Numbered from the stretch's first letter, positions 1 through 64,000 are shown. The stretch: DNA of 64,000 nucleotides from Gammaproteobacteria bacterium (GCA_963662545.2 CAXXLL010000003.1:448001-512000); one strand, 5' to 3'. Notes: generated by a model from the sequence alone, not told the origin. Numbers and translations are program-made.

Positions 1-54
1 CTAATGTGGATACGCGCGCGCGGTGCGGGGCAATCAATCTAAAGGTAATGGCTC

Positions 55-597
55 ATGACTGAATTCATTCCAAGGAACGGCCTTCGACCGGGAATAATTC
101 TCACGGCTTGTGTTATCGCGATGCTGGCCGGCGGCACATACGCCGGTACGTTCTCAGCGAAAGTCTTGCTCGGCGTCGATCGGCTTTACGTCGCCGTGGA
201 CGGCATTCCCGCGAAATTCGAACGTAACGGCCTGACCGCCGGAGAACTCCGCAAGCGAACCGAGGACCGTTTGTCAGCCTACGGCATCAAGATCGTCAGC
301 GAAGCCGTCGCCGTCAAGGACAATCAAGCGGCTCAATTGCTCATCAAATTGAATGCGAACGAAGACGCCTCAGCGTTAGTATTCTACCGGGTCTCCGTGC
401 AGCTCAAACGCAAGCTGCCACTCGACGCGACGGGACAGAGCTTTATTTCGGAGACGGTCTGGTCGGATGGGCGCAGCGGCGTCATCGATCCCTTCAATCT
501 CGAGAACGTCTACGGCTACGTCGGCGAGATCCTGGAGAAGTTCATCGCCGAGCACGGCCGGCACAATGTCCCGTCACGGGCAGCGCTCACCCCTTAA
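55..597 (+). CDS. hypothetical exported protein
   Basis: 180-aa ORF with a hydrophobic N-terminal signal-like segment; no recognisable family motif. Confidence 0.6.
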   Translation: MTEFIPRNGLRPGIILTACVIAMLAGGTYAGTFSAKVLLGVDRLYVAVDGIPAKFERNGLTAGELRKRTEDRLSAYGIKIVSEAVAVKDNQAAQLLIKLNANEDASALVFYRVSVQLKRKLPLDATGQSFISETVWSDGRSGVIDPFNLENVYGYVGEILEKFIAEHGRHNVPSRAALTP

Positions 598-630
598 TCG
601 TTTAGCGCGCGAATCGTCACGCCGCCTCGC

Positions 631-2913
631 TTAAGCCTTAGACACCTGGGCGTCGACCACAGCGAGCGCACTCATGTTCAAAATGCGGCGTACGCTCGCG
701 GTCGGTGTCAGGATATGCGCCGCATGGCGACAGCCGAGCAGGATGGGACCGACGGCCACGCCTTCGCCGAGTACTGTGAGGAGATTCAGCGCGATGTTGG
801 CAGCGTCTATGGTCGGCATGACCAGGAGGTTGGCCTGGCCTTTAAGCGTTGAGTGCGCTCGCGCCGCGTCCCGGATCGCCGGGACGAGCGCCGCGTCCGC
901 CTGCATCTCGCCGTCGATCTCGAGATCCGGAACCTGCCGGCGGATGAGATCGAGGGCTTCACGCATCTTGCGCGAGGTGTCGGTGTCGGTAGTACCGAAA
1001 TTGGAATGCGATAGCAGCGCCGCCTTGGGTACGAGGCCGAAGCGTTTAACCTGCTCAGCGGCGAGTGCCGTCATGCTCGCAATCTGCCCCGCGGAGGGTT
1101 CGGGGTGCACGTAGGCGTCGCACACAAAATACGTGCCCTTGCGCAGAATCAGCACGTTCATGGCTGCCATATCGCTCACACCATCGCGGGTGCCGAGCAG
1201 GTTCTGCACGTGCATGAGATGGTCGTGGTACACGCCGACCATCCCGCACACCATGGCGTCAGCCTCTCCTTTACGCACCAGCAGAGCCGCGATGACCGTG
1301 GTATTCGAACGGAGCTGCTCCTTGGCGTCTTCGAGTGAAATGCCGTCGCGACCCATGATCTCATGATAGAAAGCCGCGTGTTCGTCGAAACCGTTTTCGA
1401 TCTCGGTGTTGATGACTTCGAAATCCTCTCCTGCACGGATCCGGAGACCGAGCTTGCCGATTTGCTTTTCGATAACGCGGAGTCGTCCGATCAGCATCGG
1501 AATCGCGATGCCGTCGTCGACGACCGACTGGACCGCACGCAATACCGTCGGCGCCTCGCCGTCGGCGTAAACGAGCCGCTTGCGGTCTTGCTTGGCCTGG
1601 TCGTATAGCGGACGCATCAAGAGCACCGACTGAAACACGAACTTCGAGAGTTGATCGCGGTAGGCCGTGAAATCCTCGATCGGCCGCGTGGCCACCCCGC
1701 TCTTCATCGCGGCCGCGGCAACGGCCGGAGCGATTTCGGTGATCAATCGCGGATCGAAGGGATTGGGACTCAGGTATTCCGGGCCGAATTCGAGTGCGTC
1801 GCGGCCGTAAGCGGCGAGGACGATGTCGGATGCCTCCTGCAGGGTCAGCCTGGCCAGCGCGTGCACGCAGGCGAGCTTCATTTCCTCGTTTATGGTGGTA
1901 GCGCCGACGTCCAGCGCGCCGCGAAAGAGGTACGGAAAGCAGAGTACATTGTTGACCTGGTTGGGATAATCCGAGCGGCCGGTGGCAATGATCGCGTCAG
2001 CCCGCGCCGCGCGCGCCTCTTCCGGCAGAATTTCCGGCGTAGGGTTGGCCAGCGCCAGGATCAACGGTTGTTCGGCCATCGTTTTGATCATGTCGCCGGT
2101 CAGCACCCCGGGACCCGATACGCCGAGAAAAATATCCGCCCCGGCGATCGCATCGGCCAGGCTGCGGTGCTCAGTCTTGCGTGCAAAGAATGCCTTGTGC
2201 TCGTTCATGTGCTCGACGCGGCCTTCGTAGATCACGCCGCTGCGGTCAGTCACGAGGATGTTGTCGCGCCGCATACCGAGGGAATCGAGTAGACGCAAGC
2301 AGGCGATAGAGGCGGCGCCCGCGCCGGAGGCGACGAGCTTCACCTCGTCGATATTTTTTCCGACGAGTTTGAGCGCGTTGATGATCGCGGCCGCGGCGAT
2401 GATCGCGGTGCCGTGCTGGTCGTCGTGAAAGACCGGGATCTGTACACGGTCTTTAAGCTTCTGCTCGACGAAGAAGCACTCCGGTGCCTTGATGTCCTCG
2501 AGATTTATCCCGCCGAACGTCGGCTCCAGACTCGCGATGATCTCGACCAGCTTATCGGGATCCGATTCGTTGATCTCGATGTCGAAGACGTCGATACCGG
2601 CGAATTTCTTGAACAGGACGGCCTTGCCTTCCATCACAGGCTTCGCCGCCAAGGGGCCAATGTTGCCAAGGCCAAGCACGGCGGAACCGTTGGTGATCAC
2701 CGCGACGAGGTTGCCGCGGGCGGTATAGAGGGGGGCAGTGCCGGGATCCTCGACAATACGCTCGCACGGCACGGCGACGCCCGGCGAATAAGCGAGCGCA
2801 AGATCATTCTGATTAGCAAGCGGTTTGATCGGCGTGATCTCGATCTTGCCCGGCCTCGGCGTCGTGTGATACTCGAGCGCGCGCGCCTCGAGGTCATCGA
2901 TTTTACGGCTCAC
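631..2913 (-). CDS. maeB: NADP-dependent malic enzyme with C-terminal phosphotransacetylase-like domain
   Basis: [44 protein letters not shown] and a C-terminal PTA-like EIDGEMQAD; start placed at the GTG at 2913 to avoid overlapping ffh. Confidence 0.95.
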
Positions 2914-2932
2914 GATTGATTTTGAGCCAGGC

Positions 2933-4297
2933 TCATTGCACCGGGAATCCTCGTGGAAGCTGCCCGCGCATACCACGCATGAGATTCTTCATGCCGCCTT
3001 TCTTGGACATCTTCTTGATCATCTTCTGCATCTGGTTGAACTGTTTGAGCAGCCTGTTCACGTCCTGCACCTGCGTTCCCGAGCCATTGGCGATGCGTTT
3101 CTTGCGCGAGCCCTTGACCACCGCGGGAAACTGCCGTTCGCGCGGCGTCATGGAATCGATAATCGCCGCGAGCTTCATAAACTCGCGATCATTAACTTTG
3201 TTGCGCACGGTATCCGGTAAATCGGCCATGCCGGGCAGTTTACCGAGGAGCGTCGACATCCCACCCAAGCTGTTCATCTGGTCGAGTTGATCACGAAAAT
3301 CCTGCAGGTCGAATCCCTTGCCCTTTCTGAGCTTTTCGGCGACCTTCAGCGCCTTATCGTGATCGACCTTCTGTTCGACCTCTTCGATCAGAGAAAGCAC
3401 GTCGCCCATGCCAAGAATACGGGAGGCGATCCGGTCGGGGTGAAACGGTTCGAGCGCGTCGCTCTTTTCGCCCGTGCCGAGGTATTTGATGGGCTTGCCG
3501 GTCACGCGGCGTACAGATAGAGCAGCGCCGCCGCGGGCGTCGCCGTCCGTCTTGGTGAGCACAACCCCGGTCAGTGGCAGCGCCGCGTCAAATGCGCGCG
3601 CGGTCGCCACGGCGTCCTGACCCATCATGGCGTCGATCACAAAGAGTGTTTCATGCGGCTGTACCGCGCCGTGGATGCGCCGGATCTCATCCATCATCTC
3701 CTGATCGATGGCAAGCCGCCCCGCGGTGTCAACGATCAACACCTGATCGAATGCCTTGCGCGCTGCATCGACCGCAGCGCGTGCTATCGCCTCCGCCGGC
3801 TGGGCAGTGTCGCTCGGATAACAGTTCGCGCCGACCTCCCGGGCCAGGATGGCGAGTTGCTCGATCGCGGCCGGCCGGTGCACGTCGCAGCTCACGAGAC
3901 CGACTTGCTTGTTGTCCTGTTCGATCAGGCGACGCGCGAGCTTGGCCGCGGTGGTCGTCTTGCCGGAGCCCTGCAGACCCGCCATCAGGATGACGACTGG
4001 CGGTTGCGCAGCGAGATCGAGACCCGCGTTCTCCACTCCCATGAGCGTAGTCAACTCATCCCGCACGACGCCGATGAAGGCCTGTCCGGGCGTCAGATTA
4101 CCGATCACTTCCTGACCGATCGCGCGTTCGCGCACCGCCGCCAGGAATTCCTTGACGACTTCGAGTCCCACGTCAGCTTCAAGCAGCGCGATGCGGACCT
4201 CACGCAGCGTTTCGTCGATATTGGTTTCGGTCAGCCGCGCGCGGCCGCCCAGCTTTTTAACGACCAGACTCAGGCGCTCGGTAAGATTCTTGAACAT
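2933..4297 (-). CDS. ffh: signal recognition particle protein Ffh
   Basis: GLQGSGKTT, DTAGR, TKTDGDARGG and a Met-rich M domain. Confidence 0.98.
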   Translation of the reverse strand: MFKNLTERLSLVVKKLGGRARLTETNIDETLREVRIALLEADVGLEVVKEFLAAVRERAIGQEVIGNLTPGQAFIGVVRDELTTLMGVENAGLDLAAQPPVVILMAGLQGSGKTTTAAKLARRLIEQDNKQVGLVSCDVHRPAAIEQLAILAREVGANCYPSDTAQPAEAIARAAVDAARKAFDQVLIVDTAGRLAIDQEMMDEIRRIHGAVQPHETLFVIDAMMGQDAVATARAFDAALPLTGVVLTKTDGDARGGAALSVRRVTGKPIKYLGTGEKSDALEPFHPDRIASRILGMGDVLSLIEEVEQKVDHDKALKVAEKLRKGKGFDLQDFRDQLDQMNSLGGMSTLLGKLPGMADLPDTVRNKVNDREFMKLAAIIDSMTPRERQFPAVVKGSRKKRIANGSGTQVQDVNRLLKQFNQMQKMIKKMSKKGGMKNLMRGMRGQLPRGFPVQ

Positions 4298-4404
4298 CAG
4301 TCAGGTGCTTGAATATCGAGGAAAAACGGAAGCCGGGACGCGGCGGCATGCTTCATTACGCTCAGCAATTATGCCATGATTGAATAACGATTGGCTCTTA
4401 TCGA

Positions 4405-5211
4405 TTGCCCATGAACGTAATCTATTTCGGGCTCGCCGCAATCGCCTTGTACATTACCGTTGCGGTACAGACGTCCGAAATCGCGCGCTCGTCCACCAGC
4501 GGCCCGACGCTTAGATCTCCGACCGGCCTGCTCGCCCTGCTCGCGGTAGGAGCGCATGCGTTCGTGCTCTACCCGACCACGGTCACCAGTGCGGGAATCA
4601 ACCTCGGCATTTTCAATGCCGCCTCGCTGGTGGCGTGGATCGTCGCGGTCGTCGTGATCCTGTCGACCTGGCGACGGCCGCTGCACAGCCTGGGCATGGT
4701 CATATTGCCCTTCGCCGCTCTGATCCTCGGACTTTCGCTCGTCTTTTCACACGAGCGCCTGTTGCCGGCGGCGTCGCCCGGCATTGCAATGCACGTCGCC
4801 CTGTCGGTACTGGCCTACAGCCTGTTCTCCATCGCCGCGCTACAGGCTGTTTACCTCGCGTTCGCCGAGCATCGCCTTAAAAGCCATGAACCCCTCCTCG
4901 GTTTCCTGCCGCCGCTTACAACCATGGAGCAGTTGATGTTCGAGTTGACCGGCGTCGCCTTTCTTATGCTGAGCGCCGGGCTCGCAATCGGCGGCTTCTA
5001 CATCGAGGACGTCCGTGGGCAGCACCTCACCCACAAGATTTTCTTCTCCGCTCTAGCGTGGGTGGTATTCGCCGTACTCCTGGTGGGCCGACATTACTGG
5101 CAATGGCGCGGGCGCCGCGCGGTAAAGTACGTGATCGCCGGATTTGTGCTGCTCGCGATCGGATTCTTCGGTTCGAAGATCGCGCTCGAACTGATACTGC
5201 ACCGCGCTTAA
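4405..5211 (+). CDS. ypjD: CcsA/YpjD-family cytochrome c assembly inner-membrane protein
   Basis: about 8 TM segments, LPPL..ME and HK..FS motifs; conserved position divergent from ffh. Confidence 0.85.
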   Translation: MPMNVIYFGLAAIALYITVAVQTSEIARSSTSGPTLRSPTGLLALLAVGAHAFVLYPTTVTSAGINLGIFNAASLVAWIVAVVVILSTWRRPLHSLGMVILPFAALILGLSLVFSHERLLPAASPGIAMHVALSVLAYSLFSIAALQAVYLAFAEHRLKSHEPLLGFLPPLTTMEQLMFELTGVAFLMLSAGLAIGGFYIEDVRGQHLTHKIFFSALAWVVFAVLLVGRHYWQWRGRRAVKYVIAGFVLLAIGFFGSKIALELILHRA

Positions 5212-5265
5212 GGATAATTCATAGGTTCGTTCTAAAGTCCGTAGTTCCCATATGCCGTCGCTATG

Positions 5266-5356
5266 AACCACAGAGATCACAGAGAAAGCCATTATCTTGT
5301 GACCTGTAAACGGTCTTTTTCTCCCTTTCTCTGTGTGCTCTGTGATCTCTGTGGTT
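5266..5356. repeat. CACAGAG-type palindromic intergenic element
   Basis: AACCACAGAGATCACAGAGAAAG ... CTTTCTCTGTGTGCTCTGTGATCTCTGTGGTT inverted arms built from 9-bp units. Confidence 0.7.
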
Positions 5357-5432
5357 TTATCGTGCCGCTCCCTAACACGTCTGCGTATCAGTTCAACTCC
5401 TAAGATCCTACCTATGAAGGTTAACTAGAGCC

Positions 5433-6746
5433 TTGACGGACGTCTCCCTGATTACCCTGGTCGCGACATTGATCGGACTCATCGTCGCGTCGGCGTATTT
5501 TTCGAGTTCCGAGACCGCCATGATGGCGCTCAACCGCTATCGTCTCCGGCACTTGGCCGAGCAAAAGCATCGCGGTGCGCGACGCGCTCACGATTTGCTG
5601 CGCAGGCCCGATCGGTTGATCGGCCTCATTCTGCTTGGCAACAATTTCGTCAATATCCTCGCCGCACAAATCGTCACCGTGCTGACCTTACGCTTTGTCG
5701 GTGAAGGCAGCTTAATCGTATCGGGCCTGATTCTAACCGTGGTCATTCTCGTCTTCGCCGAAGTCGTGCCGAAAACCCTGGCCGCAGTCTATCCCGAACG
5801 CATCGCGTTTCCATCGTCCTATCTATTGAGAATACTGCTGATCGTTTTCTATCCGCTGGTGTGGGTGCTCAATCGCCTTTCGAACAGTATCCTGGCTTTG
5901 TTCGGCGTCAAACATCTCGAACGTTCCGAGGACCCCCTAAGCCGCGAGGAATTGCGCACCGTGGTAAAGGAGGCGGGCGCGATGATCCCGCAGAAGCACC
6001 GCCAGATGCTGTTCGGCATTCTCGATCTGGAAAACGCCACCGTTGAAGACATCATGGTGCCGCGTAATGAGATCTACGGCATCGATGTTGAAGACGAATG
6101 GGCCGACGTGCTCGACCAATTGATGTCCTGCCGCCACACCCGCGTACCGTGTTATGCGGGCAGTCTCGACCAGGTAGAGGGAATGCTGCATCTGCGCAAG
6201 GTGGCGAAGCTGGTATGTTCAGGGGACGAATTCGGGATCGAGAATATGCGCAAGCTATTGACTGAACCCTATTTCGTACCGCTCATGACCGACCTCTATG
6301 TGCAGCTGCTCAATTTTCAAAAACGCAGAGAGCGTATCGCCTTCGTCGTGAATGAGTATGGCGACATCGAGGGCCTGGTAACGCTAGAAGATCTGCTCGA
6401 AGAAGTGATCGGTGAATTCACCACCCATCCACAGTCCTATGCGCGCGATGTATATCCGCAGGAGGACGGCAGCTTTCTCGTCGACGGCAGTGCCAACATT
6501 CGCGAGATAAACCGCAGCTTTAATTTCGGTTTACCAACCGACGGCCCGAAGACGTTTAATGGGCTCATACTCGAAACCCTGGAAGACATTCCAGTGACGG
6601 GAACGACCTTCAGGCTGGGCAACATGACCATTGAGATTCTGCAGACCCACGAACAAGCGGTTAAGACGGCGCGTATAACCATCATCCCCGATCCCGGTTC
6701 GACCGGCGACGAACAAACCGGTGATGCGTCCGGCCGGCCGAACTGA
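5433..6746 (+). CDS. HlyC/CorC (CNNM/DUF21-CBS-CorC) family transporter, YfjD-like
   Basis: SAYFSSSETA, ILLGNNFVN, EVVPKTLA, CBS pair and NEYGDIEGLVTLEDLLEE. Confidence 0.92.
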   Translation: MTDVSLITLVATLIGLIVASAYFSSSETAMMALNRYRLRHLAEQKHRGARRAHDLLRRPDRLIGLILLGNNFVNILAAQIVTVLTLRFVGEGSLIVSGLILTVVILVFAEVVPKTLAAVYPERIAFPSSYLLRILLIVFYPLVWVLNRLSNSILALFGVKHLERSEDPLSREELRTVVKEAGAMIPQKHRQMLFGILDLENATVEDIMVPRNEIYGIDVEDEWADVLDQLMSCRHTRVPCYAGSLDQVEGMLHLRKVAKLVCSGDEFGIENMRKLLTEPYFVPLMTDLYVQLLNFQKRRERIAFVVNEYGDIEGLVTLEDLLEEVIGEFTTHPQSYARDVYPQEDGSFLVDGSANIREINRSFNFGLPTDGPKTFNGLILETLEDIPVTGTTFRLGNMTIEILQTHEQAVKTARITIIPDPGSTGDEQTGDASGRPN

Positions 6747-6763
6747 TCCCCCCGACGCGCTTT

Positions 6764-8122
6764 TCAAACAACTTGGAGAGCGTCTGCCAGGCGTGAAACC
6801 ACGGTCAGATCCATCCCCATGGGCGGGTGCTTAGGCGCGTTGCCCTGCGGCACCAGGGCACGGCGAAAGCCATGTTTGGCCGCTTCGCGAAGGCGCTCGG
6901 GGCCACCCTGTACCGGACGGATCTCCCCGGCCAGGCCGATTTCTCCGAAGGCGACGAGATCGTTGGCGAGCGGTCGATCCCTGAGACTCGACAACACCGC
7001 GAGCAGGACGGCGAGATCGGCGCCCGTCTCGGTCACCCGCACCCCACCAACGATGTTGGCGAATACGTCGTAGCCCGCGGTAGACACCCCGCCGTGCCGG
7101 TTGAGCACCGCCAGGAGCATGGACAGTCGATTGGGATCCAGACCCACGGTCACACGGCGCGGATTGGTGAGCTGGCTGTCGTCGACCAGGGCTTGCACCT
7201 CGACCAACAGCGGGCGCGTGCCTTCGCGGGTAACCATGGTGACGCTGCCGGGTACCGGGGTCTCATGGCGCGACAACAGGATGGCACTGGGATTCGATAT
7301 CTCTTGCAAGCCCGCGTCGGTCATCTGGAACACGCCCAGTTCGTTGATCGCACCGAAACGGTTCTTCATGGCGCGGATCATGCGGTGGCGTCCGCCCGAA
7401 TCGCCTTCGAAGTACAAGGTCGCGTCGACCATGTGTTCGAGCACGCGCGGACCGGCGATGGATCCATCCTTGGTCACGTGCCCGACGAGATAAAGGGCCG
7501 TTCCCGTACTTTTGGCGAAGCTGACCAGGCGGCTCGCACACTCGCGTACCTGGGCGACGCTGCCGGGCGGCGATTGCAACTCGTCGCAATATACCGATTG
7601 AATCGAATCGATCACGACCAGCGCCGGCCGCTCCCTCGCCGTCTCGGCGAGGATGCGATCCACGTCGGTTTCGGCCAGTACTTTTAGATCCGCCAACGGC
7701 AGTTTCAGTCGTTCCGCCCGTAGCGCGATTTGCGCAGTCGACTCTTCGCCGCTGACGAATAGCGAATCGACGCCGTTGATCAATTTCGATGACGCCAGGC
7801 TCTGCAACAAGAGCGTGGTCTTGCCAATTCCGGGATCACCGCCGAGCAGCACCACGGAACCCGCGACGAGACCGCCGCCCAAAACGCGATCGAGTTCACC
7901 GATGCCGGTCGCAAGCCTCGGCTGTTCCTCGGGGGCGACCTCCGCCAGGGTGTGGACCGTCGGAGCGGCGCCCGCTGACGGTGTGAAGCGGGCGCGTCGC
8001 CCGCCGCCGGTGACGATGGTCTCTACAATCGTATTCCACTCGCTGCATTCTGCGCATTGTCCCGACCATTTGCTGAACACGGCGCCGCAGTTCTGGCACT
8101 GAAATTGCTTTTTCTGCTTCAA
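6764..8122 (-). CDS. radA: DNA repair protein RadA
   Basis: C4 zinc finger CQNCG...CAEC, GDPGIGKTT, KNRFG; TTG start at 8122 overlaps the alr stop. Confidence 0.97.
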   Translation of the reverse strand: MKQKKQFQCQNCGAVFSKWSGQCAECSEWNTIVETIVTGGGRRARFTPSAGAAPTVHTLAEVAPEEQPRLATGIGELDRVLGGGLVAGSVVLLGGDPGIGKTTLLLQSLASSKLINGVDSLFVSGEESTAQIALRAERLKLPLADLKVLAETDVDRILAETARERPALVVIDSIQSVYCDELQSPPGSVAQVRECASRLVSFAKSTGTALYLVGHVTKDGSIAGPRVLEHMVDATLYFEGDSGGRHRMIRAMKNRFGAINELGVFQMTDAGLQEISNPSAILLSRHETPVPGSVTMVTREGTRPLLVEVQALVDDSQLTNPRRVTVGLDPNRLSMLLAVLNRHGGVSTAGYDVFANIVGGVRVTETGADLAVLLAVLSSLRDRPLANDLVAFGEIGLAGEIRPVQGGPERLREAAKHGFRRALVPQGNAPKHPPMGMDLTVVSRLADALQVV

Positions 8123-9186
8123 GGCGTCCCTTCCTCGTAGTACGCGCGCATTTTGACGCGGCATAAGAGTTCGTAGGGGATCGTTCCCGATGCGCGCGCC
8201 ACATCCTCGATCGGCAGGCCCACGCCCCAGAGTGTCACGATATCACCAAACTTCGCCTGCTCTATGCGGCGCAGATCGACCGTCATCATGTCCATCGAAG
8301 CTTGCCCTATGATCTGCGTGCGCACGCCGTTGACCAGGACCGGGGTGCCCGTTTTTGCATTTCGCGGATAGCCGTCGCCGTATCCGCAAGCAACGACGCC
8401 GACCGGCATGTCCTCGGGGCACACGAAGCTACCGCCGTAGCCGACTGCCTCCCCGGCGCGGACGGTCCGCACCGAGATGAGACACGAGCGCAAGCTCATC
8501 ACGGGCCTGAGCCCGAGCGCCGCGCCGGTTTCGCCCTTAAACGGCGATACCCCGTAGAGCATCAATCCGGGACGTATCCAATCGCCGTGCGACTCCGGGC
8601 GGCTCATGATCGCCGCCGAGTTTGCGAGGCTGCGCTCCCCCGGCCGGTCTGCCAGGATCCGCTTGAAACAAGCGATCTGATCGTCAACGCTGGCATCACC
8701 GCGCACGTGCGCACTCGCTAAGTGGGTCATGAACCGCAGGGGATTCGCCACACCGCGCGCGAGCCCCACGGTCTCATGCAATCCTTCCGGCGCGAAACCA
8801 AGCCGGTGCATGCCGGTGTCGATCTTGAGCCACAGGGGCAAGGGACGCGAAAGCGTCTCAAGCATGTGCAACTGCTCGACCGTGTGGACCACCACCTCGA
8901 GCCCGAGTTCGACGATCGTCGGGACTTCAGCCGCTTCGAAAGGACCTTCCAGGAGCACGATCGGTTTGGTGATCTCCGCGTCCTTGAGGCTGACCGCTTC
9001 CTCGAGCGACGCCACGGCAAAGGCGTCGGCGTCGTCAAGCGCGCGCGCCATGCGGCAGATACCGTGACCGTAAGCATCCGCCTTGAGCACCGCCATCACA
9101 CGGCACGACGGCGCGGCACGGCGCGCAAGGGAAAGGTTATGGGCTGCGGCTCGCGGGTCGATGATCACCCGCGCAGGTCGCGTCAT
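8119..9186 (-). CDS. alr: alanine racemase
   Basis: AVLKADAYGHG, KIDTGMHRLG, GYGDG and SMDM motifs. Confidence 0.97.
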   Translation of the reverse strand: MTRPARVIIDPRAAAHNLSLARRAAPSCRVMAVLKADAYGHGICRMARALDDADAFAVASLEEAVSLKDAEITKPIVLLEGPFEAAEVPTIVELGLEVVVHTVEQLHMLETLSRPLPLWLKIDTGMHRLGFAPEGLHETVGLARGVANPLRFMTHLASAHVRGDASVDDQIACFKRILADRPGERSLANSAAIMSRPESHGDWIRPGLMLYGVSPFKGETGAALGLRPVMSLRSCLISVRTVRAGEAVGYGGSFVCPEDMPVGVVACGYGDGYPRNAKTGTPVLVNGVRTQIIGQASMDMMTVDLRRIEQAKFGDIVTLWGVGLPIEDVARASGTIPYELLCRVKMRAYYEEGTP

Positions 9187-10589
9187 TCGGTGCCCTCGTT
9201 CGAGGCGTAGTAATCGTGCGCCAGATTTTCGAACGTGGTGTATTCGCCGAAGAAGCGCAGCTTGCGCATGCCGACGGGGCCGTTACGCTGCTTTCCGATA
9301 TTAATCTCGGCGATGCCCTTGTCCATGCTGTCTTCGTTGTACACCTCGTCACGATAGATGAACATGATGACGTCGGCGTCTTGCTCGATAGCACCGGACT
9401 CGCGGAGATCGAACATCTGTGGCCGCTTGTCCGTGCGTGACTCGAGGCTGCGGTTCAACTGGGACAAGGCGAGCACCGGGCATTGGAGTTCCTTGGCCAG
9501 GGCCTTGAGCGAACGCGAAATCTCCGAGATCTCGGTCGCGCGGTTTTCCTTCGTGCCCGGCACGTGCATGAGCTGCAGGTAATCCACCACAACCAGTCCG
9601 AGACCATGCTCGCGAGACAGGCGGCGACAGCGCGCGCGCAGATCACCGGGGGTGAGCGCGGGTGTATCGTCGATAAACATCTTCACTTCGGACAACATGC
9701 CGACCGCCGCCGTCAGCCGCGGCCAGTCGTCGTCGCTGAGCCGCCCGGTCCGGACCTTGTGCTGGTCGATGCGTCCGAGCGAAGACATCATGCGCATGGC
9801 GAGTTGATCGCTCGCCATTTCCATGCTGAATATGGCGACGGTCAGCTCCTCCTTGATAGCGGCGTGCTGCGCGATATTCACCGCCAATGCGGTTTTTCCC
9901 ATCGACGGCCGCCCGGCGATGATGATGAGATCCGATTTCTGCAGGCCGGAGGTCATGTTGTCCAGCTCGTAATAGCCGGTCGCGACCCCGGTCAGCGGAT
10001 TGTCGCGATGAAACAATTGATCGATGCGATCGAGGGCGTCGACCAGCAATTCCTTGATCGGGCGGAAACCACGCCGCCCACGCGCCTCGCGCTCGGCGAT
10101 TTCGAAAACCAGGCCCTCAGCGTCGTCGAGCAACTCGTCCGGGCTGCGACCCTCGGTACGGAAAGCGCTGTCGGTGATCTGCGTTCCCGCGCTGATCAGC
10201 TCACGCAGTATCGAGCGCTGGCGCACAATATCGGCGTAAGCGGCTATATTCGCGGCGCTCGGGGTATTTTCGGCAAGTTGCGCGAGGTAACTCATGCCGC
10301 CGACGTCGTCGAGCTGCTCGTTGCTGTCCAGCCATTCGGACAGGGTTACGACGTCGAACGGCTTGTTGTCGTTCGCGAGTAACTCGAGTGCGCGGTAGAT
10401 CGCGCCGTGGTCCCGCCGGTAGAAATCGTCGGTAGTGATGCGCTCGGTGACGTCGGTCCAGGCGTCGTTATCCAGCATCAGGCCGCCGAGTACGGACTGC
10501 TCCGCCTCGACGGAATGGGGCGGAACCTTGAGCGCCTCCGTCGCGACGTCTGCCGCGGGTCGCGCTGTGGCTGCGCGCTCTATGGCCAC
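9183..10589 (-). CDS. dnaB: replicative DNA helicase
   Basis: PPHSVEAEQSVLG, GRPSMGKT, DLRESGAIEQDAD; no intein. Confidence 0.98.
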   Translation of the reverse strand: MAIERAATARPAADVATEALKVPPHSVEAEQSVLGGLMLDNDAWTDVTERITTDDFYRRDHGAIYRALELLANDNKPFDVVTLSEWLDSNEQLDDVGGMSYLAQLAENTPSAANIAAYADIVRQRSILRELISAGTQITDSAFRTEGRSPDELLDDAEGLVFEIAEREARGRRGFRPIKELLVDALDRIDQLFHRDNPLTGVATGYYELDNMTSGLQKSDLIIIAGRPSMGKTALAVNIAQHAAIKEELTVAIFSMEMASDQLAMRMMSSLGRIDQHKVRTGRLSDDDWPRLTAAVGMLSEVKMFIDDTPALTPGDLRARCRRLSREHGLGLVVVDYLQLMHVPGTKENRATEISEISRSLKALAKELQCPVLALSQLNRSLESRTDKRPQMFDLRESGAIEQDADVIMFIYRDEVYNEDSMDKGIAEINIGKQRNGPVGMRKLRFFGEYTTFENLAHDYYASNEGTE

Positions 10590-10650
10590 TCGATCGGCTC
10601 AGCGTGCGCCGACAAGTGCTCCGGAACGGCGCCGAGGGTGACCGCCGCCA

Positions 10651-11115
10651 TCACGCTGCGGATCCGCCTTCGTCCGGAATGACTTTGACCTTGATGGTGA
10701 TCGTGATGTCGGCGTTGAGATGCACCTCGATATCGTAATCGCCGATCTCCCGCAAAGGCCCTTCCGGCAGACGAATTTCACGCTTCTCGACTTCCGCGCC
10801 AGATGCATTCGCCGCATCGGCAATGTCCGCGGTGCCGACCGAACCGAACAGCTTGCCCTCCGAGCCGGCGTTCGCCGTGATGGTAATTTCCATGTCGCGC
10901 AGTTTCTCCGCGCGGGCATCGGCACGGGAGTAGGCATCGGCTTGGACACTTTCGAGTTCGGCGCGCTGTTCTTCGAATCGCGCGAGATTCTCAGCCGTCG
11001 CCGGCACCGCTTTGTGTTTAGGAATGAGAAAATTGCGCCCGTATCCGGGCCGCACGGTGACCTTGTCACCAAGCTCGCCCAGCTTTTGAATTTTCTCGAG
11101 TAGGATCACTTCCAT
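10651..11115 (-). CDS. rplI: 50S ribosomal protein L9
   Basis: MEVILLEK...GYGRNFLIP and GKLFGSV. Confidence 0.98.
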   Translation of the reverse strand: MEVILLEKIQKLGELGDKVTVRPGYGRNFLIPKHKAVPATAENLARFEEQRAELESVQADAYSRADARAEKLRDMEITITANAGSEGKLFGSVGTADIADAANASGAEVEKREIRLPEGPLREIGDYDIEVHLNADITITIKVKVIPDEGGSAA

Positions 11116-11168
11116 CGGATGGTCCTCAAGCTTCGTAGATCGCTAGAAAATAATTACCAACACCACTT

Positions 11169-12080
11169 CTAATCGCCGTCTGGCAACCGGCCGAGGCCAC
11201 GAAAATCGGCCATGCTATCAGCCACCCCGGCCGTCGCTAGCAAAGGTCCGACAATCTGGGGCAACAGCAGCAACAGCACATACATACCGCCGAGCCACCC
11301 GCCGGCCATTGACGCCAGCCGCGCTCTGTAGTGAATAACCGCCAGTCCCTGGAAGGTGAACAATACCACCAGAATCACGAAGACGTCACCGGCGATCGCG
11401 AGCCCAAAACCCAAGGCCTGATCGGCCGCGAACAAGGCCCCGGCAATGGCCGCAGCCATCGTGGCAAGCCGCGGCAGCCTGAGCTCCCGAAACTCGGTGC
11501 CGAACCCACCCGGATTGAACAAGACGGACTGCCACCAGCGCCCTAGCATCACCATGCCGACCAGCATCGCGTTGATCGCCACCAGCGTCCAGGTATGCAA
11601 ATGCCGGGCAATGAAGGCGATTTGCTCGGGCGCGAAGTGCCGGCCCGTGTCGCGTACAAGCACTTCCAGCACGATTTCGAGCCGCAACATCCAGAATTCT
11701 TCCAGGTCTCCGATGACCAGCCTCATGGCAAACGCATAGGCCGCGACGAGGACAGCGGCGATCAGCAACGGTAAAGCCTGTTGCCGCCGCTCTCCCAGTA
11801 CCACGGCCATCATCCACGATGGCAACCAGGCGACCAGGCACAGGATCAATATCGACATGCCCTGCTGGATCAGCGCATAACGTACGGCGAAGGCGAGCGA
11901 CGCCGCGATCGCGATGACGCGCAGCCCTTCGCGCGCGCCGCGCCGCAGAGTCGTCAACGCGATGATCCCGCCGCTGAGAATCAAAAGTATGCCGACGGAC
12001 AGCGAACCGAGCAGCAATGCCGCGGCCGTCGCGGCCGCGAAGAACGGACCCCGCATCGCGAACCGCGCGAGGAAACGCAC
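11169..12080 (-). CDS. DUF2232-like membrane protein
   Basis: multi-TM protein with GRWWQS.LFNPGGF..EF motif; usual position between rpsR and rplI. Confidence 0.8.
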   Translation of the reverse strand: MRFLARFAMRGPFFAAATAAALLLGSLSVGILLILSGGIIALTTLRRGAREGLRVIAIAASLAFAVRYALIQQGMSILILCLVAWLPSWMMAVVLGERRQQALPLLIAAVLVAAYAFAMRLVIGDLEEFWMLRLEIVLEVLVRDTGRHFAPEQIAFIARHLHTWTLVAINAMLVGMVMLGRWWQSVLFNPGGFGTEFRELRLPRLATMAAAIAGALFAADQALGFGLAIAGDVFVILVVLFTFQGLAVIHYRARLASMAGGWLGGMYVLLLLLPQIVGPLLATAGVADSMADFRGLGRLPDGD

Positions 12081-12094
12081 GGTCAGGTACCTAG

Positions 12095-12252
12095 CAGCCT
12101 GTCGGACTTAGGGAATCGTCGCAAGGCGGTTGGGAGAGCGAGTCCAAATGTGTCATGGTTTGAGGCGAATAGTGGGGCTATTTAACGAAAACCATGGCGC
12201 ATCCGGACCGCTATCCCAACGCCGCAGTAGATTCCCTAAGTCCGACAGGCTG
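12095..12252. mobile_element. MITE-like element family B, copy 1
   Basis: terminal inverted repeats CAGCCTGTCGGACTTAGGGAAT / ATTCCCTAAGTCCGACAGGCTG, flanked by CTAG and CTAA; inverted second copy at 55106-55260. Confidence 0.85.
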
Positions 12253-12260
12253 CTAATGCT

Positions 12261-12485
12261 CTAGTGAGCGTCGCAGTAAGGCAGCAGTGCGAGAAATCTC
12301 GCCCGCTTCACCGCGGTCGCCAACTGGCGCTGGTATCGCACCTTGGTCCCGGAAATGCGGCTGGGCACGATCTTGCCGTTCTCGGTGATGTACGCCTTGA
12401 GCGTCGCAAGATCCTTGTAATCGATCTCGACGACCCCTTCGGCGGTGAACTTGCAATAGCGTCTCCGCCTGAAAAACTTTGCCAT
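12261..12485 (-). CDS. rpsR: 30S ribosomal protein S18
   Basis: [19 protein letters not shown]...[15 protein letters not shown]; AAGGAG RBS upstream. Confidence 0.98.
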
Positions 12486-12506
12486 CGTTCAATTCTCCTT
12501 GACGCG

Positions 12507-13125
12507 TCACTGGCCTTCCAGCTTCGTGGACGGATTCTGCGGATTCTGCGGTGCGGATTCTGCGGTGCGGATTCTGCGTGGATTCTGCGGATTCTGCGGA
12601 TTCCGTGGATTCCGTGGATTCCGTGGATTCTGCGGTTTCTGCGGTCTCCGTGGATTCTGCGGACTCGGTCTCCGCGTCCCCGGCTTCAACCTGTTCGCTG
12701 CCTTTATCGTCGGCCTTGTCGGCGGAACTCTGGTCTGTTTCGGCCGCACGGCGAGCTTCATCGCGGGATCGGCGGCCGCGGTCGTCCTCGCGCTCCGATC
12801 GTTCGTCCTTCGCCTGCGCGATCGGCGAGGGTTCGACTATCGGGCCGTCGCGTGAAATCACGAGGTTGCGCAGGACCGCATCATTGAAACGAAACGCGCT
12901 GGTCAATTCATTCAGCGCATCGGCATCACACTCGATGTTCATCATCACGTAATGCGCCTTGTGAATCTTGTTAATGGGATACGCCAACTGACGGCGCCCC
13001 CAGTCTTCGAGACGATGGATCTGGCCGCCATTGCCCTCGAGCATCGAGCGGTAGCGCTCGATCATGGCATTGACCTGTTCGCTCTGATCAGGATGGACCA
13101 GAAACACGACTTCGTAATGTCTCAC
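12507..13125 (-). CDS. rpsF: 30S ribosomal protein S6 with long acidic repetitive C-terminal tail (apparent frameshift inside the repeat)
   Basis: [18 protein letters not shown]...[12 protein letters not shown]; probable true stop is the TGA at 12507 just before the rpsR RBS. Confidence 0.93.
12531..12665 (-). repeat. 9-bp tandem repeat (GCAGAATCC/ACGGAATCC) encoding AES/TES
   Basis: more than a dozen visible units, several interrupted by 1-2 nt remnants. Confidence 0.9.
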
Positions 13126-13130
13126 ATGTA

Positions 13131-13175
13131 CTCCTTACGGATTGAAGCTTCCCCTCTATCGGGTGAAGCAAGGAG
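13131..13175 (-). promoter_or_regulatory. S6:S18 ribosomal leader (autoregulatory RNA)
   Basis: CTCCTTGCTTC...GAAGC-TTCAATCCGTAAGGAG: a stem sequesters the SD and has a CCG internal loop, the layout of gammaproteobacterial rpsF leaders. Confidence 0.7.
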
Positions 13176-13308
13176 ATAAATTTTGCTTCTAGCAGACGGC
13201 TAGGGCCGCGTATTGTAGGGAATCGCGGTGGGGTAAGCAAAAACGGCGCGGATCGGCAGGTTCTTAGGGCTCGGAATGACACACAGATGAATTACTGATA
13301 TTTACAGG

Positions 13309-14052
13309 CTAACGCCGTTGGCGGCGCGCCTCGAACAGGCCGATCGCGGCGGCGCTCGCGACGTTGAGGCTTTCGATGCGGCCGAACATCGGGATCCGCA
13401 CGAGCAGGTCGCAGCGCTCCCGCGTAAGCCGCCTGAGACCCGAACCTTCATGACCCACCACCAGCGCCAGCGCCGGCGTGAGATCGGCGTCGTAGAGATC
13501 CCCGGTGCAGTCTTGCACCGCGCCCATGATCCAGACTCCCGCTTGCTGCATCTGTGCAAACGCCGCGACCAGATTGGTCACGGCGACGAGCGAGACGGTA
13601 TCGATGGCGCCGCTCGCCGCCTTGGCGACGACGCTGCTCATGCGCGCACTTTTGTCACGCGTATAGACGACCGCATCGACTCCGGCCCCGTCGGCGACCC
13701 GCAGGCAAGCGCCAAAATTGCGCGGGTCCTGCACGTTGTCGAGCACCAGTATCAAAGGCGCCTTGGCGCCGACTTCAAGCCCGTCCAGAAACGCCTTGAG
13801 GTCCAGCGGACGGGGGGTGCGTCGTCTGAGCACCACGCCCTGGTGATGTCCGTCGCCATACAGCTTATCCAGGGTGCTGTCTTCGACGTGATGGACCGCC
13901 GCGCCGTGCAGCCGCGCCCCGGCCTCGATCACGGCGACGGTAGCGGGGTCGTGGTCGCGCCGGATCCAGAGTTCCAGCGAATCTTCGCCGGCGCACTCGA
14001 GCGCGATACGCGTCGCGTGAATACCGCCCATGATGAGGTCGCGATCCGCCAT
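13309..14052 (-). CDS. rlmB: 23S rRNA (Gm2251) 2'-O-methyltransferase
   Basis: HQGVV, LDNVQDPRNFGACLR, GHEGSG and ESLNVA (SpoU family); follows rnr. Confidence 0.95.
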   Translation of the reverse strand: MADRDLIMGGIHATRIALECAGEDSLELWIRRDHDPATVAVIEAGARLHGAAVHHVEDSTLDKLYGDGHHQGVVLRRRTPRPLDLKAFLDGLEVGAKAPLILVLDNVQDPRNFGACLRVADGAGVDAVVYTRDKSARMSSVVAKAASGAIDTVSLVAVTNLVAAFAQMQQAGVWIMGAVQDCTGDLYDADLTPALALVVGHEGSGLRRLTRERCDLLVRIPMFGRIESLNVASAAAIGLFEARRQRR

Positions 14053-16256
14053 CAGCGGCGGCGCCTACCACGCCGTCCCCGCCCGGACACTGCAACTCCG
14101 GCGGGCTCGAAATCGATCTTGCGCTCGTCGAGATCGACTCGTACTACCACGACCTCCAGCGGTTGACCGATGCGGTATTCACGTCCGCTGGCGCGCCCGG
14201 TCAGGGTGTGATGGACGGCGTCGTAGAGATAGTAGTCGCCGGGCAAACTCGTGACATGTACCAGGCCCTCGACGAAGATCTCGTCGAGTTCGACGAACAC
14301 CCCGAATTCCGCCACGCCCGAGACGATGCCGGCGAAGCGCTCCCCGACCTTGTCGAGCATGAATTCGCACTTGAGCCAGGCGACGGCGTCGCGTGTAGCT
14401 TCCTCGGCGCGCCGTTCGCAGGTGGAACAATGGTTGGCGAGTGCGGCCATCAGATCCTTCGCGTCGTCTGCGACGGGCGCGGCGGCAAGCTCCGCTTTGA
14501 TCGCGCGATGCACGACGAGATCCGGATAACGCCGGATGGGCGAAGTGAAATGCGCATAGGCCTCGAGCGCCAGGCCGAAATGACCGGTGTTCTCCTCGCT
14601 GTAGACGGCGAGCTTGAGACTTCGTAATACAATTGTGTTGATGAGACGTTTGTCCGGCCGCTGTGCGGCGGCCCGAAGCACCTGTGCGAAAGCCTGCGGC
14701 GAGGACGCCGCTTCGCGCGGGAAACGGATCCCGAGTTCGCGGAGGAACAAACCCAGATCGCGCACCTTCTCTTCGTCCGGGTTCTCATGAACCCGGAACA
14801 ACGCGGGTCGCTTGCGCCTTATCAGGTACTTCGCCGCGGCGACGTTCGCCGCGATCATGCACTCTTCGATCAGCCGATGAGCATCGACGCGTGACACGGC
14901 TGCCACGGCTTCGATCTTGCCGTGTAGATCATATTCGAAGCGCGGTTCGATGGTTTCGATATCGAGGCCGCCGCGCGCTTCCCGACACGTTCGCAGCGCC
15001 TGATAAAGTTCATACAGACAAGCGAGACTCTTGGACGCTGCGGCGTTGCCCGCGAGCGGCTTGCGGCGGTCGCCCTTGAGCCATCGATCCACGTCCTCGT
15101 AGATGAACCGGCCGTGCGACCGCATGACGCCCTCGTAGAAACGGGCCCGCCGAACCTCGCCGTCGATACCGAGGTTAAGTTCGCAGACCATTGCGAGGCG
15201 CTCGACATCGGGATTGAGCGAGCAGATCCCGTTTGAGAGCGTCTCCGGCAGCATCGGGATCACGCGATCTGGAAAATACACCGAAGTGCCTCGGTTCAGG
15301 GCTTCCTCATCGAGTCCCGTGCCCTCGCGCACGTAATGCGCGACGTCGGCAATCGCGACGTAAAGCACATAGCCCTTCGCCGTCTTCTTCGCGAAGACGG
15401 CATCGTCGAAATCCCGCGCATCGGCGCCGTCGATCGTGACCAGCGCCAGTTCGCGCAGATCGCGGCGGCCTTCGCGATCACGATCGCAAACGCTGGCGGG
15501 TGTGTCCTGCGCGGCTGCCAGCACGGCCTGCGGCCATTCGTTCGGCAGGCCGTAACTGCGAATGGCAATGTCGATTTCCATGCCGGGCGCCATCGACTCG
15601 CCCAGGACTTCGGCGATGCGGCCGATTGGCTGGGTACGGTGGTCCGGTTGGTGCTCGATAGCGGCGACGACGATCTGGCCATCACGCGCATCGCCGCTCT
15701 TGCCCTGCGGAATCAACACGTCCTGGTTGAGGTGACGGTTGTCCGGAATCACAAAGCCGATGCCGCGTTCGCGGTGATAACGGCCGACGATCTGAGTATT
15801 GGCGCGTTCGATGATTTCGACGAGATTGCCATAGGGGCGCTGGCGCCGGTCCAAACCCGCTATGCGTACCAGCACCTTATCGCCATGCAGGACGCGGCGG
15901 GCCTCGCGGCGGGCCAGGTAGACGTCTTCCCCGCCCTTGTCCGGGCGCACGAAGGCGAAGCCATCGGGATGGGCGAGTACGCGGCCGCCGATGACGTCCA
16001 TACGGCTTGCCACGCCAAAGCGCGAGCCGCGCGTGCGCACCAGTTGCCCATCGCGGGTCATCGCGAGTAGCCGCCGCTTCAAGGCATTCAGAGCCGGCTT
16101 GTCCCACACGTCCAGGCGCTCGGCGAGCTCGCCGAACTTGCACGGTGAATCGGATGCCTCGAGCATTTGCAGGATCGCTTCCCGTGACGGAAGGTCGGCG
16201 ATATGAACGTGTTCATCCACTGAAATTTGATGCGCTGGGCGCTTGCGGGGGCTCAT
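14052..16256 (-). CDS. rnr: ribonuclease R
   Basis: TIDGADARDFDDA, HFTSPIRRYPD and an S1 domain; start moved to the ATG at 16256 because the longer ORF overlaps the tRNA. Confidence 0.96.
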   Translation of the reverse strand: MSPRKRPAHQISVDEHVHIADLPSREAILQMLEASDSPCKFGELAERLDVWDKPALNALKRRLLAMTRDGQLVRTRGSRFGVASRMDVIGGRVLAHPDGFAFVRPDKGGEDVYLARREARRVLHGDKVLVRIAGLDRRQRPYGNLVEIIERANTQIVGRYHRERGIGFVIPDNRHLNQDVLIPQGKSGDARDGQIVVAAIEHQPDHRTQPIGRIAEVLGESMAPGMEIDIAIRSYGLPNEWPQAVLAAAQDTPASVCDRDREGRRDLRELALVTIDGADARDFDDAVFAKKTAKGYVLYVAIADVAHYVREGTGLDEEALNRGTSVYFPDRVIPMLPETLSNGICSLNPDVERLAMVCELNLGIDGEVRRARFYEGVMRSHGRFIYEDVDRWLKGDRRKPLAGNAAASKSLACLYELYQALRTCREARGGLDIETIEPRFEYDLHGKIEAVAAVSRVDAHRLIEECMIAANVAAAKYLIRRKRPALFRVHENPDEEKVRDLGLFLRELGIRFPREAASSPQAFAQVLRAAAQRPDKRLINTIVLRSLKLAVYSEENTGHFGLALEAYAHFTSPIRRYPDLVVHRAIKAELAAAPVADDAKDLMAALANHCSTCERRAEEATRDAVAWLKCEFMLDKVGERFAGIVSGVAEFGVFVELDEIFVEGLVHVTSLPGDYYLYDAVHHTLTGRASGREYRIGQPLEVVVVRVDLDERKIDFEPAGVAVSGRGRRGRRRR

Positions 16257-16296
16257 TGACTCACTCAGGTGGGTTCGGTAGATTGCGCACCTCTTT

Positions 16297-16383
<87 letters not shown>

Positions 16384-16454
16384 ACGGCGCACATCCTCTC
16401 ACATCCGCTCACTAGCCCCAATAACTTTTTGCCGTAACGAGTTTTCTCAATACC

Positions 16455-16478
16455 GTAGGAGCCCGCTTGCGGGCGAAT
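16455..16478 (+). repeat. GTAG-type REP element
   Basis: GTAGGAGCCCGCTTGCGGGCGAAT; exact reverse complement at 40389-40412 and a variant at 55071-55092. Confidence 0.75.
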
Positions 16479-16664
16479 CGAAATCTACCTCGTAATTCTG
16501 AACGCCTATTCAGGATTATTAGCTATCTCAACTTCCGTACAAAGCAATTGCACCGTTATCTAAACCACCTGGCCGTTATTTCGAGTTACGTGAATGGACG
16601 AAGTGCGGCAGCGCGTCTAAGCATTTGTCATTTGCTGTTCAGCGAACTTATCTGATAGGCCGAG

Positions 16665-18023
<1,359 letters not shown>

Positions 18024-18498
18024 TTAAAGAGTCCCCTCCGCCCTGATTTCGCTGAGTTTCCGGCGCCGGTTTTACGCCGGGCGGCTATTCTCATGAACAG
18101 ATTCTATGTTGAAGCACAAGCCTCAGGGTATAAATCCACGTTGAAATTATTGCGTGTCCTATTACAGGAGCAGTGTTTCAGCATGAGACAGACGATCTTC
18201 GGTCTCACCGTAACGACCGACAAGACGATTAAGGCTCGACGGACTAATTGGATCTAAACCTTCGATATTTGGGTTAAGCAGGCCCTTGCTCTTCGCCGCG
18301 TTCGCATGTTCTTCCGGAGATGCCGCTATCTTTCCGTTGATAGCGCGCCTATACTCCGCCGCACGCAAGGTGCCAACCGGTCGGCGCCGATGTCTCGCGG
18401 CCGTCTCCCTCCCCGAAAGACTCCCCTCGAACGCTTGATCTACAACACCGCCTTGACCGGCCCCGCAAAATAACGGGTAGGCTGGACCTGGAGAATCT

Positions 18499-19845
<1,347 letters not shown>

Positions 19846-19948
19846 TTCGCGCTTCAACGAATTCGCCAGGAATGGCAAATCACTACCGCGTTTTGTGTGT
19901 TGGCTCACCGGTAGTGCATCTTTTGATCAACACACGCATGAGGAATGA

Positions 19949-20242
19949 ATGATGATGAATCTTTACGTCGGCAACCTGCCGTACAGCGCCACCGAAGAAG
20001 AACTGCGCACTGCCTTTGCCGCTTTCGGAGAGGTGTCCACTGTTACCCTGATCACCGATAAGTTCTCCGGCCAGTCCAAGGGCTTCGCCTTTGTGGAAAT
20101 GGAGGATAACTCTTCGGCTGACGCCGCGATCAAGGGTCTGAATGAGACGGCCATGGGCGGTCGCAACATTAAGGTCAACCAGGCCAAGCCCCGTGAGAAG
20201 CGCCCATCCCGTGGTGGTGGTGGTGGCGGCCAGCGCTGGTAA
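19949..20242 (+). CDS. RRM-domain RNA-binding protein
   Basis: RNP2 LYVGNL, RNP1 KGFAFVEM and a Gly-rich tail. Confidence 0.95.
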   Translation: MMMNLYVGNLPYSATEEELRTAFAAFGEVSTVTLITDKFSGQSKGFAFVEMEDNSSADAAIKGLNETAMGGRNIKVNQAKPREKRPSRGGGGGGQRW

Positions 20243-20417
20243 ATTCCCAATTCATCCCCCCCCCCTCCCCGCGATCGCGGGGGGATTGAAAAAACGCGGA
20301 ACTCCGGGATGTGATTTCGCGGCAGGCATCGTTAGGTTTCGCCGGCGTGCTCTAAGCGCGCCTGGGAAGTAGCGGTTTAATTTCCGCCCCCCACCGCGAT
20401 TACTTCGGCGGTGCTGT

Positions 20418-23153
20418 CTACAGACGCTCGGTCACGTCCGCTAGCCGGTCGGCAAGGATGACGCCCAGATTACGGTACAACTGCGCCGCGATCTGCGGAT
20501 ATCGCGCCTGGATGCGATCGAGGCAGGCATTGGACAGCCTGAGCAGCCGGGCGTCGGATTGCGCATGCACATTCGCAGTCCGTAATCCGTGAAACAACGC
20601 GACCTCGCCGATGAGATCCCCTCGCTTGAGCCGCCGCAGAACCTGCTCGTTTCCATCGCGGGGCACGGAAGCCTCGAGTTCGCCGTCGATGACGACGTGG
20701 ATGTCGGTACCCGTGTCACCCAGGCGCAGGATGTGCTCGCCGGCGTGAAAGGTCTCGAAGCTGCCGAGGATCGCGGCGATCCGGGCCTGGCGGTGGGTGA
20801 GGCCGAAAAAGAACGGAATGGTCTTATGCGGCGCAGTCCCGAGGTCGACCGCCAGCACTTCCCACAGCGTCACGAACCGCAATCGGCCGCTCAGGGCCGG
20901 CGTGAAAGTCAGATCGACGATCCAGGCGACGAGCAGGGTCGCCGCGGCGAGGCCGCCGAATTCAATCTGGCTGCGTAGTTCACCCATGGTCAGAGTCGCA
21001 AAGCCGAGACAGAGCGCCAAGGTGGTGAAGGTCACCGGCCGGATCACGCTCACCATCGCGCGCTCGATGCCGAGCGCCTCATCAGCCACGCGGCGGGCTT
21101 CAGTGTTGAAGCGCGACAGGAAATGCATGGTGTCATCGACCGCGATACCGAGCGCGACGGCGGCGACGAGGCTGGTGGCGAGGTTCAAAGTAACCCCTAG
21201 AAGGCTCATTAGGCCGAAAAAACAGACGATGGGCAGCAGGTTGGGGAACAAGGCAAGCGCGCCGATCCGCGCGGAGCCGAACAGCAGGATCAGGATCACG
21301 TAGATCACGGCCAGGGCGCCGACCAGACTCGTAAGCTGACCACGGATGATGTCGTCCAGCGTGCGTGAAAGCAGGGCGGAGCTGCCGGTCACCTCACCCC
21401 GCAAGTGCCCCGGCAGTTCTTCGAGCCGGCGCTCGATACGCCGGATCAGTCCGCCCAGATCGTTGGTCGATACGGCGGACGTGCGCACGTGCAGCAGCGT
21501 GCTTTCATACCGGGGATCAGCGACGCGCCGGAGGTCGTCGCCGTTGGCGAAAAACAGCAGGTCTTCCACGCCATCCCGTGAAGGCGGGATCGATTCACCC
21601 GCTGGCGCATCCGGCTCAAACGCTCGATGCAGCACGCCGATCAAATCGACCAGACTCGTGGCAGCACCGACCTCCGGCTGGGCTTCGAGCCAACGTTCGA
21701 GGTCTTCGATGGTGCGCAGATGCACGGGGTCCTTGAACGCACCGGGCAGATCGCTGCGGATGAATACCTGTATCGGTACCGCACCCGAGAACTCCGTTTG
21801 GATCCGCTCGAAATTGCGCCGCACGGGGCTGTCTTCCGGAAAATTACTCAGGTAATCCGTACTCACTTCCAGTCTCGACGCGGCGGCGATCGCCGCGATC
21901 CCGATGGCGGCACCTACCAATAGAATGACGTCGCGATGCCGAATGTCGAACCGCGCGAGCGCGGGCGCGAAAGCGGTTAAGAAATCCGTCTTCGAATGGT
22001 CAATAACGCGTACCGGCCCCACCAGCAATCCGGCCGGGATGACCAGCAATGCAAACAGCCATCCGAACAGTGTCCCGAGTGCCGTGTAGATGCCGAATAG
22101 TTTGATCGACGCAATGGGACTCGTTGCGAGCGAAGCGAATCCGATCGCGGTCGTGAACGCCGTCAATGTCAATGGCAGGAAGACCTCTTCGACGGCGCTT
22201 ATGACTGCCGTCTTTTTGTCCGTGCCAGCAGTGAACATGCGATCGAATTCGTTGATGACGTGGACCGCGAAAGCAAAACCAACGACGAAGATCACCGGCG
22301 GCATGATCACGGTAACGAAATTGAGCGCATTTCCCGCCTGGGCGAACAGTGCCAGGGTGGCGAGGAGCGCGAGCCCGGTCGCCGTGAGTGGGAAGACGAC
22401 GCCGCGGACGCTGCGCAAGGTCAGCGCGGCAACAAGCGCTGTAGCGAGAATCGCTAGCGGGAGTGTGCTGCGTACGTCACGGAATAGGATGCGGCTGATC
22501 TCGAGCCGCGCATGGACAGGCCCCGAGACGAACTGCTCGATGTCGCCGCTCTCCTCGCGCGATGCCTCGCCGATTCTTGCGACGAGTTCGACAAGCTCCA
22601 TCGATCCCAGTGCTGTATCGAAATGCACGGCTAGCAGCACGCCGTGCCCGTCGGGCGAAACCAACCGACCGCGATAGACCGGGTTCGCGACCGCGTCCGC
22701 CCGCAGCGTGTCGAGCGCGGCAGGGTCCGCTGGAATTCTGTGCAGAAACCGATCGATGCGGACCGCGCCGTCTTCTTCACTGACGCTGAGCGCGGTGGCC
22801 AGGCTGTCGACCCGGCGCACGCCGTCGAATCGTTCGATCCGCCGCGTGAAACGCTTTAGTCGCCGCAGTATGTCGGCGGTAAACAATGCGTCGCTGAACC
22901 AGGCGACGAGCAGGATGTCGTCACCACCGAAGCGGTCGCGCACTTGCTCATAAGTCGCGAGTTCCTCTCCGCTCGTCGGCAGCAGTCCAACGAGGGACGA
23001 GTCGATTTCGAGTTTGAGTTCGCCCGTACCGAAATCGAGCAGGCGCGAGCCCGCTAGCAGCGCCAGCCCGGCCGCGGCAACGAGGATTAATCGCGGGTAT
23101 CGAGTAGTGAAATCATTCAGACGCGTCCGCACCGGCCCGGTGTTCCGCGTCAA
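20418..23153 (-). CDS. MMPL/RND-family exporter with C-terminal cyclic-nucleotide-binding domain
   Basis: two TM repeats, GIAVDDTMHF, and a C-terminal GDLIGEVAL...RTANV CNB signature. Confidence 0.88.
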   Translation of the reverse strand: MTRNTGPVRTRLNDFTTRYPRLILVAAAGLALLAGSRLLDFGTGELKLEIDSSLVGLLPTSGEELATYEQVRDRFGGDDILLVAWFSDALFTADILRRLKRFTRRIERFDGVRRVDSLATALSVSEEDGAVRIDRFLHRIPADPAALDTLRADAVANPVYRGRLVSPDGHGVLLAVHFDTALGSMELVELVARIGEASREESGDIEQFVSGPVHARLEISRILFRDVRSTLPLAILATALVAALTLRSVRGVVFPLTATGLALLATLALFAQAGNALNFVTVIMPPVIFVVGFAFAVHVINEFDRMFTAGTDKKTAVISAVEEVFLPLTLTAFTTAIGFASLATSPIASIKLFGIYTALGTLFGWLFALLVIPAGLLVGPVRVIDHSKTDFLTAFAPALARFDIRHRDVILLVGAAIGIAAIAAASRLEVSTDYLSNFPEDSPVRRNFERIQTEFSGAVPIQVFIRSDLPGAFKDPVHLRTIEDLERWLEAQPEVGAATSLVDLIGVLHRAFEPDAPAGESIPPSRDGVEDLLFFANGDDLRRVADPRYESTLLHVRTSAVSTNDLGGLIRRIERRLEELPGHLRGEVTGSSALLSRTLDDIIRGQLTSLVGALAVIYVILILLFGSARIGALALFPNLLPIVCFFGLMSLLGVTLNLATSLVAAVALGIAVDDTMHFLSRFNTEARRVADEALGIERAMVSVIRPVTFTTLALCLGFATLTMGELRSQIEFGGLAAATLLVAWIVDLTFTPALSGRLRFVTLWEVLAVDLGTAPHKTIPFFFGLTHRQARIAAILGSFETFHAGEHILRLGDTGTDIHVVIDGELEASVPRDGNEQVLRRLKRGDLIGEVALFHGLRTANVHAQSDARLLRLSNACLDRIQARYPQIAAQLYRNLGVILADRLADVTERL

Positions 23154-24022
23154 CGGCCTCTTTTGAGGGACGACCGTGAGAAGAAGGAATCCCGGATCTC
23201 GGGGTCGAATTCGATTCCCTCGATCGTCAAGATCGTGCGGCTGCCGTCGTCATGATCGTGCATCACCATCTCATAAGGGACCCAACGCCCCCCGCTCTGC
23301 CGGATTCGCTCACGCTTCGCGATCAATGCCTTGACGGGCTCGTCTTGGTCTTCAAAGAACAGGGTCTTCAAGGGCACGCATTGCTCGCGATCGATATAGG
23401 ACACGATACGTGAATAAGTCGATCCGCGATCGTAGGCGGCTTGAGGGTCCCGTGGCGTCGATTGCAGCACCATGACGGCGCGCTCGTCAAGCGTTGCGTC
23501 TTCGAGCCGTTGGATGTTGTTATCCGATGTCGTCCCGTAAAAATGGGAGAAGTCTTCATAGCTGAAATCCGTGCCCAGCAGGTCGCCGGACAACGCGGTG
23601 ACGGACAGCAGTCGGTCACGCCGCTCTCTCGGTTGGTACAGAACGACTTCGGGTTCTCGGAACTCGCTAGCCTCTTTTTGCTCGCGTTCGGTCAAAAGGA
23701 CGATCTTTCCCTGGTCCCGTGGTGGCGCAGTGAGGTCAATGCGCGCCCGTACCCGCCCATCATCGAATCGTTTCCAGGCGAGTTCCGCGGCGAAATCCCT
23801 GATCGTGCCCTGGTCGTCGACCACGGCCATGCTAATTTCCTGACGCATCGTGTGTTCGGGCAGAATCCGCTCGCAACACGCGCGGGTTTCCGCATCTTCG
23901 ATGCGGACGCAATCGGCGGCCCATGCAGCGTCACCGCCACTCAAAGCGATCAACAACAGCGTTAACCCAGCGGTGCCGTTGCTGTTCGCCATCATGGCGT
24001 CTCGGAAAATTATATGATTCAT
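23150..24022 (-). CDS. LolA-like outer-membrane lipoprotein-sorting-family periplasmic protein
   Basis: signal peptide, LLGTDFSYED, YSRIVSYID and a C-terminal FF..SSL; overlaps the MMPL start by 4 bp. Confidence 0.8.
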   Translation of the reverse strand: MNHIIFRDAMMANSNGTAGLTLLLIALSGGDAAWAADCVRIEDAETRACCERILPEHTMRQEISMAVVDDQGTIRDFAAELAWKRFDDGRVRARIDLTAPPRDQGKIVLLTEREQKEASEFREPEVVLYQPRERRDRLLSVTALSGDLLGTDFSYEDFSHFYGTTSDNNIQRLEDATLDERAVMVLQSTPRDPQAAYDRGSTYSRIVSYIDREQCVPLKTLFFEDQDEPVKALIAKRERIRQSGGRWVPYEMVMHDHDDGSRTILTIEGIEFDPEIRDSFFSRSSLKRGR

Positions 24023-24155
24023 TTACCGATGCTACATCCTTATGCTCAGCATACCAATGCGCGCAGCCATCGTGTCTGTCTCCCATTTCGGAACAGTAAT
24101 TTAGAATACGGTCAGTCACCCCATATTCGGATCGCCTAACGCGGAAGAAGATCAC

Positions 24156-24631
24156 ATGGCAGGTCGGATCGACAAGCGGCTGGAAGAGCTCGACATTACG
24201 CTGCCGCGGGCGCAAAAGCCCGTCGTCGCCAAGATCAAAGGCGCTTCCATAATCGGCAACACGCTCTACGTCTCCGGCATGATCCCCCAATGGGAGGGCG
24301 ACGTGCGCTACGTGGGCACGGTCGGCAAGGAATTCACTATCGAGGAAGGCCGCGAAGCGGCGCGCTTGAGCGCACTCAATGTCCTGGCCCAGGCGCGTGT
24401 CGCGCTTGACGGAGACCTGGATCGCATCAAGCAGATCGCGAAGGTCTCGGGTTTCGTCAATTGCACGCCTGAGGTCGCCGAGGTGGCGGCGGTCGTGAAC
24501 GGGGCTTCGGAGTTGTTTCTCGAGGTATTCGGAGAACGCGGCGAGCATGCGCGGATCGCGGTGCGGTGGGTGCCGCGACGATGCCGCTCGGGGTGGCGGT
24601 GGAGATCGAGGCGATCATGGAGATTGAGTAA
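24156..24631 (+). pseudogene. RidA/YjgF-family protein, frameshifted by a 5-bp duplication
   Basis: LYVSG..P, VVNGASELF.EVFGERGEHAR; removing one GCGGT near 24558-24567 restores IAVGAATMPLGVAVEIEAIMEIE*. Confidence 0.85.
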
Positions 24632-24885
24632 TGAAACCAGCTCACGACAACCCCGCTCACCCCGTTGGATTCCCGGTTCCGGGACGGAAGCCGCCCGTGC
24701 GACCGCCGCGCGAGCCGATGACCGGGCGTTATTGCCGCATCGAACCGCTCGAACGCGCCAGACATGCTGCCGTTCTGCACGAGGCGAAGTCACTCGACCC
24801 GGGCGATTTCGACGAAGCCGGCCGGCAGCGCCTGCGCCTGACGGACCTGACTCGGCCTCTCCTCAAGCAGGTCGCTGCCGCTTGA
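24631..24885 (+). pseudogene. RimJ/RimL-type GNAT acetyltransferase remnant (internal deletion)
   Basis: family-like N-terminus (PVGFPVPG..P..PPREPMTGRYCRIEPL...HAA.L) joined directly to family-like C-terminus (LDPGDFDEAGRQR..L.DL). Confidence 0.65.
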
Positions 24886-24893
24886 TTCGGCCT

Positions 24894-25393
24894 TCAATTT
24901 CCCGCGAGACAATTTATCAATTCGACGTTCTCGAGTAAGGCATTGATGGCACCCGACATGGCGGCGTTGATATGAGCCGCATTCTCTTCGGCGAACTGCG
25001 CGAAGAAAACCTGCTCTTGGGAAACTCCGCGATGCACGCGATCGTACTGCGAGACCTTGTCGTCGATGCACTGTCCGCGCAAGGCCGATTCCCTACGTAG
25101 CGTGCCCGTCACGATCCCGGGAACCACCGTGTAGCTCAGATTCACGACCTCGACGCGTAGTTGCCGATCATAGGTCGCGCGTACCGTTTTGCTGACGCTA
25201 AACCCTTTCGCGCTGAGGCCTTTCGATACCGCGGTTACCAATGATTTCCGTTGAGCGCATGTCTACGACCAATACCGAGATTTCCTTTCCCTCGGCAACA
25301 GCTGCCTTAGTCGCGACGTGGGCCTAGGGACGCAATTAGAACTTTTGAGGCGTTAAGGCGCACCCAGCGCACAGGCTCACCAAGGCAAACATC
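24894..25393 (-). pseudogene. degraded YajG-like lipoprotein gene
   Basis: MFALVSLCAGC lipobox, two in-frame stops, VVDMRSTEIIGNRG, then a frame change into the 115-aa ORF. Confidence 0.5.
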
Positions 25394-25417
25394 GAGATCA
25401 GCTTGCAAGAGGAATCG

Positions 25418-25510
25418 TTGGTCAAAGACAAGCTCATTGCTCCGTCTCTCCTATCGGCCGACGTCAGCCCAGACCATCATTTCATCAAAAATTTAACATG
25501 GACCGGCTTA
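25418..25510 (+). pseudogene. fragment of the 5' end of a ribulose-phosphate 3-epimerase gene
   Basis: KDKLIAPSLLSAD followed by DHHFIKNLT resembles Rpe motifs IAPSILSAD and D.H(F/Y)VPNLT with the intervening part deleted. Confidence 0.55.
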
Positions 25511-25802
25511 TTCGTGGTTCGCCTGCTGCCGCGCGAAAAAGATGAATGTCCCCTTTGTTCGTCGTGCTCTGGCGCGCAACGCCGTGCGGGCAGCATATGG
25601 CCGGGGTCGCCGAAATGCCGCATGAGCAGTGCGGCGGGATCCCCGTCCATGGCGATGTTGTAGACTGCAATGCACATATTTTTGGCGTCAAGTTTTCTTG
25701 CAAGCTACGATCATCGCTGCCACTTATCCTTCTCGATTCGAGCGACGGACGTCCACCTACAGACGATAACACTATGCTGCAGTCCCGATTAAAACGGAAC
25801 AG

Positions 25803-26666
25803 GTGTTGGTCGTGCTTGATTTAACGGACGCGCAACGCGGCGCCTTCGACGATGACGGTTACGTGGTCGTGAAAAACGTTTTGAAAGAAGCACTTATTCC
25901 TCCTCTGCATGAACGTTACGAACGCCTGTTTCGCGGCGAATTCGAAACCGGTCTCATGCCCGACGAGGTCAACTGGCAGGCGGGACGCGACGACCCCTCA
26001 TTGACCCGGCAGATCTGCAACGCCTGGAAAGCCGATCGCTGCCTTGCGGCGGTGGTCCTGCGCCAAGACATCGGCCGCGCTTGCGCACGACTCGGCGATT
26101 GGAACGGCACGCGCCTCAACCAAGACAACGTGTTCTGGAAACCGCCGGGCGCCCGCGCCATCGGCTTCCATCAGGACTCGGCCTACCAGGATTGGGTCGT
26201 GCCCGGCGATATGATCAGTTGCTGGATCGCGCTCGATGAGACCTCTGCCGAGGGCGGCACGGTAGAATACGTGCGCGGTTCTCACCGGTGGGGCCGCGGG
26301 CCCCGAAACGTGGAATTCCACGCACCTGAAGATCCGTTCGAGGATGTGCGAGCGGCAGCGAAAGTCGCGAAGATCGACGAACCTGAAAGAATCGCGATCG
26401 AAGTTAAGGCCGGCGACGCCGTGTTTCATCACGGATGGATCTGGCACGGATCCGGACAAAATCGGTCGACCGGACGACGGCGGTCGCTCGTGACTCACTG
26501 TATGCCGGCCGAATCCCGGTTTCACCCAACGCGGGTCGGGCCGATTTATGGACGCTACAAGCGCTTTGGCGAAACGGCTATGGATGAATCGTTTTTTCCC
26601 ATCACCTGGCGCCACGACGGGTATCGCTCGGCGTTCATCGAGGCCTTCCTCGAAGGCGGCCACTAA
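25803..26666 (+). CDS. phytanoyl-CoA dioxygenase (PhyH) family Fe/2OG oxygenase
   Basis: HQD...WIALD...G...H and HGSGQN...RR motifs. Confidence 0.9.
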   Translation: MLVVLDLTDAQRGAFDDDGYVVVKNVLKEALIPPLHERYERLFRGEFETGLMPDEVNWQAGRDDPSLTRQICNAWKADRCLAAVVLRQDIGRACARLGDWNGTRLNQDNVFWKPPGARAIGFHQDSAYQDWVVPGDMISCWIALDETSAEGGTVEYVRGSHRWGRGPRNVEFHAPEDPFEDVRAAAKVAKIDEPERIAIEVKAGDAVFHHGWIWHGSGQNRSTGRRRSLVTHCMPAESRFHPTRVGPIYGRYKRFGETAMDESFFPITWRHDGYRSAFIEAFLEGGH

Positions 26667-27815
26667 TTGCCTAGCGGCCGACGGTTGATCGCGCATGTAC
26701 ATCGCAACCGGTACGGACGGCAACTCGGGGCGATCTACGGCGTGCCATTGGTTTTGTGCGGAGCAGTCTCTGCAGGTTCAATCCTAGCCAGCGAAGCTCA
26801 GTCCGATGCGTGCAGCGCGGGCAACGGCTTGACGCCGATCTGTAGGTTTCAACGCCCGGAGGACATTGAGGTGATGCCGGGTGGTAAGACGCTTCTGGTG
26901 AGTGAATACGGATCGCTCGACGGCACCCGGCAGGGCAAGCTCACCCTGTTCAGGATCGCGGATGGATCCACCGAAACTCTGTATCCGCGGGCGGGTGCCG
27001 ATGCGGACGATCCGCGCTGGGGTGATGAGGCATGCCCTGGACCGCCGGGTGAGCAGTTATCGCCGCACGGCATTCATCATTCTGAAACCGGCGGACTCGA
27101 TCGGGTCTTCGTCGTCAATCACGGCGGCCGCGAGGCCGTTGAAATGTTCGAATTAGAGCTAAAGGATGACGGCGCGCCGTCACTCATATGGCGCGGCTGC
27201 GTCACTGTGCCCGAGGGGATATGGATGAACGACGTGGTCGGGTTGCCCGGCGGGGGTATTGCGATCACGCATATGATGCCGCGCGGTTCCTCCGAGGAGG
27301 CCATCAATAAAGCCGAGATATCGCGAGACGACACCGGCTACGCGCTGGAATGGCACACGGGTTCCGGCTGGAACCGCCTCGCGGGGACCGACGGCGGGCT
27401 GCCCAACGGGATCGAGGTCTCGGCGGACGGCGGGACGCTTTACCTCAATTATTACTTTGGCGATCGCGTGGCCGCGGTCGATCGTGCCAGCGGCGAACGC
27501 TTGTGGGATATCGAGGTCGATGCACCCGACAACTCGAGCTGGACCGCCGGGGGAAAGTTGCTAGTGGCATCCCACCGGGAAAATCTCGAAGCGGTGTTTG
27601 CCTGCAACGAGCCAGGCGTTCAGATCTGCCCGCTGGCGTTCGCGATCCTGTCGATCGATCCGCGTAATGGATTGACGAAAACCTTGTTTGAAGGGACGGG
27701 CCCGCCCATGGCGGGTGCAACCGTGGCGGTCGAGGTTGGCACTACGATCTTCCTGGGATCGTTTGCGGGCGATCGCATGGCGCGGTTTGAACGCGATGCC
27801 GCCGCTACAGAATGA
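26667..27815 (+). CDS. exported SMP-30/paraoxonase-like beta-propeller lactonase/arylesterase
   Basis: PEDI, SPHGI, VVNHGGREAVE, NDVV, PNGI and PDN motifs; start uncertain. Confidence 0.8.
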   Translation: MPSGRRLIAHVHRNRYGRQLGAIYGVPLVLCGAVSAGSILASEAQSDACSAGNGLTPICRFQRPEDIEVMPGGKTLLVSEYGSLDGTRQGKLTLFRIADGSTETLYPRAGADADDPRWGDEACPGPPGEQLSPHGIHHSETGGLDRVFVVNHGGREAVEMFELELKDDGAPSLIWRGCVTVPEGIWMNDVVGLPGGGIAITHMMPRGSSEEAINKAEISRDDTGYALEWHTGSGWNRLAGTDGGLPNGIEVSADGGTLYLNYYFGDRVAAVDRASGERLWDIEVDAPDNSSWTAGGKLLVASHRENLEAVFACNEPGVQICPLAFAILSIDPRNGLTKTLFEGTGPPMAGATVAVEVGTTIFLGSFAGDRMARFERDAAATE

Positions 27816-27821
27816 ATCGGA

Positions 27822-28688
27822 TTACTTTTCGCAACTCACGATGAAATCGCTGATGGCGTTGCAGAGTTCGCTGTCGGCGTCGCTCAAGCCCCGAATAGCC
27901 GTGAAGTGGTTCTTGCCGGCCTGCTCGCGATTCGAGCCCGCCAGCCCCGCCGCCTGCCAGGCCTGCATGTAGTCGGCGGATTGCCGGTGAAATTCTTTGG
28001 ACTCGGCGCCGCCGACATCGGTGATCAGGGGCGGTGCGGCTTTCGGTATATCAAATAGCGGGCTTTCGCGCCGAATGACATCATCGTTCAATTGCAGCAA
28101 CGGCTGCAGCCACGAATAGCGCAGTGGACCCAAGTCGAACAGGCCGCTGATCGAGTACCCGCCCTTGATCACGTCGTCCGGCAGCCCGTAGTCGCCCGCC
28201 CAGTCGGTGCTCAACAGGCGCGCGACCTGGTGGCCGCCGGCGGAATGTCCGGAGACGTAGATGCGCTCACGACTGCCGGCAAAATCGAGCTCCGTGCGCG
28301 CCAGCCAGGCGACGGCCGCGCGGGTCTGACGCGTGATCTCGGGGATCGTGACCTTGGGACACAGCGCATAGTTGGTCACGACGACGGTGATCCCGCGTGC
28401 GACCGGACCGAGCGCCGCGAGGCTGAACTCTTTTGAACTCAGGCGCCGCCAATAACCGCCGTGCACGAACACGAGGATCGGCGCGTCGGGATCCTTCGCC
28501 GGAAAGATATCGAGCGTTTCTTCTACGGTCGGACCGAACGGCACATCGAGCAGACAATCGAGTTCGTCGCGTGCTCGCGCGCTCTCGCCGATGAAGAAAT
28601 CGATATGAGGCTTGATGCCACCGACGACGAGCTCGACGTTGTATTGGCCGTCGATCTCATCCTGCGTGGTGAACTGGCGGTAAAGCAT
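27822..28688 (-). CDS. alpha/beta hydrolase, arylformamidase (kynurenine formamidase)-like
   Basis: FVHGGYW, GHSAG nucleophile elbow, SGLFDL and NHF. Confidence 0.85.
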   Translation of the reverse strand: MLYRQFTTQDEIDGQYNVELVVGGIKPHIDFFIGESARARDELDCLLDVPFGPTVEETLDIFPAKDPDAPILVFVHGGYWRRLSSKEFSLAALGPVARGITVVVTNYALCPKVTIPEITRQTRAAVAWLARTELDFAGSRERIYVSGHSAGGHQVARLLSTDWAGDYGLPDDVIKGGYSISGLFDLGPLRYSWLQPLLQLNDDVIRRESPLFDIPKAAPPLITDVGGAESKEFHRQSADYMQAWQAAGLAGSNREQAGKNHFTAIRGLSDADSELCNAISDFIVSCEK

Positions 28689-28696
28689 AAATTTCG

Positions 28697-28724
28697 GGGG
28701 CCAGAATCAATTGACCCTGACCCC
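28697..28724. repeat. short palindrome GGGGCCAGAATCAATTGACCCTGACCCC
   Basis: imperfect 28-bp inverted repeat between co-oriented genes. Confidence 0.5.
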
Positions 28725-28736
28725 TCGCCCGGCCGA

Positions 28737-29663
28737 TCAATAGCGCGGCACGCCGGGATCGATCTTCTGCGACCAGGCGTCGATGCCGCCCGCGAGGTTA
28801 TGCGCGTTGCTATAGCCGTTACGGCTGAAAAAATCGGCCGCGGACTGGCTGCGCACACCGGTATGGCAGTGGAAGACGAGCAGCGCATCCTTCGCCAGTG
28901 AATCGACGAATTTCGCTGCCTCTTCATCCAACAGACGTGAGCCTTCGATCATGGCGCGTTCGCGTTCGTCTTTTTCACGTACGTCGAACAAGTGAGCCGG
29001 TTCGCCCGCATCCATCTTCGCCTTGAGCTCCTCGACCGACATCTGCGCGGCGGGCGCCGGTGCGTTCGGGTTTTTGATACTCATGCTCATGCCTTGCGGC
29101 GTTTCCGTCATGTCGATCACGAGTCCGTCGGCGCGCCGCGCCGAGTCGACGTCCAGCAGGAGCTCGATACCATTAGCGGTAACGCCGACCTCGTGGCCTT
29201 TCGCGGGGGCCAGACTGAATTCATGGTTCCAATCGGCGTCGACGCTTAGATGCACCGGAACGTCCGGCGTCTCGGCCATCACGTTGCGGATCGCCCTCGC
29301 CGCGGTGTCGCTGATGGTGATCTCCGGCGTGACGAGTTCAACCGGTTCCACACCCAGTGCTTCGTGCAACTGGCCGGTGGTGTACATCTGCTGAATGACG
29401 TCGCAGCCGCCGAGGAATTCCTGATCCACGTAGAGCTGCGGTATCGTCGGCCATTGCGAATATTCCTTGATACCCTCCCTGATCTCCGGATCCGCCAGGA
29501 CGTCGACCGTATCGTAATCGGGCGCCACATTGTTCAGAATGCCGATGACGGTGGCCGAGAAGCCACATTGCGGCTGCTGCGGGGTGCCCTTCATGAAGAG
29601 CACGATTTTGTTCGACGCGATGGTCGAATCGAGGCGGGAGCGAAGCTCGTCGGTGAGTGGCAT
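28737..29663 (-). CDS. grxD: monothiol glutaredoxin (Grx4) fused to an IscA/HesB-like domain and a rhodanese domain
   Basis: LFMKGTP..PQCGFS, WPTIPQLY, GGCD; ITISD.AA...IKNPNA; C-terminal CHTGVRS and LAGGIDAW. Confidence 0.88.
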   Translation of the reverse strand: MPLTDELRSRLDSTIASNKIVLFMKGTPQQPQCGFSATVIGILNNVAPDYDTVDVLADPEIREGIKEYSQWPTIPQLYVDQEFLGGCDVIQQMYTTGQLHEALGVEPVELVTPEITISDTAARAIRNVMAETPDVPVHLSVDADWNHEFSLAPAKGHEVGVTANGIELLLDVDSARRADGLVIDMTETPQGMSMSIKNPNAPAPAAQMSVEELKAKMDAGEPAHLFDVREKDERERAMIEGSRLLDEEAAKFVDSLAKDALLVFHCHTGVRSQSAADFFSRNGYSNAHNLAGGIDAWSQKIDPGVPRY

Positions 29664-29765
29664 GAATAGTTCCTTGATGACTTACGAGACTTTGCGCAGT
29701 GTAAGCCAATCTCCAGGTAGATCAATAAAGGGGGACGCGATCTAAGCTTAAATAGTGGACCTGTT

Positions 29766-29873
29766 ATGCGAAAAACCATCGCGATCTTCGTTACGGTAAT
29801 CGCCGTATGTTCAACAGCCTGGGCGGCCGATACGCCTGACGATCGGGCCGCGGCGCTCGAGAATTTGAAATAA
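29766..29873 (+). pseudogene. 35-aa signal-peptide-only remnant of an exported protein
   Basis: MRKTIAIFVTVIAVCSTAWA-ADTPDDRAAALENLK*. Confidence 0.4.
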
Positions 29874-29901
29874 AGGATCAGAGCCAAGGACTCTGACCGT
29901 C

Positions 29902-30270
29902 TCAACCGGCCGATAAGGCTTCCAGATCCTTTGCCCGCATCCGCACGGCTGCTTTCTGGGCGCCCGTGGCCGTCTTGTAAATTTTCTTGTCGAAAAGTTT
30001 CAAAGGCTTTGCACGGTCAGCGCAGAGCTGGCCCACGCACCACTCTTTTCCCGGCGTGACTACGACGGCGACGAAGAAGCCGGGCATGGGGCCCACCCGG
30101 TAATTGTTGAAGGCAAACAGGACCTCGGCGAGGTCGCTCAATTTATCGGGGTCGAGATCCTCGAGGATCCGGGTCTCCAGGCCCGACATCGGCACGTCGC
30201 GGGTCGGCACGACATGCTTGCCCACAGGTGGCCTGATGAGCGGCATATGCGAGCTGCGGGTCTTGTTCAA
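29902..30270 (-). CDS. DMFase-associated protein, divergent small-subunit-like (module B gene 3)
   Basis: paralog of 33283-33708 (P...W.VGQL.AD.A.P...F); aligns by eye with the small-subunit core. Confidence 0.7.
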   Translation of the reverse strand: MNKTRSSHMPLIRPPVGKHVVPTRDVPMSGLETRILEDLDPDKLSDLAEVLFAFNNYRVGPMPGFFVAVVVTPGKEWCVGQLCADRAKPLKLFDKKIYKTATGAQKAAVRMRAKDLEALSAG

Positions 30271-30290
30271 TGCTACCAGCCGATCGCCGC

Positions 30291-32648
30291 CTATGGGAGC
30301 GGCCCGGTTTTCATGAAACCCCTGATGACGTTCTCCAGGATCTTCGAGACGTTGTTCCGGTATTTGTTATGAGACAAGGCGCCGCACCAGGCGAGTGAGC
30401 CGGGCGCGAAGAGCGCGCCGTCGTTCGGTGTCTTGTAGTAGATCATGTCGGCACGCACCATCGGGTTCTCATCGCCCCCGCCGTAATAGCCGCGTACGGC
30501 AAAGTGGATCTCCTCGTTGACCTGCAGCATGAGATCGGTATGACCTTCCGAGCGCGCGAGCAGGAACGCTTCGTGAGGCGTGCCGAACTCAAGATCGTAG
30601 CGATCGATTTCAAGGCCGGCGGCGCCGCCACCGACGAGGCCGAAGTCGCCGATGATCTCGTCATAGCCGACGCCCTCGAAGATCCAGGCGCACTCCTTGC
30701 GCTTCGAATCGGGTTCGCGACGGTAATAGGTCGACACGTCGAAGCCGTAAGCGGTGAACGTGAGCCCGCAGACCTTCGTTGGAACACGCCCGCGCGCGCG
30801 CCACATGCCGCCGAACTTGCCGTCGAAGGCGTTGTTGTATTCACCCGGGTTGGCGGTCCAGGCGCGGGTGCCCGCCTCGCCCTTGCGCACTTCGATAATG
30901 TTGCTGTTGTCCGGATGGTACTGAGAGACCCAGTAGAAACCATCGGCGCCGAGATAGATCCAGCGCCCGCCGGCCTGCTGGTAGGCCTCGTAAGCGATGA
31001 GCATGTTCTCCGAGGAGTACTCGGGATGGCTGCCCGTCAGGACTACCGGATAGCGGTTCAGGAGATCCACACCTTCGCGATCGAGGTCTTCGTCGGTGTG
31101 CACGTCGAAGGCGATGCCCCTCACTTCTAGCCAGTCCGTGAGATGCAGATCCGCATTGAGCTGCCACAGCGACGGCGACAGCCAGTGGCGGTACTTGGGT
31201 CGCATGTTCAGGATCGGGCGCAGGCGCGTGGAGTAGCACACGCCGCTGCCGTCGGAATGCAATGAATAAGTCGACAGGCCATACTCGCGATGCTCGTTCA
31301 GATACAGATCCGAGGCCTGCATGATCGGGACGCGTCCGGAAAGAAGTTCTGCGACGACCGAGTTGGTCGCGAGGTTGTCGTTCGAGTAGGCCAGGTAGCT
31401 GTTGGTCGGAATGATCAAACAGACCTTGGCCGTAGTCTTACCATGTGGCGGACGCACGAAGAAGGGCACATAATCCTCGGTCTCCGGCGTACTCTTGCCG
31501 GCGATACGCAGGCGAGCACCGTAGACGCCGCTCTTGAGACCCTTGGGAATCGTGTAGGTGAAGCTCGCCGCCCAGCGTGCGTCGTCGATGTCGTCGTCGT
31601 GGAAATGGATGGCGCCGTATTCTTCCGGCCGGTGATGAAAAACGATCTCATCGCTGGTCCAGTTGTAGCCGGTCATTGCACGCACCGGCAGATTGACGGC
31701 GAAGCCGTTGAGCTTGTTCGGCGAAGTATCGATGATTTGGCAGGACGCGATGTTGTCGCTGATGTTGGCGTGGAAATCCCAGGCGCCGACGACGGCGCCC
31801 CGCAGCTCGGACTCGCAGCTTGCGAAACCGCGCGCCAAAGCGTCGATCTCGTCCTTGTCCAGGGCACGGTTAGCGAGGCGCGGGCGGTCGATCTTGCCGT
31901 TGTAGACGTTTTCCTGCTCGGGCAGCGGAAACGGATCCTTAGCCTCGGCGTAATGCGCGCCCTGCACGTGGCGGCCGCACCGGGCGCGCAGGGTGTTCGC
32001 CGCCATCAGGAACGGCGCATCGTTTTTTGCCGGTTTGACCCGGGCCGTACCCGTGACTGCAGCGGTGGTCTGCGAGGCGGGATGCAGCATCGACAGGCCG
32101 AGGCCGCCGTTGGTCGGCGTCACGACGGGTTGCTGATAAACGCGCACCCGCCCGGATTTCGAATCGTAGGACACGGCTGCCAGATACCAAACCTTGCGCA
32201 TGAGCGCCTTGCCGCTCGAGACTGTCGCGACCTTGCCCTTGCCGTCGCCGATCCAGCAGGCCAGGCAAGCCTTCTCGTCAACAAACATACCGTAGCCGCT
32301 CTTTCGCGGACCCACCCACTTTGTCAGGATCCCCTGCACACCTTTGTCCGGTGTGGTTGGAAAGATGAAAGCCTGCAAAGTGAAGCTCTGCAGGTCCATG
32401 CGGTGATCCGGCTGTGTACAGACGTAGGATCCACCGTGGATCCTCTGGTTTCTGCCCTTGTATTTTTTGTTGCACGGCGCGCGCACGAGCTTTTCCTTGA
32501 AGCCCGGCCCTTCCGGATTCGTATCGCCGTGGATCAAGCGAACGATGTCGGCGTGATAGTCTTCGTTCTTTTCGGCGTTGACGTAAAATGTGATCTCGTC
32601 GCCGGGGCAGACCGAGTACTTGTCGCTGTAGCCCGTGATCCTGAGCAT
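30291..32648 (-). CDS. N,N-dimethylformamidase large (beta) subunit family protein, module B
   Basis: VRLIHGDTNPEGPG, LamG-like region, AIHFHDDD, SYLAYSN, GLSTYSLHSDG, GSHPEY and ADGFYW. Confidence 0.92.
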   Translation of the reverse strand: MLRITGYSDKYSVCPGDEITFYVNAEKNEDYHADIVRLIHGDTNPEGPGFKEKLVRAPCNKKYKGRNQRIHGGSYVCTQPDHRMDLQSFTLQAFIFPTTPDKGVQGILTKWVGPRKSGYGMFVDEKACLACWIGDGKGKVATVSSGKALMRKVWYLAAVSYDSKSGRVRVYQQPVVTPTNGGLGLSMLHPASQTTAAVTGTARVKPAKNDAPFLMAANTLRARCGRHVQGAHYAEAKDPFPLPEQENVYNGKIDRPRLANRALDKDEIDALARGFASCESELRGAVVGAWDFHANISDNIASCQIIDTSPNKLNGFAVNLPVRAMTGYNWTSDEIVFHHRPEEYGAIHFHDDDIDDARWAASFTYTIPKGLKSGVYGARLRIAGKSTPETEDYVPFFVRPPHGKTTAKVCLIIPTNSYLAYSNDNLATNSVVAELLSGRVPIMQASDLYLNEHREYGLSTYSLHSDGSGVCYSTRLRPILNMRPKYRHWLSPSLWQLNADLHLTDWLEVRGIAFDVHTDEDLDREGVDLLNRYPVVLTGSHPEYSSENMLIAYEAYQQAGGRWIYLGADGFYWVSQYHPDNSNIIEVRKGEAGTRAWTANPGEYNNAFDGKFGGMWRARGRVPTKVCGLTFTAYGFDVSTYYRREPDSKRKECAWIFEGVGYDEIIGDFGLVGGGAAGLEIDRYDLEFGTPHEAFLLARSEGHTDLMLQVNEEIHFAVRGYYGGGDENPMVRADMIYYKTPNDGALFAPGSLAWCGALSHNKYRNNVSKILENVIRGFMKTGPLP

Positions 32649-32709
32649 GGGAATTCTCCGCTTTTTATATCAGTCGGTAACGACTGCCGCCGACCTTTTG
32701 CGATAGGTT

Positions 32710-33117
32710 CTAAGGACCGTACTCCTTCAGGAATTCCTTAACCCGCCTCACAAAAATGGCATGCTCGCACGAACCCTCCGAGGGATAGGGCTTCGCGAGG
32801 ATCTTGACGGGCTTACCGCGTATGCCCGTGACGATACCGATGCGGTAATCCTTATGCGGTTTCATGCAGACGCGCACGTACTTGCCCTCCATCGGTTGAC
32901 GCCGGAACTTGTCGAGCACGCGTGCGAGGTCACCGCCGTGCTTCACTGCGGCCGTGCCGGCTTTGCCAGGCCGACCGATCGGATTATTGCGATGTTCTTC
33001 GATGAGCGCCTTGCGCGTCGCGGGATCGGTGAGTAGCGGCAGGATGTGAGTGCGGGTAATGAAATCGTCGGTCTGCGTATATCCGCGGTTTTCTTGTACG
33101 CCGGTCTTGCGCGCCAT
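32710..33117 (-). CDS. N,N-dimethylformamidase small (alpha) subunit-like protein, module B
   Basis: IEEHRNNPIG...L.RVLDKFRRQP..GKY...YRI...EHAIFVRR. Confidence 0.8.
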   Translation of the reverse strand: MARKTGVQENRGYTQTDDFITRTHILPLLTDPATRKALIEEHRNNPIGRPGKAGTAAVKHGGDLARVLDKFRRQPMEGKYVRVCMKPHKDYRIGIVTGIRGKPVKILAKPYPSEGSCEHAIFVRRVKEFLKEYGP

Positions 33118-33282
33118 GGTCTTTCCCCTAAGTCCACGATGGACGATCAAACGGCGGCATGCGTCCGCCGCCTTATTCGAGAATCTTGATTCGGGCCGTG
33201 AAAAAATTCGCCGAATTTTGTTCTCTTCGAAGTAGACCGCTTAGGCGAGAGAGAATCAAGTGTTCCCGCCCGTGATAGGCGA

Positions 33283-33708
33283 TCACGATACCGGTGTGCC
33301 CGGTTCGCAGGCGCGCATGGCCTGCGCTTTGTCGCGCGCCTCCGCCTCGCTTGCGAATATCAGGTCTTCGAATACCTGCACTGGGCGCGCCGCATCCGCA
33401 CGCAACTGCCCGACGGCCCAGCGCTGGCCGGGCTCGACGCAGACGACCACGTACCAGCTTTCGACCGGACCGGGCCGGCAGTGGTTGAGCTTGAACAGGA
33501 GCTTCGCGAGGATCGCATAACGCCCGCCGTCGGCTGGCAGCACCTTCCCGTCTTCCTCGTCGTGGCGCTCGCCGAACTTTCGCCACAGCATGCTGCCTTC
33601 CGGCATGACGCCGGCATCATCGATTTCGAGCGTCTGCTCGGCGCGGAACGCGGGATGCACCCACCAGAAATGGTCGCCTAGCTGCGTGCTCGAGTCTTTG
33701 ACGTTCAT
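33283..33708 (-). CDS. DMFase-associated protein, divergent small-subunit-like (module A gene 3)
   Basis: starts 8 nt after the large-subunit stop; paralog of 29902-30270. Confidence 0.7.
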   Translation of the reverse strand: MNVKDSSTQLGDHFWWVHPAFRAEQTLEIDDAGVMPEGSMLWRKFGERHDEEDGKVLPADGGRYAILAKLLFKLNHCRPGPVESWYVVVCVEPGQRWAVGQLRADAARPVQVFEDLIFASEAEARDKAQAMRACEPGTPVS

Positions 33709-33715
33709 GTTGCGC

Positions 33716-36130
33716 TCATGGCAGGGGACCATTCTTTACGAAACCATCGATCACGTTCTGCATGATGCGGGAGATATTATTGTCGTAACCATTGTGTGAC
33801 AGGGACCCGATCCAGGTCATCGATCCGACCGAGAACACCGCGCCGTCGTTCGGCGTTTTGTAATAAACGATGTCCGCGCGTGTCCTGGGATTGGATTCGC
33901 CGGTGCCCGCCAGAAAGCTGCCGCGCGCATGAAAGGTCGAATCCTCGGATACGCTGACGTAAATGTCATTATGGCCTTCGGAATGCGCGAGCAGGTAGGC
34001 GCGGTGCGGTGTACCGAGTTCGAGATCGTAGCGATCGAGTTCGAGGCCCGCCGCGCCACCACCGACTAAGCCAAAGTCGCCAATCGGCTCGTCCTTGCTG
34101 ACACCGTCCATGATCCAGGCGCACTCCGGCAGTTCGCTGTCGGGCGCGCGCCGATAATAGGACGAATAAGTCAGGCCAAACGAAGTAAAGACCACGCCCA
34201 GCAATTTCGACATCACGCGTCCGCGTACACGCCACAGGCCGCCGTGTTTACCGTCGAAGGCATTGCAGTATTCGCCGGGCTGGATGGTCCAGGCGCGCGT
34301 ACCGTTGTCGCCCTTGCGCACTTCTATGATGTTGGGGTTGTCCGGGTGCGGCACGGTTACCCAGTAAAATCCATTGGCCGCGAGATAGCACCAGCGCCCG
34401 CCTTGCATCTGATAATCGTGATAGGCATCCATCATGTGCTCGCTGATGTATTCCGGATGATGGCCGGTCAGCACGCAGCGGTATTGATTGAGCAGGTCGA
34501 TGCCTTCGCGTTCGAGATCTTCGTCACAGTGATAGTCGACGGCGTAGCCCTTCTCTTCCAGCCAGTCGACCAGGTGCAGATCTGCGTTGAGCTGCCATAG
34601 CGAGGGCGACAAGACGTGTATGTATTTCGGCCGCATGTTCAAGATCGGGCGCAGCCGGGAAGACACGTTGACGCCCCAGCCGTCGCGATAAGTGGTGTAG
34701 GTACCGAGCCCATAACCCCGCTCCTTGTTGAGCAGCAGATCGCCGGGCTGCAACAAGGGCACCTGGCCGGTCAGCAACTGCGCGACCACGGAGTTGACGC
34801 TCAGATTGTCGTTGGCATAAGCCATGTAGCTAAAGGTGGACATGATCACCGCGATCTCAGCGCCGGATCCGCCGGCCGGCGGTCGCACGAAGAACGGAAT
34901 ATAGTCCTCGGTTTCGGCGATCGCCTCACCATTGACTCGCATTCTCAACGCGTAAACTCCGCTGCGAGTGCCTTCGGGCACCGCCCAGCTCAATTGCGAT
35001 TCCCAGCGTGCGTCGTCGACCGATTCGTCGTGGAAATGGATAGCGCCGTACTCTTGTGGACCATGCTTGAAGCTCATGTAGTCCGACGACCAATTGAATC
35101 CCGGTACGCCGCGCACCGGCATGTTCACGCCTTGTCCGTCAGCGCCATCGATCCCGGTATCAATAATGGTCGTCGAGGCCGCGTTCTCGCCGATGTTCGC
35201 GGCGAAATCCCAGGCTCCGACGACGCTCGCGCGCATTTCATTCGGAAGGTACTCGACGCCGGCTGCGCCGAGGAGCATTTCAATCTCGGCTTGGGACATC
35301 GCGCGCTCGGCGATCCGGGGCCGCTCGATCTTGCCGTTGTACTTGTCCGTGTGCGCGGGGATCTCCCAGGGCTCGGTGAGATCCTTGAAATGCGCGCCGC
35401 CGATCGACCGGCCCGAGTATGTCTTCAAGGTACTGGCCGCCATCAGGAACGGGCAGTCGTTGGTTGCGGGCGCGGCGCCCGCAAGCGTGGTCTCGACCGA
35501 AGCATCGGTGTCTTCGAGGGGGTGCAGCATGCTCATGCCGTGTCCGGCGTTGGTGTTGGTGACGACGGCTTTTTGCGAAACGTACACGGTGCCCGACGCG
35601 ACATCGTAACTTGCCGCGACCTTGTACCAGACTTTGCGAAAGAGCGGCTTGCCGGTGGAAATTTCCTCGCCCCGGCCGTTGCCAGGACCGAGCTTCAGCG
35701 AGAGTTCCCCGGCCTCGTTGATAAACAGGCCGTAACCGGTCTGTTCCGCTGCGTTCCACTTGGTGAGTATGCCCTGTGTACCGACGGCGACGCCCTCGTT
35801 ATCGGTGAGGGGCGTCGTCGGATAGACATAGGCACACAGCGTAAAGCTTCGAACATCGAAGCGCTTCGAGTGCGGCACCATGACGTAGCTGCCGGCATGC
35901 AGCGGCTGGTGCTTGCCCTGGTGCGTGCCGCTCAGCGGCGAGGCGATCAATTCTTCCTTGAAACCGGGGCCCTGTGGATTCGTATCGCCGTGAATCAGGC
36001 GGACGATTTCCGCTTCGAAGGATTCATTCTGCTCCGCGTTGACATGGAACCGTACGGTGTCGCCGGGCCGCGCCGAAAAGCGATCAGAGTAGCCTGTGAT
36101 TCTTAGCATGCATGACTGCGTGTCGGCCAT
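33716..36130 (-). CDS. N,N-dimethylformamidase large (beta) subunit family protein, module A
   Basis: VRLIHGDTNPQGPG, AIHFHDE, SYMAYAN, GTYTTYRDG, GHHPEY and ANGFYW. Confidence 0.92.
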   Translation of the reverse strand: MADTQSCMLRITGYSDRFSARPGDTVRFHVNAEQNESFEAEIVRLIHGDTNPQGPGFKEELIASPLSGTHQGKHQPLHAGSYVMVPHSKRFDVRSFTLCAYVYPTTPLTDNEGVAVGTQGILTKWNAAEQTGYGLFINEAGELSLKLGPGNGRGEEISTGKPLFRKVWYKVAASYDVASGTVYVSQKAVVTNTNAGHGMSMLHPLEDTDASVETTLAGAAPATNDCPFLMAASTLKTYSGRSIGGAHFKDLTEPWEIPAHTDKYNGKIERPRIAERAMSQAEIEMLLGAAGVEYLPNEMRASVVGAWDFAANIGENAASTTIIDTGIDGADGQGVNMPVRGVPGFNWSSDYMSFKHGPQEYGAIHFHDESVDDARWESQLSWAVPEGTRSGVYALRMRVNGEAIAETEDYIPFFVRPPAGGSGAEIAVIMSTFSYMAYANDNLSVNSVVAQLLTGQVPLLQPGDLLLNKERGYGLGTYTTYRDGWGVNVSSRLRPILNMRPKYIHVLSPSLWQLNADLHLVDWLEEKGYAVDYHCDEDLEREGIDLLNQYRCVLTGHHPEYISEHMMDAYHDYQMQGGRWCYLAANGFYWVTVPHPDNPNIIEVRKGDNGTRAWTIQPGEYCNAFDGKHGGLWRVRGRVMSKLLGVVFTSFGLTYSSYYRRAPDSELPECAWIMDGVSKDEPIGDFGLVGGGAAGLELDRYDLELGTPHRAYLLAHSEGHNDIYVSVSEDSTFHARGSFLAGTGESNPRTRADIVYYKTPNDGAVFSVGSMTWIGSLSHNGYDNNISRIMQNVIDGFVKNGPLP

Positions 36131-36133
36131 CGT

Positions 36134-36571
36134 CTAGACCTCCATGTCAATGCCGTAGTGCTCGCACAGCGCCTTCAAGCGTTTGAGAAAGATCGCGTGT
36201 TCTGCATCTTCGCGCTTCGGGTAGGTCTCGCCGGTCAGTTCGACCACTCCGCCCCGCCGTCCGGGCAGGATCGCGATGGTGTATTCTTCCCAGGGTTTCG
36301 TTTCGACGATAGTGTGCTTGCCCGCTTGCGGTATCACGCGCAGCTTGTCGAGCAGGCGCTTGAGCGGCAGGCTGTTTAAAGGGGCCGCTTCACCGGCCTG
36401 GGTCGCCGCGCCGCGAGGGGCCTTACGGTGTTCGGCGATGATTTCGTCGCGCGAAGCCTTCTGCGCTAGATGCGGCAAGATGTACATCCGAGTGTCATAG
36501 TCGTCGACCGCTGCAAAGGAATGATCTTTCTGCAGCGCCGTATCGGGTTTGGCGTGAGATTCTCTGGCCAT
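36134..36571 (-). CDS. N,N-dimethylformamidase small (alpha) subunit-like protein, module A
   Basis: IAEHRKAP.G...LKRLLDKLR..P..GKH...PWEEY.I...DAEHAIFLKR; GGAGG RBS. Confidence 0.8.
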   Translation of the reverse strand: MARESHAKPDTALQKDHSFAAVDDYDTRMYILPHLAQKASRDEIIAEHRKAPRGAATQAGEAAPLNSLPLKRLLDKLRVIPQAGKHTIVETKPWEEYTIAILPGRRGGVVELTGETYPKREDAEHAIFLKRLKALCEHYGIDMEV

Positions 36572-36786
36572 TCGAGTTCCTCCGTGACGCCGCCGCGGCC
36601 GACCTCAGAAGACGGAAAGGTCGGCCCAATCGCCTAGAAACACCTCTTGGCGGGCGTTCCAAAAGTTTCACTGTATGAATTATTATTTAATAACGTTAAA
36701 ACTCTAACCGGTATCGAGTCAAGTTCGATACGGGGGGCTTGGTCTGCCTCGGGTATCGGTTTATACGCTGGTTCGACTTGGCTAAC

Positions 36787-37944
36787 ATGCTAGCGCCGAT
36801 GAATTCGATTCACACCGCACCCGTTTCCGTCGAACCCGTCAATGACGCGCGCCGCCTGAATGAATTTATTCGCGTGCCCTGGCGTGTCTTTCGCGACGAC
36901 CCCCACTGGGTACCGCCGCTTTTGATCGAGAGAAAAGACGCGCTGTCGCCCAAGCAGCCGGTATTCGGACATCTCGAATGGCAGGCCTGGGTCGCCTACC
37001 GAGACGGCGTGCCGATCGGCCGAATCTCGGCACAGATCGACCAGCTCCACCTCGAACGGTATCAGGACGGCACGGGTTTCTTTGGCTTCTTAGATGCCTG
37101 TGACGACGGCGCGGTGTTCGAAGCCCTTTTTGAGCAGGCTGAATCCTGGCTCATCGCGCGAGGCATACGGCGCGCGCGCGGACCATTTTCTCTCAATATC
37201 AACCAGGAAGTCGGCGTGCTGGTCAACGGTTTCGAAACACCGCCCTATTTCATGATGGGGCATGCCCGGCCCTATTACGGCGCAAGTATCGAACGCGCAG
37301 GCTACGGCAAGGCGATGGACGTTTTCGCCTATTTGATCAGCTCGAAGTTCGAACCACCGGCGGTGCTCGCCGCATTGATCGAACGATTGCGGAAACGCAT
37401 GCATATACGACCGCTGCAGCGCAAACACGCGGACGAAGACCTGGAGAAGATGCGCGAAATATTCAACGACGCATGGTCCGACAACTGGGGCTTCTTGCCG
37501 TTTGGCCGGGACGAGTTTCGCGCGATCGGCCGTGAGATGCTGATGCTCGTTCCCCACGATTTCATACAGATTGCCGAGATGAACGGCGAGGCGGTCGCGT
37601 TCATTGTTCTCCTGCCGAACCTGAATGAGGCGATCCGAGACTTGAATGGCCACTTGCTGCCCTTCGGTTGGGCCAAGCTCATTCATCGATTGAAGATCAA
37701 CTACCCGCGCACCGCACGTATTCCGCTGATGGGCGTACGCAAGAAACTTCACAATACGCGTCTTGGCCCCGGGCTTGCCTTGTCCGTGGTGCTCGCTCTT
37801 CAAGCGCCTGGACTCAGAAAGGGTCTTGAAGAGGTTGAGATGTCGTGGATACTGGAGGATAACGAAGCGATGAAGAACATGATTGAATCGCTCGGTGGGT
37901 ACGTCTCCAAGCGTTATCGCATCTACGAAAAAGACATCGCCTGA
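36787..37944 (+). CDS. bacterial ceramide synthase (bCerS-like double-GNAT acyltransferase)
   Basis: DPHWVPPL..ER, GRISAQID, FFGF, IFNDAWSDNWGF, LLPFGWAKL, EMSWILEDN; lies in the spt/acp/cerR cluster. Confidence 0.82.
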   Translation: MLAPMNSIHTAPVSVEPVNDARRLNEFIRVPWRVFRDDPHWVPPLLIERKDALSPKQPVFGHLEWQAWVAYRDGVPIGRISAQIDQLHLERYQDGTGFFGFLDACDDGAVFEALFEQAESWLIARGIRRARGPFSLNINQEVGVLVNGFETPPYFMMGHARPYYGASIERAGYGKAMDVFAYLISSKFEPPAVLAALIERLRKRMHIRPLQRKHADEDLEKMREIFNDAWSDNWGFLPFGRDEFRAIGREMLMLVPHDFIQIAEMNGEAVAFIVLLPNLNEAIRDLNGHLLPFGWAKLIHRLKINYPRTARIPLMGVRKKLHNTRLGPGLALSVVLALQAPGLRKGLEEVEMSWILEDNEAMKNMIESLGGYVSKRYRIYEKDIA

Positions 37945-37953
37945 CCAGCCCCG

Positions 37954-38736
37954 ATGGACGCAATGTGCGCAATCGTACTGGCCGGCGAGCGGCCCGGCGT
38001 CAATCGATTTGCCCTGGAACACGGAAAGGCGGCCGGCGTGCTGATTCCGGTGGCCGGCCGGTCCTGCATCGAACGCGTCATTACGACGCTCAGGACAAGC
38101 GCGGCGATTTCGGGGGGCATGATCGTCGGGCCGGCAGCGGCGGTCGTCGAAACGGACGCGGTGATGCAGTCGCTCATCGGCACAGGAGATTTTCACTGGA
38201 TCGAACCCGCGCGCGGGCCTTCGGCGAGTGCGCTCTCGGCCGTAGACCATTTAGGCCGCTATCCCGCCTTGATTACGGTTGGCGATCATGCGCTGCTCGA
38301 GCCTCATGTCGTCGATGAATTTTGCGCTACGGCCGTGCAATCGCACGCGGATTTCGTCGCCGGGCTGGTTCCCTTAGAGACCGTGAAGATCGCATTTCCC
38401 GAATCGCGGCGCACGATACTGCGATTCAGCGACGCCGCTTTCTGCAGCAGCAATTTGTTCCTCATCAAGAATCCGCAGGGCCGGGCCGCGCTGCGCTTGT
38501 GGACGCGGCTGGAAGACGACCGCAAGCGTCCTTGGCGGATCGCCGGGCAACTCAGATGGCTGACGCTGGCGCGGTATCTCACGCGCACTCTCTCGACCCG
38601 CGATACCTTTAACATACTGTCGAAGCGCAGCGGCTGCGAGGTCGTACACTGCACGGTAGACAATGCCAGAGCGGCCGTTGACATCGATTCCAACGATGAT
38701 CTTCGACTCGCCGAACGGGTACTTGCCGATGTCTGA
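37954..38736 (+). CDS. MobA-like NTP transferase (nucleotidyltransferase)
   Basis: AIVLAG.R, GPSAS, DHALL, E.DRKRPW and AAVDID. Confidence 0.8.
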   Translation: MDAMCAIVLAGERPGVNRFALEHGKAAGVLIPVAGRSCIERVITTLRTSAAISGGMIVGPAAAVVETDAVMQSLIGTGDFHWIEPARGPSASALSAVDHLGRYPALITVGDHALLEPHVVDEFCATAVQSHADFVAGLVPLETVKIAFPESRRTILRFSDAAFCSSNLFLIKNPQGRAALRLWTRLEDDRKRPWRIAGQLRWLTLARYLTRTLSTRDTFNILSKRSGCEVVHCTVDNARAAVDIDSNDDLRLAERVLADV

Positions 38737-39484
38737 CTCGACTTCCCGGGAGCAAGGGATCAAAGCATGGCGGCGCAAACTCGTTCACCGCTTAGGCAAA
38801 AAGTTCCTGCGCTCAATTCTCGACTTCCAGGGCCGCCATTCACGGATCGGCACAGAGCCCGTCCTCGACAATGCAACTTTCAATTGGGTGCCCCAGCTCG
38901 AGGCTTCTTGGCCGCAGATCCGCTCCGAATTCGAGCAGGTTTGGGCCTATCCCGAGGATATACCCGCCTTTCATCAAATTTCGCCCGATCAGGCGCGCAT
39001 CTCGAAAGGAGATCATTGGAAAACCTTCGTACTTTTTATCTTCGGCAGGAAAATCCAACCGAATTGTGGTGAATGTCCGATCACTACGGCGCTTCTAGCC
39101 GGATTGCCGGGATTGCAAAACGCCTGGTTTTCGATCCTCGCGCCGCACTATCACATTCCGCCGCACCGGGGACCGACGCGCGCGTTGGTGCGCTGCCATC
39201 TCGCGCTGCGCGTCCCCGCGCAGGCCGAAAAATGCTGGATTCGAATCGACGAACAGATCTGTCAATGGGAAGAAGGTAAATGCCTGCTGTTCGATGACAC
39301 CTACGAGCACGAAGTCACCAACGACACGCCGGAATTCCGTGCAGTGCTGTTTCTGGATTTCGACCGGCCCATGGATCGCCTCGGGACGTGGTTTAATCGT
39401 TTCATATTAACGATCGTGCAGGCGACACACTATGTCAAAGACCCGATTCGAAATCTCGCCGAGTGGAATCGCCGCATATCCTAA
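38729..39484 (+). CDS. aspartyl/asparaginyl beta-hydroxylase (LpxO-like Fe/2OG dioxygenase)
   Basis: FSIL.P..HIPPHRG...RCHL.L, W.EG...LFDDTYEHEV.N...RAVLF.D. Confidence 0.88.
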   Translation: MSDSTSREQGIKAWRRKLVHRLGKKFLRSILDFQGRHSRIGTEPVLDNATFNWVPQLEASWPQIRSEFEQVWAYPEDIPAFHQISPDQARISKGDHWKTFVLFIFGRKIQPNCGECPITTALLAGLPGLQNAWFSILAPHYHIPPHRGPTRALVRCHLALRVPAQAEKCWIRIDEQICQWEEGKCLLFDDTYEHEVTNDTPEFRAVLFLDFDRPMDRLGTWFNRFILTIVQATHYVKDPIRNLAEWNRRIS

Positions 39485-39591
39485 CGCACTCCCTGACGCC
39501 CGAGCGGACGGTTGCGTTATCGAACCGCAACTGCAATCGTGCTAGAGTCGCGCTGAGTTTACCGGCAAAAATTCTACAGAAAAACAACCCA

Positions 39592-40350
39592 ATGAAAGCG
39601 ATTATTCTGAGTGCCGGCCAGGGTCGACGATTGCTGCCCCTGACCGAAAAACAACCCAAGTGCGCCCTACCGGTCGCTGGGCGGTCCACACTCGAATGGC
39701 AGCTTCAGGAAATCGCGCGCTGCGATATCGACGAAGTCGTAGTCGTCACCGGATTCGGCGCCGATAAGGTCGACGAGATCGTCGCCCGCCAAACCGCAAT
39801 GCCCGTGCGCACACTCTACAATCCCTTCTACGCGCGCTGCGACAATCTCGGCACGTGCTGGGTGGCCCGTATCGAAATGAATCAGCCCTTCGTAATTATC
39901 AACGGGGATACACTGTTCGAAGCCGCGATCCTGCGCAAACTGCTGGACAGCAACACCGCTGCGCCAATCAAGCTGGTGACCGACACCAAAGCCGCTTATG
40001 ACAGCGACGATATGAAAGTAATCGTCGAGCAGGGGCGCCTGCGGCGCGTCAGTAAGCAGCTCGATACAGGCAAGGTCAACAGTGAATCGATCGGCATGAT
40101 GTCCTTTCGTGCTAACGGCCCCGGCGCATTCAGCCAAAAAGTGGAACATCTGATGCGCTCGAGCGAGGGCGTCAAGCAGTGGTATCTTTCCGCGATCGAC
40201 GAACTCGCCCAGGTAGGCCTCGTCGCGTCTTGTCCAATCGACGGCCTCAGCTGGTGCGAAATCGACGATCACGCCGATCTCGAATACGCCGCGACCGTCG
40301 TCAGCGAATGGGTTTCGACCGTCGATCCGGTCGCATCGGCCTGCGGCTGA
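39592..40350 (+). CDS. LicC-like cytidylyltransferase (phosphocholine cytidylyltransferase family)
   Basis: MKAIILSAGQGRRL.PLT...PKC, NGDTLF, YD.DDMKV, ESIG and WCEID. Confidence 0.85.
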   Translation: MKAIILSAGQGRRLLPLTEKQPKCALPVAGRSTLEWQLQEIARCDIDEVVVVTGFGADKVDEIVARQTAMPVRTLYNPFYARCDNLGTCWVARIEMNQPFVIINGDTLFEAAILRKLLDSNTAAPIKLVTDTKAAYDSDDMKVIVEQGRLRRVSKQLDTGKVNSESIGMMSFRANGPGAFSQKVEHLMRSSEGVKQWYLSAIDELAQVGLVASCPIDGLSWCEIDDHADLEYAATVVSEWVSTVDPVASACG

Positions 40351-40388
40351 ATTGGCGTTCCTGACAATGGGACCTGCCGGAGCATCTT

Positions 40389-40412
40389 ATTCGCCCGCAA
40401 GCGGGCTCCTAC
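40389..40412 (-). repeat. GTAG-type REP element
   Basis: exact reverse complement of 16455-16478. Confidence 0.75.
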
Positions 40413-40421
40413 AGGGGCCGC

Positions 40422-40853
40422 ATGGACGTGAATGAAACCATCCTCAAGTTTGGCTATCCGGACACTCTGATCGCAGATTATTCTTCCTGGATCGTCTTAT
40501 TGCGGCCGCAGCAGGCGACCCTCGGTGCGCTCATCCTGGCGAGCAAGGAACCCGTACAGGCTTTTGGTGACGTCTCGGCGGCCGGCTGCGAAGAACTCGC
40601 GCAGGTCACGCACGACATTGAACTCGCACTCGAAGCCGCCTTCTCTTTCGACAAGATCAACTACCTGATGCTGATGATGGTCGATAAGGACGTGCATTTT
40701 CACGTAATCCCGCGATACGCGGATGGTCGCTCGTTTGAGGGGATTGAATTCGAGGATCCGGGCTGGCCGGGGCCGCCGCGCCTGGACCACGCAACGAGCA
40801 CGGTCGCGTCCGTTAACAAACGCCTGGTCGATCGTTTAATCGAGGTCTGGTAA
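40422..40853 (+). CDS. HIT-family nucleotide hydrolase
   Basis: KINYLMLMMVD.DVHFHVIPRY (HIT-like motif with the first His replaced by Asp). Confidence 0.82.
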   Translation: MDVNETILKFGYPDTLIADYSSWIVLLRPQQATLGALILASKEPVQAFGDVSAAGCEELAQVTHDIELALEAAFSFDKINYLMLMMVDKDVHFHVIPRYADGRSFEGIEFEDPGWPGPPRLDHATSTVASVNKRLVDRLIEVW

Positions 40854-40899
40854 AAGGGGTCCGCCGGAATATTCGACCTGGCAGCCGCTTTGACGATGC

Positions 40900-41427
40900 T
40901 CAAGAAGCGTCTGGCATGGGCGTCGTCACCACGCGAACACGACCGTCTTCACCCGCGGAAAACTTATCGTCGTCCAACGCGTATTCGATGGACGGACTGC
41001 GAATTGACTGACGCCCCCTCACAACGACGGCCTCTCCCTCGAGCTTGACGGTGCGGCCGTTGGGCTCGAACTCGATATGCTGGCCTCTGCCGTCGAAGAT
41101 TTCTCCGTCATTGGAGCGGCTGACGGATATACGTGCGGGATCGCCGTCGACGACGATCCGGTCCGGGTCTTCCAGCTTGCCAAAAATGTCACCGCGGTTC
41201 GCGTCGATCCGCCATTCGGGCGCCCGCAATTCCAAGCCGCCCTGCAGAAACATGGCGCTGCCGTTTTCTGCTTCGTGCGCTTCGCGGGCGCGCACGATGA
41301 TGGCGTCGTCCAGAATTGCGTAGACGTTCTCAGCATGCACGGACTGACACACGCCGGCAATCGTCACGACCGATATTGCCAGCCGTTTCAGCGCTGATTC
41401 GATCGACAGTTGATTTGACAACCTCAC
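40900..41427 (-). CDS. LptA/OstA-like beta-jellyroll periplasmic protein
   Basis: signal peptide, G.PAR, V.LEG.A.V.RG...I....I.Y and GRVRVV. Confidence 0.72.
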   Translation of the reverse strand: MRLSNQLSIESALKRLAISVVTIAGVCQSVHAENVYAILDDAIIVRAREAHEAENGSAMFLQGGLELRAPEWRIDANRGDIFGKLEDPDRIVVDGDPARISVSRSNDGEIFDGRGQHIEFEPNGRTVKLEGEAVVVRGRQSIRSPSIEYALDDDKFSAGEDGRVRVVTTPMPDAS

Positions 41428-41455
41428 CTGCTCATCATAGCGGATGCGCCGGTAA

Positions 41456-41507
41456 TAGAACCTATCTCAAAATTATCCGCATGTGGATAATATTGAGATA
41501 GGTTGTA
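41456..41507. repeat. 52-bp palindrome resembling two abutted IS/MITE ends
   Basis: TAGAACCTATCTCAAAATTATCC-GCATGT-GGATAATATTGAGATAGGTTGTA; a related single arm TTTTGCGATAGGTTCTA lies near 32696-32712. Confidence 0.7.
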
Positions 41508-41534
41508 ACCATCTTCGTCGCCTTTCCATATGCC

Positions 41535-42590
41535 GTGCTTTTCGATCGCTATCTAATCCGCGAAATCAGCTTGAGTTCCATCGGCGTGGCTATGGCGCTC
41601 ATCGCAATTTTTCTCGCATACAGCTTGAGTCAATTCCTGACCGACGCGGCGAGCGGGCTTTTTAAGGCCGCGGAGGTCGCGCACTTGACGTTCTTCAAAT
41701 CCCTGATCGCTCTCGAAGTACTGTTGCCGCTGGCATTTTATTTCGGGCTCATCGTCGGATTCGGCCGCCTCAATAACCATACCGAAATCATCGCTATGCA
41801 CGCCTCCGGAGTCAGCCGCAATCGACTGCATCGCCCTTTGATCCTGCTGAGCATACTGCTCGCGACGGCGGTTGGCACACTGTCGATCGTAGTGAGGCCG
41901 TGGGCGTACGACGCCATGTACGAGCTGCGGGCGCAGGCAAAGGCGACTTCGGAGCTGAGCCGTATCCGCTCTCAGCGGTTTTACCTGTTCGAGGAGGAAA
42001 ATCGTGCCATTTACATTGAGGACATCGGTAAGAATGGAAAGGAACTCGCTGGGATTTTTATTCGGAATCGTGAAGCGAACGATGTAGAAGTCATTACATC
42101 GACCACGGGGCGATTGGAATCCTTCGTGACCGATACTCGACATCGGCTCGTGTTAAACGATGCGAGCATTTATAAAAGCACGGCCGACGCATCGGACTTT
42201 TACGGAAGGTTCGACACCCTGACGATATTTCTCAACGCCGAACGCAGCGTCGCGCGTGATTATCGGGCAAAAGCGGAGACTACCTCGGCACTGTCCATCT
42301 CAAAGCTGGCCTACGACCGTGCGGAATTTCAATGGCGTCTATCGACGCCGGTGTCAACATTTCTACTCGCACTGACCGCACTCAGGCTGGTCGATTCCAA
42401 ACCCCGCGAGGGCCGCTATACCAGAATACCGGTCGCTATCGGCATATATGCGGTCTACTACAATCTGCTCGGCGTCGGCCGGACCTGGGTCGAGCACGAA
42501 ACCTTGCCAAGCATCTGGTGGGTACCAGCACTTCTCGCATGCGCGATCGCCATGATGTCGGTCCGCCCGCACGCGAGCCGGCGAAGATGA
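41535..42590 (+). CDS. lptF: LptF-family permease (cluster-associated paralog)
   Basis: DRYL.RE, LLPLAF, GRL....EI.AM.ASG and AEFQWR. Confidence 0.88.
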   Translation: MLFDRYLIREISLSSIGVAMALIAIFLAYSLSQFLTDAASGLFKAAEVAHLTFFKSLIALEVLLPLAFYFGLIVGFGRLNNHTEIIAMHASGVSRNRLHRPLILLSILLATAVGTLSIVVRPWAYDAMYELRAQAKATSELSRIRSQRFYLFEEENRAIYIEDIGKNGKELAGIFIRNREANDVEVITSTTGRLESFVTDTRHRLVLNDASIYKSTADASDFYGRFDTLTIFLNAERSVARDYRAKAETTSALSISKLAYDRAEFQWRLSTPVSTFLLALTALRLVDSKPREGRYTRIPVAIGIYAVYYNLLGVGRTWVEHETLPSIWWVPALLACAIAMMSVRPHASRRR

Positions 42591-43651
42591 CGATCGTCGA
42601 ACGTTACCTCGCTCTCAATTTCGTAAAGGCGGCCGGCTTGGTGCTGATGCTGTTGTTGGCGCTGTTCAGCTTCTTGGGCTTTGCCGAGGCGTTGGAAGAC
42701 GTCGGCAGTGGAAGCTTTACCACCGCGGATGCCGTTTCCGTCGTTTTTCTCACCACCCCGAAACGAATTGCCGACTTATTGCCGGTCAGTGCCTTTCTCG
42801 GGGCCTTACTCGGACTGGGCGCGATGGCCAACCACCGCGAAATAATCGTGATGCGAATCGCCGGCCTGTCGCCCTGGCGGCTTGCGCGCGGTCCATGCGC
42901 TGCCGCCTTCGGACTGATATTCGTCACCGTCATTTTGCAGAATTACGTCATTCCGACGGTCGAACGCCAGGCTCAGGAATTCCGTTCCAAAACTCTGCCC
43001 CAGACGGCGCTAGGGGGCGGAACTGAATTCTGGAGCCGGCACGACAATCGATTTATCCGGGTCGGCGGCGTCGAGTTTGGACGCATTCCACAAGAGATTG
43101 AAATTTATGAAATCGGGCCGCACGGTCGTTTGCAGCGTATGCTGCAGGCACACAGGGCGGACATTATCGATGAGCAGACATGGATGCTGTTCGGGGTGCA
43201 AGAGAAAATTCTGGGGGACGATGCCATCAGGTACCGCGTCCTCGACGAACTCGAATGGCAGAGTTTTCTGAGCCGCGAGCAGTTGTCCACGCTGCAGGCT
43301 CCGGCTTATTCGCTGTCGTCCACCGATCTCTATCGTTATATCCGTGCGATGGAGGGCAGCGGTGTCAACACCCGCCAATACGAATCGATCTTCTGGCGGC
43401 AGGTCAGCGTACCGGTGGCATTGCTCGCGATGACTCTACTCGGCCTGCCTTTCGTAATCGGATCGGTGCAATCACATTCCAGTGGATTCCGGGTCGTCAT
43501 TGGTGCTGCCGTTGGGATCGGATTTTATCTACTCGAACAGATGACCGGGCACCTCTCCACGATATTGGAAATTCCCGCCGCTCCGTCGGCCCTGTTGCCT
43601 GCAATACTGGCACTGATCGCCGCACTGATTGGACTCAAACGCTTGTCTTAA
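42587..43651 (+). CDS. lptG: LptG-family permease (cluster-associated paralog)
   Basis: IVERYL, LGALLGLGAMANH.E..VMR.AGLS; ATG overlaps the lptF stop. Confidence 0.88.
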   Translation: MTIVERYLALNFVKAAGLVLMLLLALFSFLGFAEALEDVGSGSFTTADAVSVVFLTTPKRIADLLPVSAFLGALLGLGAMANHREIIVMRIAGLSPWRLARGPCAAAFGLIFVTVILQNYVIPTVERQAQEFRSKTLPQTALGGGTEFWSRHDNRFIRVGGVEFGRIPQEIEIYEIGPHGRLQRMLQAHRADIIDEQTWMLFGVQEKILGDDAIRYRVLDELEWQSFLSREQLSTLQAPAYSLSSTDLYRYIRAMEGSGVNTRQYESIFWRQVSVPVALLAMTLLGLPFVIGSVQSHSSGFRVVIGAAVGIGFYLLEQMTGHLSTILEIPAAPSALLPAILALIAALIGLKRLS

Positions 43652-43668
43652 TGGGCGCTGACCACGCT

Positions 43669-44547
43669 TCAAGCGTACCGCTTCTCGATCCCCCAGCTCT
43701 GCTCCGACAATACGATCGCCGTGCCGTTGTCATCGACAGATTTGAGTCTGCCCGTCACCTGCCATTGCGTCTCGCTTGCTTGAACGTCGAAGGTGCGAAA
43801 CGATGCGCGGTTGCGCCCAGAAACGCGTGAAGCGGAAGCGCTGGCCATGACGCGCGTGCGGTCTTCGACGACCGTTTCGCGATTACAGTGAACGTGACCG
43901 TGCAATACGAGTTCGACACCATGCTTCCGTATCAAACCTTCTAGCAGCGCAGCATCGGCGAGCGCCTTACGCCGCGGAACTTGACCGACGAGCGGCGGAT
44001 GATGTAGACCGAGGCAGCGAAAGGTCCCGCTTGTCTCGTGCAGAATACGGTCGAGCTTTTCGATCTGGGCACGGCCGATTTTTCCGCCGGCCGACCATAT
44101 CGGCATTGGCAGCGCCGAAGATAATCCGATGAACGATACCAAGCCTTTATGAAGTACGCTTGGAAATCCATTGTGATCATTGGGTTGGATGTTGAGGAAC
44201 CGGGCCCACTGCTCATAGACATGATCGATGGAGTCGGACCGATAACAGTCGTGATTGCCCGGGACCAGCACGACCTGCGTGTGCTCGCTCAGCTGCTCCA
44301 GCCATTCGCGTGCGCGAGCGGTTTCCGCGGGCAACCCGAGGTGGACGAGATCCCCCGTGACGAAAGTGACGTCCGGATCATCGGCAATAAGTGCGCACGT
44401 GATTCGACCCAGCATCTCTGCACGATACTGGCGGCGCCGGTTGCGCCACCATGACAGATAGCCCAACCGGCGCTTACCTTTGAGCGCGAACGGCGATATG
44501 CCATCGAGCGATGTCAGGTGCGGGTCGGTCAGATGAGCGATGCGCAT
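43669..44547 (-). CDS. calcineurin-like metallophosphoesterase
   Basis: DPH, GDL, GNHD, HHPP and HGHVH. Confidence 0.9.
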   Translation of the reverse strand: MRIAHLTDPHLTSLDGISPFALKGKRRLGYLSWWRNRRRQYRAEMLGRITCALIADDPDVTFVTGDLVHLGLPAETARAREWLEQLSEHTQVVLVPGNHDCYRSDSIDHVYEQWARFLNIQPNDHNGFPSVLHKGLVSFIGLSSALPMPIWSAGGKIGRAQIEKLDRILHETSGTFRCLGLHHPPLVGQVPRRKALADAALLEGLIRKHGVELVLHGHVHCNRETVVEDRTRVMASASASRVSGRNRASFRTFDVQASETQWQVTGRLKSVDDNGTAIVLSEQSWGIEKRYA

Positions 44548-44633
44548 GTGCGCCTATTGGAACTTTGCCGATGTATGATATAAGCGATTATAATCAAAAG
44601 GTTTTTTAGCGACGCGAGAGCTTGCAGTATAGC

Positions 44634-45827
44634 ATGGGCACGGCCGCCTACATCGTGGGATCTACGGACCAGCAACTCTGGGGCATTACCTCACGTGAAC
44701 GCATTGAACGGCAGCTTCGCGCAGCGGGGATCGACAAAATCACCGATGATCTTTGCTGGTCGGCCGGTACGGATAGCGTGCTTCTTTTAAACGCCGGATA
44801 CCTGTTCGAAGTGCGCACGCTCGTCGGACTTATACAGCACCGGCAGACCCTGCTCGAGTGCGCGGAAGACGAGAATATCGCAGCGGCGCATGTCGACACC
44901 GCACGCGCCATCGCATGCCTCGATGTCATCACTCACGCAAACGCAACACGCCCGCCCGATATGGCCGTCTTGAAACCGCAGAGTTTAGACGGCTTCGACG
45001 GAGATTTACGCAAGGTCGAACCGCCATTACTGAAGCCGGTCACGGCCGAGAATCGAATCCTACTGGAAGACCATTTGTATGGTAATTCGTACAAGGGCAT
45101 AACAGATTTGGTGACCAAGTGGTTATGGCCGCGTCCCGCAAGACACTTCGTCAAATGGTGCACCCTGGCCGGTATTTCACCGAACATGGTGACCGTCACC
45201 AGTTTGTTCCTGGTTATCGCGGCAAGCTGGTTGTTCTTGCACGGTCATTATGCGAGTGGTCTTGCATGCGGCTGGGTGATGACACTGCTCGACACGGTCG
45301 ATGGCAAGCTCGCGCGCGTCACGATCCGAAGCAGCCGCTTCGGCCACGTGCTGGATCACGGGATGGATATCATTCACCCACCGTTCTGGTATGTGTTCTG
45401 GGGAATGGGTCTCGCGGGTTTCGAGAGTTTCTTCGGTGTCGGGCGCCCAGAGCTCTACTGGCTGATCGTCGTCGGCTACATTGCAGGCCGTGTGATCGAA
45501 GCCCTATTCCATGCGTTGGGCCATTGCAGCATGTTCGCGTGGCGGCCATTCGACGCCTACTTCCGCCTCTACACGGCACGCCGGAACCCCTGCTTGATCA
45601 TTCTCACGGCCGCACTGTTGATCGGGCGTCCCGACATTGGATTGTTCGGGGTCGCGCTGTGGACGATCGTGAGCAGCGCGATCATGCTTGTTCGCCTCGT
45701 CTATGCCACAGGGGTGCGAATTCGAAGCGAACCACTGGAATCATGGCTCAAGGATCCAGCTGCAGCACAAGCGAAACACGCCGCAGCCTACGAGACCTTT
45801 TCGGGCACCCGTCGCGCTTATGGATGA
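44634..45827 (+). CDS. CDP-alcohol phosphatidyltransferase (CpgA-like)
   Basis: YKGITDLVTKW.WP, SPN.VT, D..DGKLAR.....S.FG..LDHG.D and ARRNP. Confidence 0.85.
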   Translation: MGTAAYIVGSTDQQLWGITSRERIERQLRAAGIDKITDDLCWSAGTDSVLLLNAGYLFEVRTLVGLIQHRQTLLECAEDENIAAAHVDTARAIACLDVITHANATRPPDMAVLKPQSLDGFDGDLRKVEPPLLKPVTAENRILLEDHLYGNSYKGITDLVTKWLWPRPARHFVKWCTLAGISPNMVTVTSLFLVIAASWLFLHGHYASGLACGWVMTLLDTVDGKLARVTIRSSRFGHVLDHGMDIIHPPFWYVFWGMGLAGFESFFGVGRPELYWLIVVGYIAGRVIEALFHALGHCSMFAWRPFDAYFRLYTARRNPCLIILTAALLIGRPDIGLFGVALWTIVSSAIMLVRLVYATGVRIRSEPLESWLKDPAAAQAKHAAAYETFSGTRRAYG

Positions 45828-46740
45828 TAGCCCGCTGATCCTCGATCTCGATCATGATGCGGACGCGGACCTATGGGTCCGCCTATTCGTCACCGAACTA
45901 ATCGACCGACACGGCGATGCCGTGTCCGCAATTCTCCTTTACGGTTCACACGTACGCGGCAAACGAGATACCGTGCTCGACTTCTATGTGCTGCTGAACG
46001 ACTACACTCAGGGTATTACTGGAGTTTTTCATCAGATCGCTAACCGCATATTGCCGCCGAACGTTTACCATTTGACCTTGGAAAAAGGCGATCGAAGTTG
46101 CGCCGCGAAGTTTGCGACAGTCACGCTCGCGCAATTTGAACACGGGATCAGCCGTCGGTTTCATTCCTACTTTTGGGCACGTTTTGCGCAACCCTTTGTC
46201 CTCGCTTACGCGCGGAACGCATCGGTCAAGCAGCGCCTGAGGGACGCCGGACGCGCCGCGGCACGCCGCATGATGGAGTCGGTCATTCCGGTGCTGCCGC
46301 CGGAATTTTCGACCGAAGCATTGTGGCAGCGTGCCTTTGCGCTTACTTATGATTGTGAGCTTCGAGCCGAAGGCAACGGCAAGGCTGCAGAATTGTTCGC
46401 CGCATACGCCGTGCCCTTGGCGGCGGTTACCGACGCGCTAGCACCAGAATTGGCATTATCCAGGAGCGGTGAACAGCGCTGGCGATCCGAGCTGTCCGGT
46501 GCGCGCCGTCACGCGGCCACATGGTCCTGGCGGCTGCGTCGTGTCGAGGGAAAACTGCTGTCCGTCGCGCGCTTGTTCAAGGCGGCCTTCACCTTTAATG
46601 ACCCGCTCGACTACATCCTGTGGAAGGTTGAACGCCACTCCGGTATCCATATGGAACCGACCGCCCTGCAGCGCCGCCACCCTTTGATTTTCTCCTGGGG
46701 TCTTCTGTGGCGACTCTATCGTCTCGGCGGATTCAAATAA
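45820..46740 (+). CDS. nucleotidyltransferase-fold protein (CpgC/Tam41-like)
   Basis: LLYGS......LDFY, LPPNVY, WARFAQP, ELRAE, KAAFTF...LDY.LWK.ERHSG. Confidence 0.72.
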   Translation: MDDSPLILDLDHDADADLWVRLFVTELIDRHGDAVSAILLYGSHVRGKRDTVLDFYVLLNDYTQGITGVFHQIANRILPPNVYHLTLEKGDRSCAAKFATVTLAQFEHGISRRFHSYFWARFAQPFVLAYARNASVKQRLRDAGRAAARRMMESVIPVLPPEFSTEALWQRAFALTYDCELRAEGNGKAAELFAAYAVPLAAVTDALAPELALSRSGEQRWRSELSGARRHAATWSWRLRRVEGKLLSVARLFKAAFTFNDPLDYILWKVERHSGIHMEPTALQRRHPLIFSWGLLWRLYRLGGFK

Positions 46741-46741
46741 A

Positions 46742-46902
46742 GGAACCTCTGAATAAGTCATGATGCGTCTGAATGGTTCATGAACAGTGCAGATCAAGGC
46801 ACGAATCGCAGGCCATAGCGGGGACTAGGGCTAAGGTTCGTAACGCCGAACTGCGCGATTTCACGGACAAGGCAGATGTACCATGACCTATTCAGAGGTT
46901 CC
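46742..46902. mobile_element. MITE-like element family A, copy 1
   Basis: TIRs GGAACCTCTGAATAAGTCATG / CATGACCTATTCAGAGGTTCC; further copies at 51471 and 55699. Confidence 0.88.
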
Positions 46903-46923
46903 TAAACGTTACGCCGCATCGCC

Positions 46924-48094
46924 TCAGATCCCCAATTCTCGGGTGACGCCGGCGAAGGCGTCGATGATGGCGTCGATTTGCGCGACGGTATGGGCGGCGG
47001 TCACGCTGCACCGGATGAGGCTACCACCGTCGGGGGCGGCGGGCGGCAAAATCAGGTTGGTGTAGACACCGACCGCCAATAACGCCTGCCACCCGATCGT
47101 TCAGTGCGATGCCGATGACCGGACTGATGTGCGGGCCGACATTGAGCTGTAGTTTTTCGAGCGCGGGATAAAGACGGTTTGCGTTTGCCCATACCCTCTC
47201 ACGCAGCTCGGGACGGTTCTGTATCTGTCGCAATGCTTCGCGGGTGGTTGCGACAACCGAGGGGCACGGCGACGCCGTGAATATGTAGGGCCGGCTGGCG
47301 TAACGAAAAAGCGTCAGCTCTTCATGGCGGCTTGCGCAGAATCCCCCGATGGATCCAAGGCTCTTGCTGAATGTGCCAACGATGAAGTCTACGGCCTCCT
47401 CGACCTCCATGTGTTCGGCAAGCCCGCGACCGTGGTCGCCATAAATCCCCAATGAGTGCGCTTCGTCGACAAAGAGATAGCCGCCGTATTCGGCTTTGAC
47501 CTCCGCAAACTCGGCCAAAGGTGCACAGTCCCCGCGGATGCTGTAGAGCCCCTCGACGACGATCAAGGCATCGCGAGCGCGCTCACCGAGACGGCGCATG
47601 CGATTGGCGAGGCCGCCGGGATCGTTGTGCTTGAAACGATACACATCGGCACCGCTCAAACGGCAGCCATCGTACAAACTGGCATGCGCTTCTGCATCGA
47701 GCAGAGCGGCATCGCCAGGTTCTAGAAGCGCTGCCAAAGCCCCGAGATTGGCCGCGTAGCCGGTCGAAAACACCATCGCATACGGCGTTCCAAAAAATGC
47801 GGCCAACTCCTCTTCCAATTCCAGGTGCTCGCGATAAGTGCCATTGGCCATGCGTGACCCGGTCGTACCCGTGCCTGATTCCACAAGCGCCGCGCGACCG
47901 GCCTCGATGCAATCCGGATCAAAGGTTAATCCGAGGTAATTGTTCGACCCGGCCATGATCGTCGGTCGCCCGGCAATGACGGCTTCGGTTGCGGACAACA
48001 CGCGTTCAATTACAACGTTGGTAGGATTGACCGGTGCAGCGGACAGTTCATCGCGCACACGCGCCGCATTTGCGAACTTGTCGCTGAGGCTCAC
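46924..48094 (-). CDS. spt: serine palmitoyltransferase (AOS family), apparent frameshift near 47095
   Basis: GSNNYLGL, GTGTTGSRMANGT, DEAHS and GTFSKS; the C-terminus WQALL..GVYTNL.LPPA.P...LIRCSVTAAH...* continues in another frame to the TGA at 46924. Confidence 0.88.
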
Positions 48095-48101
48095 TGTACG
48101 A

Positions 48102-48362
48102 TCAACCCTTCGCTAAGTTTTCCACGACGGCCGCCAGATCACTGATCGTATGTGCGTCGGCGAGTGCATCTTCCTTGATGACGAGATCGAAGCGGTCCTC
48201 AACCTCGCATAAATATTCGATGATCTGGATTGATTCGAGACCGAGATCGCCCACCAGACTGGTGTCGGGCGTAATAAGGGGCGGGTCATTCAGCGCAGCA
48301 CGGAGCAAGCGTATCAGCTCTTCTTCGATGGCACCGCGCTCGATCTTCAACTCAGAGTTCAA
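48102..48362 (-). CDS. acyl carrier protein of the sphingolipid cluster
   Basis: DLGLES..IIE..CEVEDRFDL; TTG start with GGGGAAG RBS; directly upstream of spt. Confidence 0.85.
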   Translation of the reverse strand: MNSELKIERGAIEEELIRLLRAALNDPPLITPDTSLVGDLGLESIQIIEYLCEVEDRFDLVIKEDALADAHTISDLAAVVENLAKG

Positions 48363-48384
48363 GACCCATACTTCCCCTGTCAGT

Positions 48385-49323
48385 TTACGCGGCGAACAAC
48401 CGGTGCACGCCTTCTTCCAGCTGAACTTTAGGCGTCCAGCCGGTGATCGATGTGAACGGTCCATTATCGCAGAGCCAGCTTTCCTGAGAAAGCTCGCGCA
48501 CCTTGCCGGGCGTCAGCATGGGCGCGCGCCGCAGGCAGCGCGCGCTGAAAAGGTTGAGGTGGCCGAGTATCGCCAGGATCCGCCGCGGCACGACTACCTT
48601 CAAGATCGGGCGCCGGCCCTGGCTGGACGCAATGATGTCGGGCCAGCCGTAGCCGCCTTTGCGCCCGTCGTCGATTTCAAATATCCGTCCGGCACAGGGT
48701 TCCGGACAACGCAGCCAACTGACGACCGCGCTCACCAGATCATCGACGTGCAATAAGGACAAACGCTGGTGAGCCGGACCTACGATCAGCCCCAGACCGG
48801 CACGCATCGAGCGAAACAGAGGCAGCATTTCCCTGTCACCCGGACCATAGACCGCAGGCGGGCGCAGGATCGCCCACTCGATCCCCTCGAAGGCCTTGAG
48901 CACACGTTCGCCTTCGCGTTTGCTGCGCGCATAGTGGGAGAGTTCCGGGCGCGTGGCCGCCAAAGACGAGATCAAGAGCAGGCGCGCAGCGGGAGAACGA
49001 TCGGAAATCGCCTCGCAAACGGTCCGTAAACCGTCGACGTTGGCTGCCGCAAAATCACTAAAATCACGCCCACGAACGGCGCCCGCAGCATAAATGACAG
49101 CGTCCACCCCATGCAGCGCTGCAGTGAGGCCGGGACCGTCATCAAGCGCAACTTCACTGACTTCAACGCCTTCGGCCACCCTGTCGCGGTTGCTAGAACG
49201 CGGCCGGACTAACGCGCGCACGGGGAAGCCGTCCGCCGCCAAGCGGCACTGAAGTTGAAATCCTATGAAGCCTGTTGCCCCAGTCAGGGCGATGCGTGAG
49301 GTGCCGCGAGAATCGTCACCCAT
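48385..49323 (-). CDS. extended SDR, ceramide reductase (CerR)-like
   Basis: TGATGFIG, ISSLAA, YARSK and RPPAVYGPGD; lies between FAAL and acp. Confidence 0.8.
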   Translation of the reverse strand: MGDDSRGTSRIALTGATGFIGFQLQCRLAADGFPVRALVRPRSSNRDRVAEGVEVSEVALDDGPGLTAALHGVDAVIYAAGAVRGRDFSDFAAANVDGLRTVCEAISDRSPAARLLLISSLAATRPELSHYARSKREGERVLKAFEGIEWAILRPPAVYGPGDREMLPLFRSMRAGLGLIVGPAHQRLSLLHVDDLVSAVVSWLRCPEPCAGRIFEIDDGRKGGYGWPDIIASSQGRRPILKVVVPRRILAILGHLNLFSARCLRRAPMLTPGKVRELSQESWLCDNGPFTSITGWTPKVQLEEGVHRLFAA

Positions 49324-51067
49324 TCGCGCCCGCGACGTTGCGGGACCCGCTCTCCATGCGTGCAAGGAAATCCTGCTTCGCCTTGGAGCGGGACAATTTG
49401 CCGGACGAGGTGCGTGGTAGCGTACGTGGGGGCACGAGATCGATATGGCAGTTGATTCCGAAATGCGATCCGATCCGCGTCTGCAATTCGTCTGTCAAAT
49501 CTCGGGCTTTCGCCGGGTTGGATTCGCGCGATTCGACTACCATGACGACTTGATCGACGCCGGAGTCGTCGGCAAACGAGAATGCGGAGACATTGCCGAA
49601 GCGAACCCCCGGCAGGCTTTCGGCGAGATATTCGAGGTCGTGCGGCCAGATGTTGCGTCCGTTGACGATGATGACGTCTTTACGACGCGCCGTTACAACG
49701 ACATGCTGGCCCACGCGGTAGCCAATATCGCCGGTATCGAGCCAACCGTCTTCTGACAAAACTTCGGCGGTGGCGTCGTGGTTTTGAAAATAACCCTGCA
49801 TAACGCTTGGTCCGCGAACACAGATGCGTCCGCACTGATAATTGGGGAGATCTGATCCTTGGTCATCGCGAATCGCCATCTCGAAACTCGGCAGGATCTT
49901 GCCGCAGTCGACGAAGGTGAGTGCACTCTGAGGCGTGGCGTCGGCGTCATCCGAGATGATTTCGACTCGTCCTTCGGTCGCCATGATTTCCTTGTCGACT
50001 TTGACCGCGTCGATGCCCACGTCGAGCGGAGCGATGCTGATGGCGAGCGCGCATTCGGCCATGCCGTAGCAGGCAACGAATGCCTTCGCATCAAACTTTG
50101 CGGGTTTGAGCACGTGTGCAAACTGTCGCAGGGGTTCGGGATGAATCCGCTCCGCGCCCACGCAGGCTATACGCCAGGAACTCAAATCGTAGCGATCCTG
50201 ATCGGTCAGGCGCAGCCGTTTTGCGCACAGCGCATAACCGAACGGTGGCGCCGATGAAATGGTGCCGCGATTCTGCGAGATCACTTTCAGCCACAGTCGC
50301 GGGCGCATCGCAAAAGTTCGCGGGCTCAGATAATCGGCCGAAAGCTGGCTGCCCAGCGGCAACAGGACGAAACCCACCAGGCCCATATCGTGGTAAAGCG
50401 GCAACCAGGCAACCAGGCGATCCTGGCGCCTAATCTTGAGGCCGTGCGTCGTGATATCGCGCAGATTGGTCAGCACGGTATGTTGAGAAATTTCCACGCC
50501 GCGCGGGAAACGCGTGCTTCCGGAAGTGTACTGCAGGTAGGCTGTTTCGTCGGCGCGCAGGGGTTCGAGTTCGATGTCACATTCAGGCAGGCTGTCGAAT
50601 TCTTCGGGTGTGCCCGCCTGTACAAGATCAAGGCGTTCTACCGCTTGTTTGAGAAATCCGATGTGCGATTCCGGAGCCACCGCGATATCCGCGCCGCAGC
50701 TGTCGAGCATGCGTTCGAGCTGTTCAACATAGGCTGCACGCGCGCCGAGTTGAAATCCTGCGGGCAGCGCCACCGGGATGTATCCGGCGTACTGGCAGGC
50801 GAAGAAAAATCGGTGAAACATGGGCTCGGTTTCGGCGATGACCGCGACCCGGCTGCCGCGCTTACACCCCAGGCCGAGCAGGCGCCTGGCGAGTTTCCGG
50901 GCTTCGTCCCGGAGCTCTCGATAGCTCAATACAGCGAACAATTCGCCGCGACCATCGTAGAAGTTGTACCCGGTCTGACCCTCAGCCGCGTACTCCAGGG
51001 CCTCGACAAGGGTGTCGAAACTGGCGTTGCGCAACGGCAATAAGTCGTTGATTTCCGTGGCTTTCAT
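49316..51067 (-). CDS. fatty acyl-AMP ligase / acyl-ACP synthetase
   Basis: YLQYTSGSTRFPRG, WLPLYHDMGLVG, YGMAE, DTGD and PRTSSGK. Confidence 0.92.
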   Translation of the reverse strand: MKATEINDLLPLRNASFDTLVEALEYAAEGQTGYNFYDGRGELFAVLSYRELRDEARKLARRLLGLGCKRGSRVAVIAETEPMFHRFFFACQYAGYIPVALPAGFQLGARAAYVEQLERMLDSCGADIAVAPESHIGFLKQAVERLDLVQAGTPEEFDSLPECDIELEPLRADETAYLQYTSGSTRFPRGVEISQHTVLTNLRDITTHGLKIRRQDRLVAWLPLYHDMGLVGFVLLPLGSQLSADYLSPRTFAMRPRLWLKVISQNRGTISSAPPFGYALCAKRLRLTDQDRYDLSSWRIACVGAERIHPEPLRQFAHVLKPAKFDAKAFVACYGMAECALAISIAPLDVGIDAVKVDKEIMATEGRVEIISDDADATPQSALTFVDCGKILPSFEMAIRDDQGSDLPNYQCGRICVRGPSVMQGYFQNHDATAEVLSEDGWLDTGDIGYRVGQHVVVTARRKDVIIVNGRNIWPHDLEYLAESLPGVRFGNVSAFSFADDSGVDQVVMVVESRESNPAKARDLTDELQTRIGSHFGINCHIDLVPPRTLPRTSSGKLSRSKAKQDFLARMESGSRNVAGANG

Positions 51068-51470
51068 GGTGAATTAGAGCCTGATTCTAGACACTGAATC
51101 GACGAATGCACGCATTGCTCGTTCGTCTCCCCCTTGATGCAGCGCTGGGGATTATAACCGCTTCGTGACGTTTGTGAGATAGTTAATTTAAATTCCACAT
51201 TAAAAACGGAATTCCACCGGTCGACGGCTTGCGGCGAGCGGGTAATTTAAGTGTGGCGGCCATTTCCCCGATTCAACACGAAAATTCTGCCATCCGGGAG
51301 GTTAAAGCAGCGTTAAATCATCACCCAAGCGAATGGGCAGGAAATTCACGCGAGTACGAAACCACTAGGGGCAGCGCAAAGTTATAGCCATTGCTATGCG
51401 AAGAGGCAATGAAGCTAAACCTCAAACCAAGAGGGAGTATAAAGCACAAACTGCGAAGCGAGAAACTTAA

Positions 51471-51632
51471 GGAACCTCTGAATAAGTCATGGTGGGTCTG
51501 AATGGTTCATGCAATGGTGCAGATCAAGGCACGAAGCGCAGGCCATAGCGGGGACTATGGGCAAGGTTCGTAACGCCGAGCTGCGCAATTGCATGGGCCA
51601 GGCAGATGTGCCATGACTTATTCAGAGGTTCC
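51471..51632. mobile_element. MITE-like element family A, copy 2
   Basis: GGAACCTCTGAATAAGTCATGG ... CCATGACTTATTCAGAGGTTCC, flanked by TTAA and CTAA. Confidence 0.9.
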
Positions 51633-51916
51633 CTAAATTTGTTTGCCGTGTCTGGGTTGGTTCGGCGCCCCGGATAATTGGAAGAAGTTTGTGGTCAGGA
51701 ATTTGATGTGCGATTCAGCAACGAACTGAGTCGTTATCGCGTCGCGCTGGAAATAAAAAAAGATGGAAAGCACAAAGCACGAGACCTTGGGGGTGAAAGG
51801 TTGGGGATCGCAACGAATAGAACCTTGGTTTTGATTCTTGGTTCGTTACGCTCGGCTTCGTGCTTTCCAAGTTGATGGGCTAAAAAAACTTCGTTTTTCA
51901 CCAGCTTGCTAAAGGC

Positions 51917-53512
51917 TTATTCGAAAACTCCATGGAGGCGCCAGCGCCGCTCCCCGTCGAGTTCCTCGTATATCCACAAACGGCTTCCTTTCGTGGTGGT
52001 CGCTATGAAATAGTCGCGCGCTATTGCATGCCCATCCCACCAGCCAGCATCAATCCGCTCGCGCTCGGGAACCAGTTGCAAAGGCCCGTCGAACTCCGGA
52101 TGTCCATGTCGAGTCGTGAGTGTCATGGGGTGCTTTACCAGCCATAACGGCCGGGCACCGAAAGGGCCGGGATCCACCGCCCTAGGAAGGGACCTGCGTT
52201 TCCCATCGTCCGGATACCGCCAACACCAAGCGTGTTCGGGACGGTGATCGGATTTCAGCCCCAGTCCGCGCAGTGCCCGGGTGCCACAACGGGAACGGAA
52301 CCGATCGGCGAACACCGCATAAGCTTCCTCATCCTGCTGATTTCTTCCCAAGAACAAGTCGCTCGTAGACGGCGACATCCCGCGCATGATGTCATCCACG
52401 TAAAGTTCGATGGCGCGCACCGGCGCCTTCAGGTTCATGCGCATCAGTGTTTCCCTGAGCAAGAGGCACATGTGATCGAAATCCCGGCCAGGCCGTGTAA
52501 GCCCGACTTCGAAAGACGTATGGGAATTGTCGCGACCGATGAGCCGCCATCGCAGATGGTGCGTCAACGCGGCATTCCCTCTCAGATACCCGACCAATTC
52601 GTGCAGTAAGCGTTCCCCCGCGACGACGAGCGCCTGCGCGTTGTCGAGTTCCCAGGGCAGGTCGAGTGTTGCTTCGAAACACCGGGGCGCGGAAAAAGCC
52701 GGCCGGGGATCGGGCGCACGTCCGAAGAGGCGATCCAGCATGTCGTTCAATACGGGTGAAAAACGGCGCGCCAGGCCGTCGCGCGGCAGGCGGCGGCAAT
52801 CACCGATGCGCCTGACGCCAATGCTTGCCAATGCCTCGCTGTGGCGCGCTTCCAGGCGCAGGGTTTCGATGGGTAGCGGTGACAGGTGCTGCATCAGATC
52901 CTGCTCCGCCAAAACGATCGCGCGGGAATTTGAACGCGCCAGTAAGGTCGCGGCCATCGGCGTCGGCGCCACGGCATGCTGCAGCCGGTAACCAAGCCCC
53001 CTGAGACCATGGCGCAGATGGCTCAACAAACCGTCCATGCCCTTAAACAGCCTGAGACTGCCCTTGATCTCCAGCACCAGCCCATCGGGCGGTACCGGGC
53101 TGACCTGGGGACTCAGCTGCAGCGCCCACAGACAAAGCTTGTCCAGCGCTTGGTGCTCCGCACGTTCATTGCGCGCGAGCACAGTCACCTCGCCCAGAGC
53201 ATGCGCCGCGCCGAGCGGCATACCCGGGCGTATGCCGAGCGCCGCCGCGCGGGTATTGGCCAGCAAGACTTTCCGGCGGCTGCCTTCCCCCGCGGTCAAC
53301 ACGCAGGCGCGTTGTGTCGCGACCCCGCGGGTCAATACCTCCAGCGGAAACTGCGGCAGGTGCAGGTGAAGCCAGAGCGCGCCGGCTGTGGAAGCATTCG
53401 CCGAATGGACGTTCTCCTGCCCGGGGATATACCCCGTGGCAGGGAGTGTCGCTCGCCTGCCATGGAAATCACGTGGCAGGGGTTCGCATGGGTTGGACGC
53501 TCGCACGCTCAT
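51917..53512 (-). CDS. imuB: inactive Y-family polymerase ImuB
   Basis: LW..L..PQ.PLE, G...GM.L..A.AL, APTP.AA.LLA, DHRPE, ERI..GWWD...RDY. Confidence 0.92.
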   Translation of the reverse strand: MSVRASNPCEPLPRDFHGRRATLPATGYIPGQENVHSANASTAGALWLHLHLPQFPLEVLTRGVATQRACVLTAGEGSRRKVLLANTRAAALGIRPGMPLGAAHALGEVTVLARNERAEHQALDKLCLWALQLSPQVSPVPPDGLVLEIKGSLRLFKGMDGLLSHLRHGLRGLGYRLQHAVAPTPMAATLLARSNSRAIVLAEQDLMQHLSPLPIETLRLEARHSEALASIGVRRIGDCRRLPRDGLARRFSPVLNDMLDRLFGRAPDPRPAFSAPRCFEATLDLPWELDNAQALVVAGERLLHELVGYLRGNAALTHHLRWRLIGRDNSHTSFEVGLTRPGRDFDHMCLLLRETLMRMNLKAPVRAIELYVDDIMRGMSPSTSDLFLGRNQQDEEAYAVFADRFRSRCGTRALRGLGLKSDHRPEHAWCWRYPDDGKRRSLPRAVDPGPFGARPLWLVKHPMTLTTRHGHPEFDGPLQLVPERERIDAGWWDGHAIARDYFIATTTKGSRLWIYEELDGERRWRLHGVFE

Positions 53513-53534
53513 TCTCCTTGGCAGTGCCTTTCAG

Positions 53535-54353
53535 TCACAATTCGATCCGGCAACGCGTACCGCCCTGCCCGCCGCGCGCTTTGAGGACCGTCACTTGCAA
53601 TACATCGCGCTGCTCTTCGGCAGCCTCCGTTTCCCGGGCTAGCCCGCATTTCTCACCACCGTTCGTAGCGAGGGCGTCGAGATGCCGTTGTGACGGGGCG
53701 CACGGACCGGCGGACGGTGAAGGCGTAGTTGACGCTACGTCGAACCGGCTGGAGGGAGTACGTCCCGTTACAGCGAGCAGATCGACGTCCGCAGTAGAAG
53801 GGTGGTGAGAAATGCGGGCTAGGCCCAGTCTGAGCGGGGCCGGAGACGGGTGCGTTCCGAACCGCTCGGGGCGGAACACGATGCCCCAGGTACGGCCGGC
53901 CTTGGCGGCGAGCTGTAAACGGCGCAGGTGAAGATCTGCGACATCCTCGATCCACAGGAGGGCGGCGCCGCAATCGGGGAATCTCAAAGCCTGCTCATAA
54001 GCCCACAGGGTCTGCTCTTTCAACGCATTCGGCTGATCGGATAAATCGACGATCAAGACCTGGGCGAGATCCATGCCGTACTCGATCAAGGCCGGGGAAT
54101 AAGGGATGTGAGGCGGGCAGACCCATATGATCCACTGCCCGCCGTGACTGAGCCTGGCAAGCGCGGGCAGTACCAGCCTCAGCGCACCGATACCAGGCGT
54201 CGCCGACAGGATTTCGGTGAGTCCCGAGCGTGGCCAGCCACCTCCCGGCAAGGTGCCGTCCAAGGCCTCAAAGCCCGTGCTCAAGCCGGCAGCAGAGGGG
54301 ATCTCCCCGGCGCGCCAGACATCGGCGCGTCGCATCAAATCCTGCAGGTTCAT
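53535..54353 (-). CDS. imuA: mutasome protein ImuA carrying a 60-aa in-frame insertion
   Basis: [39 protein letters not shown] and LKARGG. Confidence 0.9.
53643..53818. mobile_element. MITE-like element family C inserted in frame in imuA
   Basis: perfect 18-bp TIRs CCCGCATTTCTCACCACC / GGTGGTGAGAAATGCGGG; CTAG direct repeat at 53639-53642 and 53819-53822; net 180 bp. Confidence 0.9.
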
Positions 54354-54967
54354 TGGGAATGCGTTCTGAGCACGCCGACCCCGAGGCCCTCTATGACGAG
54401 TTCCTGGTATCTGAGATCGACTTCTATGGGTTCGAAATCCGGATTCTCCGGCAGCAAGCGCACGCGCTTACCACGTCGCTTGAAACGTTTGACCGTGACT
54501 TCGTCTTCGAGACGCACGACGACGATCTGACCGTTTCGCGCCTCCGGGCTGGCATGCACTGCCAGCAGATCGCCATCGAGAATACCGGCTTCGCGCATGC
54601 TCATGCCGCGTACACGCAGCAGGTAATGCGCACGGGGCCTGAACAGATCCGGGTCCACCGCATAATGGTCTTCGATATGTTCGGCAGCGAGTATGGGATG
54701 GCCTGCGGCCACTCGCCCCACCACCGGCAGCCCCAACGCCTGGAGCGATGCGTCTCCGGCGATACGGATCCCGCGGGACGCCCCGGGAAGTAATTCGATA
54801 TAGCCTTTACGGGCAAGCGCCCGCAGGTGCTCTTCGGCGGCATTCGGCGAGCGGAATCCCAGGGCCTCGGCAATTTCGAGACGGGTCGGCGGCATTCCCG
54901 TGTGCTGAATCTCCCTGCGAACCAGGGCCAGGACTTCCGCCTGCCGCGCTGTCAAACCCGTAACCAC
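54350..54967 (-). CDS. lexA: SOS repressor LexA
   Basis: [26 protein letters not shown] cleavage site, GMSM and VTVKR; probable GTG start at 54967. Confidence 0.97.
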
Positions 54968-54975
54968 AATAAAAC

Positions 54976-55007
54976 CTGTATAAACATACAGGTGTGAGTA
55001 TATACAG
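54976..55007. promoter_or_regulatory. tandem LexA (SOS) boxes
   Basis: CTGTATAAACATACAG (54976-54991, perfect CTGT-N8-ACAG) next to GTGTGAGTATATACAG (one mismatch), directly upstream of lexA. Confidence 0.9.
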
Positions 55008-55070
55008 TTATTTCCGAAAAACAAGCCGCCATTCACCCACAAGCGCTCCTGCGGTGGCGTGGTTTAGGAT

Positions 55071-55092
55071 GTAGGAGCGCGCTTGCGCGCGC
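55071..55092 (+). repeat. GTAG-type REP variant
   Basis: GTAGGAGCGCGCTTGCGCGCGC. Confidence 0.55.
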
Positions 55093-55105
55093 CTCAGGTG
55101 GCTAG

Positions 55106-55260
55106 CAGCCTGTCGGACTTAGGAAGAATTGACTTGGGCGTTGGGATAGCGGTCCAGATGTGCCATGGTTTTCGTTAAATAGCCCCACTATTCGCCTCAA
55201 ACCATGACACCTCTCAGACCCCCAACCACCTCGCTACGATTCCCTAAGCCCGACAGGCTG
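55106..55260. mobile_element. MITE-like element family B, copy 2 (inverted relative to copy 1)
   Basis: CAGCCTGTCGGACTTAG...CTAAGCCCGACAGGCTG with CTAG on both sides; interior is the reverse complement of 12095-12252. Confidence 0.88.
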
Positions 55261-55288
55261 CTAGGTTTACGGTGTAGGAGATAAAGGC

Positions 55289-55660
55289 ATGGAAAACTCC
55301 CCTCGTGGCATCAATCGTCTGATCAAGGCATTCGGTTATTCCATCAAGGGCCTGCGTGCCGGATGGCAGCACGAGGCCGCCTTTCGACAGGAAGTGATGC
55401 TCACCGCCGTCATGCTGCCGCTCGCATTCTGGATTGGACGCGGGCCGCTCGACTATGCTGTTTTGATCGGATCGCTTTTCATCGTGCTCATCACGGAACT
55501 GCTGAACTCAGGTGTCGAAGCGCTCACTGATCGCGTCAGTGAGGAACCCCATGAGCTCTCAGGGCGCGCCAAAGACCTCGCTGCGGCCGCGGTTTTTCTG
55601 AGCCTGGTGATGATGGCCGTGGTATGGACTTTCGTGGGGTATGCCCGATTTACGGGTTAG
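55289..55660 (+). CDS. dgkA: integral membrane diacylglycerol kinase
   Basis: A..YS.KGL.A.W.HEAAFRQE, ELLNSGVE...DR and SGRAKD. Confidence 0.95.
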   Translation: MENSPRGINRLIKAFGYSIKGLRAGWQHEAAFRQEVMLTAVMLPLAFWIGRGPLDYAVLIGSLFIVLITELLNSGVEALTDRVSEEPHELSGRAKDLAAAAVFLSLVMMAVVWTFVGYARFTG

Positions 55661-55697
55661 CAGGTTGTTGAAAAACTCGTTTTTCAACAACCTGTTA
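55658..55697. repeat. 40-bp palindrome (minimal IS-end-like element or bidirectional terminator)
   Basis: TAGCAGGTTGTTGAAAAACTCGTTTTTCAACAACCTGTTA; a degenerate relative lies near 51874-51911. Confidence 0.65.
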
Positions 55698-55698
55698 G

Positions 55699-55860
55699 GG
55701 AACCTCTGAATAAGTTATGGCGCGGGGGAATGGTGCATGAAATCGTGCAGATCAAGGCACGAATCGCAGGCCATAGCGGGGACCTTTGGCAAGATGCGTA
55801 ACGTAAGGCTCCGCGATTTCAGGCGCAAGGCAGGTGTGCCATAACTTATTCAGAGGTTGC
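55699..55860. mobile_element. MITE-like element family A, copy 3
   Basis: GGAACCTCTGAATAAGTTATGG ... CCATAACTTATTCAGAGGTTGC, flanked by TTAG and TTAA. Confidence 0.88.
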
Positions 55861-57165
55861 TTAAGTCAGCGCGCGCGCCAAGGCTTTGCTCGTCGACTGA
55901 AGGCGCTCGATCAGGACTTCCTGAAAAGCACGGTTCAAGCGCACCTGGCTCGGTAGCGAGGCCCATTCCTTGAAGTCACGATCGATTTTCACAATGGTCG
56001 ATTCACGATTGGTGACGACGGTCGCGGTACGGCCGGTGTCGGACAGATATTCCATTTCGCCGAAACATTCGCCGGCATCGAGATCCCGGATCCGAGTGCC
56101 GTTGATGGTCACGGCAATCGAGCCCTCGGCCAAGACGAAGAACGCACGTTCCTTTTCTCCCTCGCTGAAAATCGTCTCACCAGCCGTATAATTGCGCCAG
56201 ATCGCGACCTTCACAACTTCTTTCAATTCCTTATTGGAAAATTGAGAAAAGAACGAGAGTTCCTTCATCTTCTCGATCTTTTGCTCGTCGTTCAGCATGA
56301 CGGGCGAGCGTTCCAGCAGATCGAGTGCCTCATCGATGTCCTTGACGATGTCCGCCCCGGTCTTATACCGGCCTGCGAGATCTTTCGTCAGCATCTTCTT
56401 GACGACGCGCCAGACGAAGTCGGGAATCTCCTCATCTATTTCGGGCGGCGGCTCGGGATCTTCGTTCACGACTTTCTGAATCAGGCTCGAAAGTCCCTTG
56501 GCTGCAAACGGCGGCGCACCGGCGAGCATTTCGTAGATGACCGAGCCCAGCGAAAAAAGATCCGACTGTCGCGTTAGATCCTCGTCCTGCGCCTGCTCCG
56601 GTGACATGTAGAGTGGGGAACCGAACCAGCCGATGATCTGCGTTTGATCGACGCCCATGCGGCGCGCGATGCCGAAGTCGCCCAGCTTTGCCACGCCGCT
56701 TTCGGTGATCATGATGTTGGCCGGTTTGATATCACGGTGTAGAACGCCCTGCTCGTGTGCATAATTGAGCGCGTCGGCCGATTGGCGGATCAGTGTGAGA
56801 ACCTGCGGGATCGGAAGCTTCGTATCGGATTTGCAGAAACTTCGAAGGGTATCGCCGCCCTTGATGAACTCCATGACCATATATGGCATGCCGTCTTCTT
56901 CACCGGCTTCGTAAACCTTGAGGATGTTCGGGTGATCCAGCTTACCGACCGAGCGAGCTTCGTTGATGAACATGCGCTTGGCCATACTTTCACCATCGTC
57001 TTCGGCTTCAGCATTAGTGGCGACTTTAATCGCCACGGGCCGATCGACGTATGCGTCATGGGCCTTGTAAACGACGCCCATCGAACCCTTGCCCAGGACA
57101 TCGGTCACGTCGTATTTGCTAATTTTTTCCGGTTTCTGATCGATCACGACACCTCGGAACCTCAT
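55861..57165 (-). CDS. Hanks-type Ser/Thr kinase with C-terminal cyclic-nucleotide-binding domain
   Basis: GKGSMG, VAIK, HRDIKPAN, DFG, YMSPE; GECFGEM...RTATV; no TM segment. Confidence 0.92.
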   Translation of the reverse strand: MRFRGVVIDQKPEKISKYDVTDVLGKGSMGVVYKAHDAYVDRPVAIKVATNAEAEDDGESMAKRMFINEARSVGKLDHPNILKVYEAGEEDGMPYMVMEFIKGGDTLRSFCKSDTKLPIPQVLTLIRQSADALNYAHEQGVLHRDIKPANIMITESGVAKLGDFGIARRMGVDQTQIIGWFGSPLYMSPEQAQDEDLTRQSDLFSLGSVIYEMLAGAPPFAAKGLSSLIQKVVNEDPEPPPEIDEEIPDFVWRVVKKMLTKDLAGRYKTGADIVKDIDEALDLLERSPVMLNDEQKIEKMKELSFFSQFSNKELKEVVKVAIWRNYTAGETIFSEGEKERAFFVLAEGSIAVTINGTRIRDLDAGECFGEMEYLSDTGRTATVVTNRESTIVKIDRDFKEWASLPSQVRLNRAFQEVLIERLQSTSKALARALT

Positions 57166-57300
57166 ATATGATGCCGAAAAACGATTACCTATCGTTTTTC
57201 AACGCGCGTCGGGGGAAAGCGCGGCATCCAAGTGTAGCGCGGAGTAGACATGGGAGCGACAGGTGCCTGCGAGAAAACGCTCGGCCCGCGGAGACGTATT

Positions 57301-60300
57301 TCAGGGCATGAGTTCAGTCTGTTCGGCGAGATCGTAAAGAAAATCGATACCGATCTCGCGCATGGTTTCGGCCAGCTCCAGACCCGCTTGCTGCTTAGCT
57401 ATCGTCTTCTTGCCCATGAAGTGGACCAACTCGTTGATGGATTTCGCCATGGCGAAATCTTTGGGGCTTTTCTGAGCGTCGGCGATGAATCCCGTTTTGA
57501 CCGTGACGAAATCTACGTCGAGTTCCTTAATATAATCGTAGTTGTCGTGGCCACTACCGAACTCATCGAGTATGAATCGGCATCCGAATTCCTTCATGCT
57601 GCTGATCAAGTCGCCGGCTTCGACGACATTATCAACGACGTCGCGATCGGGGATCTCGAAACATATTTTGCCGGGCGGCACCGGTGTTTCCATGAATTCG
57701 CCCATTATCTGATTCGGCAAATCCTCGTTCTTCATGGATGCCGAGGACAGCGGGATGACGATCAGCGCGTATTTTTCTACTTCATCCTCATGGTCGACCA
57801 TCCATGCCAAGGTCTGCTTGAAGGCCCACATGTCGATCTCCGCCGCAATATCGCAGCGGGCAAGCGCAGGCATGAACGACTGCGTCGGAATCGGCTTGTC
57901 ATTGCGGTCACGCGCACCTATCGCAATGTGAAGCGCGGGTGGAATTTCGCTGTCGTGCAGGCTGGTCACATTTTGCCCATGCAGCATCAGGCATTCGCGC
58001 TCTAGCGCCTTGTTGGCATAGGCGACCATCTGCTCCATCTGCCGACGCTGCTGGCTTTCGCTGCCGGCGACGTAAATCGAACCGATACCCATTTCGCGCG
58101 CCGATGCGCAGGCTTCGAGCGCCGCCGAAAGCAAACCCTCGGCTTGAATCAATCCGTCTTCGCTGCCGATAACACCGATCACGATCTCCGGGGCGATTGC
58201 CCGCACGACCGTCTCGGCTTCTGCCGCATCATCCGATTCGGGTATATCGTCCGTGCTCTCCTCGAGGCTGATTGATATACCGGTCAGTGACTCCAGTTTT
58301 GACTGGAATTTCTTGTAAACATTTTGGATACCGCCCGCCGGCCAGTAGATACCAAGGTCCGCGCCACCGAGGCGTCCGAAAACGAGGTTTTTTCCGCGCA
58401 TCTCCTCGCGCAGCACTTGTGAAAATTTCTCGATTAAAGCGTCACCGATTTCCGCACCGAACTCATCGTTTACTTGTTTCAGATTCTCAATTGAAATCTG
58501 ACAGATAACGGCATTTTTCGCCGCCGCTGTTTCGGCTTCCGGCAGGACCGCGTCGATCTCCTCAACGAAAAACTTTCGGTTCAGAAAGCCAGTCAAGGGA
58601 TCGCGCGTCGCGTGCTGTTCAAGCTGACTGTGGAAACGATCCACGACCCCAAACATCGCGCGCTCCATTGCCGGCTCGTCCTCGTCCGAATCCAAAGGCT
58701 TGAGAATTCCACGGCGCAGGTACATCGCGACCTGCTCGTGCGTCAAGGTGCTCGCCTTGTTTCCCAATTCATCGACGAACACGAACAGGTTGTTCTTTGC
58801 CTCCTTCCATACGAGCGTCACGATGATCGGATTCGTCGTATTGGCGTTCATGAGCATGCGCTCGCCGACTTCCAGATCCTTGGACCGCTCCAGCCATTTA
58901 TGCCATTCCTCCGGGAAATCGGATCGTTCGAGGGTTTGGTCGGTGGCTTCCAGCGACTGGCCCCGGCGTTGTTCGAGGATTTGCTGCTGTTTCTCACAGG
59001 ATTCGACGACTTCGCCGACTCTACTGTCGTAATCGCTGCCCTGTTCCCGCACGATTTTGTCGAGCTCCGCGATCATGGGCTTGAAGATCGATACGTCATC
59101 GTGAAACTGTTCGTTTACCTGCGTCACCAGTTCCTGGACTCGAGCATTGCGGCGTTGGTCTTCTTCGCTCTTACCGTCGCGAACCTGCGCGATGCGATTG
59201 ATGACCTGCCTGACGGGATGGTCCGAAGATTCAAAGAACTGCGAATCGATGAGAGCCGCCTTGTGTACGGAGGGCTGCAATCGAGTGAGATGCGTCTTCG
59301 CGCTCTTAGCCACGAGTACATCATTCAGCATGGCGCTGAACAGGTTGGCCACGACCTCGATCGCATCATTGGCCTCATTGCTGATCATTTTTTCCGGAGC
59401 CCCGTCGCCGATGAGGGCATCGGTGATCCGCTGCTTGATGCCGTCGACGTCGAGCAGTTGGGGATCAGCGATTTCGGCAAAAGCCTGCTGAACCTCGTTC
59501 AGCCCATCGACGACCTGGCCGCGACTGTAATCGCCACGCTGCCTGACGGTTGCCGAGAAAATTTGCGCCTGATCCGGCGTGAGCTGCCGGCGCAGTGCCA
59601 TTTGTGTTTGCGCGGTCGAGTAAACCTGCTGCATCGACGGCGCCGCATAGCGCACGCCCGGTGTGACCCAACCAGCCGGTAGCCCACCGCCTCCGAGCGC
59701 GGGGAGTGCGACGCCTGCAGTGGCGGACGCCGGCGGCGCGGAGGGTGGCGCAGCGGCAACGCCGCCCGGTGAAATCGGCGGCGGCGCAGCGGCAACACCG
59801 CCGGGTGAAACCGGCGATAGCGCGGCGACAACACCGCCCGGTGAAACCGGCGGCGGCGCAGCGGCAACACCGCCCGGTGAAATCGGTGGTGGCGCAGCGG
59901 CGACTCCGCCCGGTGAAATCGGCGGCGGCGCAGCGACGACTCCGCCCGGTGAAATCGGCGGTGGCGCTTGCTGAACGCCGGCTGCGCCTGGTTGGTAGGG
60001 CGGTACGGGCTGCCCGGCGCCCGGCGCGGGCAACGGTCCGGCCGTTACCGCGGGGCCGTATCCAGGTCGAAGTTGAGCTTGCGCTGGCGCTTGTTGCTGC
60101 GGATAGCCTTGATAATTTTCGGGGCTCGGCATCAGACTGGTAAAATCGTCCTCCTGCTCCGCTCCAGGTTGCCCCATCGTATCGTCCAAGGCGCCTTCGA
60201 TCGGTACCTCGAAACCGGCCTTGGCCGGTGGTTTTTTCTTGAGAACCGGTTTGTCCTTCTCGATCACCGGCAGAACGGCGTGTTCAACGAGCAGCGCGTT

Positions 60301-61275
60301 GACCTCTTCGTAGAAGGGCCCGAGATTGCCCGACATGACTTCGTGCAGAACCTCGTAGATGCGTTTGATGATACGGCTATCGGACTGGAGCCCTTTGAGG
60401 CTGTCGGCCAGGGCATTACAGAGAATGCTGGGTCCGATCGGAATTGAAGCAGTGTCCAATTCGCGATTTGCCAAATAGGTAAAGCGTCGGCTAAGCGCGA
60501 ATAATGGTTCACTGAACTCGGGCTCGAGTTCCGACACCGCGAGAAATTCTTCGAAATCTTCCTTGTCAACGAGGGAAAGATCAGAAAGACCGATGGACTC
60601 GGGTTCCTTGTCCTGATCCGAAAGCGGGTTGCCGAGGATTGAAATCCCCAATTCGATTTTGGCCGGTACTTCTTCGCGAACTTTATCCCGGCGTTTGCGT
60701 ATTTCACGTTGTCCGTCCAGAAACCGTGTTTCGTCCACATTATTGTCGGCATCACGAGCGGCAAGAAAGAGCACGTCGTCAGTGCGTTCGAGAAAGCGGT
60801 CACAGATCTTGCGCGTGTGTTCGTCCGCCAATTTGGTCAATGGTCCGAGAAGCCCGGAAAACTCGACTGCAAATCCCCCGTGCGTTTCACTTAGCCCTTC
60901 GATCGAATCGGGAATGGCTGGCGCTGCGGCCGGGGCTGCAAGCTGTTTGAGGAGTTCTATCGTCTGCGGATCGGGATCCCTGAAAGAGACACCGATTCCC
61001 TTTGCGACCGCGCGCGCGATAGTAAGGCCTACTTGAAAGTCCTTTTTCTCTCCGCCTATGAACAGCGCGAAGTAAAGTATCGCAGGTGTTTGCGGCGCAA
61101 CGCTCGCATACGCCGCGGGATCGGCAGTGATGAACATTCCGCCGGCGCAGTAGTCTCGTGCGGTGCAGGGAATGGGGGCATTGCCGTCAATACTGAGCAA
61201 TCCATCGAGATTGATCGCTAAGCGCGCAAATCGCCGCTGCTCTGCGCCTCCTGATTGACCCCGCCCTGCAGTCAT
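57301..61275 (-). CDS. PilZ + DUF1631-like + degenerate GGDEF + degenerate EAL protein
   Basis: N-terminal QRRFAR...DYCAGG; RDPLTGFLNR...RLGGADL; GKICFEI and LDEFGSG; no EAL motif. Confidence 0.8.
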   Translation of the reverse strand: MTAGRGQSGGAEQRRFARLAINLDGLLSIDGNAPIPCTARDYCAGGMFITADPAAYASVAPQTPAILYFALFIGGEKKDFQVGLTIARAVAKGIGVSFRDPDPQTIELLKQLAAPAAAPAIPDSIEGLSETHGGFAVEFSGLLGPLTKLADEHTRKICDRFLERTDDVLFLAARDADNNVDETRFLDGQREIRKRRDKVREEVPAKIELGISILGNPLSDQDKEPESIGLSDLSLVDKEDFEEFLAVSELEPEFSEPLFALSRRFTYLANRELDTASIPIGPSILCNALADSLKGLQSDSRIIKRIYEVLHEVMSGNLGPFYEEVNALLVEHAVLPVIEKDKPVLKKKPPAKAGFEVPIEGALDDTMGQPGAEQEDDFTSLMPSPENYQGYPQQQAPAQAQLRPGYGPAVTAGPLPAPGAGQPVPPYQPGAAGVQQAPPPISPGGVVAAPPPISPGGVAAAPPPISPGGVAAAPPPVSPGGVVAALSPVSPGGVAAAPPPISPGGVAAAPPSAPPASATAGVALPALGGGGLPAGWVTPGVRYAAPSMQQVYSTAQTQMALRRQLTPDQAQIFSATVRQRGDYSRGQVVDGLNEVQQAFAEIADPQLLDVDGIKQRITDALIGDGAPEKMISNEANDAIEVVANLFSAMLNDVLVAKSAKTHLTRLQPSVHKAALIDSQFFESSDHPVRQVINRIAQVRDGKSEEDQRRNARVQELVTQVNEQFHDDVSIFKPMIAELDKIVREQGSDYDSRVGEVVESCEKQQQILEQRRGQSLEATDQTLERSDFPEEWHKWLERSKDLEVGERMLMNANTTNPIIVTLVWKEAKNNLFVFVDELGNKASTLTHEQVAMYLRRGILKPLDSDEDEPAMERAMFGVVDRFHSQLEQHATRDPLTGFLNRKFFVEEIDAVLPEAETAAAKNAVICQISIENLKQVNDEFGAEIGDALIEKFSQVLREEMRGKNLVFGRLGGADLGIYWPAGGIQNVYKKFQSKLESLTGISISLEESTDDIPESDDAAEAETVVRAIAPEIVIGVIGSEDGLIQAEGLLSAALEACASAREMGIGSIYVAGSESQQRRQMEQMVAYANKALERECLMLHGQNVTSLHDSEIPPALHIAIGARDRNDKPIPTQSFMPALARCDIAAEIDMWAFKQTLAWMVDHEDEVEKYALIVIPLSSASMKNEDLPNQIMGEFMETPVPPGKICFEIPDRDVVDNVVEAGDLISSMKEFGCRFILDEFGSGHDNYDYIKELDVDFVTVKTGFIADAQKSPKDFAMAKSINELVHFMGKKTIAKQQAGLELAETMREIGIDFLYDLAEQTELMP
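59749..59966 (-). repeat. six in-frame 36-bp tandem repeats encoding PPPISPGGVAAA
   Basis: visible in both DNA and protein. Confidence 0.9.
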
Positions 61276-61570
61276 AGTTTGGAAAACCGTTAGCCAGTTT
61301 GCTCAATCGCACGCACGGGCCGTTCGAATCGATAGTCAATCGTTGCGCCGAACGTACGATTTACCGCATTATTGTAACATCCACCGCCCCCGGTCGAGCC
61401 ATTCGCCAAACCCAAAAGGATCCCCGGCATAGCGGTTTAAATCTGATTTCGTCTCGAAATTGTCTCCCGGTGACCGGCCCGCGTTTCTGGGAATGACTCC
61501 AATACGGTTTTGAGCTAGATCAAACTCACCAAGGGCGGCGGGCGTTAGTGCATGCTGTGAGCCGACGACA

Positions 61571-63250
61571 ATGAATTCCACAACCAAGCCAACACCCGTC
61601 AATTTCATACGCGGCATCATCGATTCCGACCAGGCCAGTGGAAAACACGACGGCCGTGTTGCAACGAGGTTTCCTCCGGAACCGAACGGCTACCTCCACA
61701 TTGGACATGCTAAGTCCATCTGCCTCAACTTCGGTACTGCCTTGGCTTATGGAGGTAACTGCAATCTGCGCTTCGACGACACGAACCCGGACAAGGAAAG
61801 CGAAGAATACACCGACGCGATCAAGGAGGACGTTAAGTGGTTGGGATTTGCCTGGGAGGACCGCTTATTTCACGCGTCGGACTACTTCGAACGGTTGTAT
61901 GCCTACGCCTGCGACCTGATATCAGCAAGCAAGGCGTACGTGGATAGTCTGACGGCGGACGAAATCAGGCAATTCCGCGGAACTTTGACCGAGAGCGGAC
62001 GCGACAGCCCATATCGGAACCGCAGCGTCGAAGAAAACTTGACTCTTTTCGAACGCATGCGCAATGGCGAATTCGAGGAAGGTGCACATGTACTGCGCGC
62101 TAAGATCGACATGGGCTCACCCAACATCAACATGCGCGATCCAACGCTATACCGCATTCGGAAATCTGTTCATCACCGCACGGGTGAACATTGGAAGATC
62201 TATCCGTTGTATGACTATACGCATTGTGTGTCCGATGCACTGGAGCGCATAACGCATTCCTTGTGCACACTCGAATTTGAAGATCATCGGCCATTGTACG
62301 ACTGGGTCCTCGATCATCTAGATGTACCTTGCCACCCTCAGCAGATCGAATTCGCGCGCCTCGAGCTCAATTTCACGATTACCAGCAAGCGCAAACTGCT
62401 GGAGTTGGTAGAAGAAGGCCATGTTTCGGGATGGGACGATCCTCGCCTGCCAACCTTGAAAGGAATGCGACGCAGAGGATATCCGCCGGCGGCGATTCGG
62501 AATTTTTGCGATCGCGTTGGGGTAACCAAGAAGCAGACCGTCATCGATATGGGCGTACTCGAGAATTGCGTCCGCGAAGAACTCGATCGGACCGCACCAC
62601 GCGCAATGGTGGTTCTTGATCCGGTCAAACTCGTCATTGGTAATTTCCCAGAAGACGAAGTCGAATGGCTGGGCATACCGAATCATCCTAAAAATGAATC
62701 CTTCGGTAGGCGCCAGATTCCATTAACGCGCGAGATCTATATTGAGCGCAACGACTTCATGATCGATCCGCCGAAAAAATTTTACCGGCTCTCACCCGGC
62801 ACCGAAGTGCGCCTTCGAAATGCTTACGTCATTCGCTGCGAGAAAGTATTGACCGACGAGCACGGCGACATCCGCGAACTGCATTGCTTTTACGATCCGG
62901 ACACCGCCGGCGGTACCACGCCGGATGGGCGCAAGGTGAAGGGAATTATTCACTGGGTTTCGTGCGCATACGGGAAGCCGGTTGAGATCCGGCTTTTTGA
63001 CCGGCTGTTCGATGTGCCGGACCCGGGTGCCGAGGAAGATTTTCGGACCTGCCTGAACCCGGATTCGATGCAGGTCATCGAGCAGGCCATTGCCGAGCCT
63101 TCGATTATCGACGGTGATGTTCTCGTCTACCAGTTTGAGCGCGTCGGGTATTTCAGCCGCGACGAGGAAAGCACCGCGCAATCACCCGTGTTCAATCGCA
63201 CGGTCAGCTTGCGCGACACATGGTCGAAGCTGGCTAGCGGACGGCGCTGA
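61571..63250 (+). CDS. glnS: glutamine--tRNA ligase
   Basis: [34 protein letters not shown] and QFER.GYF. Confidence 0.97.
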
Positions 63251-63285
63251 AAATCGGTCGCGGGCCGCAGGTGAACGCGGTCGCG

Positions 63286-64000
63286 TTATCGGTCGGTACG
63301 GCGGTCATCCGCCGTCTTTGTTAATTTCTCCGCGAGCGTCCAGACGCCGTCCCAATCGTCCGCCGGGCCGTGTTCCTGATAATGCAGGGCGCGCTCGCGG
63401 AACAGCCGGCTCGGCCGATCGGTTCGATCCGCCTCGATGGCCATCTCGAAATGCCTGACGGCGTCCGACCAGGAGCGTTCACGATAGCTGGCGATACCGC
63501 TCGCAAAGTGTTTCATAATCGAGGACTCGGATGCCGGTATGGCTTCAGAGGAGAGGCCGCGTACTTCGACAAGAGGAATCGGCTCTAGCCTGCCCTTGAC
63601 CCGGATCAGATCCAGTTCCCGCATGCGATACTCACCGTGCAGCAGGTCCCGCGTTGCTCCGCTGATCAGGATGCCGGTTCCAAGCTGCTTGTTGGCCGAT
63701 TCGAGTCTGGCCGCAATGTTCACGCTGTCGCCAATGACCGTGTAGTCCATACGACGCGCCGAACCAATGTTGCCAGCGACGACATCGCCTGAGTTGATGC
63801 CTATTCTGATTTCGAATTCGGGCCGTCCCTCGCTGTGCCGTCGCTGATTGAGCGCGGCCAGCACCTGCTGCATGCGAATCGCCACCTTGACTGCGTTGTC
63901 GGCATCCTCGGGAGACGGGAACGGCGTCCCGAAGACGGCCATGATGGCGTCACCGATGTACTTGTCGAGAATGCCGTGGTATTCGAACACCAGCTCGACC
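63286..64000 (-). CDS. class III adenylate cyclase, C-terminal part (runs off the window)
   Basis: DKYIGDAIM, RIGINSG, DYTVIGDSVNIAARLES (Lys/Asp ATP-specifying pair) and a TPR-like tail ending WDGVW. Confidence 0.9.
   Translation of the reverse strand, partial: VELVFEYHGILDKYIGDAIMAVFGTPFPSPEDADNAVKVAIRMQQVLAALNQRRHSEGRPEFEIRIGINSGDVVAGNIGSARRMDYTVIGDSVNIAARLESANKQLGTGILISGATRDLLHGEYRMRELDLIRVKGRLEPIPLVEVRGLSSEAIPASESSIMKHFASGIASYRERSWSDAVRHFEMAIEADRTDRPSRLFRERALHYQEHGPADDWDGVWTLAEKLTKTADDRRTDR

Follow-up and report, generated by a model that had tools for sequence, protein, structure and literature searches.

A gammaproteobacterial gene cluster likely to make ceramide, add a head group and export the resulting sphingolipid to the outer membrane

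The described system closest to the one presented here is the Caulobacter crescentus locus CC_1152-CC_1168 (CCNA_01210-01226), in which published accounts place aasR, cerR, acpR, spt, cerS, cpgA-D, CC_1153, CC_1158, lptF2, lptG2 and lptC2. According to PMC11324152, cpgB is required there for CPG, and acyl hydroxylation is the task of a DesA-type enzyme encoded away from the locus. Caulobacter LptF2 and LptG2 are described in a preprint (10.64898/2026.04.12.717747) as binding LptB and as being needed once sphingolipids are made; it also states that no LptA-type duplication was found, unlike at the locus reported here. Contiguous ceramide/CPG2 clusters have also been reported in two gammaproteobacteria, Azotobacter vinelandii and Pseudomonas luteola, for which the authors predicted production of CPG and CPG2. 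As described, these clusters have orthologs of 13 of the 17 genes, including the kinase gene CC_1160 but not CC_1158 (PMC11324152).

The window, a 64,000-nucleotide stretch of gammaproteobacterial DNA, contains 15 genes at 36787-51067, all of which profile searches and structure matches place in the families that the initial annotation had named for a cluster there (Table 1). FAAL, SDR, ACP and Spt make up the spt operon, which runs on the minus strand. The locus, which is likely to be homologous to the C. crescentus CC_1152-CC_1165 system, probably serves to build ceramide de novo, attach a head group and export the resulting sphingolipid to the outer membrane. Its gene order is common to other genera of an uncultured gammaproteobacterial family. 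In 13 genomes of that family, the 13 loci that surround an Spt ortholog were compared: 10 have most of the order, one is rearranged, one stops at the end of its contig and one has its halves about 19 kb apart; from these loci, the clustering of the 15 genes is not due to chance. A wider survey fetched 80 loci, 37 of which are complete-span and were used for presence counts, and synteny is seen across genera and in these 37.

Table 1. Features of the cluster and its surroundings, with positions counted from the first letter of the window
Feature	Position	Strand	Assignment and remarks
GNAT	36787..37944	+	tandem-GNAT acyltransferase; candidate bacterial ceramide synthase (bCerS/CerS-like)
NTP transferase 1	37954..38736	+	MobA/CofC-like; NTP_transf_3 1e-08; position and family of CC_1153
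Fe(II)/2-oxoglutarate hydroxylase	38663..39484	+	OlsC/LpxO-like lipid acyl hydroxylase; likely start 38729
NTP2	39592..40350	+	LicC/COG1213-type cytidylyltransferase; CpgD-like candidate (CDP-glycerate synthase); maximal ORF from 39463
HIT-superfamily protein	40422..40853	+	invariant H-x-H
LptA-like periplasmic beta-jellyroll paralog (LptA2)	40900..41427	-	N-terminal hydrophobic signal-like segment
LptF paralog (LptF2)	41535..42590	+	TIGR04407 above cut-off
LptG paralog (LptG2)	42587..43651	+	TIGR04408 above cut-off; start overlaps lptF2 stop by 4 nt
Metallophosphoesterase	43669..44547	-	Metallophos 2.6e-16; position and family of CC_1158
CDP-alcohol phosphotransferase	44622..45827	+	CpgA-like; N-terminal extension of ~170 aa
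Tam41-like nucleotidyltransferase	45820..46740	+	CpgC-like; start overlaps stop of upstream gene
Palindromic dispersed repeat copy, 163 bp	46741..46905	.	spacer between Tam41-like gene and spt
Serine palmitoyltransferase (spt)	46924..48094	-	NF047599; interrupted in assembly by 17-nt gap at 47091
Dedicated acyl carrier protein (ACP)	48102..48464	-	PP-binding 5.2e-11; maximal ORF
SDR/epimerase-family reductase, CerR-like	48385..49365	-	Epimerase 2.1e-22, NAD_binding_10; likely start 49323
Fatty acyl-AMP ligase (FAAL; acyl-ACP synthetase, AasR-like)	49316..51067	-	NF006624
DgkA	55289..55660	+	DAGK_prokar 1.1e-33; outside conserved cluster

Comparison with Caulobacter was made through an alphaproteobacterial-type locus, L137, so that the mapping to CC_ numbers is indirect, via L137 and the text of PMC11324152 and PMC12275187. 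L137 has the order FAAL-SDR-ACP-Spt, then Tam41-like, DAGK_cat and CDP-OH, then Metallophos, LptF, LptG, GNAT and NTP_transf_3, and its domain content agrees with the descriptions of CC_1153, CC_1158, CC_1159 and CC_1161 given in PMC11324152. The window proteins are 29-48% identical to their homologs in it; these occupy the published C. crescentus positions of cerS, cpgA, cpgC, CC_1153 and CC_1158, and cpg-type and LptF2/LptG2 homologs sit there too, which bears out the parallel first drawn with the Caulobacter ceramide, cpg and Lpt-paralog genes. Common to Caulobacter and the window are the five ceramide genes, a Tam41-like gene adjoining spt, a CDP-alcohol phosphotransferase with an N-terminal extension, a metallophosphoesterase, CofC/MobA-like and LicC-type transferases and the LptF/LptG paralog pair. 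The cluster in the window differs in its rearranged order, in being without LptC2, the CC_1166-type flippase, CC_1167 and the CpgB (DAGK_cat) kinase, and in its additional LptA-like, dioxygenase and HIT genes.

The AOS enzyme is by sequence of the Spt type and not BioF or Kbl, a grouping that the initial annotation had singled out for checking. Though truncated, the window protein scores 497.1 bits against the serine palmitoyltransferase model NF047599 (model positions 1-338 of 394), while its scores with BioF and Kbl are 280.9 and 256.3 bits. Its intact ortholog in the same-genus genome G002, 97% identical, reaches 581.9 bits (cut-off 500), and only 320.3 for BioF (cut-off 426) and 302.4 for Kbl (cut-off 460). 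FAAL passes the NCBIfam fatty acyl-AMP ligase model NF006624 (743.6 bits, cut-off 600) and is 48% identical to its L137 homolog; the SDR is 37% identical to the one that stands between the FAAL and ACP genes of L137. Orthologs of the ACP are 80-120 aa long. The GNAT has only weak Pfam matches, and its homologs, at least 7972, are named only 'N-acetyltransferase'. However, its AlphaFold model (pLDDT 85) matches the tandem-GNAT structures 5kf1, 7q3a and 2wpw in Foldseek, with E values of 1e-15 to 1e-13. Of 301 evenly sampled Pseudomonadota genomes, 21 encode it; all 15 genomes with Spt above cut-off have it, and Spt above cut-off was found in none of the 280 genomes without it. The tandem fold, the co-occurrence with Spt and 44% identity to the GNAT that takes the cerS position in L137 support the proposal that this protein behaves as a member of an Spt-linked ceramide synthase family.

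One feature of the assembly might suggest that the pathway is dead. The window spt is without 17 nt that are present in two same-genus genomes, G002 and G001, which agrees with an early hint that the gene needs repair. The frame, 47021-48094, shifts after residue ~335 and meets a stop 22 codons on, with the C-terminus out of frame, down to 46924. The product is 357 aa long, as against open frames of 391-447 aa in 13 of 13 relatives fetched, and no second Spt was found in the genome. If the deletion were real, the only Spt would be truncated and the cluster decaying. This is quite unlikely. Contigs of the public runs X17, X20 and X22, from three studies, carry the 17 nt at full local depth and have no other difference from the window over 46834-47500. 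The 17 nt are thus present in 3 of 3 runs covering the place (a fourth, X1, does not span it), the independence of the three being uncertain as one may be the assembly's own source. Because these otherwise identical contigs are without the gap, it probably reflects a mistake in the assembly or a rare variant, and in nature spt is most likely unbroken. The frames of the other 14 genes are open. The palindromic repeat beside spt has a second copy at 51470-51637 and at least 40 copies in the genome, with 87-93% identity; its depth in the runs is 1000 or more, against 3-15 in the flanks.

Both NTP transferases match NTP_transf_3 in Pfam, and NTP2 also matches NTP_transferase. The first is 30% identical to the NTP_transf_3 gene product that follows the GNAT in L137 and is found in 36 of the 37 complete-span loci. 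The best solved relatives of NTP2 are 6pd1 and LicC, 1jyk; since no NTP2 homolog was found in L137, the assignment to CpgD is by family type (COG1213/LicC-like) only. NTP2 and the CDP-alcohol phosphotransferase occur together in 30 complete-span loci and are both missing from 7, neither ever occurring alone, which fits the CpgD-to-CpgA relay proposed in PMC12275187. The phosphotransferase matches CDP-OH_P_transf at residues 186-290 (4.2e-11) and shares 39% identity along its whole length with the L137 homolog, which lies beside Tam41-like and DAGK genes. Visible in its translation is D-x2-DG-x2-AR-x8-G-x3-D-x3-D, which we take to be the family signature. The metallophosphoesterase (33 of 37 loci) is 35% identical to the L137 Metallophos protein whose gene adjoins that for the CDP-OH transferase.

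For the Tam41-like protein, of which 521 related loci were found in genome contigs, there is no Pfam match in the window sequence itself, though 6 of 11 orthologs match Tam41_Mmp37 (PF09139; best E 2.9e-7). Its model (pLDDT 87.4) has as top Foldseek matches 7ecd, 6ig4 and 6ig2, structures of the Tam41/Mmp37 CDP-diacylglycerol synthase (E 3.8e-7, TM 0.52/0.57). A nucleotidyltransferase G-S ... D-x-D motif is common to both, but sequence identity is 12-13% and the putative substrate is presumably ceramide phosphate instead of phosphatidate. The fold matches the 'CDP-DAG synthase domain' with which CC_1161 is reported (PMC11324152).

The hydroxylase, present in 28 of the 37 loci, belongs to the Fe/2OG Asp_Arg_Hydrox (Asp/Asn beta-hydroxylase) family of the OlsC and LpxO acyl 2-hydroxylases (8.1e-50). 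OlsC is its best-scoring named model, but it falls far below the equivalog cut-offs of both (220.9 bits against 450 for OlsC, 105.3 against 500 for LpxO) and it stands in a sphingolipid cluster. The HIT protein, encoded in 16 of the 37, scores 19.8 bits with Pfam HIT, below the 21.5 cut-off; a 6-sequence profile, however, matches the HIT structure 2oik at 3.4e-9, and the invariant histidines are H92 and H94.

A CpgB-type ceramide kinase was found neither in this genome nor in 23 of 24 family relatives; a genome Pfam search for DAGK_cat lipid kinases gave only two NAD-kinase-like genes, and a search with a CpgB-like query gave nothing. The initial description of the locus as complete therefore goes too far. 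A kinase gene is present in 9 of the 80 fetched loci. Eight of these are complete-span, and all 8 have an MsbA-like ABC gene and none an LptA-like gene. From their description in the paper, the A. vinelandii and P. luteola clusters would be of this kinase-bearing type; like the window they are contiguous and combine ceramide, cpg-type and lptF2/G2 genes, whereas the window has the phosphoesterase and not the kinase. The one prokaryotic diacylglycerol kinase of the genome, DgkA, whose single-copy gene lies beside lexA, could possibly stand in as ceramide kinase.

The missing kinase would be easier to explain if the head group were not phosphoglycerate. In eukaryotic ceramide phosphoethanolamine synthesis, the phospho-alcohol is put directly on ceramide and no kinase is involved. 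Here the LicC-type enzyme might similarly make CDP-inositol, CDP-glycerol, CDP-ethanolamine or CDP-choline, and the CDP-alcohol phosphotransferase might place the phospho-alcohol directly on ceramide. The best NCBIfam matches of the two are to inositol-phosphate enzymes: archaetidylinositol-phosphate synthase (48.8 bits) and PIP synthase (43.3 bits) for the phosphotransferase, and the IPCT/DIPPS enzyme (59.5 bits) for NTP2. These being far below cut-off, the sequence does not fix the head-group alcohol. The genome does encode a myo-inositol-1-phosphate synthase (MIPS), but its gene lies apart from the cluster, in an island that is flanked by transposases and has a phosphatase and a fused cytidylyltransferase/CDP-OH transferase of its own; MIPS was found in none of the 24 same-family relatives, carriers of NTP2 and the CDP-OH transferase included. 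The full-length similarity of the phosphotransferase to its L137 counterpart also speaks against such a head group. Moreover, in the 7 loci from which NTP2 and the CDP-OH transferase are missing, the genes for the Tam41-like protein, the CofC-like transferase and the phosphoesterase are retained, so that the pair is not the sole head-group route. A different head group is therefore unlikely, though less so than loss of the pathway.

LptF2 and LptG2 pass the equivalog models of the LPS transport machine, LptB2FGC-LptA-LptDE (282.6 bits, cut-off 230, and 309.9 bits, cut-off 240), and the LptA-like protein shares the LptA/LptD_N beta-jellyroll signature (LptD_N 35 bits, Pfam cut-off 20.4), though its 51.1 bits with TIGR03002 are below the LptA equivalog cut-off of 71.7. 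The cluster copies are a second set, with no LptB, LptC, LptD or LptE among them. Because another LptF (G000:C2:2124653), another LptG (G000:C3:1604942), a canonical kdsC-lptC-lptA-lptB and LpxC are elsewhere in the same genome, they are paralogs in an LPS producer. The LptA-like protein is 20% identical to the canonical LptA and has no similarity to LptC; its gene is in 28 of the 37 loci, never together with the DAGK kinase. In the LptF/LptG tree, LptF2 groups with other cluster-linked copies, in a clade to which its own genome's canonical LptF does not belong (support 96/94), and alphaproteobacterial-type cluster copies lie outside the group that holds this clade and the genome's canonical LptF and LptG. 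By this placement the gammaproteobacterial and alphaproteobacterial LptF2/G2 may be separate duplications.

That the cluster makes no sphingolipid and instead modifies and exports LPS, lipid A or an ornithine-type aminolipid by means of its hydroxylase, acyl-AMP ligase, ACP, acyltransferase and Lpt proteins is extremely improbable: OlsC and LpxO are the nearest named families of the hydroxylase and LptF and LptG pass LPS-exporter cut-offs, but the hydroxylase scores poorly against both families, the AOS enzyme fits the Spt model clearly better than those of BioF and Kbl, the genome has its separate Lpt set and LpxC, and the gene set is homologous to a locus type for which ceramide and CPG synthesis are described as genetically shown (PMC11324152).

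For sphingolipid synthesis and export, homology would predict that FAAL loads a fatty acid onto the dedicated ACP, that Spt condenses the acyl-ACP with serine to 3-ketosphinganine, and that this product is N-acylated by the tandem GNAT and has its keto group reduced by the SDR. The probable task of the dioxygenase is 2-hydroxylation of an acyl chain. By analogy with CpgD and its CDP-glycerate, the LicC-type cytidylyltransferase would make a CDP-activated acid alcohol, whose phospho-alcohol the CDP-alcohol phosphotransferase would move onto the lipid; the Tam41-like enzyme, the CofC/MobA-like transferase and the metallophosphoesterase may act on nucleotide-activated intermediates. The product would be a ceramide phosphoglycerate-type lipid, and it is probably negatively charged. 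LptF2/LptG2 would pull it from the inner membrane, presumably with power from the housekeeping LptB, and the cluster-encoded LptA-like protein would ferry it across the periplasm. The Spt-type AOS enzyme, the GNAT-Spt link and the L137 homology all favour the initial annotation's reading of an anionic phosphosphingolipid for the outer membrane. Its further suggestion, that gene content differing from that of Caulobacter could mean a new lipid, stands as to the difference, but a gammaproteobacterial parallel is already published, and this kind of cluster is, from the description in PMC11324152, already known in gammaproteobacteria as elsewhere. What differs here from the published kind, besides the lack of a CpgB-type kinase, is an LptA-like paralog within the locus, together with an OlsC/LpxO-type hydroxylase and a HIT protein.

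The 15 clustered genes reported by the initial annotation are of the families it gave them, ORF listing and family scans being in agreement, and they fall into six transcription blocks (see table). Overlaps of 4-8 nts, judged from window coordinates and ortholog starts, join the MobA/CofC-like NTP transferase gene to that of the hydroxylase, lptF to lptG, the CDP-alcohol (CDP-OH) phosphotransferase gene to that of the nucleotidyltransferase-fold (Tam41-like) protein, and the fatty acyl-AMP ligase (FAAL) gene to the SDR gene. A promoter and terminator scan gave nothing above chance (4 promoter-like sites where 6.6 were expected and 17 terminator-like sites where 16.6 were), and of no more than suggestive value are two 10-of-12 sites, which lie upstream of the genes for FAAL and the CDP-OH transferase. 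After the neighboring gene for an 804-aa protein there is a 145-aa ORF of no Pfam family, and the pair is syntenic in same-genus genome G002 only.

Features of the cluster and its surroundings (window positions)
Feature	Position	Strand	Content
Cluster	36787-51067		15 genes
Block 1		plus	tandem GNAT, MobA/CofC-like NTP transferase, Asp/Asn-beta-hydroxylase-family dioxygenase, LicC-type NTP transferase, HIT
Block 2		minus	LptA-like
Block 3		plus	LptF, LptG
Block 4		minus	metallophosphoesterase
Block 5		plus	CDP-alcohol phosphotransferase, nucleotidyltransferase-fold protein
Block 6		minus	FAAL, SDR, ACP, Spt
804-aa protein gene	33716-36571	minus	N,N-dimethylformamidase beta-subunit-like C-terminal domain, Laminin_G_3 domain
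Dispersed repeat, two copies	46741-46905; 51470-51637		163 bp, palindromic, MITE/REP-like
Stretch compared with sequencing runs	46834-47500		
Site of extra nts in runs	47091		17 nts
ImuB-like gene	51917-53512	minus	Y-family polymerase
272-aa ORF	53535-54353	minus	no assignment
lexA	54350-55042	minus	
dgkA	55289-55660	plus	
Ser/Thr kinase gene	55861-57165	minus	cyclic-nucleotide-binding domain

The alpha-oxoamine synthase of the cluster had been taken for Spt and not BioF or Kbl, and this is borne out. On the Spt model NF047599 (equivalog cut-off 500 bits) the score of the window copy is 497.1 bits, with only model positions 1-338 of 394 in frame; the BioF and Kbl models give it 280.9 and 256.3 bits. 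Intact orthologs score 581.9 bits (G002, 97% identical) and 569.6 bits (G019, of the same family) on NF047599. The hallmarks of alpha-oxoamine synthases are a PLP-binding lysine and a D-x-x-H-S motif, and the window translation contains VDEAHSLG and GTFSKSLG, matching motifs of these enzymes.

The window spt ORF stops after 357 codons, with the last approximately 60 residues in another frame, and alignment with two same-genus genomes (G001 and G002) reveals a gap of 17 nts. A search of the genome found no second Spt. The gap most likely stems from an error of assembly or consensus, or is a rare variant. Contigs from public sequencing runs of three studies (X17, X20 and X22) are identical to the window over the stretch compared except for 17 extra nts, which are present at full local depth (a further run, X1, has no coverage there) and whose addition puts the C-terminal 60 residues back in frame. 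An intact spt allele thus exists in window-identical sequence; one of the runs may be the assembly's own source, so that the independence of the three is not certain. Spt frames are open, at 391-447 aa, in all 13 relatives fetched. The alternative that spt is a pseudogene is downgraded, as these contigs carry the 17 nts.

The tandem GNAT protein has the fold, the co-occurrence with Spt and the linkage to it of the bacterial ceramide synthase (bCerS/CerS, CC_1154 type), and is a candidate for that enzyme. Its model (pLDDT 85) matches tandem-GNAT proteins structurally. Among 301 evenly drawn Pseudomonadota genomes it is present in 21; Spt above cut-off is present in 15, all of them GNAT carriers, and in none of the 280 GNAT-less genomes (related genomes are not independent; at least nine coded families are represented among the 15). 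The two genes, those of the GNAT and of Spt, are linked in the window and likewise in 37 of 80 related loci and in L137-L141 and L145. One of these, L137, is an alphaproteobacterial-type sphingolipid locus (genome G051), and the GNAT at its cerS position, the nearest stand-in for Caulobacter enzyme CCNA_01212, is 44% identical to that of the window. Protein homologue searches gave at least 7972 GNAT relatives, under generic names only. Five genomes (G092, G168, G309, G318 and G321) have a tandem-GNAT homolog together with a lower-scoring alpha-oxoamine synthase (263-295 bits on the Spt model), the gene for which is adjacent to that of the GNAT in G318 and G321, and adjacent or nearby in three of the five when G092 is counted. 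This synthase may be of a different Spt type or belong to a related amino-lipid pathway.

As described in the Caulobacter crescentus papers (PMC11324152, 10.64898/2026.04.12.717747, PMC12275187, PMC10331486), the ceramide genes are aasR, cerR, acpR and spt, along with cerS. CpgB is a DAGK-type ceramide kinase, CC_1161/CpgC has a CDP-DAG-synthase-like domain (a 'CDP-DAG synthase' domain in section 13 of PMC11324152), and a CDP-alcohol transferase is encoded by CC_1159/CpgA and a phosphoesterase by CC_1158; CC_1153 is CofC-like, and the CTP:phosphoglycerate cytidylyltransferase CC_1152/CpgD is of COG1213 type. To the same system belong LptF2, LptG2 and LptC2. L137, from another class of the phylum, has FAAL-SDR-ACP-Spt, next Tam41-like, DAGK_cat and CDP-OH genes, and after these Metallophos, LptF and LptG, another CDP-OH transferase gene, FA_hydroxylase, GNAT and NTP_transf_3. 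Its proteins are 29-48% identical to those of the window, and the likeness to Caulobacter is read via this locus and the published descriptions.

Several assignments follow the same route. The SDR (Pfam Epimerase and NAD_binding_10) is 37% identical to its L137 counterpart and, as there, lies between FAAL and ACP/spt; in family and position it agrees with CerR, the ceramide reductase (CC_1164 type), and is a putative equivalent. The CDP-OH transferase, with a Pfam match and the catalytic signature in its translation, shares 39% identity with its counterpart in L137 (E 2e-73) and has the domain and position of CpgA (CC_1159 type), whose role it may share. For the nucleotidyltransferase-fold protein the best structural match of the model (pLDDT 87.4) is to Tam41 CDP-DAG synthases, Pfam Tam41_Mmp37 is matched by 6 of 11 orthologs, and the L137 gene at the corresponding position next to spt encodes a 36% identical protein. 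By domain and position it is probably of CpgC (CC_1161) type. The LicC-type NTP transferase fits the COG1213/LicC-type cytidylyltransferases in family and is a candidate for an enzyme of CpgD (CCNA_01210) type; L137 is without a homolog of it. The HIT gene scores 19.8 bits on Pfam HIT, where the cut-off is 21.5, and a six-sequence profile matches HIT structure 2oik (3.4e-9); of the motif H-x-H alone is conserved, the third position being I or L. A PDB sequence search with cluster queries gave no CpgD, bCerS or CpgB match.

The Spt score, the GNAT co-occurrence and the homology to L137 together support the proposal that this is a sphingolipid synthesis and export locus. Such loci are already known: for two gammaproteobacteria, A. 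vinelandii and P. luteola, a contiguous cluster has been published, with CPG and CPG2 predicted there (PMC11324152, section 9). In two other genomes of the window's class (loci L143 and L144) Tam41-like, DAGK, CDP-OH, LptG, LptF, MobA/CofC-like NTP transferase and GNAT genes lie apart from spt, an arrangement resembling that described for Nitrosomonas eutropha. The window differs from the known system in its LptA-like paralog and HIT gene and, compared with Caulobacter, in that its genome has no ceramide kinase of known type. The acyl hydroxylase differs too, being an OlsC/LpxO-family dioxygenase in the window, an unlinked DesA-type enzyme in Caulobacter and an FA_hydroxylase in L137; different hydroxylases have been recruited in the three systems.

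Of 24 same-family genomes, 14 have an Spt ortholog (59-97% identity) and a fifteenth has a contig-end fragment; for the Tam41-like protein, 521 relatives in genome contigs are confirmed. The best 80 of these 521 loci, all of them gammaproteobacterial-type records, are nearly all from uncultured Gammaproteobacteria or Lysobacterales MAGs, with the addition of Elongatibacter sediminis CH-27 (L113); Caulobacter, Azotobacter and P. luteola are not among the best 80. Complete-span loci, those with both GNAT and FAAL, number 37 of the 80 (counts from tblastn tables). In these 37 the LicC-type and CDP-OH transferase genes are both present in 30 and both absent from 7, neither being found alone, which fits a putative CpgD-type role for the former. 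The hydroxylase is present in 28, HIT in 16, the phosphoesterase in 33, LptF and LptG in 32, a Wzx-like flippase in 13, a GMC oxidoreductase in 10, a CpgB-like DAGK in 8 and the LptA-like gene in 28 (50 of the best 80). The kinase is accompanied by an MsbA-like ABC gene in all 8 of its loci and by the LptA-like gene in none of the 37; one complete-span locus has neither kinase nor LptA-like gene. The same split is seen within the window's own family, where the kinase occurs in G017 together with an ABC piece, the LptA-like gene being absent.

Other features of these loci vary. In 31 of the 80, the Tam41-like gene and spt have the Wzx-like gene between them; at this place the window has no flippase, but a copy of the 163-bp dispersed repeat, which with its second copy brackets the FAAL-SDR-ACP-spt operon. 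The genome has at least 40 copies (87-93% identity), each matching its own reverse strand at approximately 70%, and depth over the repeat in X17, X20 and X22 is 1000-3700 against 3-15 in the flanks. In G001 (contig C14; L021 and L036) a single contig bears both halves of the cluster, approximately 19 kb apart and split at the spacer that holds the repeat in the window. A GMC-family FAD oxidoreductase gene (~534 aa) between the two NTP transferase genes, in 21 of the 80 loci (L055, L062, L064, L073, L075, L087, L088 and L091 among them), replaces or accompanies that of the dioxygenase. A gene for a TonB-dependent-receptor-like outer-membrane barrel with Plug and TonB_dep_Rec_b-barrel domains (~810 aa), which may serve the pathway in the outer membrane, is found in 10 of the 80, mostly Lysobacterales-type MAGs (L073, L075, L080, L082, L087, L092, L094, L111, L112 and L114) and mostly between the LicC-type transferase and LptA-like genes. 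The ImuB-like gene comes after that of FAAL in 17 of the 37 complete-span loci.

For the head group, homology with CpgA and a CpgD-type enzyme makes a phosphoglycerate type the better-supported guess. An inositol head group, suggested by below-cut-off inositol-phosphate enzyme matches and a myo-inositol-1-phosphate synthase (MIPS) gene, is set aside because no MIPS was found among 24 same-family genomes and the gene is in an IS-flanked island of its own. This operon-like island (G000:C2:588600-592000 in the window's genome; 7601-10984 of fetched locus L151), flanked by rve/DDE transposase genes, holds MIPS, an inositol-monophosphatase-family gene and a gene for a fused NTP_transf_3/CDP-OH_P_transf protein (467 aa), a set of genes known for di-myo-inositol-phosphate synthesis.

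A CpgB ceramide kinase (LCB5/DAGK_cat type) was sought with PF00781 in the 96.85%-complete genome, and only two NAD-kinase-like genes were found. Neither is retained as a candidate: judged by eye, one (C3:1540051) has the NAD kinase GGDG pattern and lies beside hrcA, and the other (C2:122792; 383 aa) is ATP-NAD-kinase-like. A cluster-linked CpgB-like query matched nothing in the window's genome and 1 of 40 relatives (G017). No CpgB-like gene was found anywhere in the window's genome or in the other 23 family genomes, among them the complete one-contig G019. As positive controls, the DAGK family was found beside the Tam41-like gene in L137, L143, L144 and L061. On the tentative proposal that an anionic head group is built with no dedicated ceramide kinase, a CDP-activated donor might pass on its phospho-alcohol directly, a nucleotidyltransferase and a phosphodiesterase might together provide a bypass, or DgkA might moonlight. 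In vitro, ceramide is phosphorylated by the DgkA of E. coli; the single DgkA gene of the window's genome is 4 kb beyond the cluster, beside lexA. Its proximity is probably ancestral, since dgkA adjoins lexA in E. coli also, and DgkA as a ceramide-phosphorylating stand-in is only a hypothesis.

LptF and LptG of the cluster pass their cut-offs (282.6 bits against 230 for TIGR04407, and 309.9 against 240 for TIGR04408) and are paralogs of a second pair elsewhere in the genome, where the housekeeping kdsC-lptC-lptA-lptB operon, LptD and LpxC are also outside the cluster. The LptA-like protein resembles LptA in sequence; it passes Pfam LptD_N (35 bits against 20.4, the canonical LptA of the genome scoring 89.5) and, at 51.1 bits, is under the 71.7 cut-off of TIGR03002, so that it is not classed as LptA. 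With the genome's LptA it shares 20% identity and with LptC no similarity, and at its N-terminus is a hydrophobic segment that by eye ends V-H-A. This paralog may be a sphingolipid-specific periplasmic carrier, acting from LptF2/LptG2 to the outer membrane. Complex prediction for the mature protein with LptF2/LptG2 periplasmic domains is neutral as to binding, a control having scored too close. In an LptF/LptG tree the gammaproteobacterial and betaproteobacterial-type cluster LptF copies form a supported clade (96/94) that excludes the genome's own canonical LptF. For LptG the place of the canonical copy is not resolved, and the alphaproteobacterial-type cluster copies are outside both the LptF and the LptG groupings. 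With one canonical sequence and long branches, the tree goes no further than a caution against taking LptF2/LptG2 to have a single origin. According to 10.64898/2026.04.12.717747, sphingolipid loci were found to have no duplicated LptA or LptD/E, and lptC2 seems confined to Caulobacter. Searches of the open-access literature found no report of an LptA paralog in sphingolipid loci, nor of kinase-less clusters, and no description of the type that combines them, which, to judge from the 80 loci fetched, seems to be the more common one.

Bacterial sphingolipids can partly replace LPS and, in Caulobacter, set polymyxin sensitivity (PMC11324152 and PMC12275187). The Caulobacter papers name as open questions the enzymology after ceramide, with the roles of CpgA, CpgC, CC_1153 and CC_1158, and the passage of sphingolipids across the periplasm. 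The presence of the LptA-like gene in most of the 80 loci, with a cultured carrier in E. sediminis CH-27, makes the transport question genetically testable, and the kinase-less state constrains models of head-group assembly. That most gammaproteobacterial sphingolipid loci, the window's included, have an unreported kinase-free head-group assembly and an LptA-like carrier is a tentative proposal, considered rather unlikely at present. If true, CpgB-like kinase with MsbA-like ABC protein, versus LptA-like protein, would be two alternative ways of lipid assembly and transport. Gammaproteobacteria of marine, sediment and soil origin carry the cluster widely, as the numbers of Tam41-like (521) and GNAT (at least 7972) relatives attest, and, as the named matches are all generically named, the sphingolipid capacity of these lineages is easily missed.
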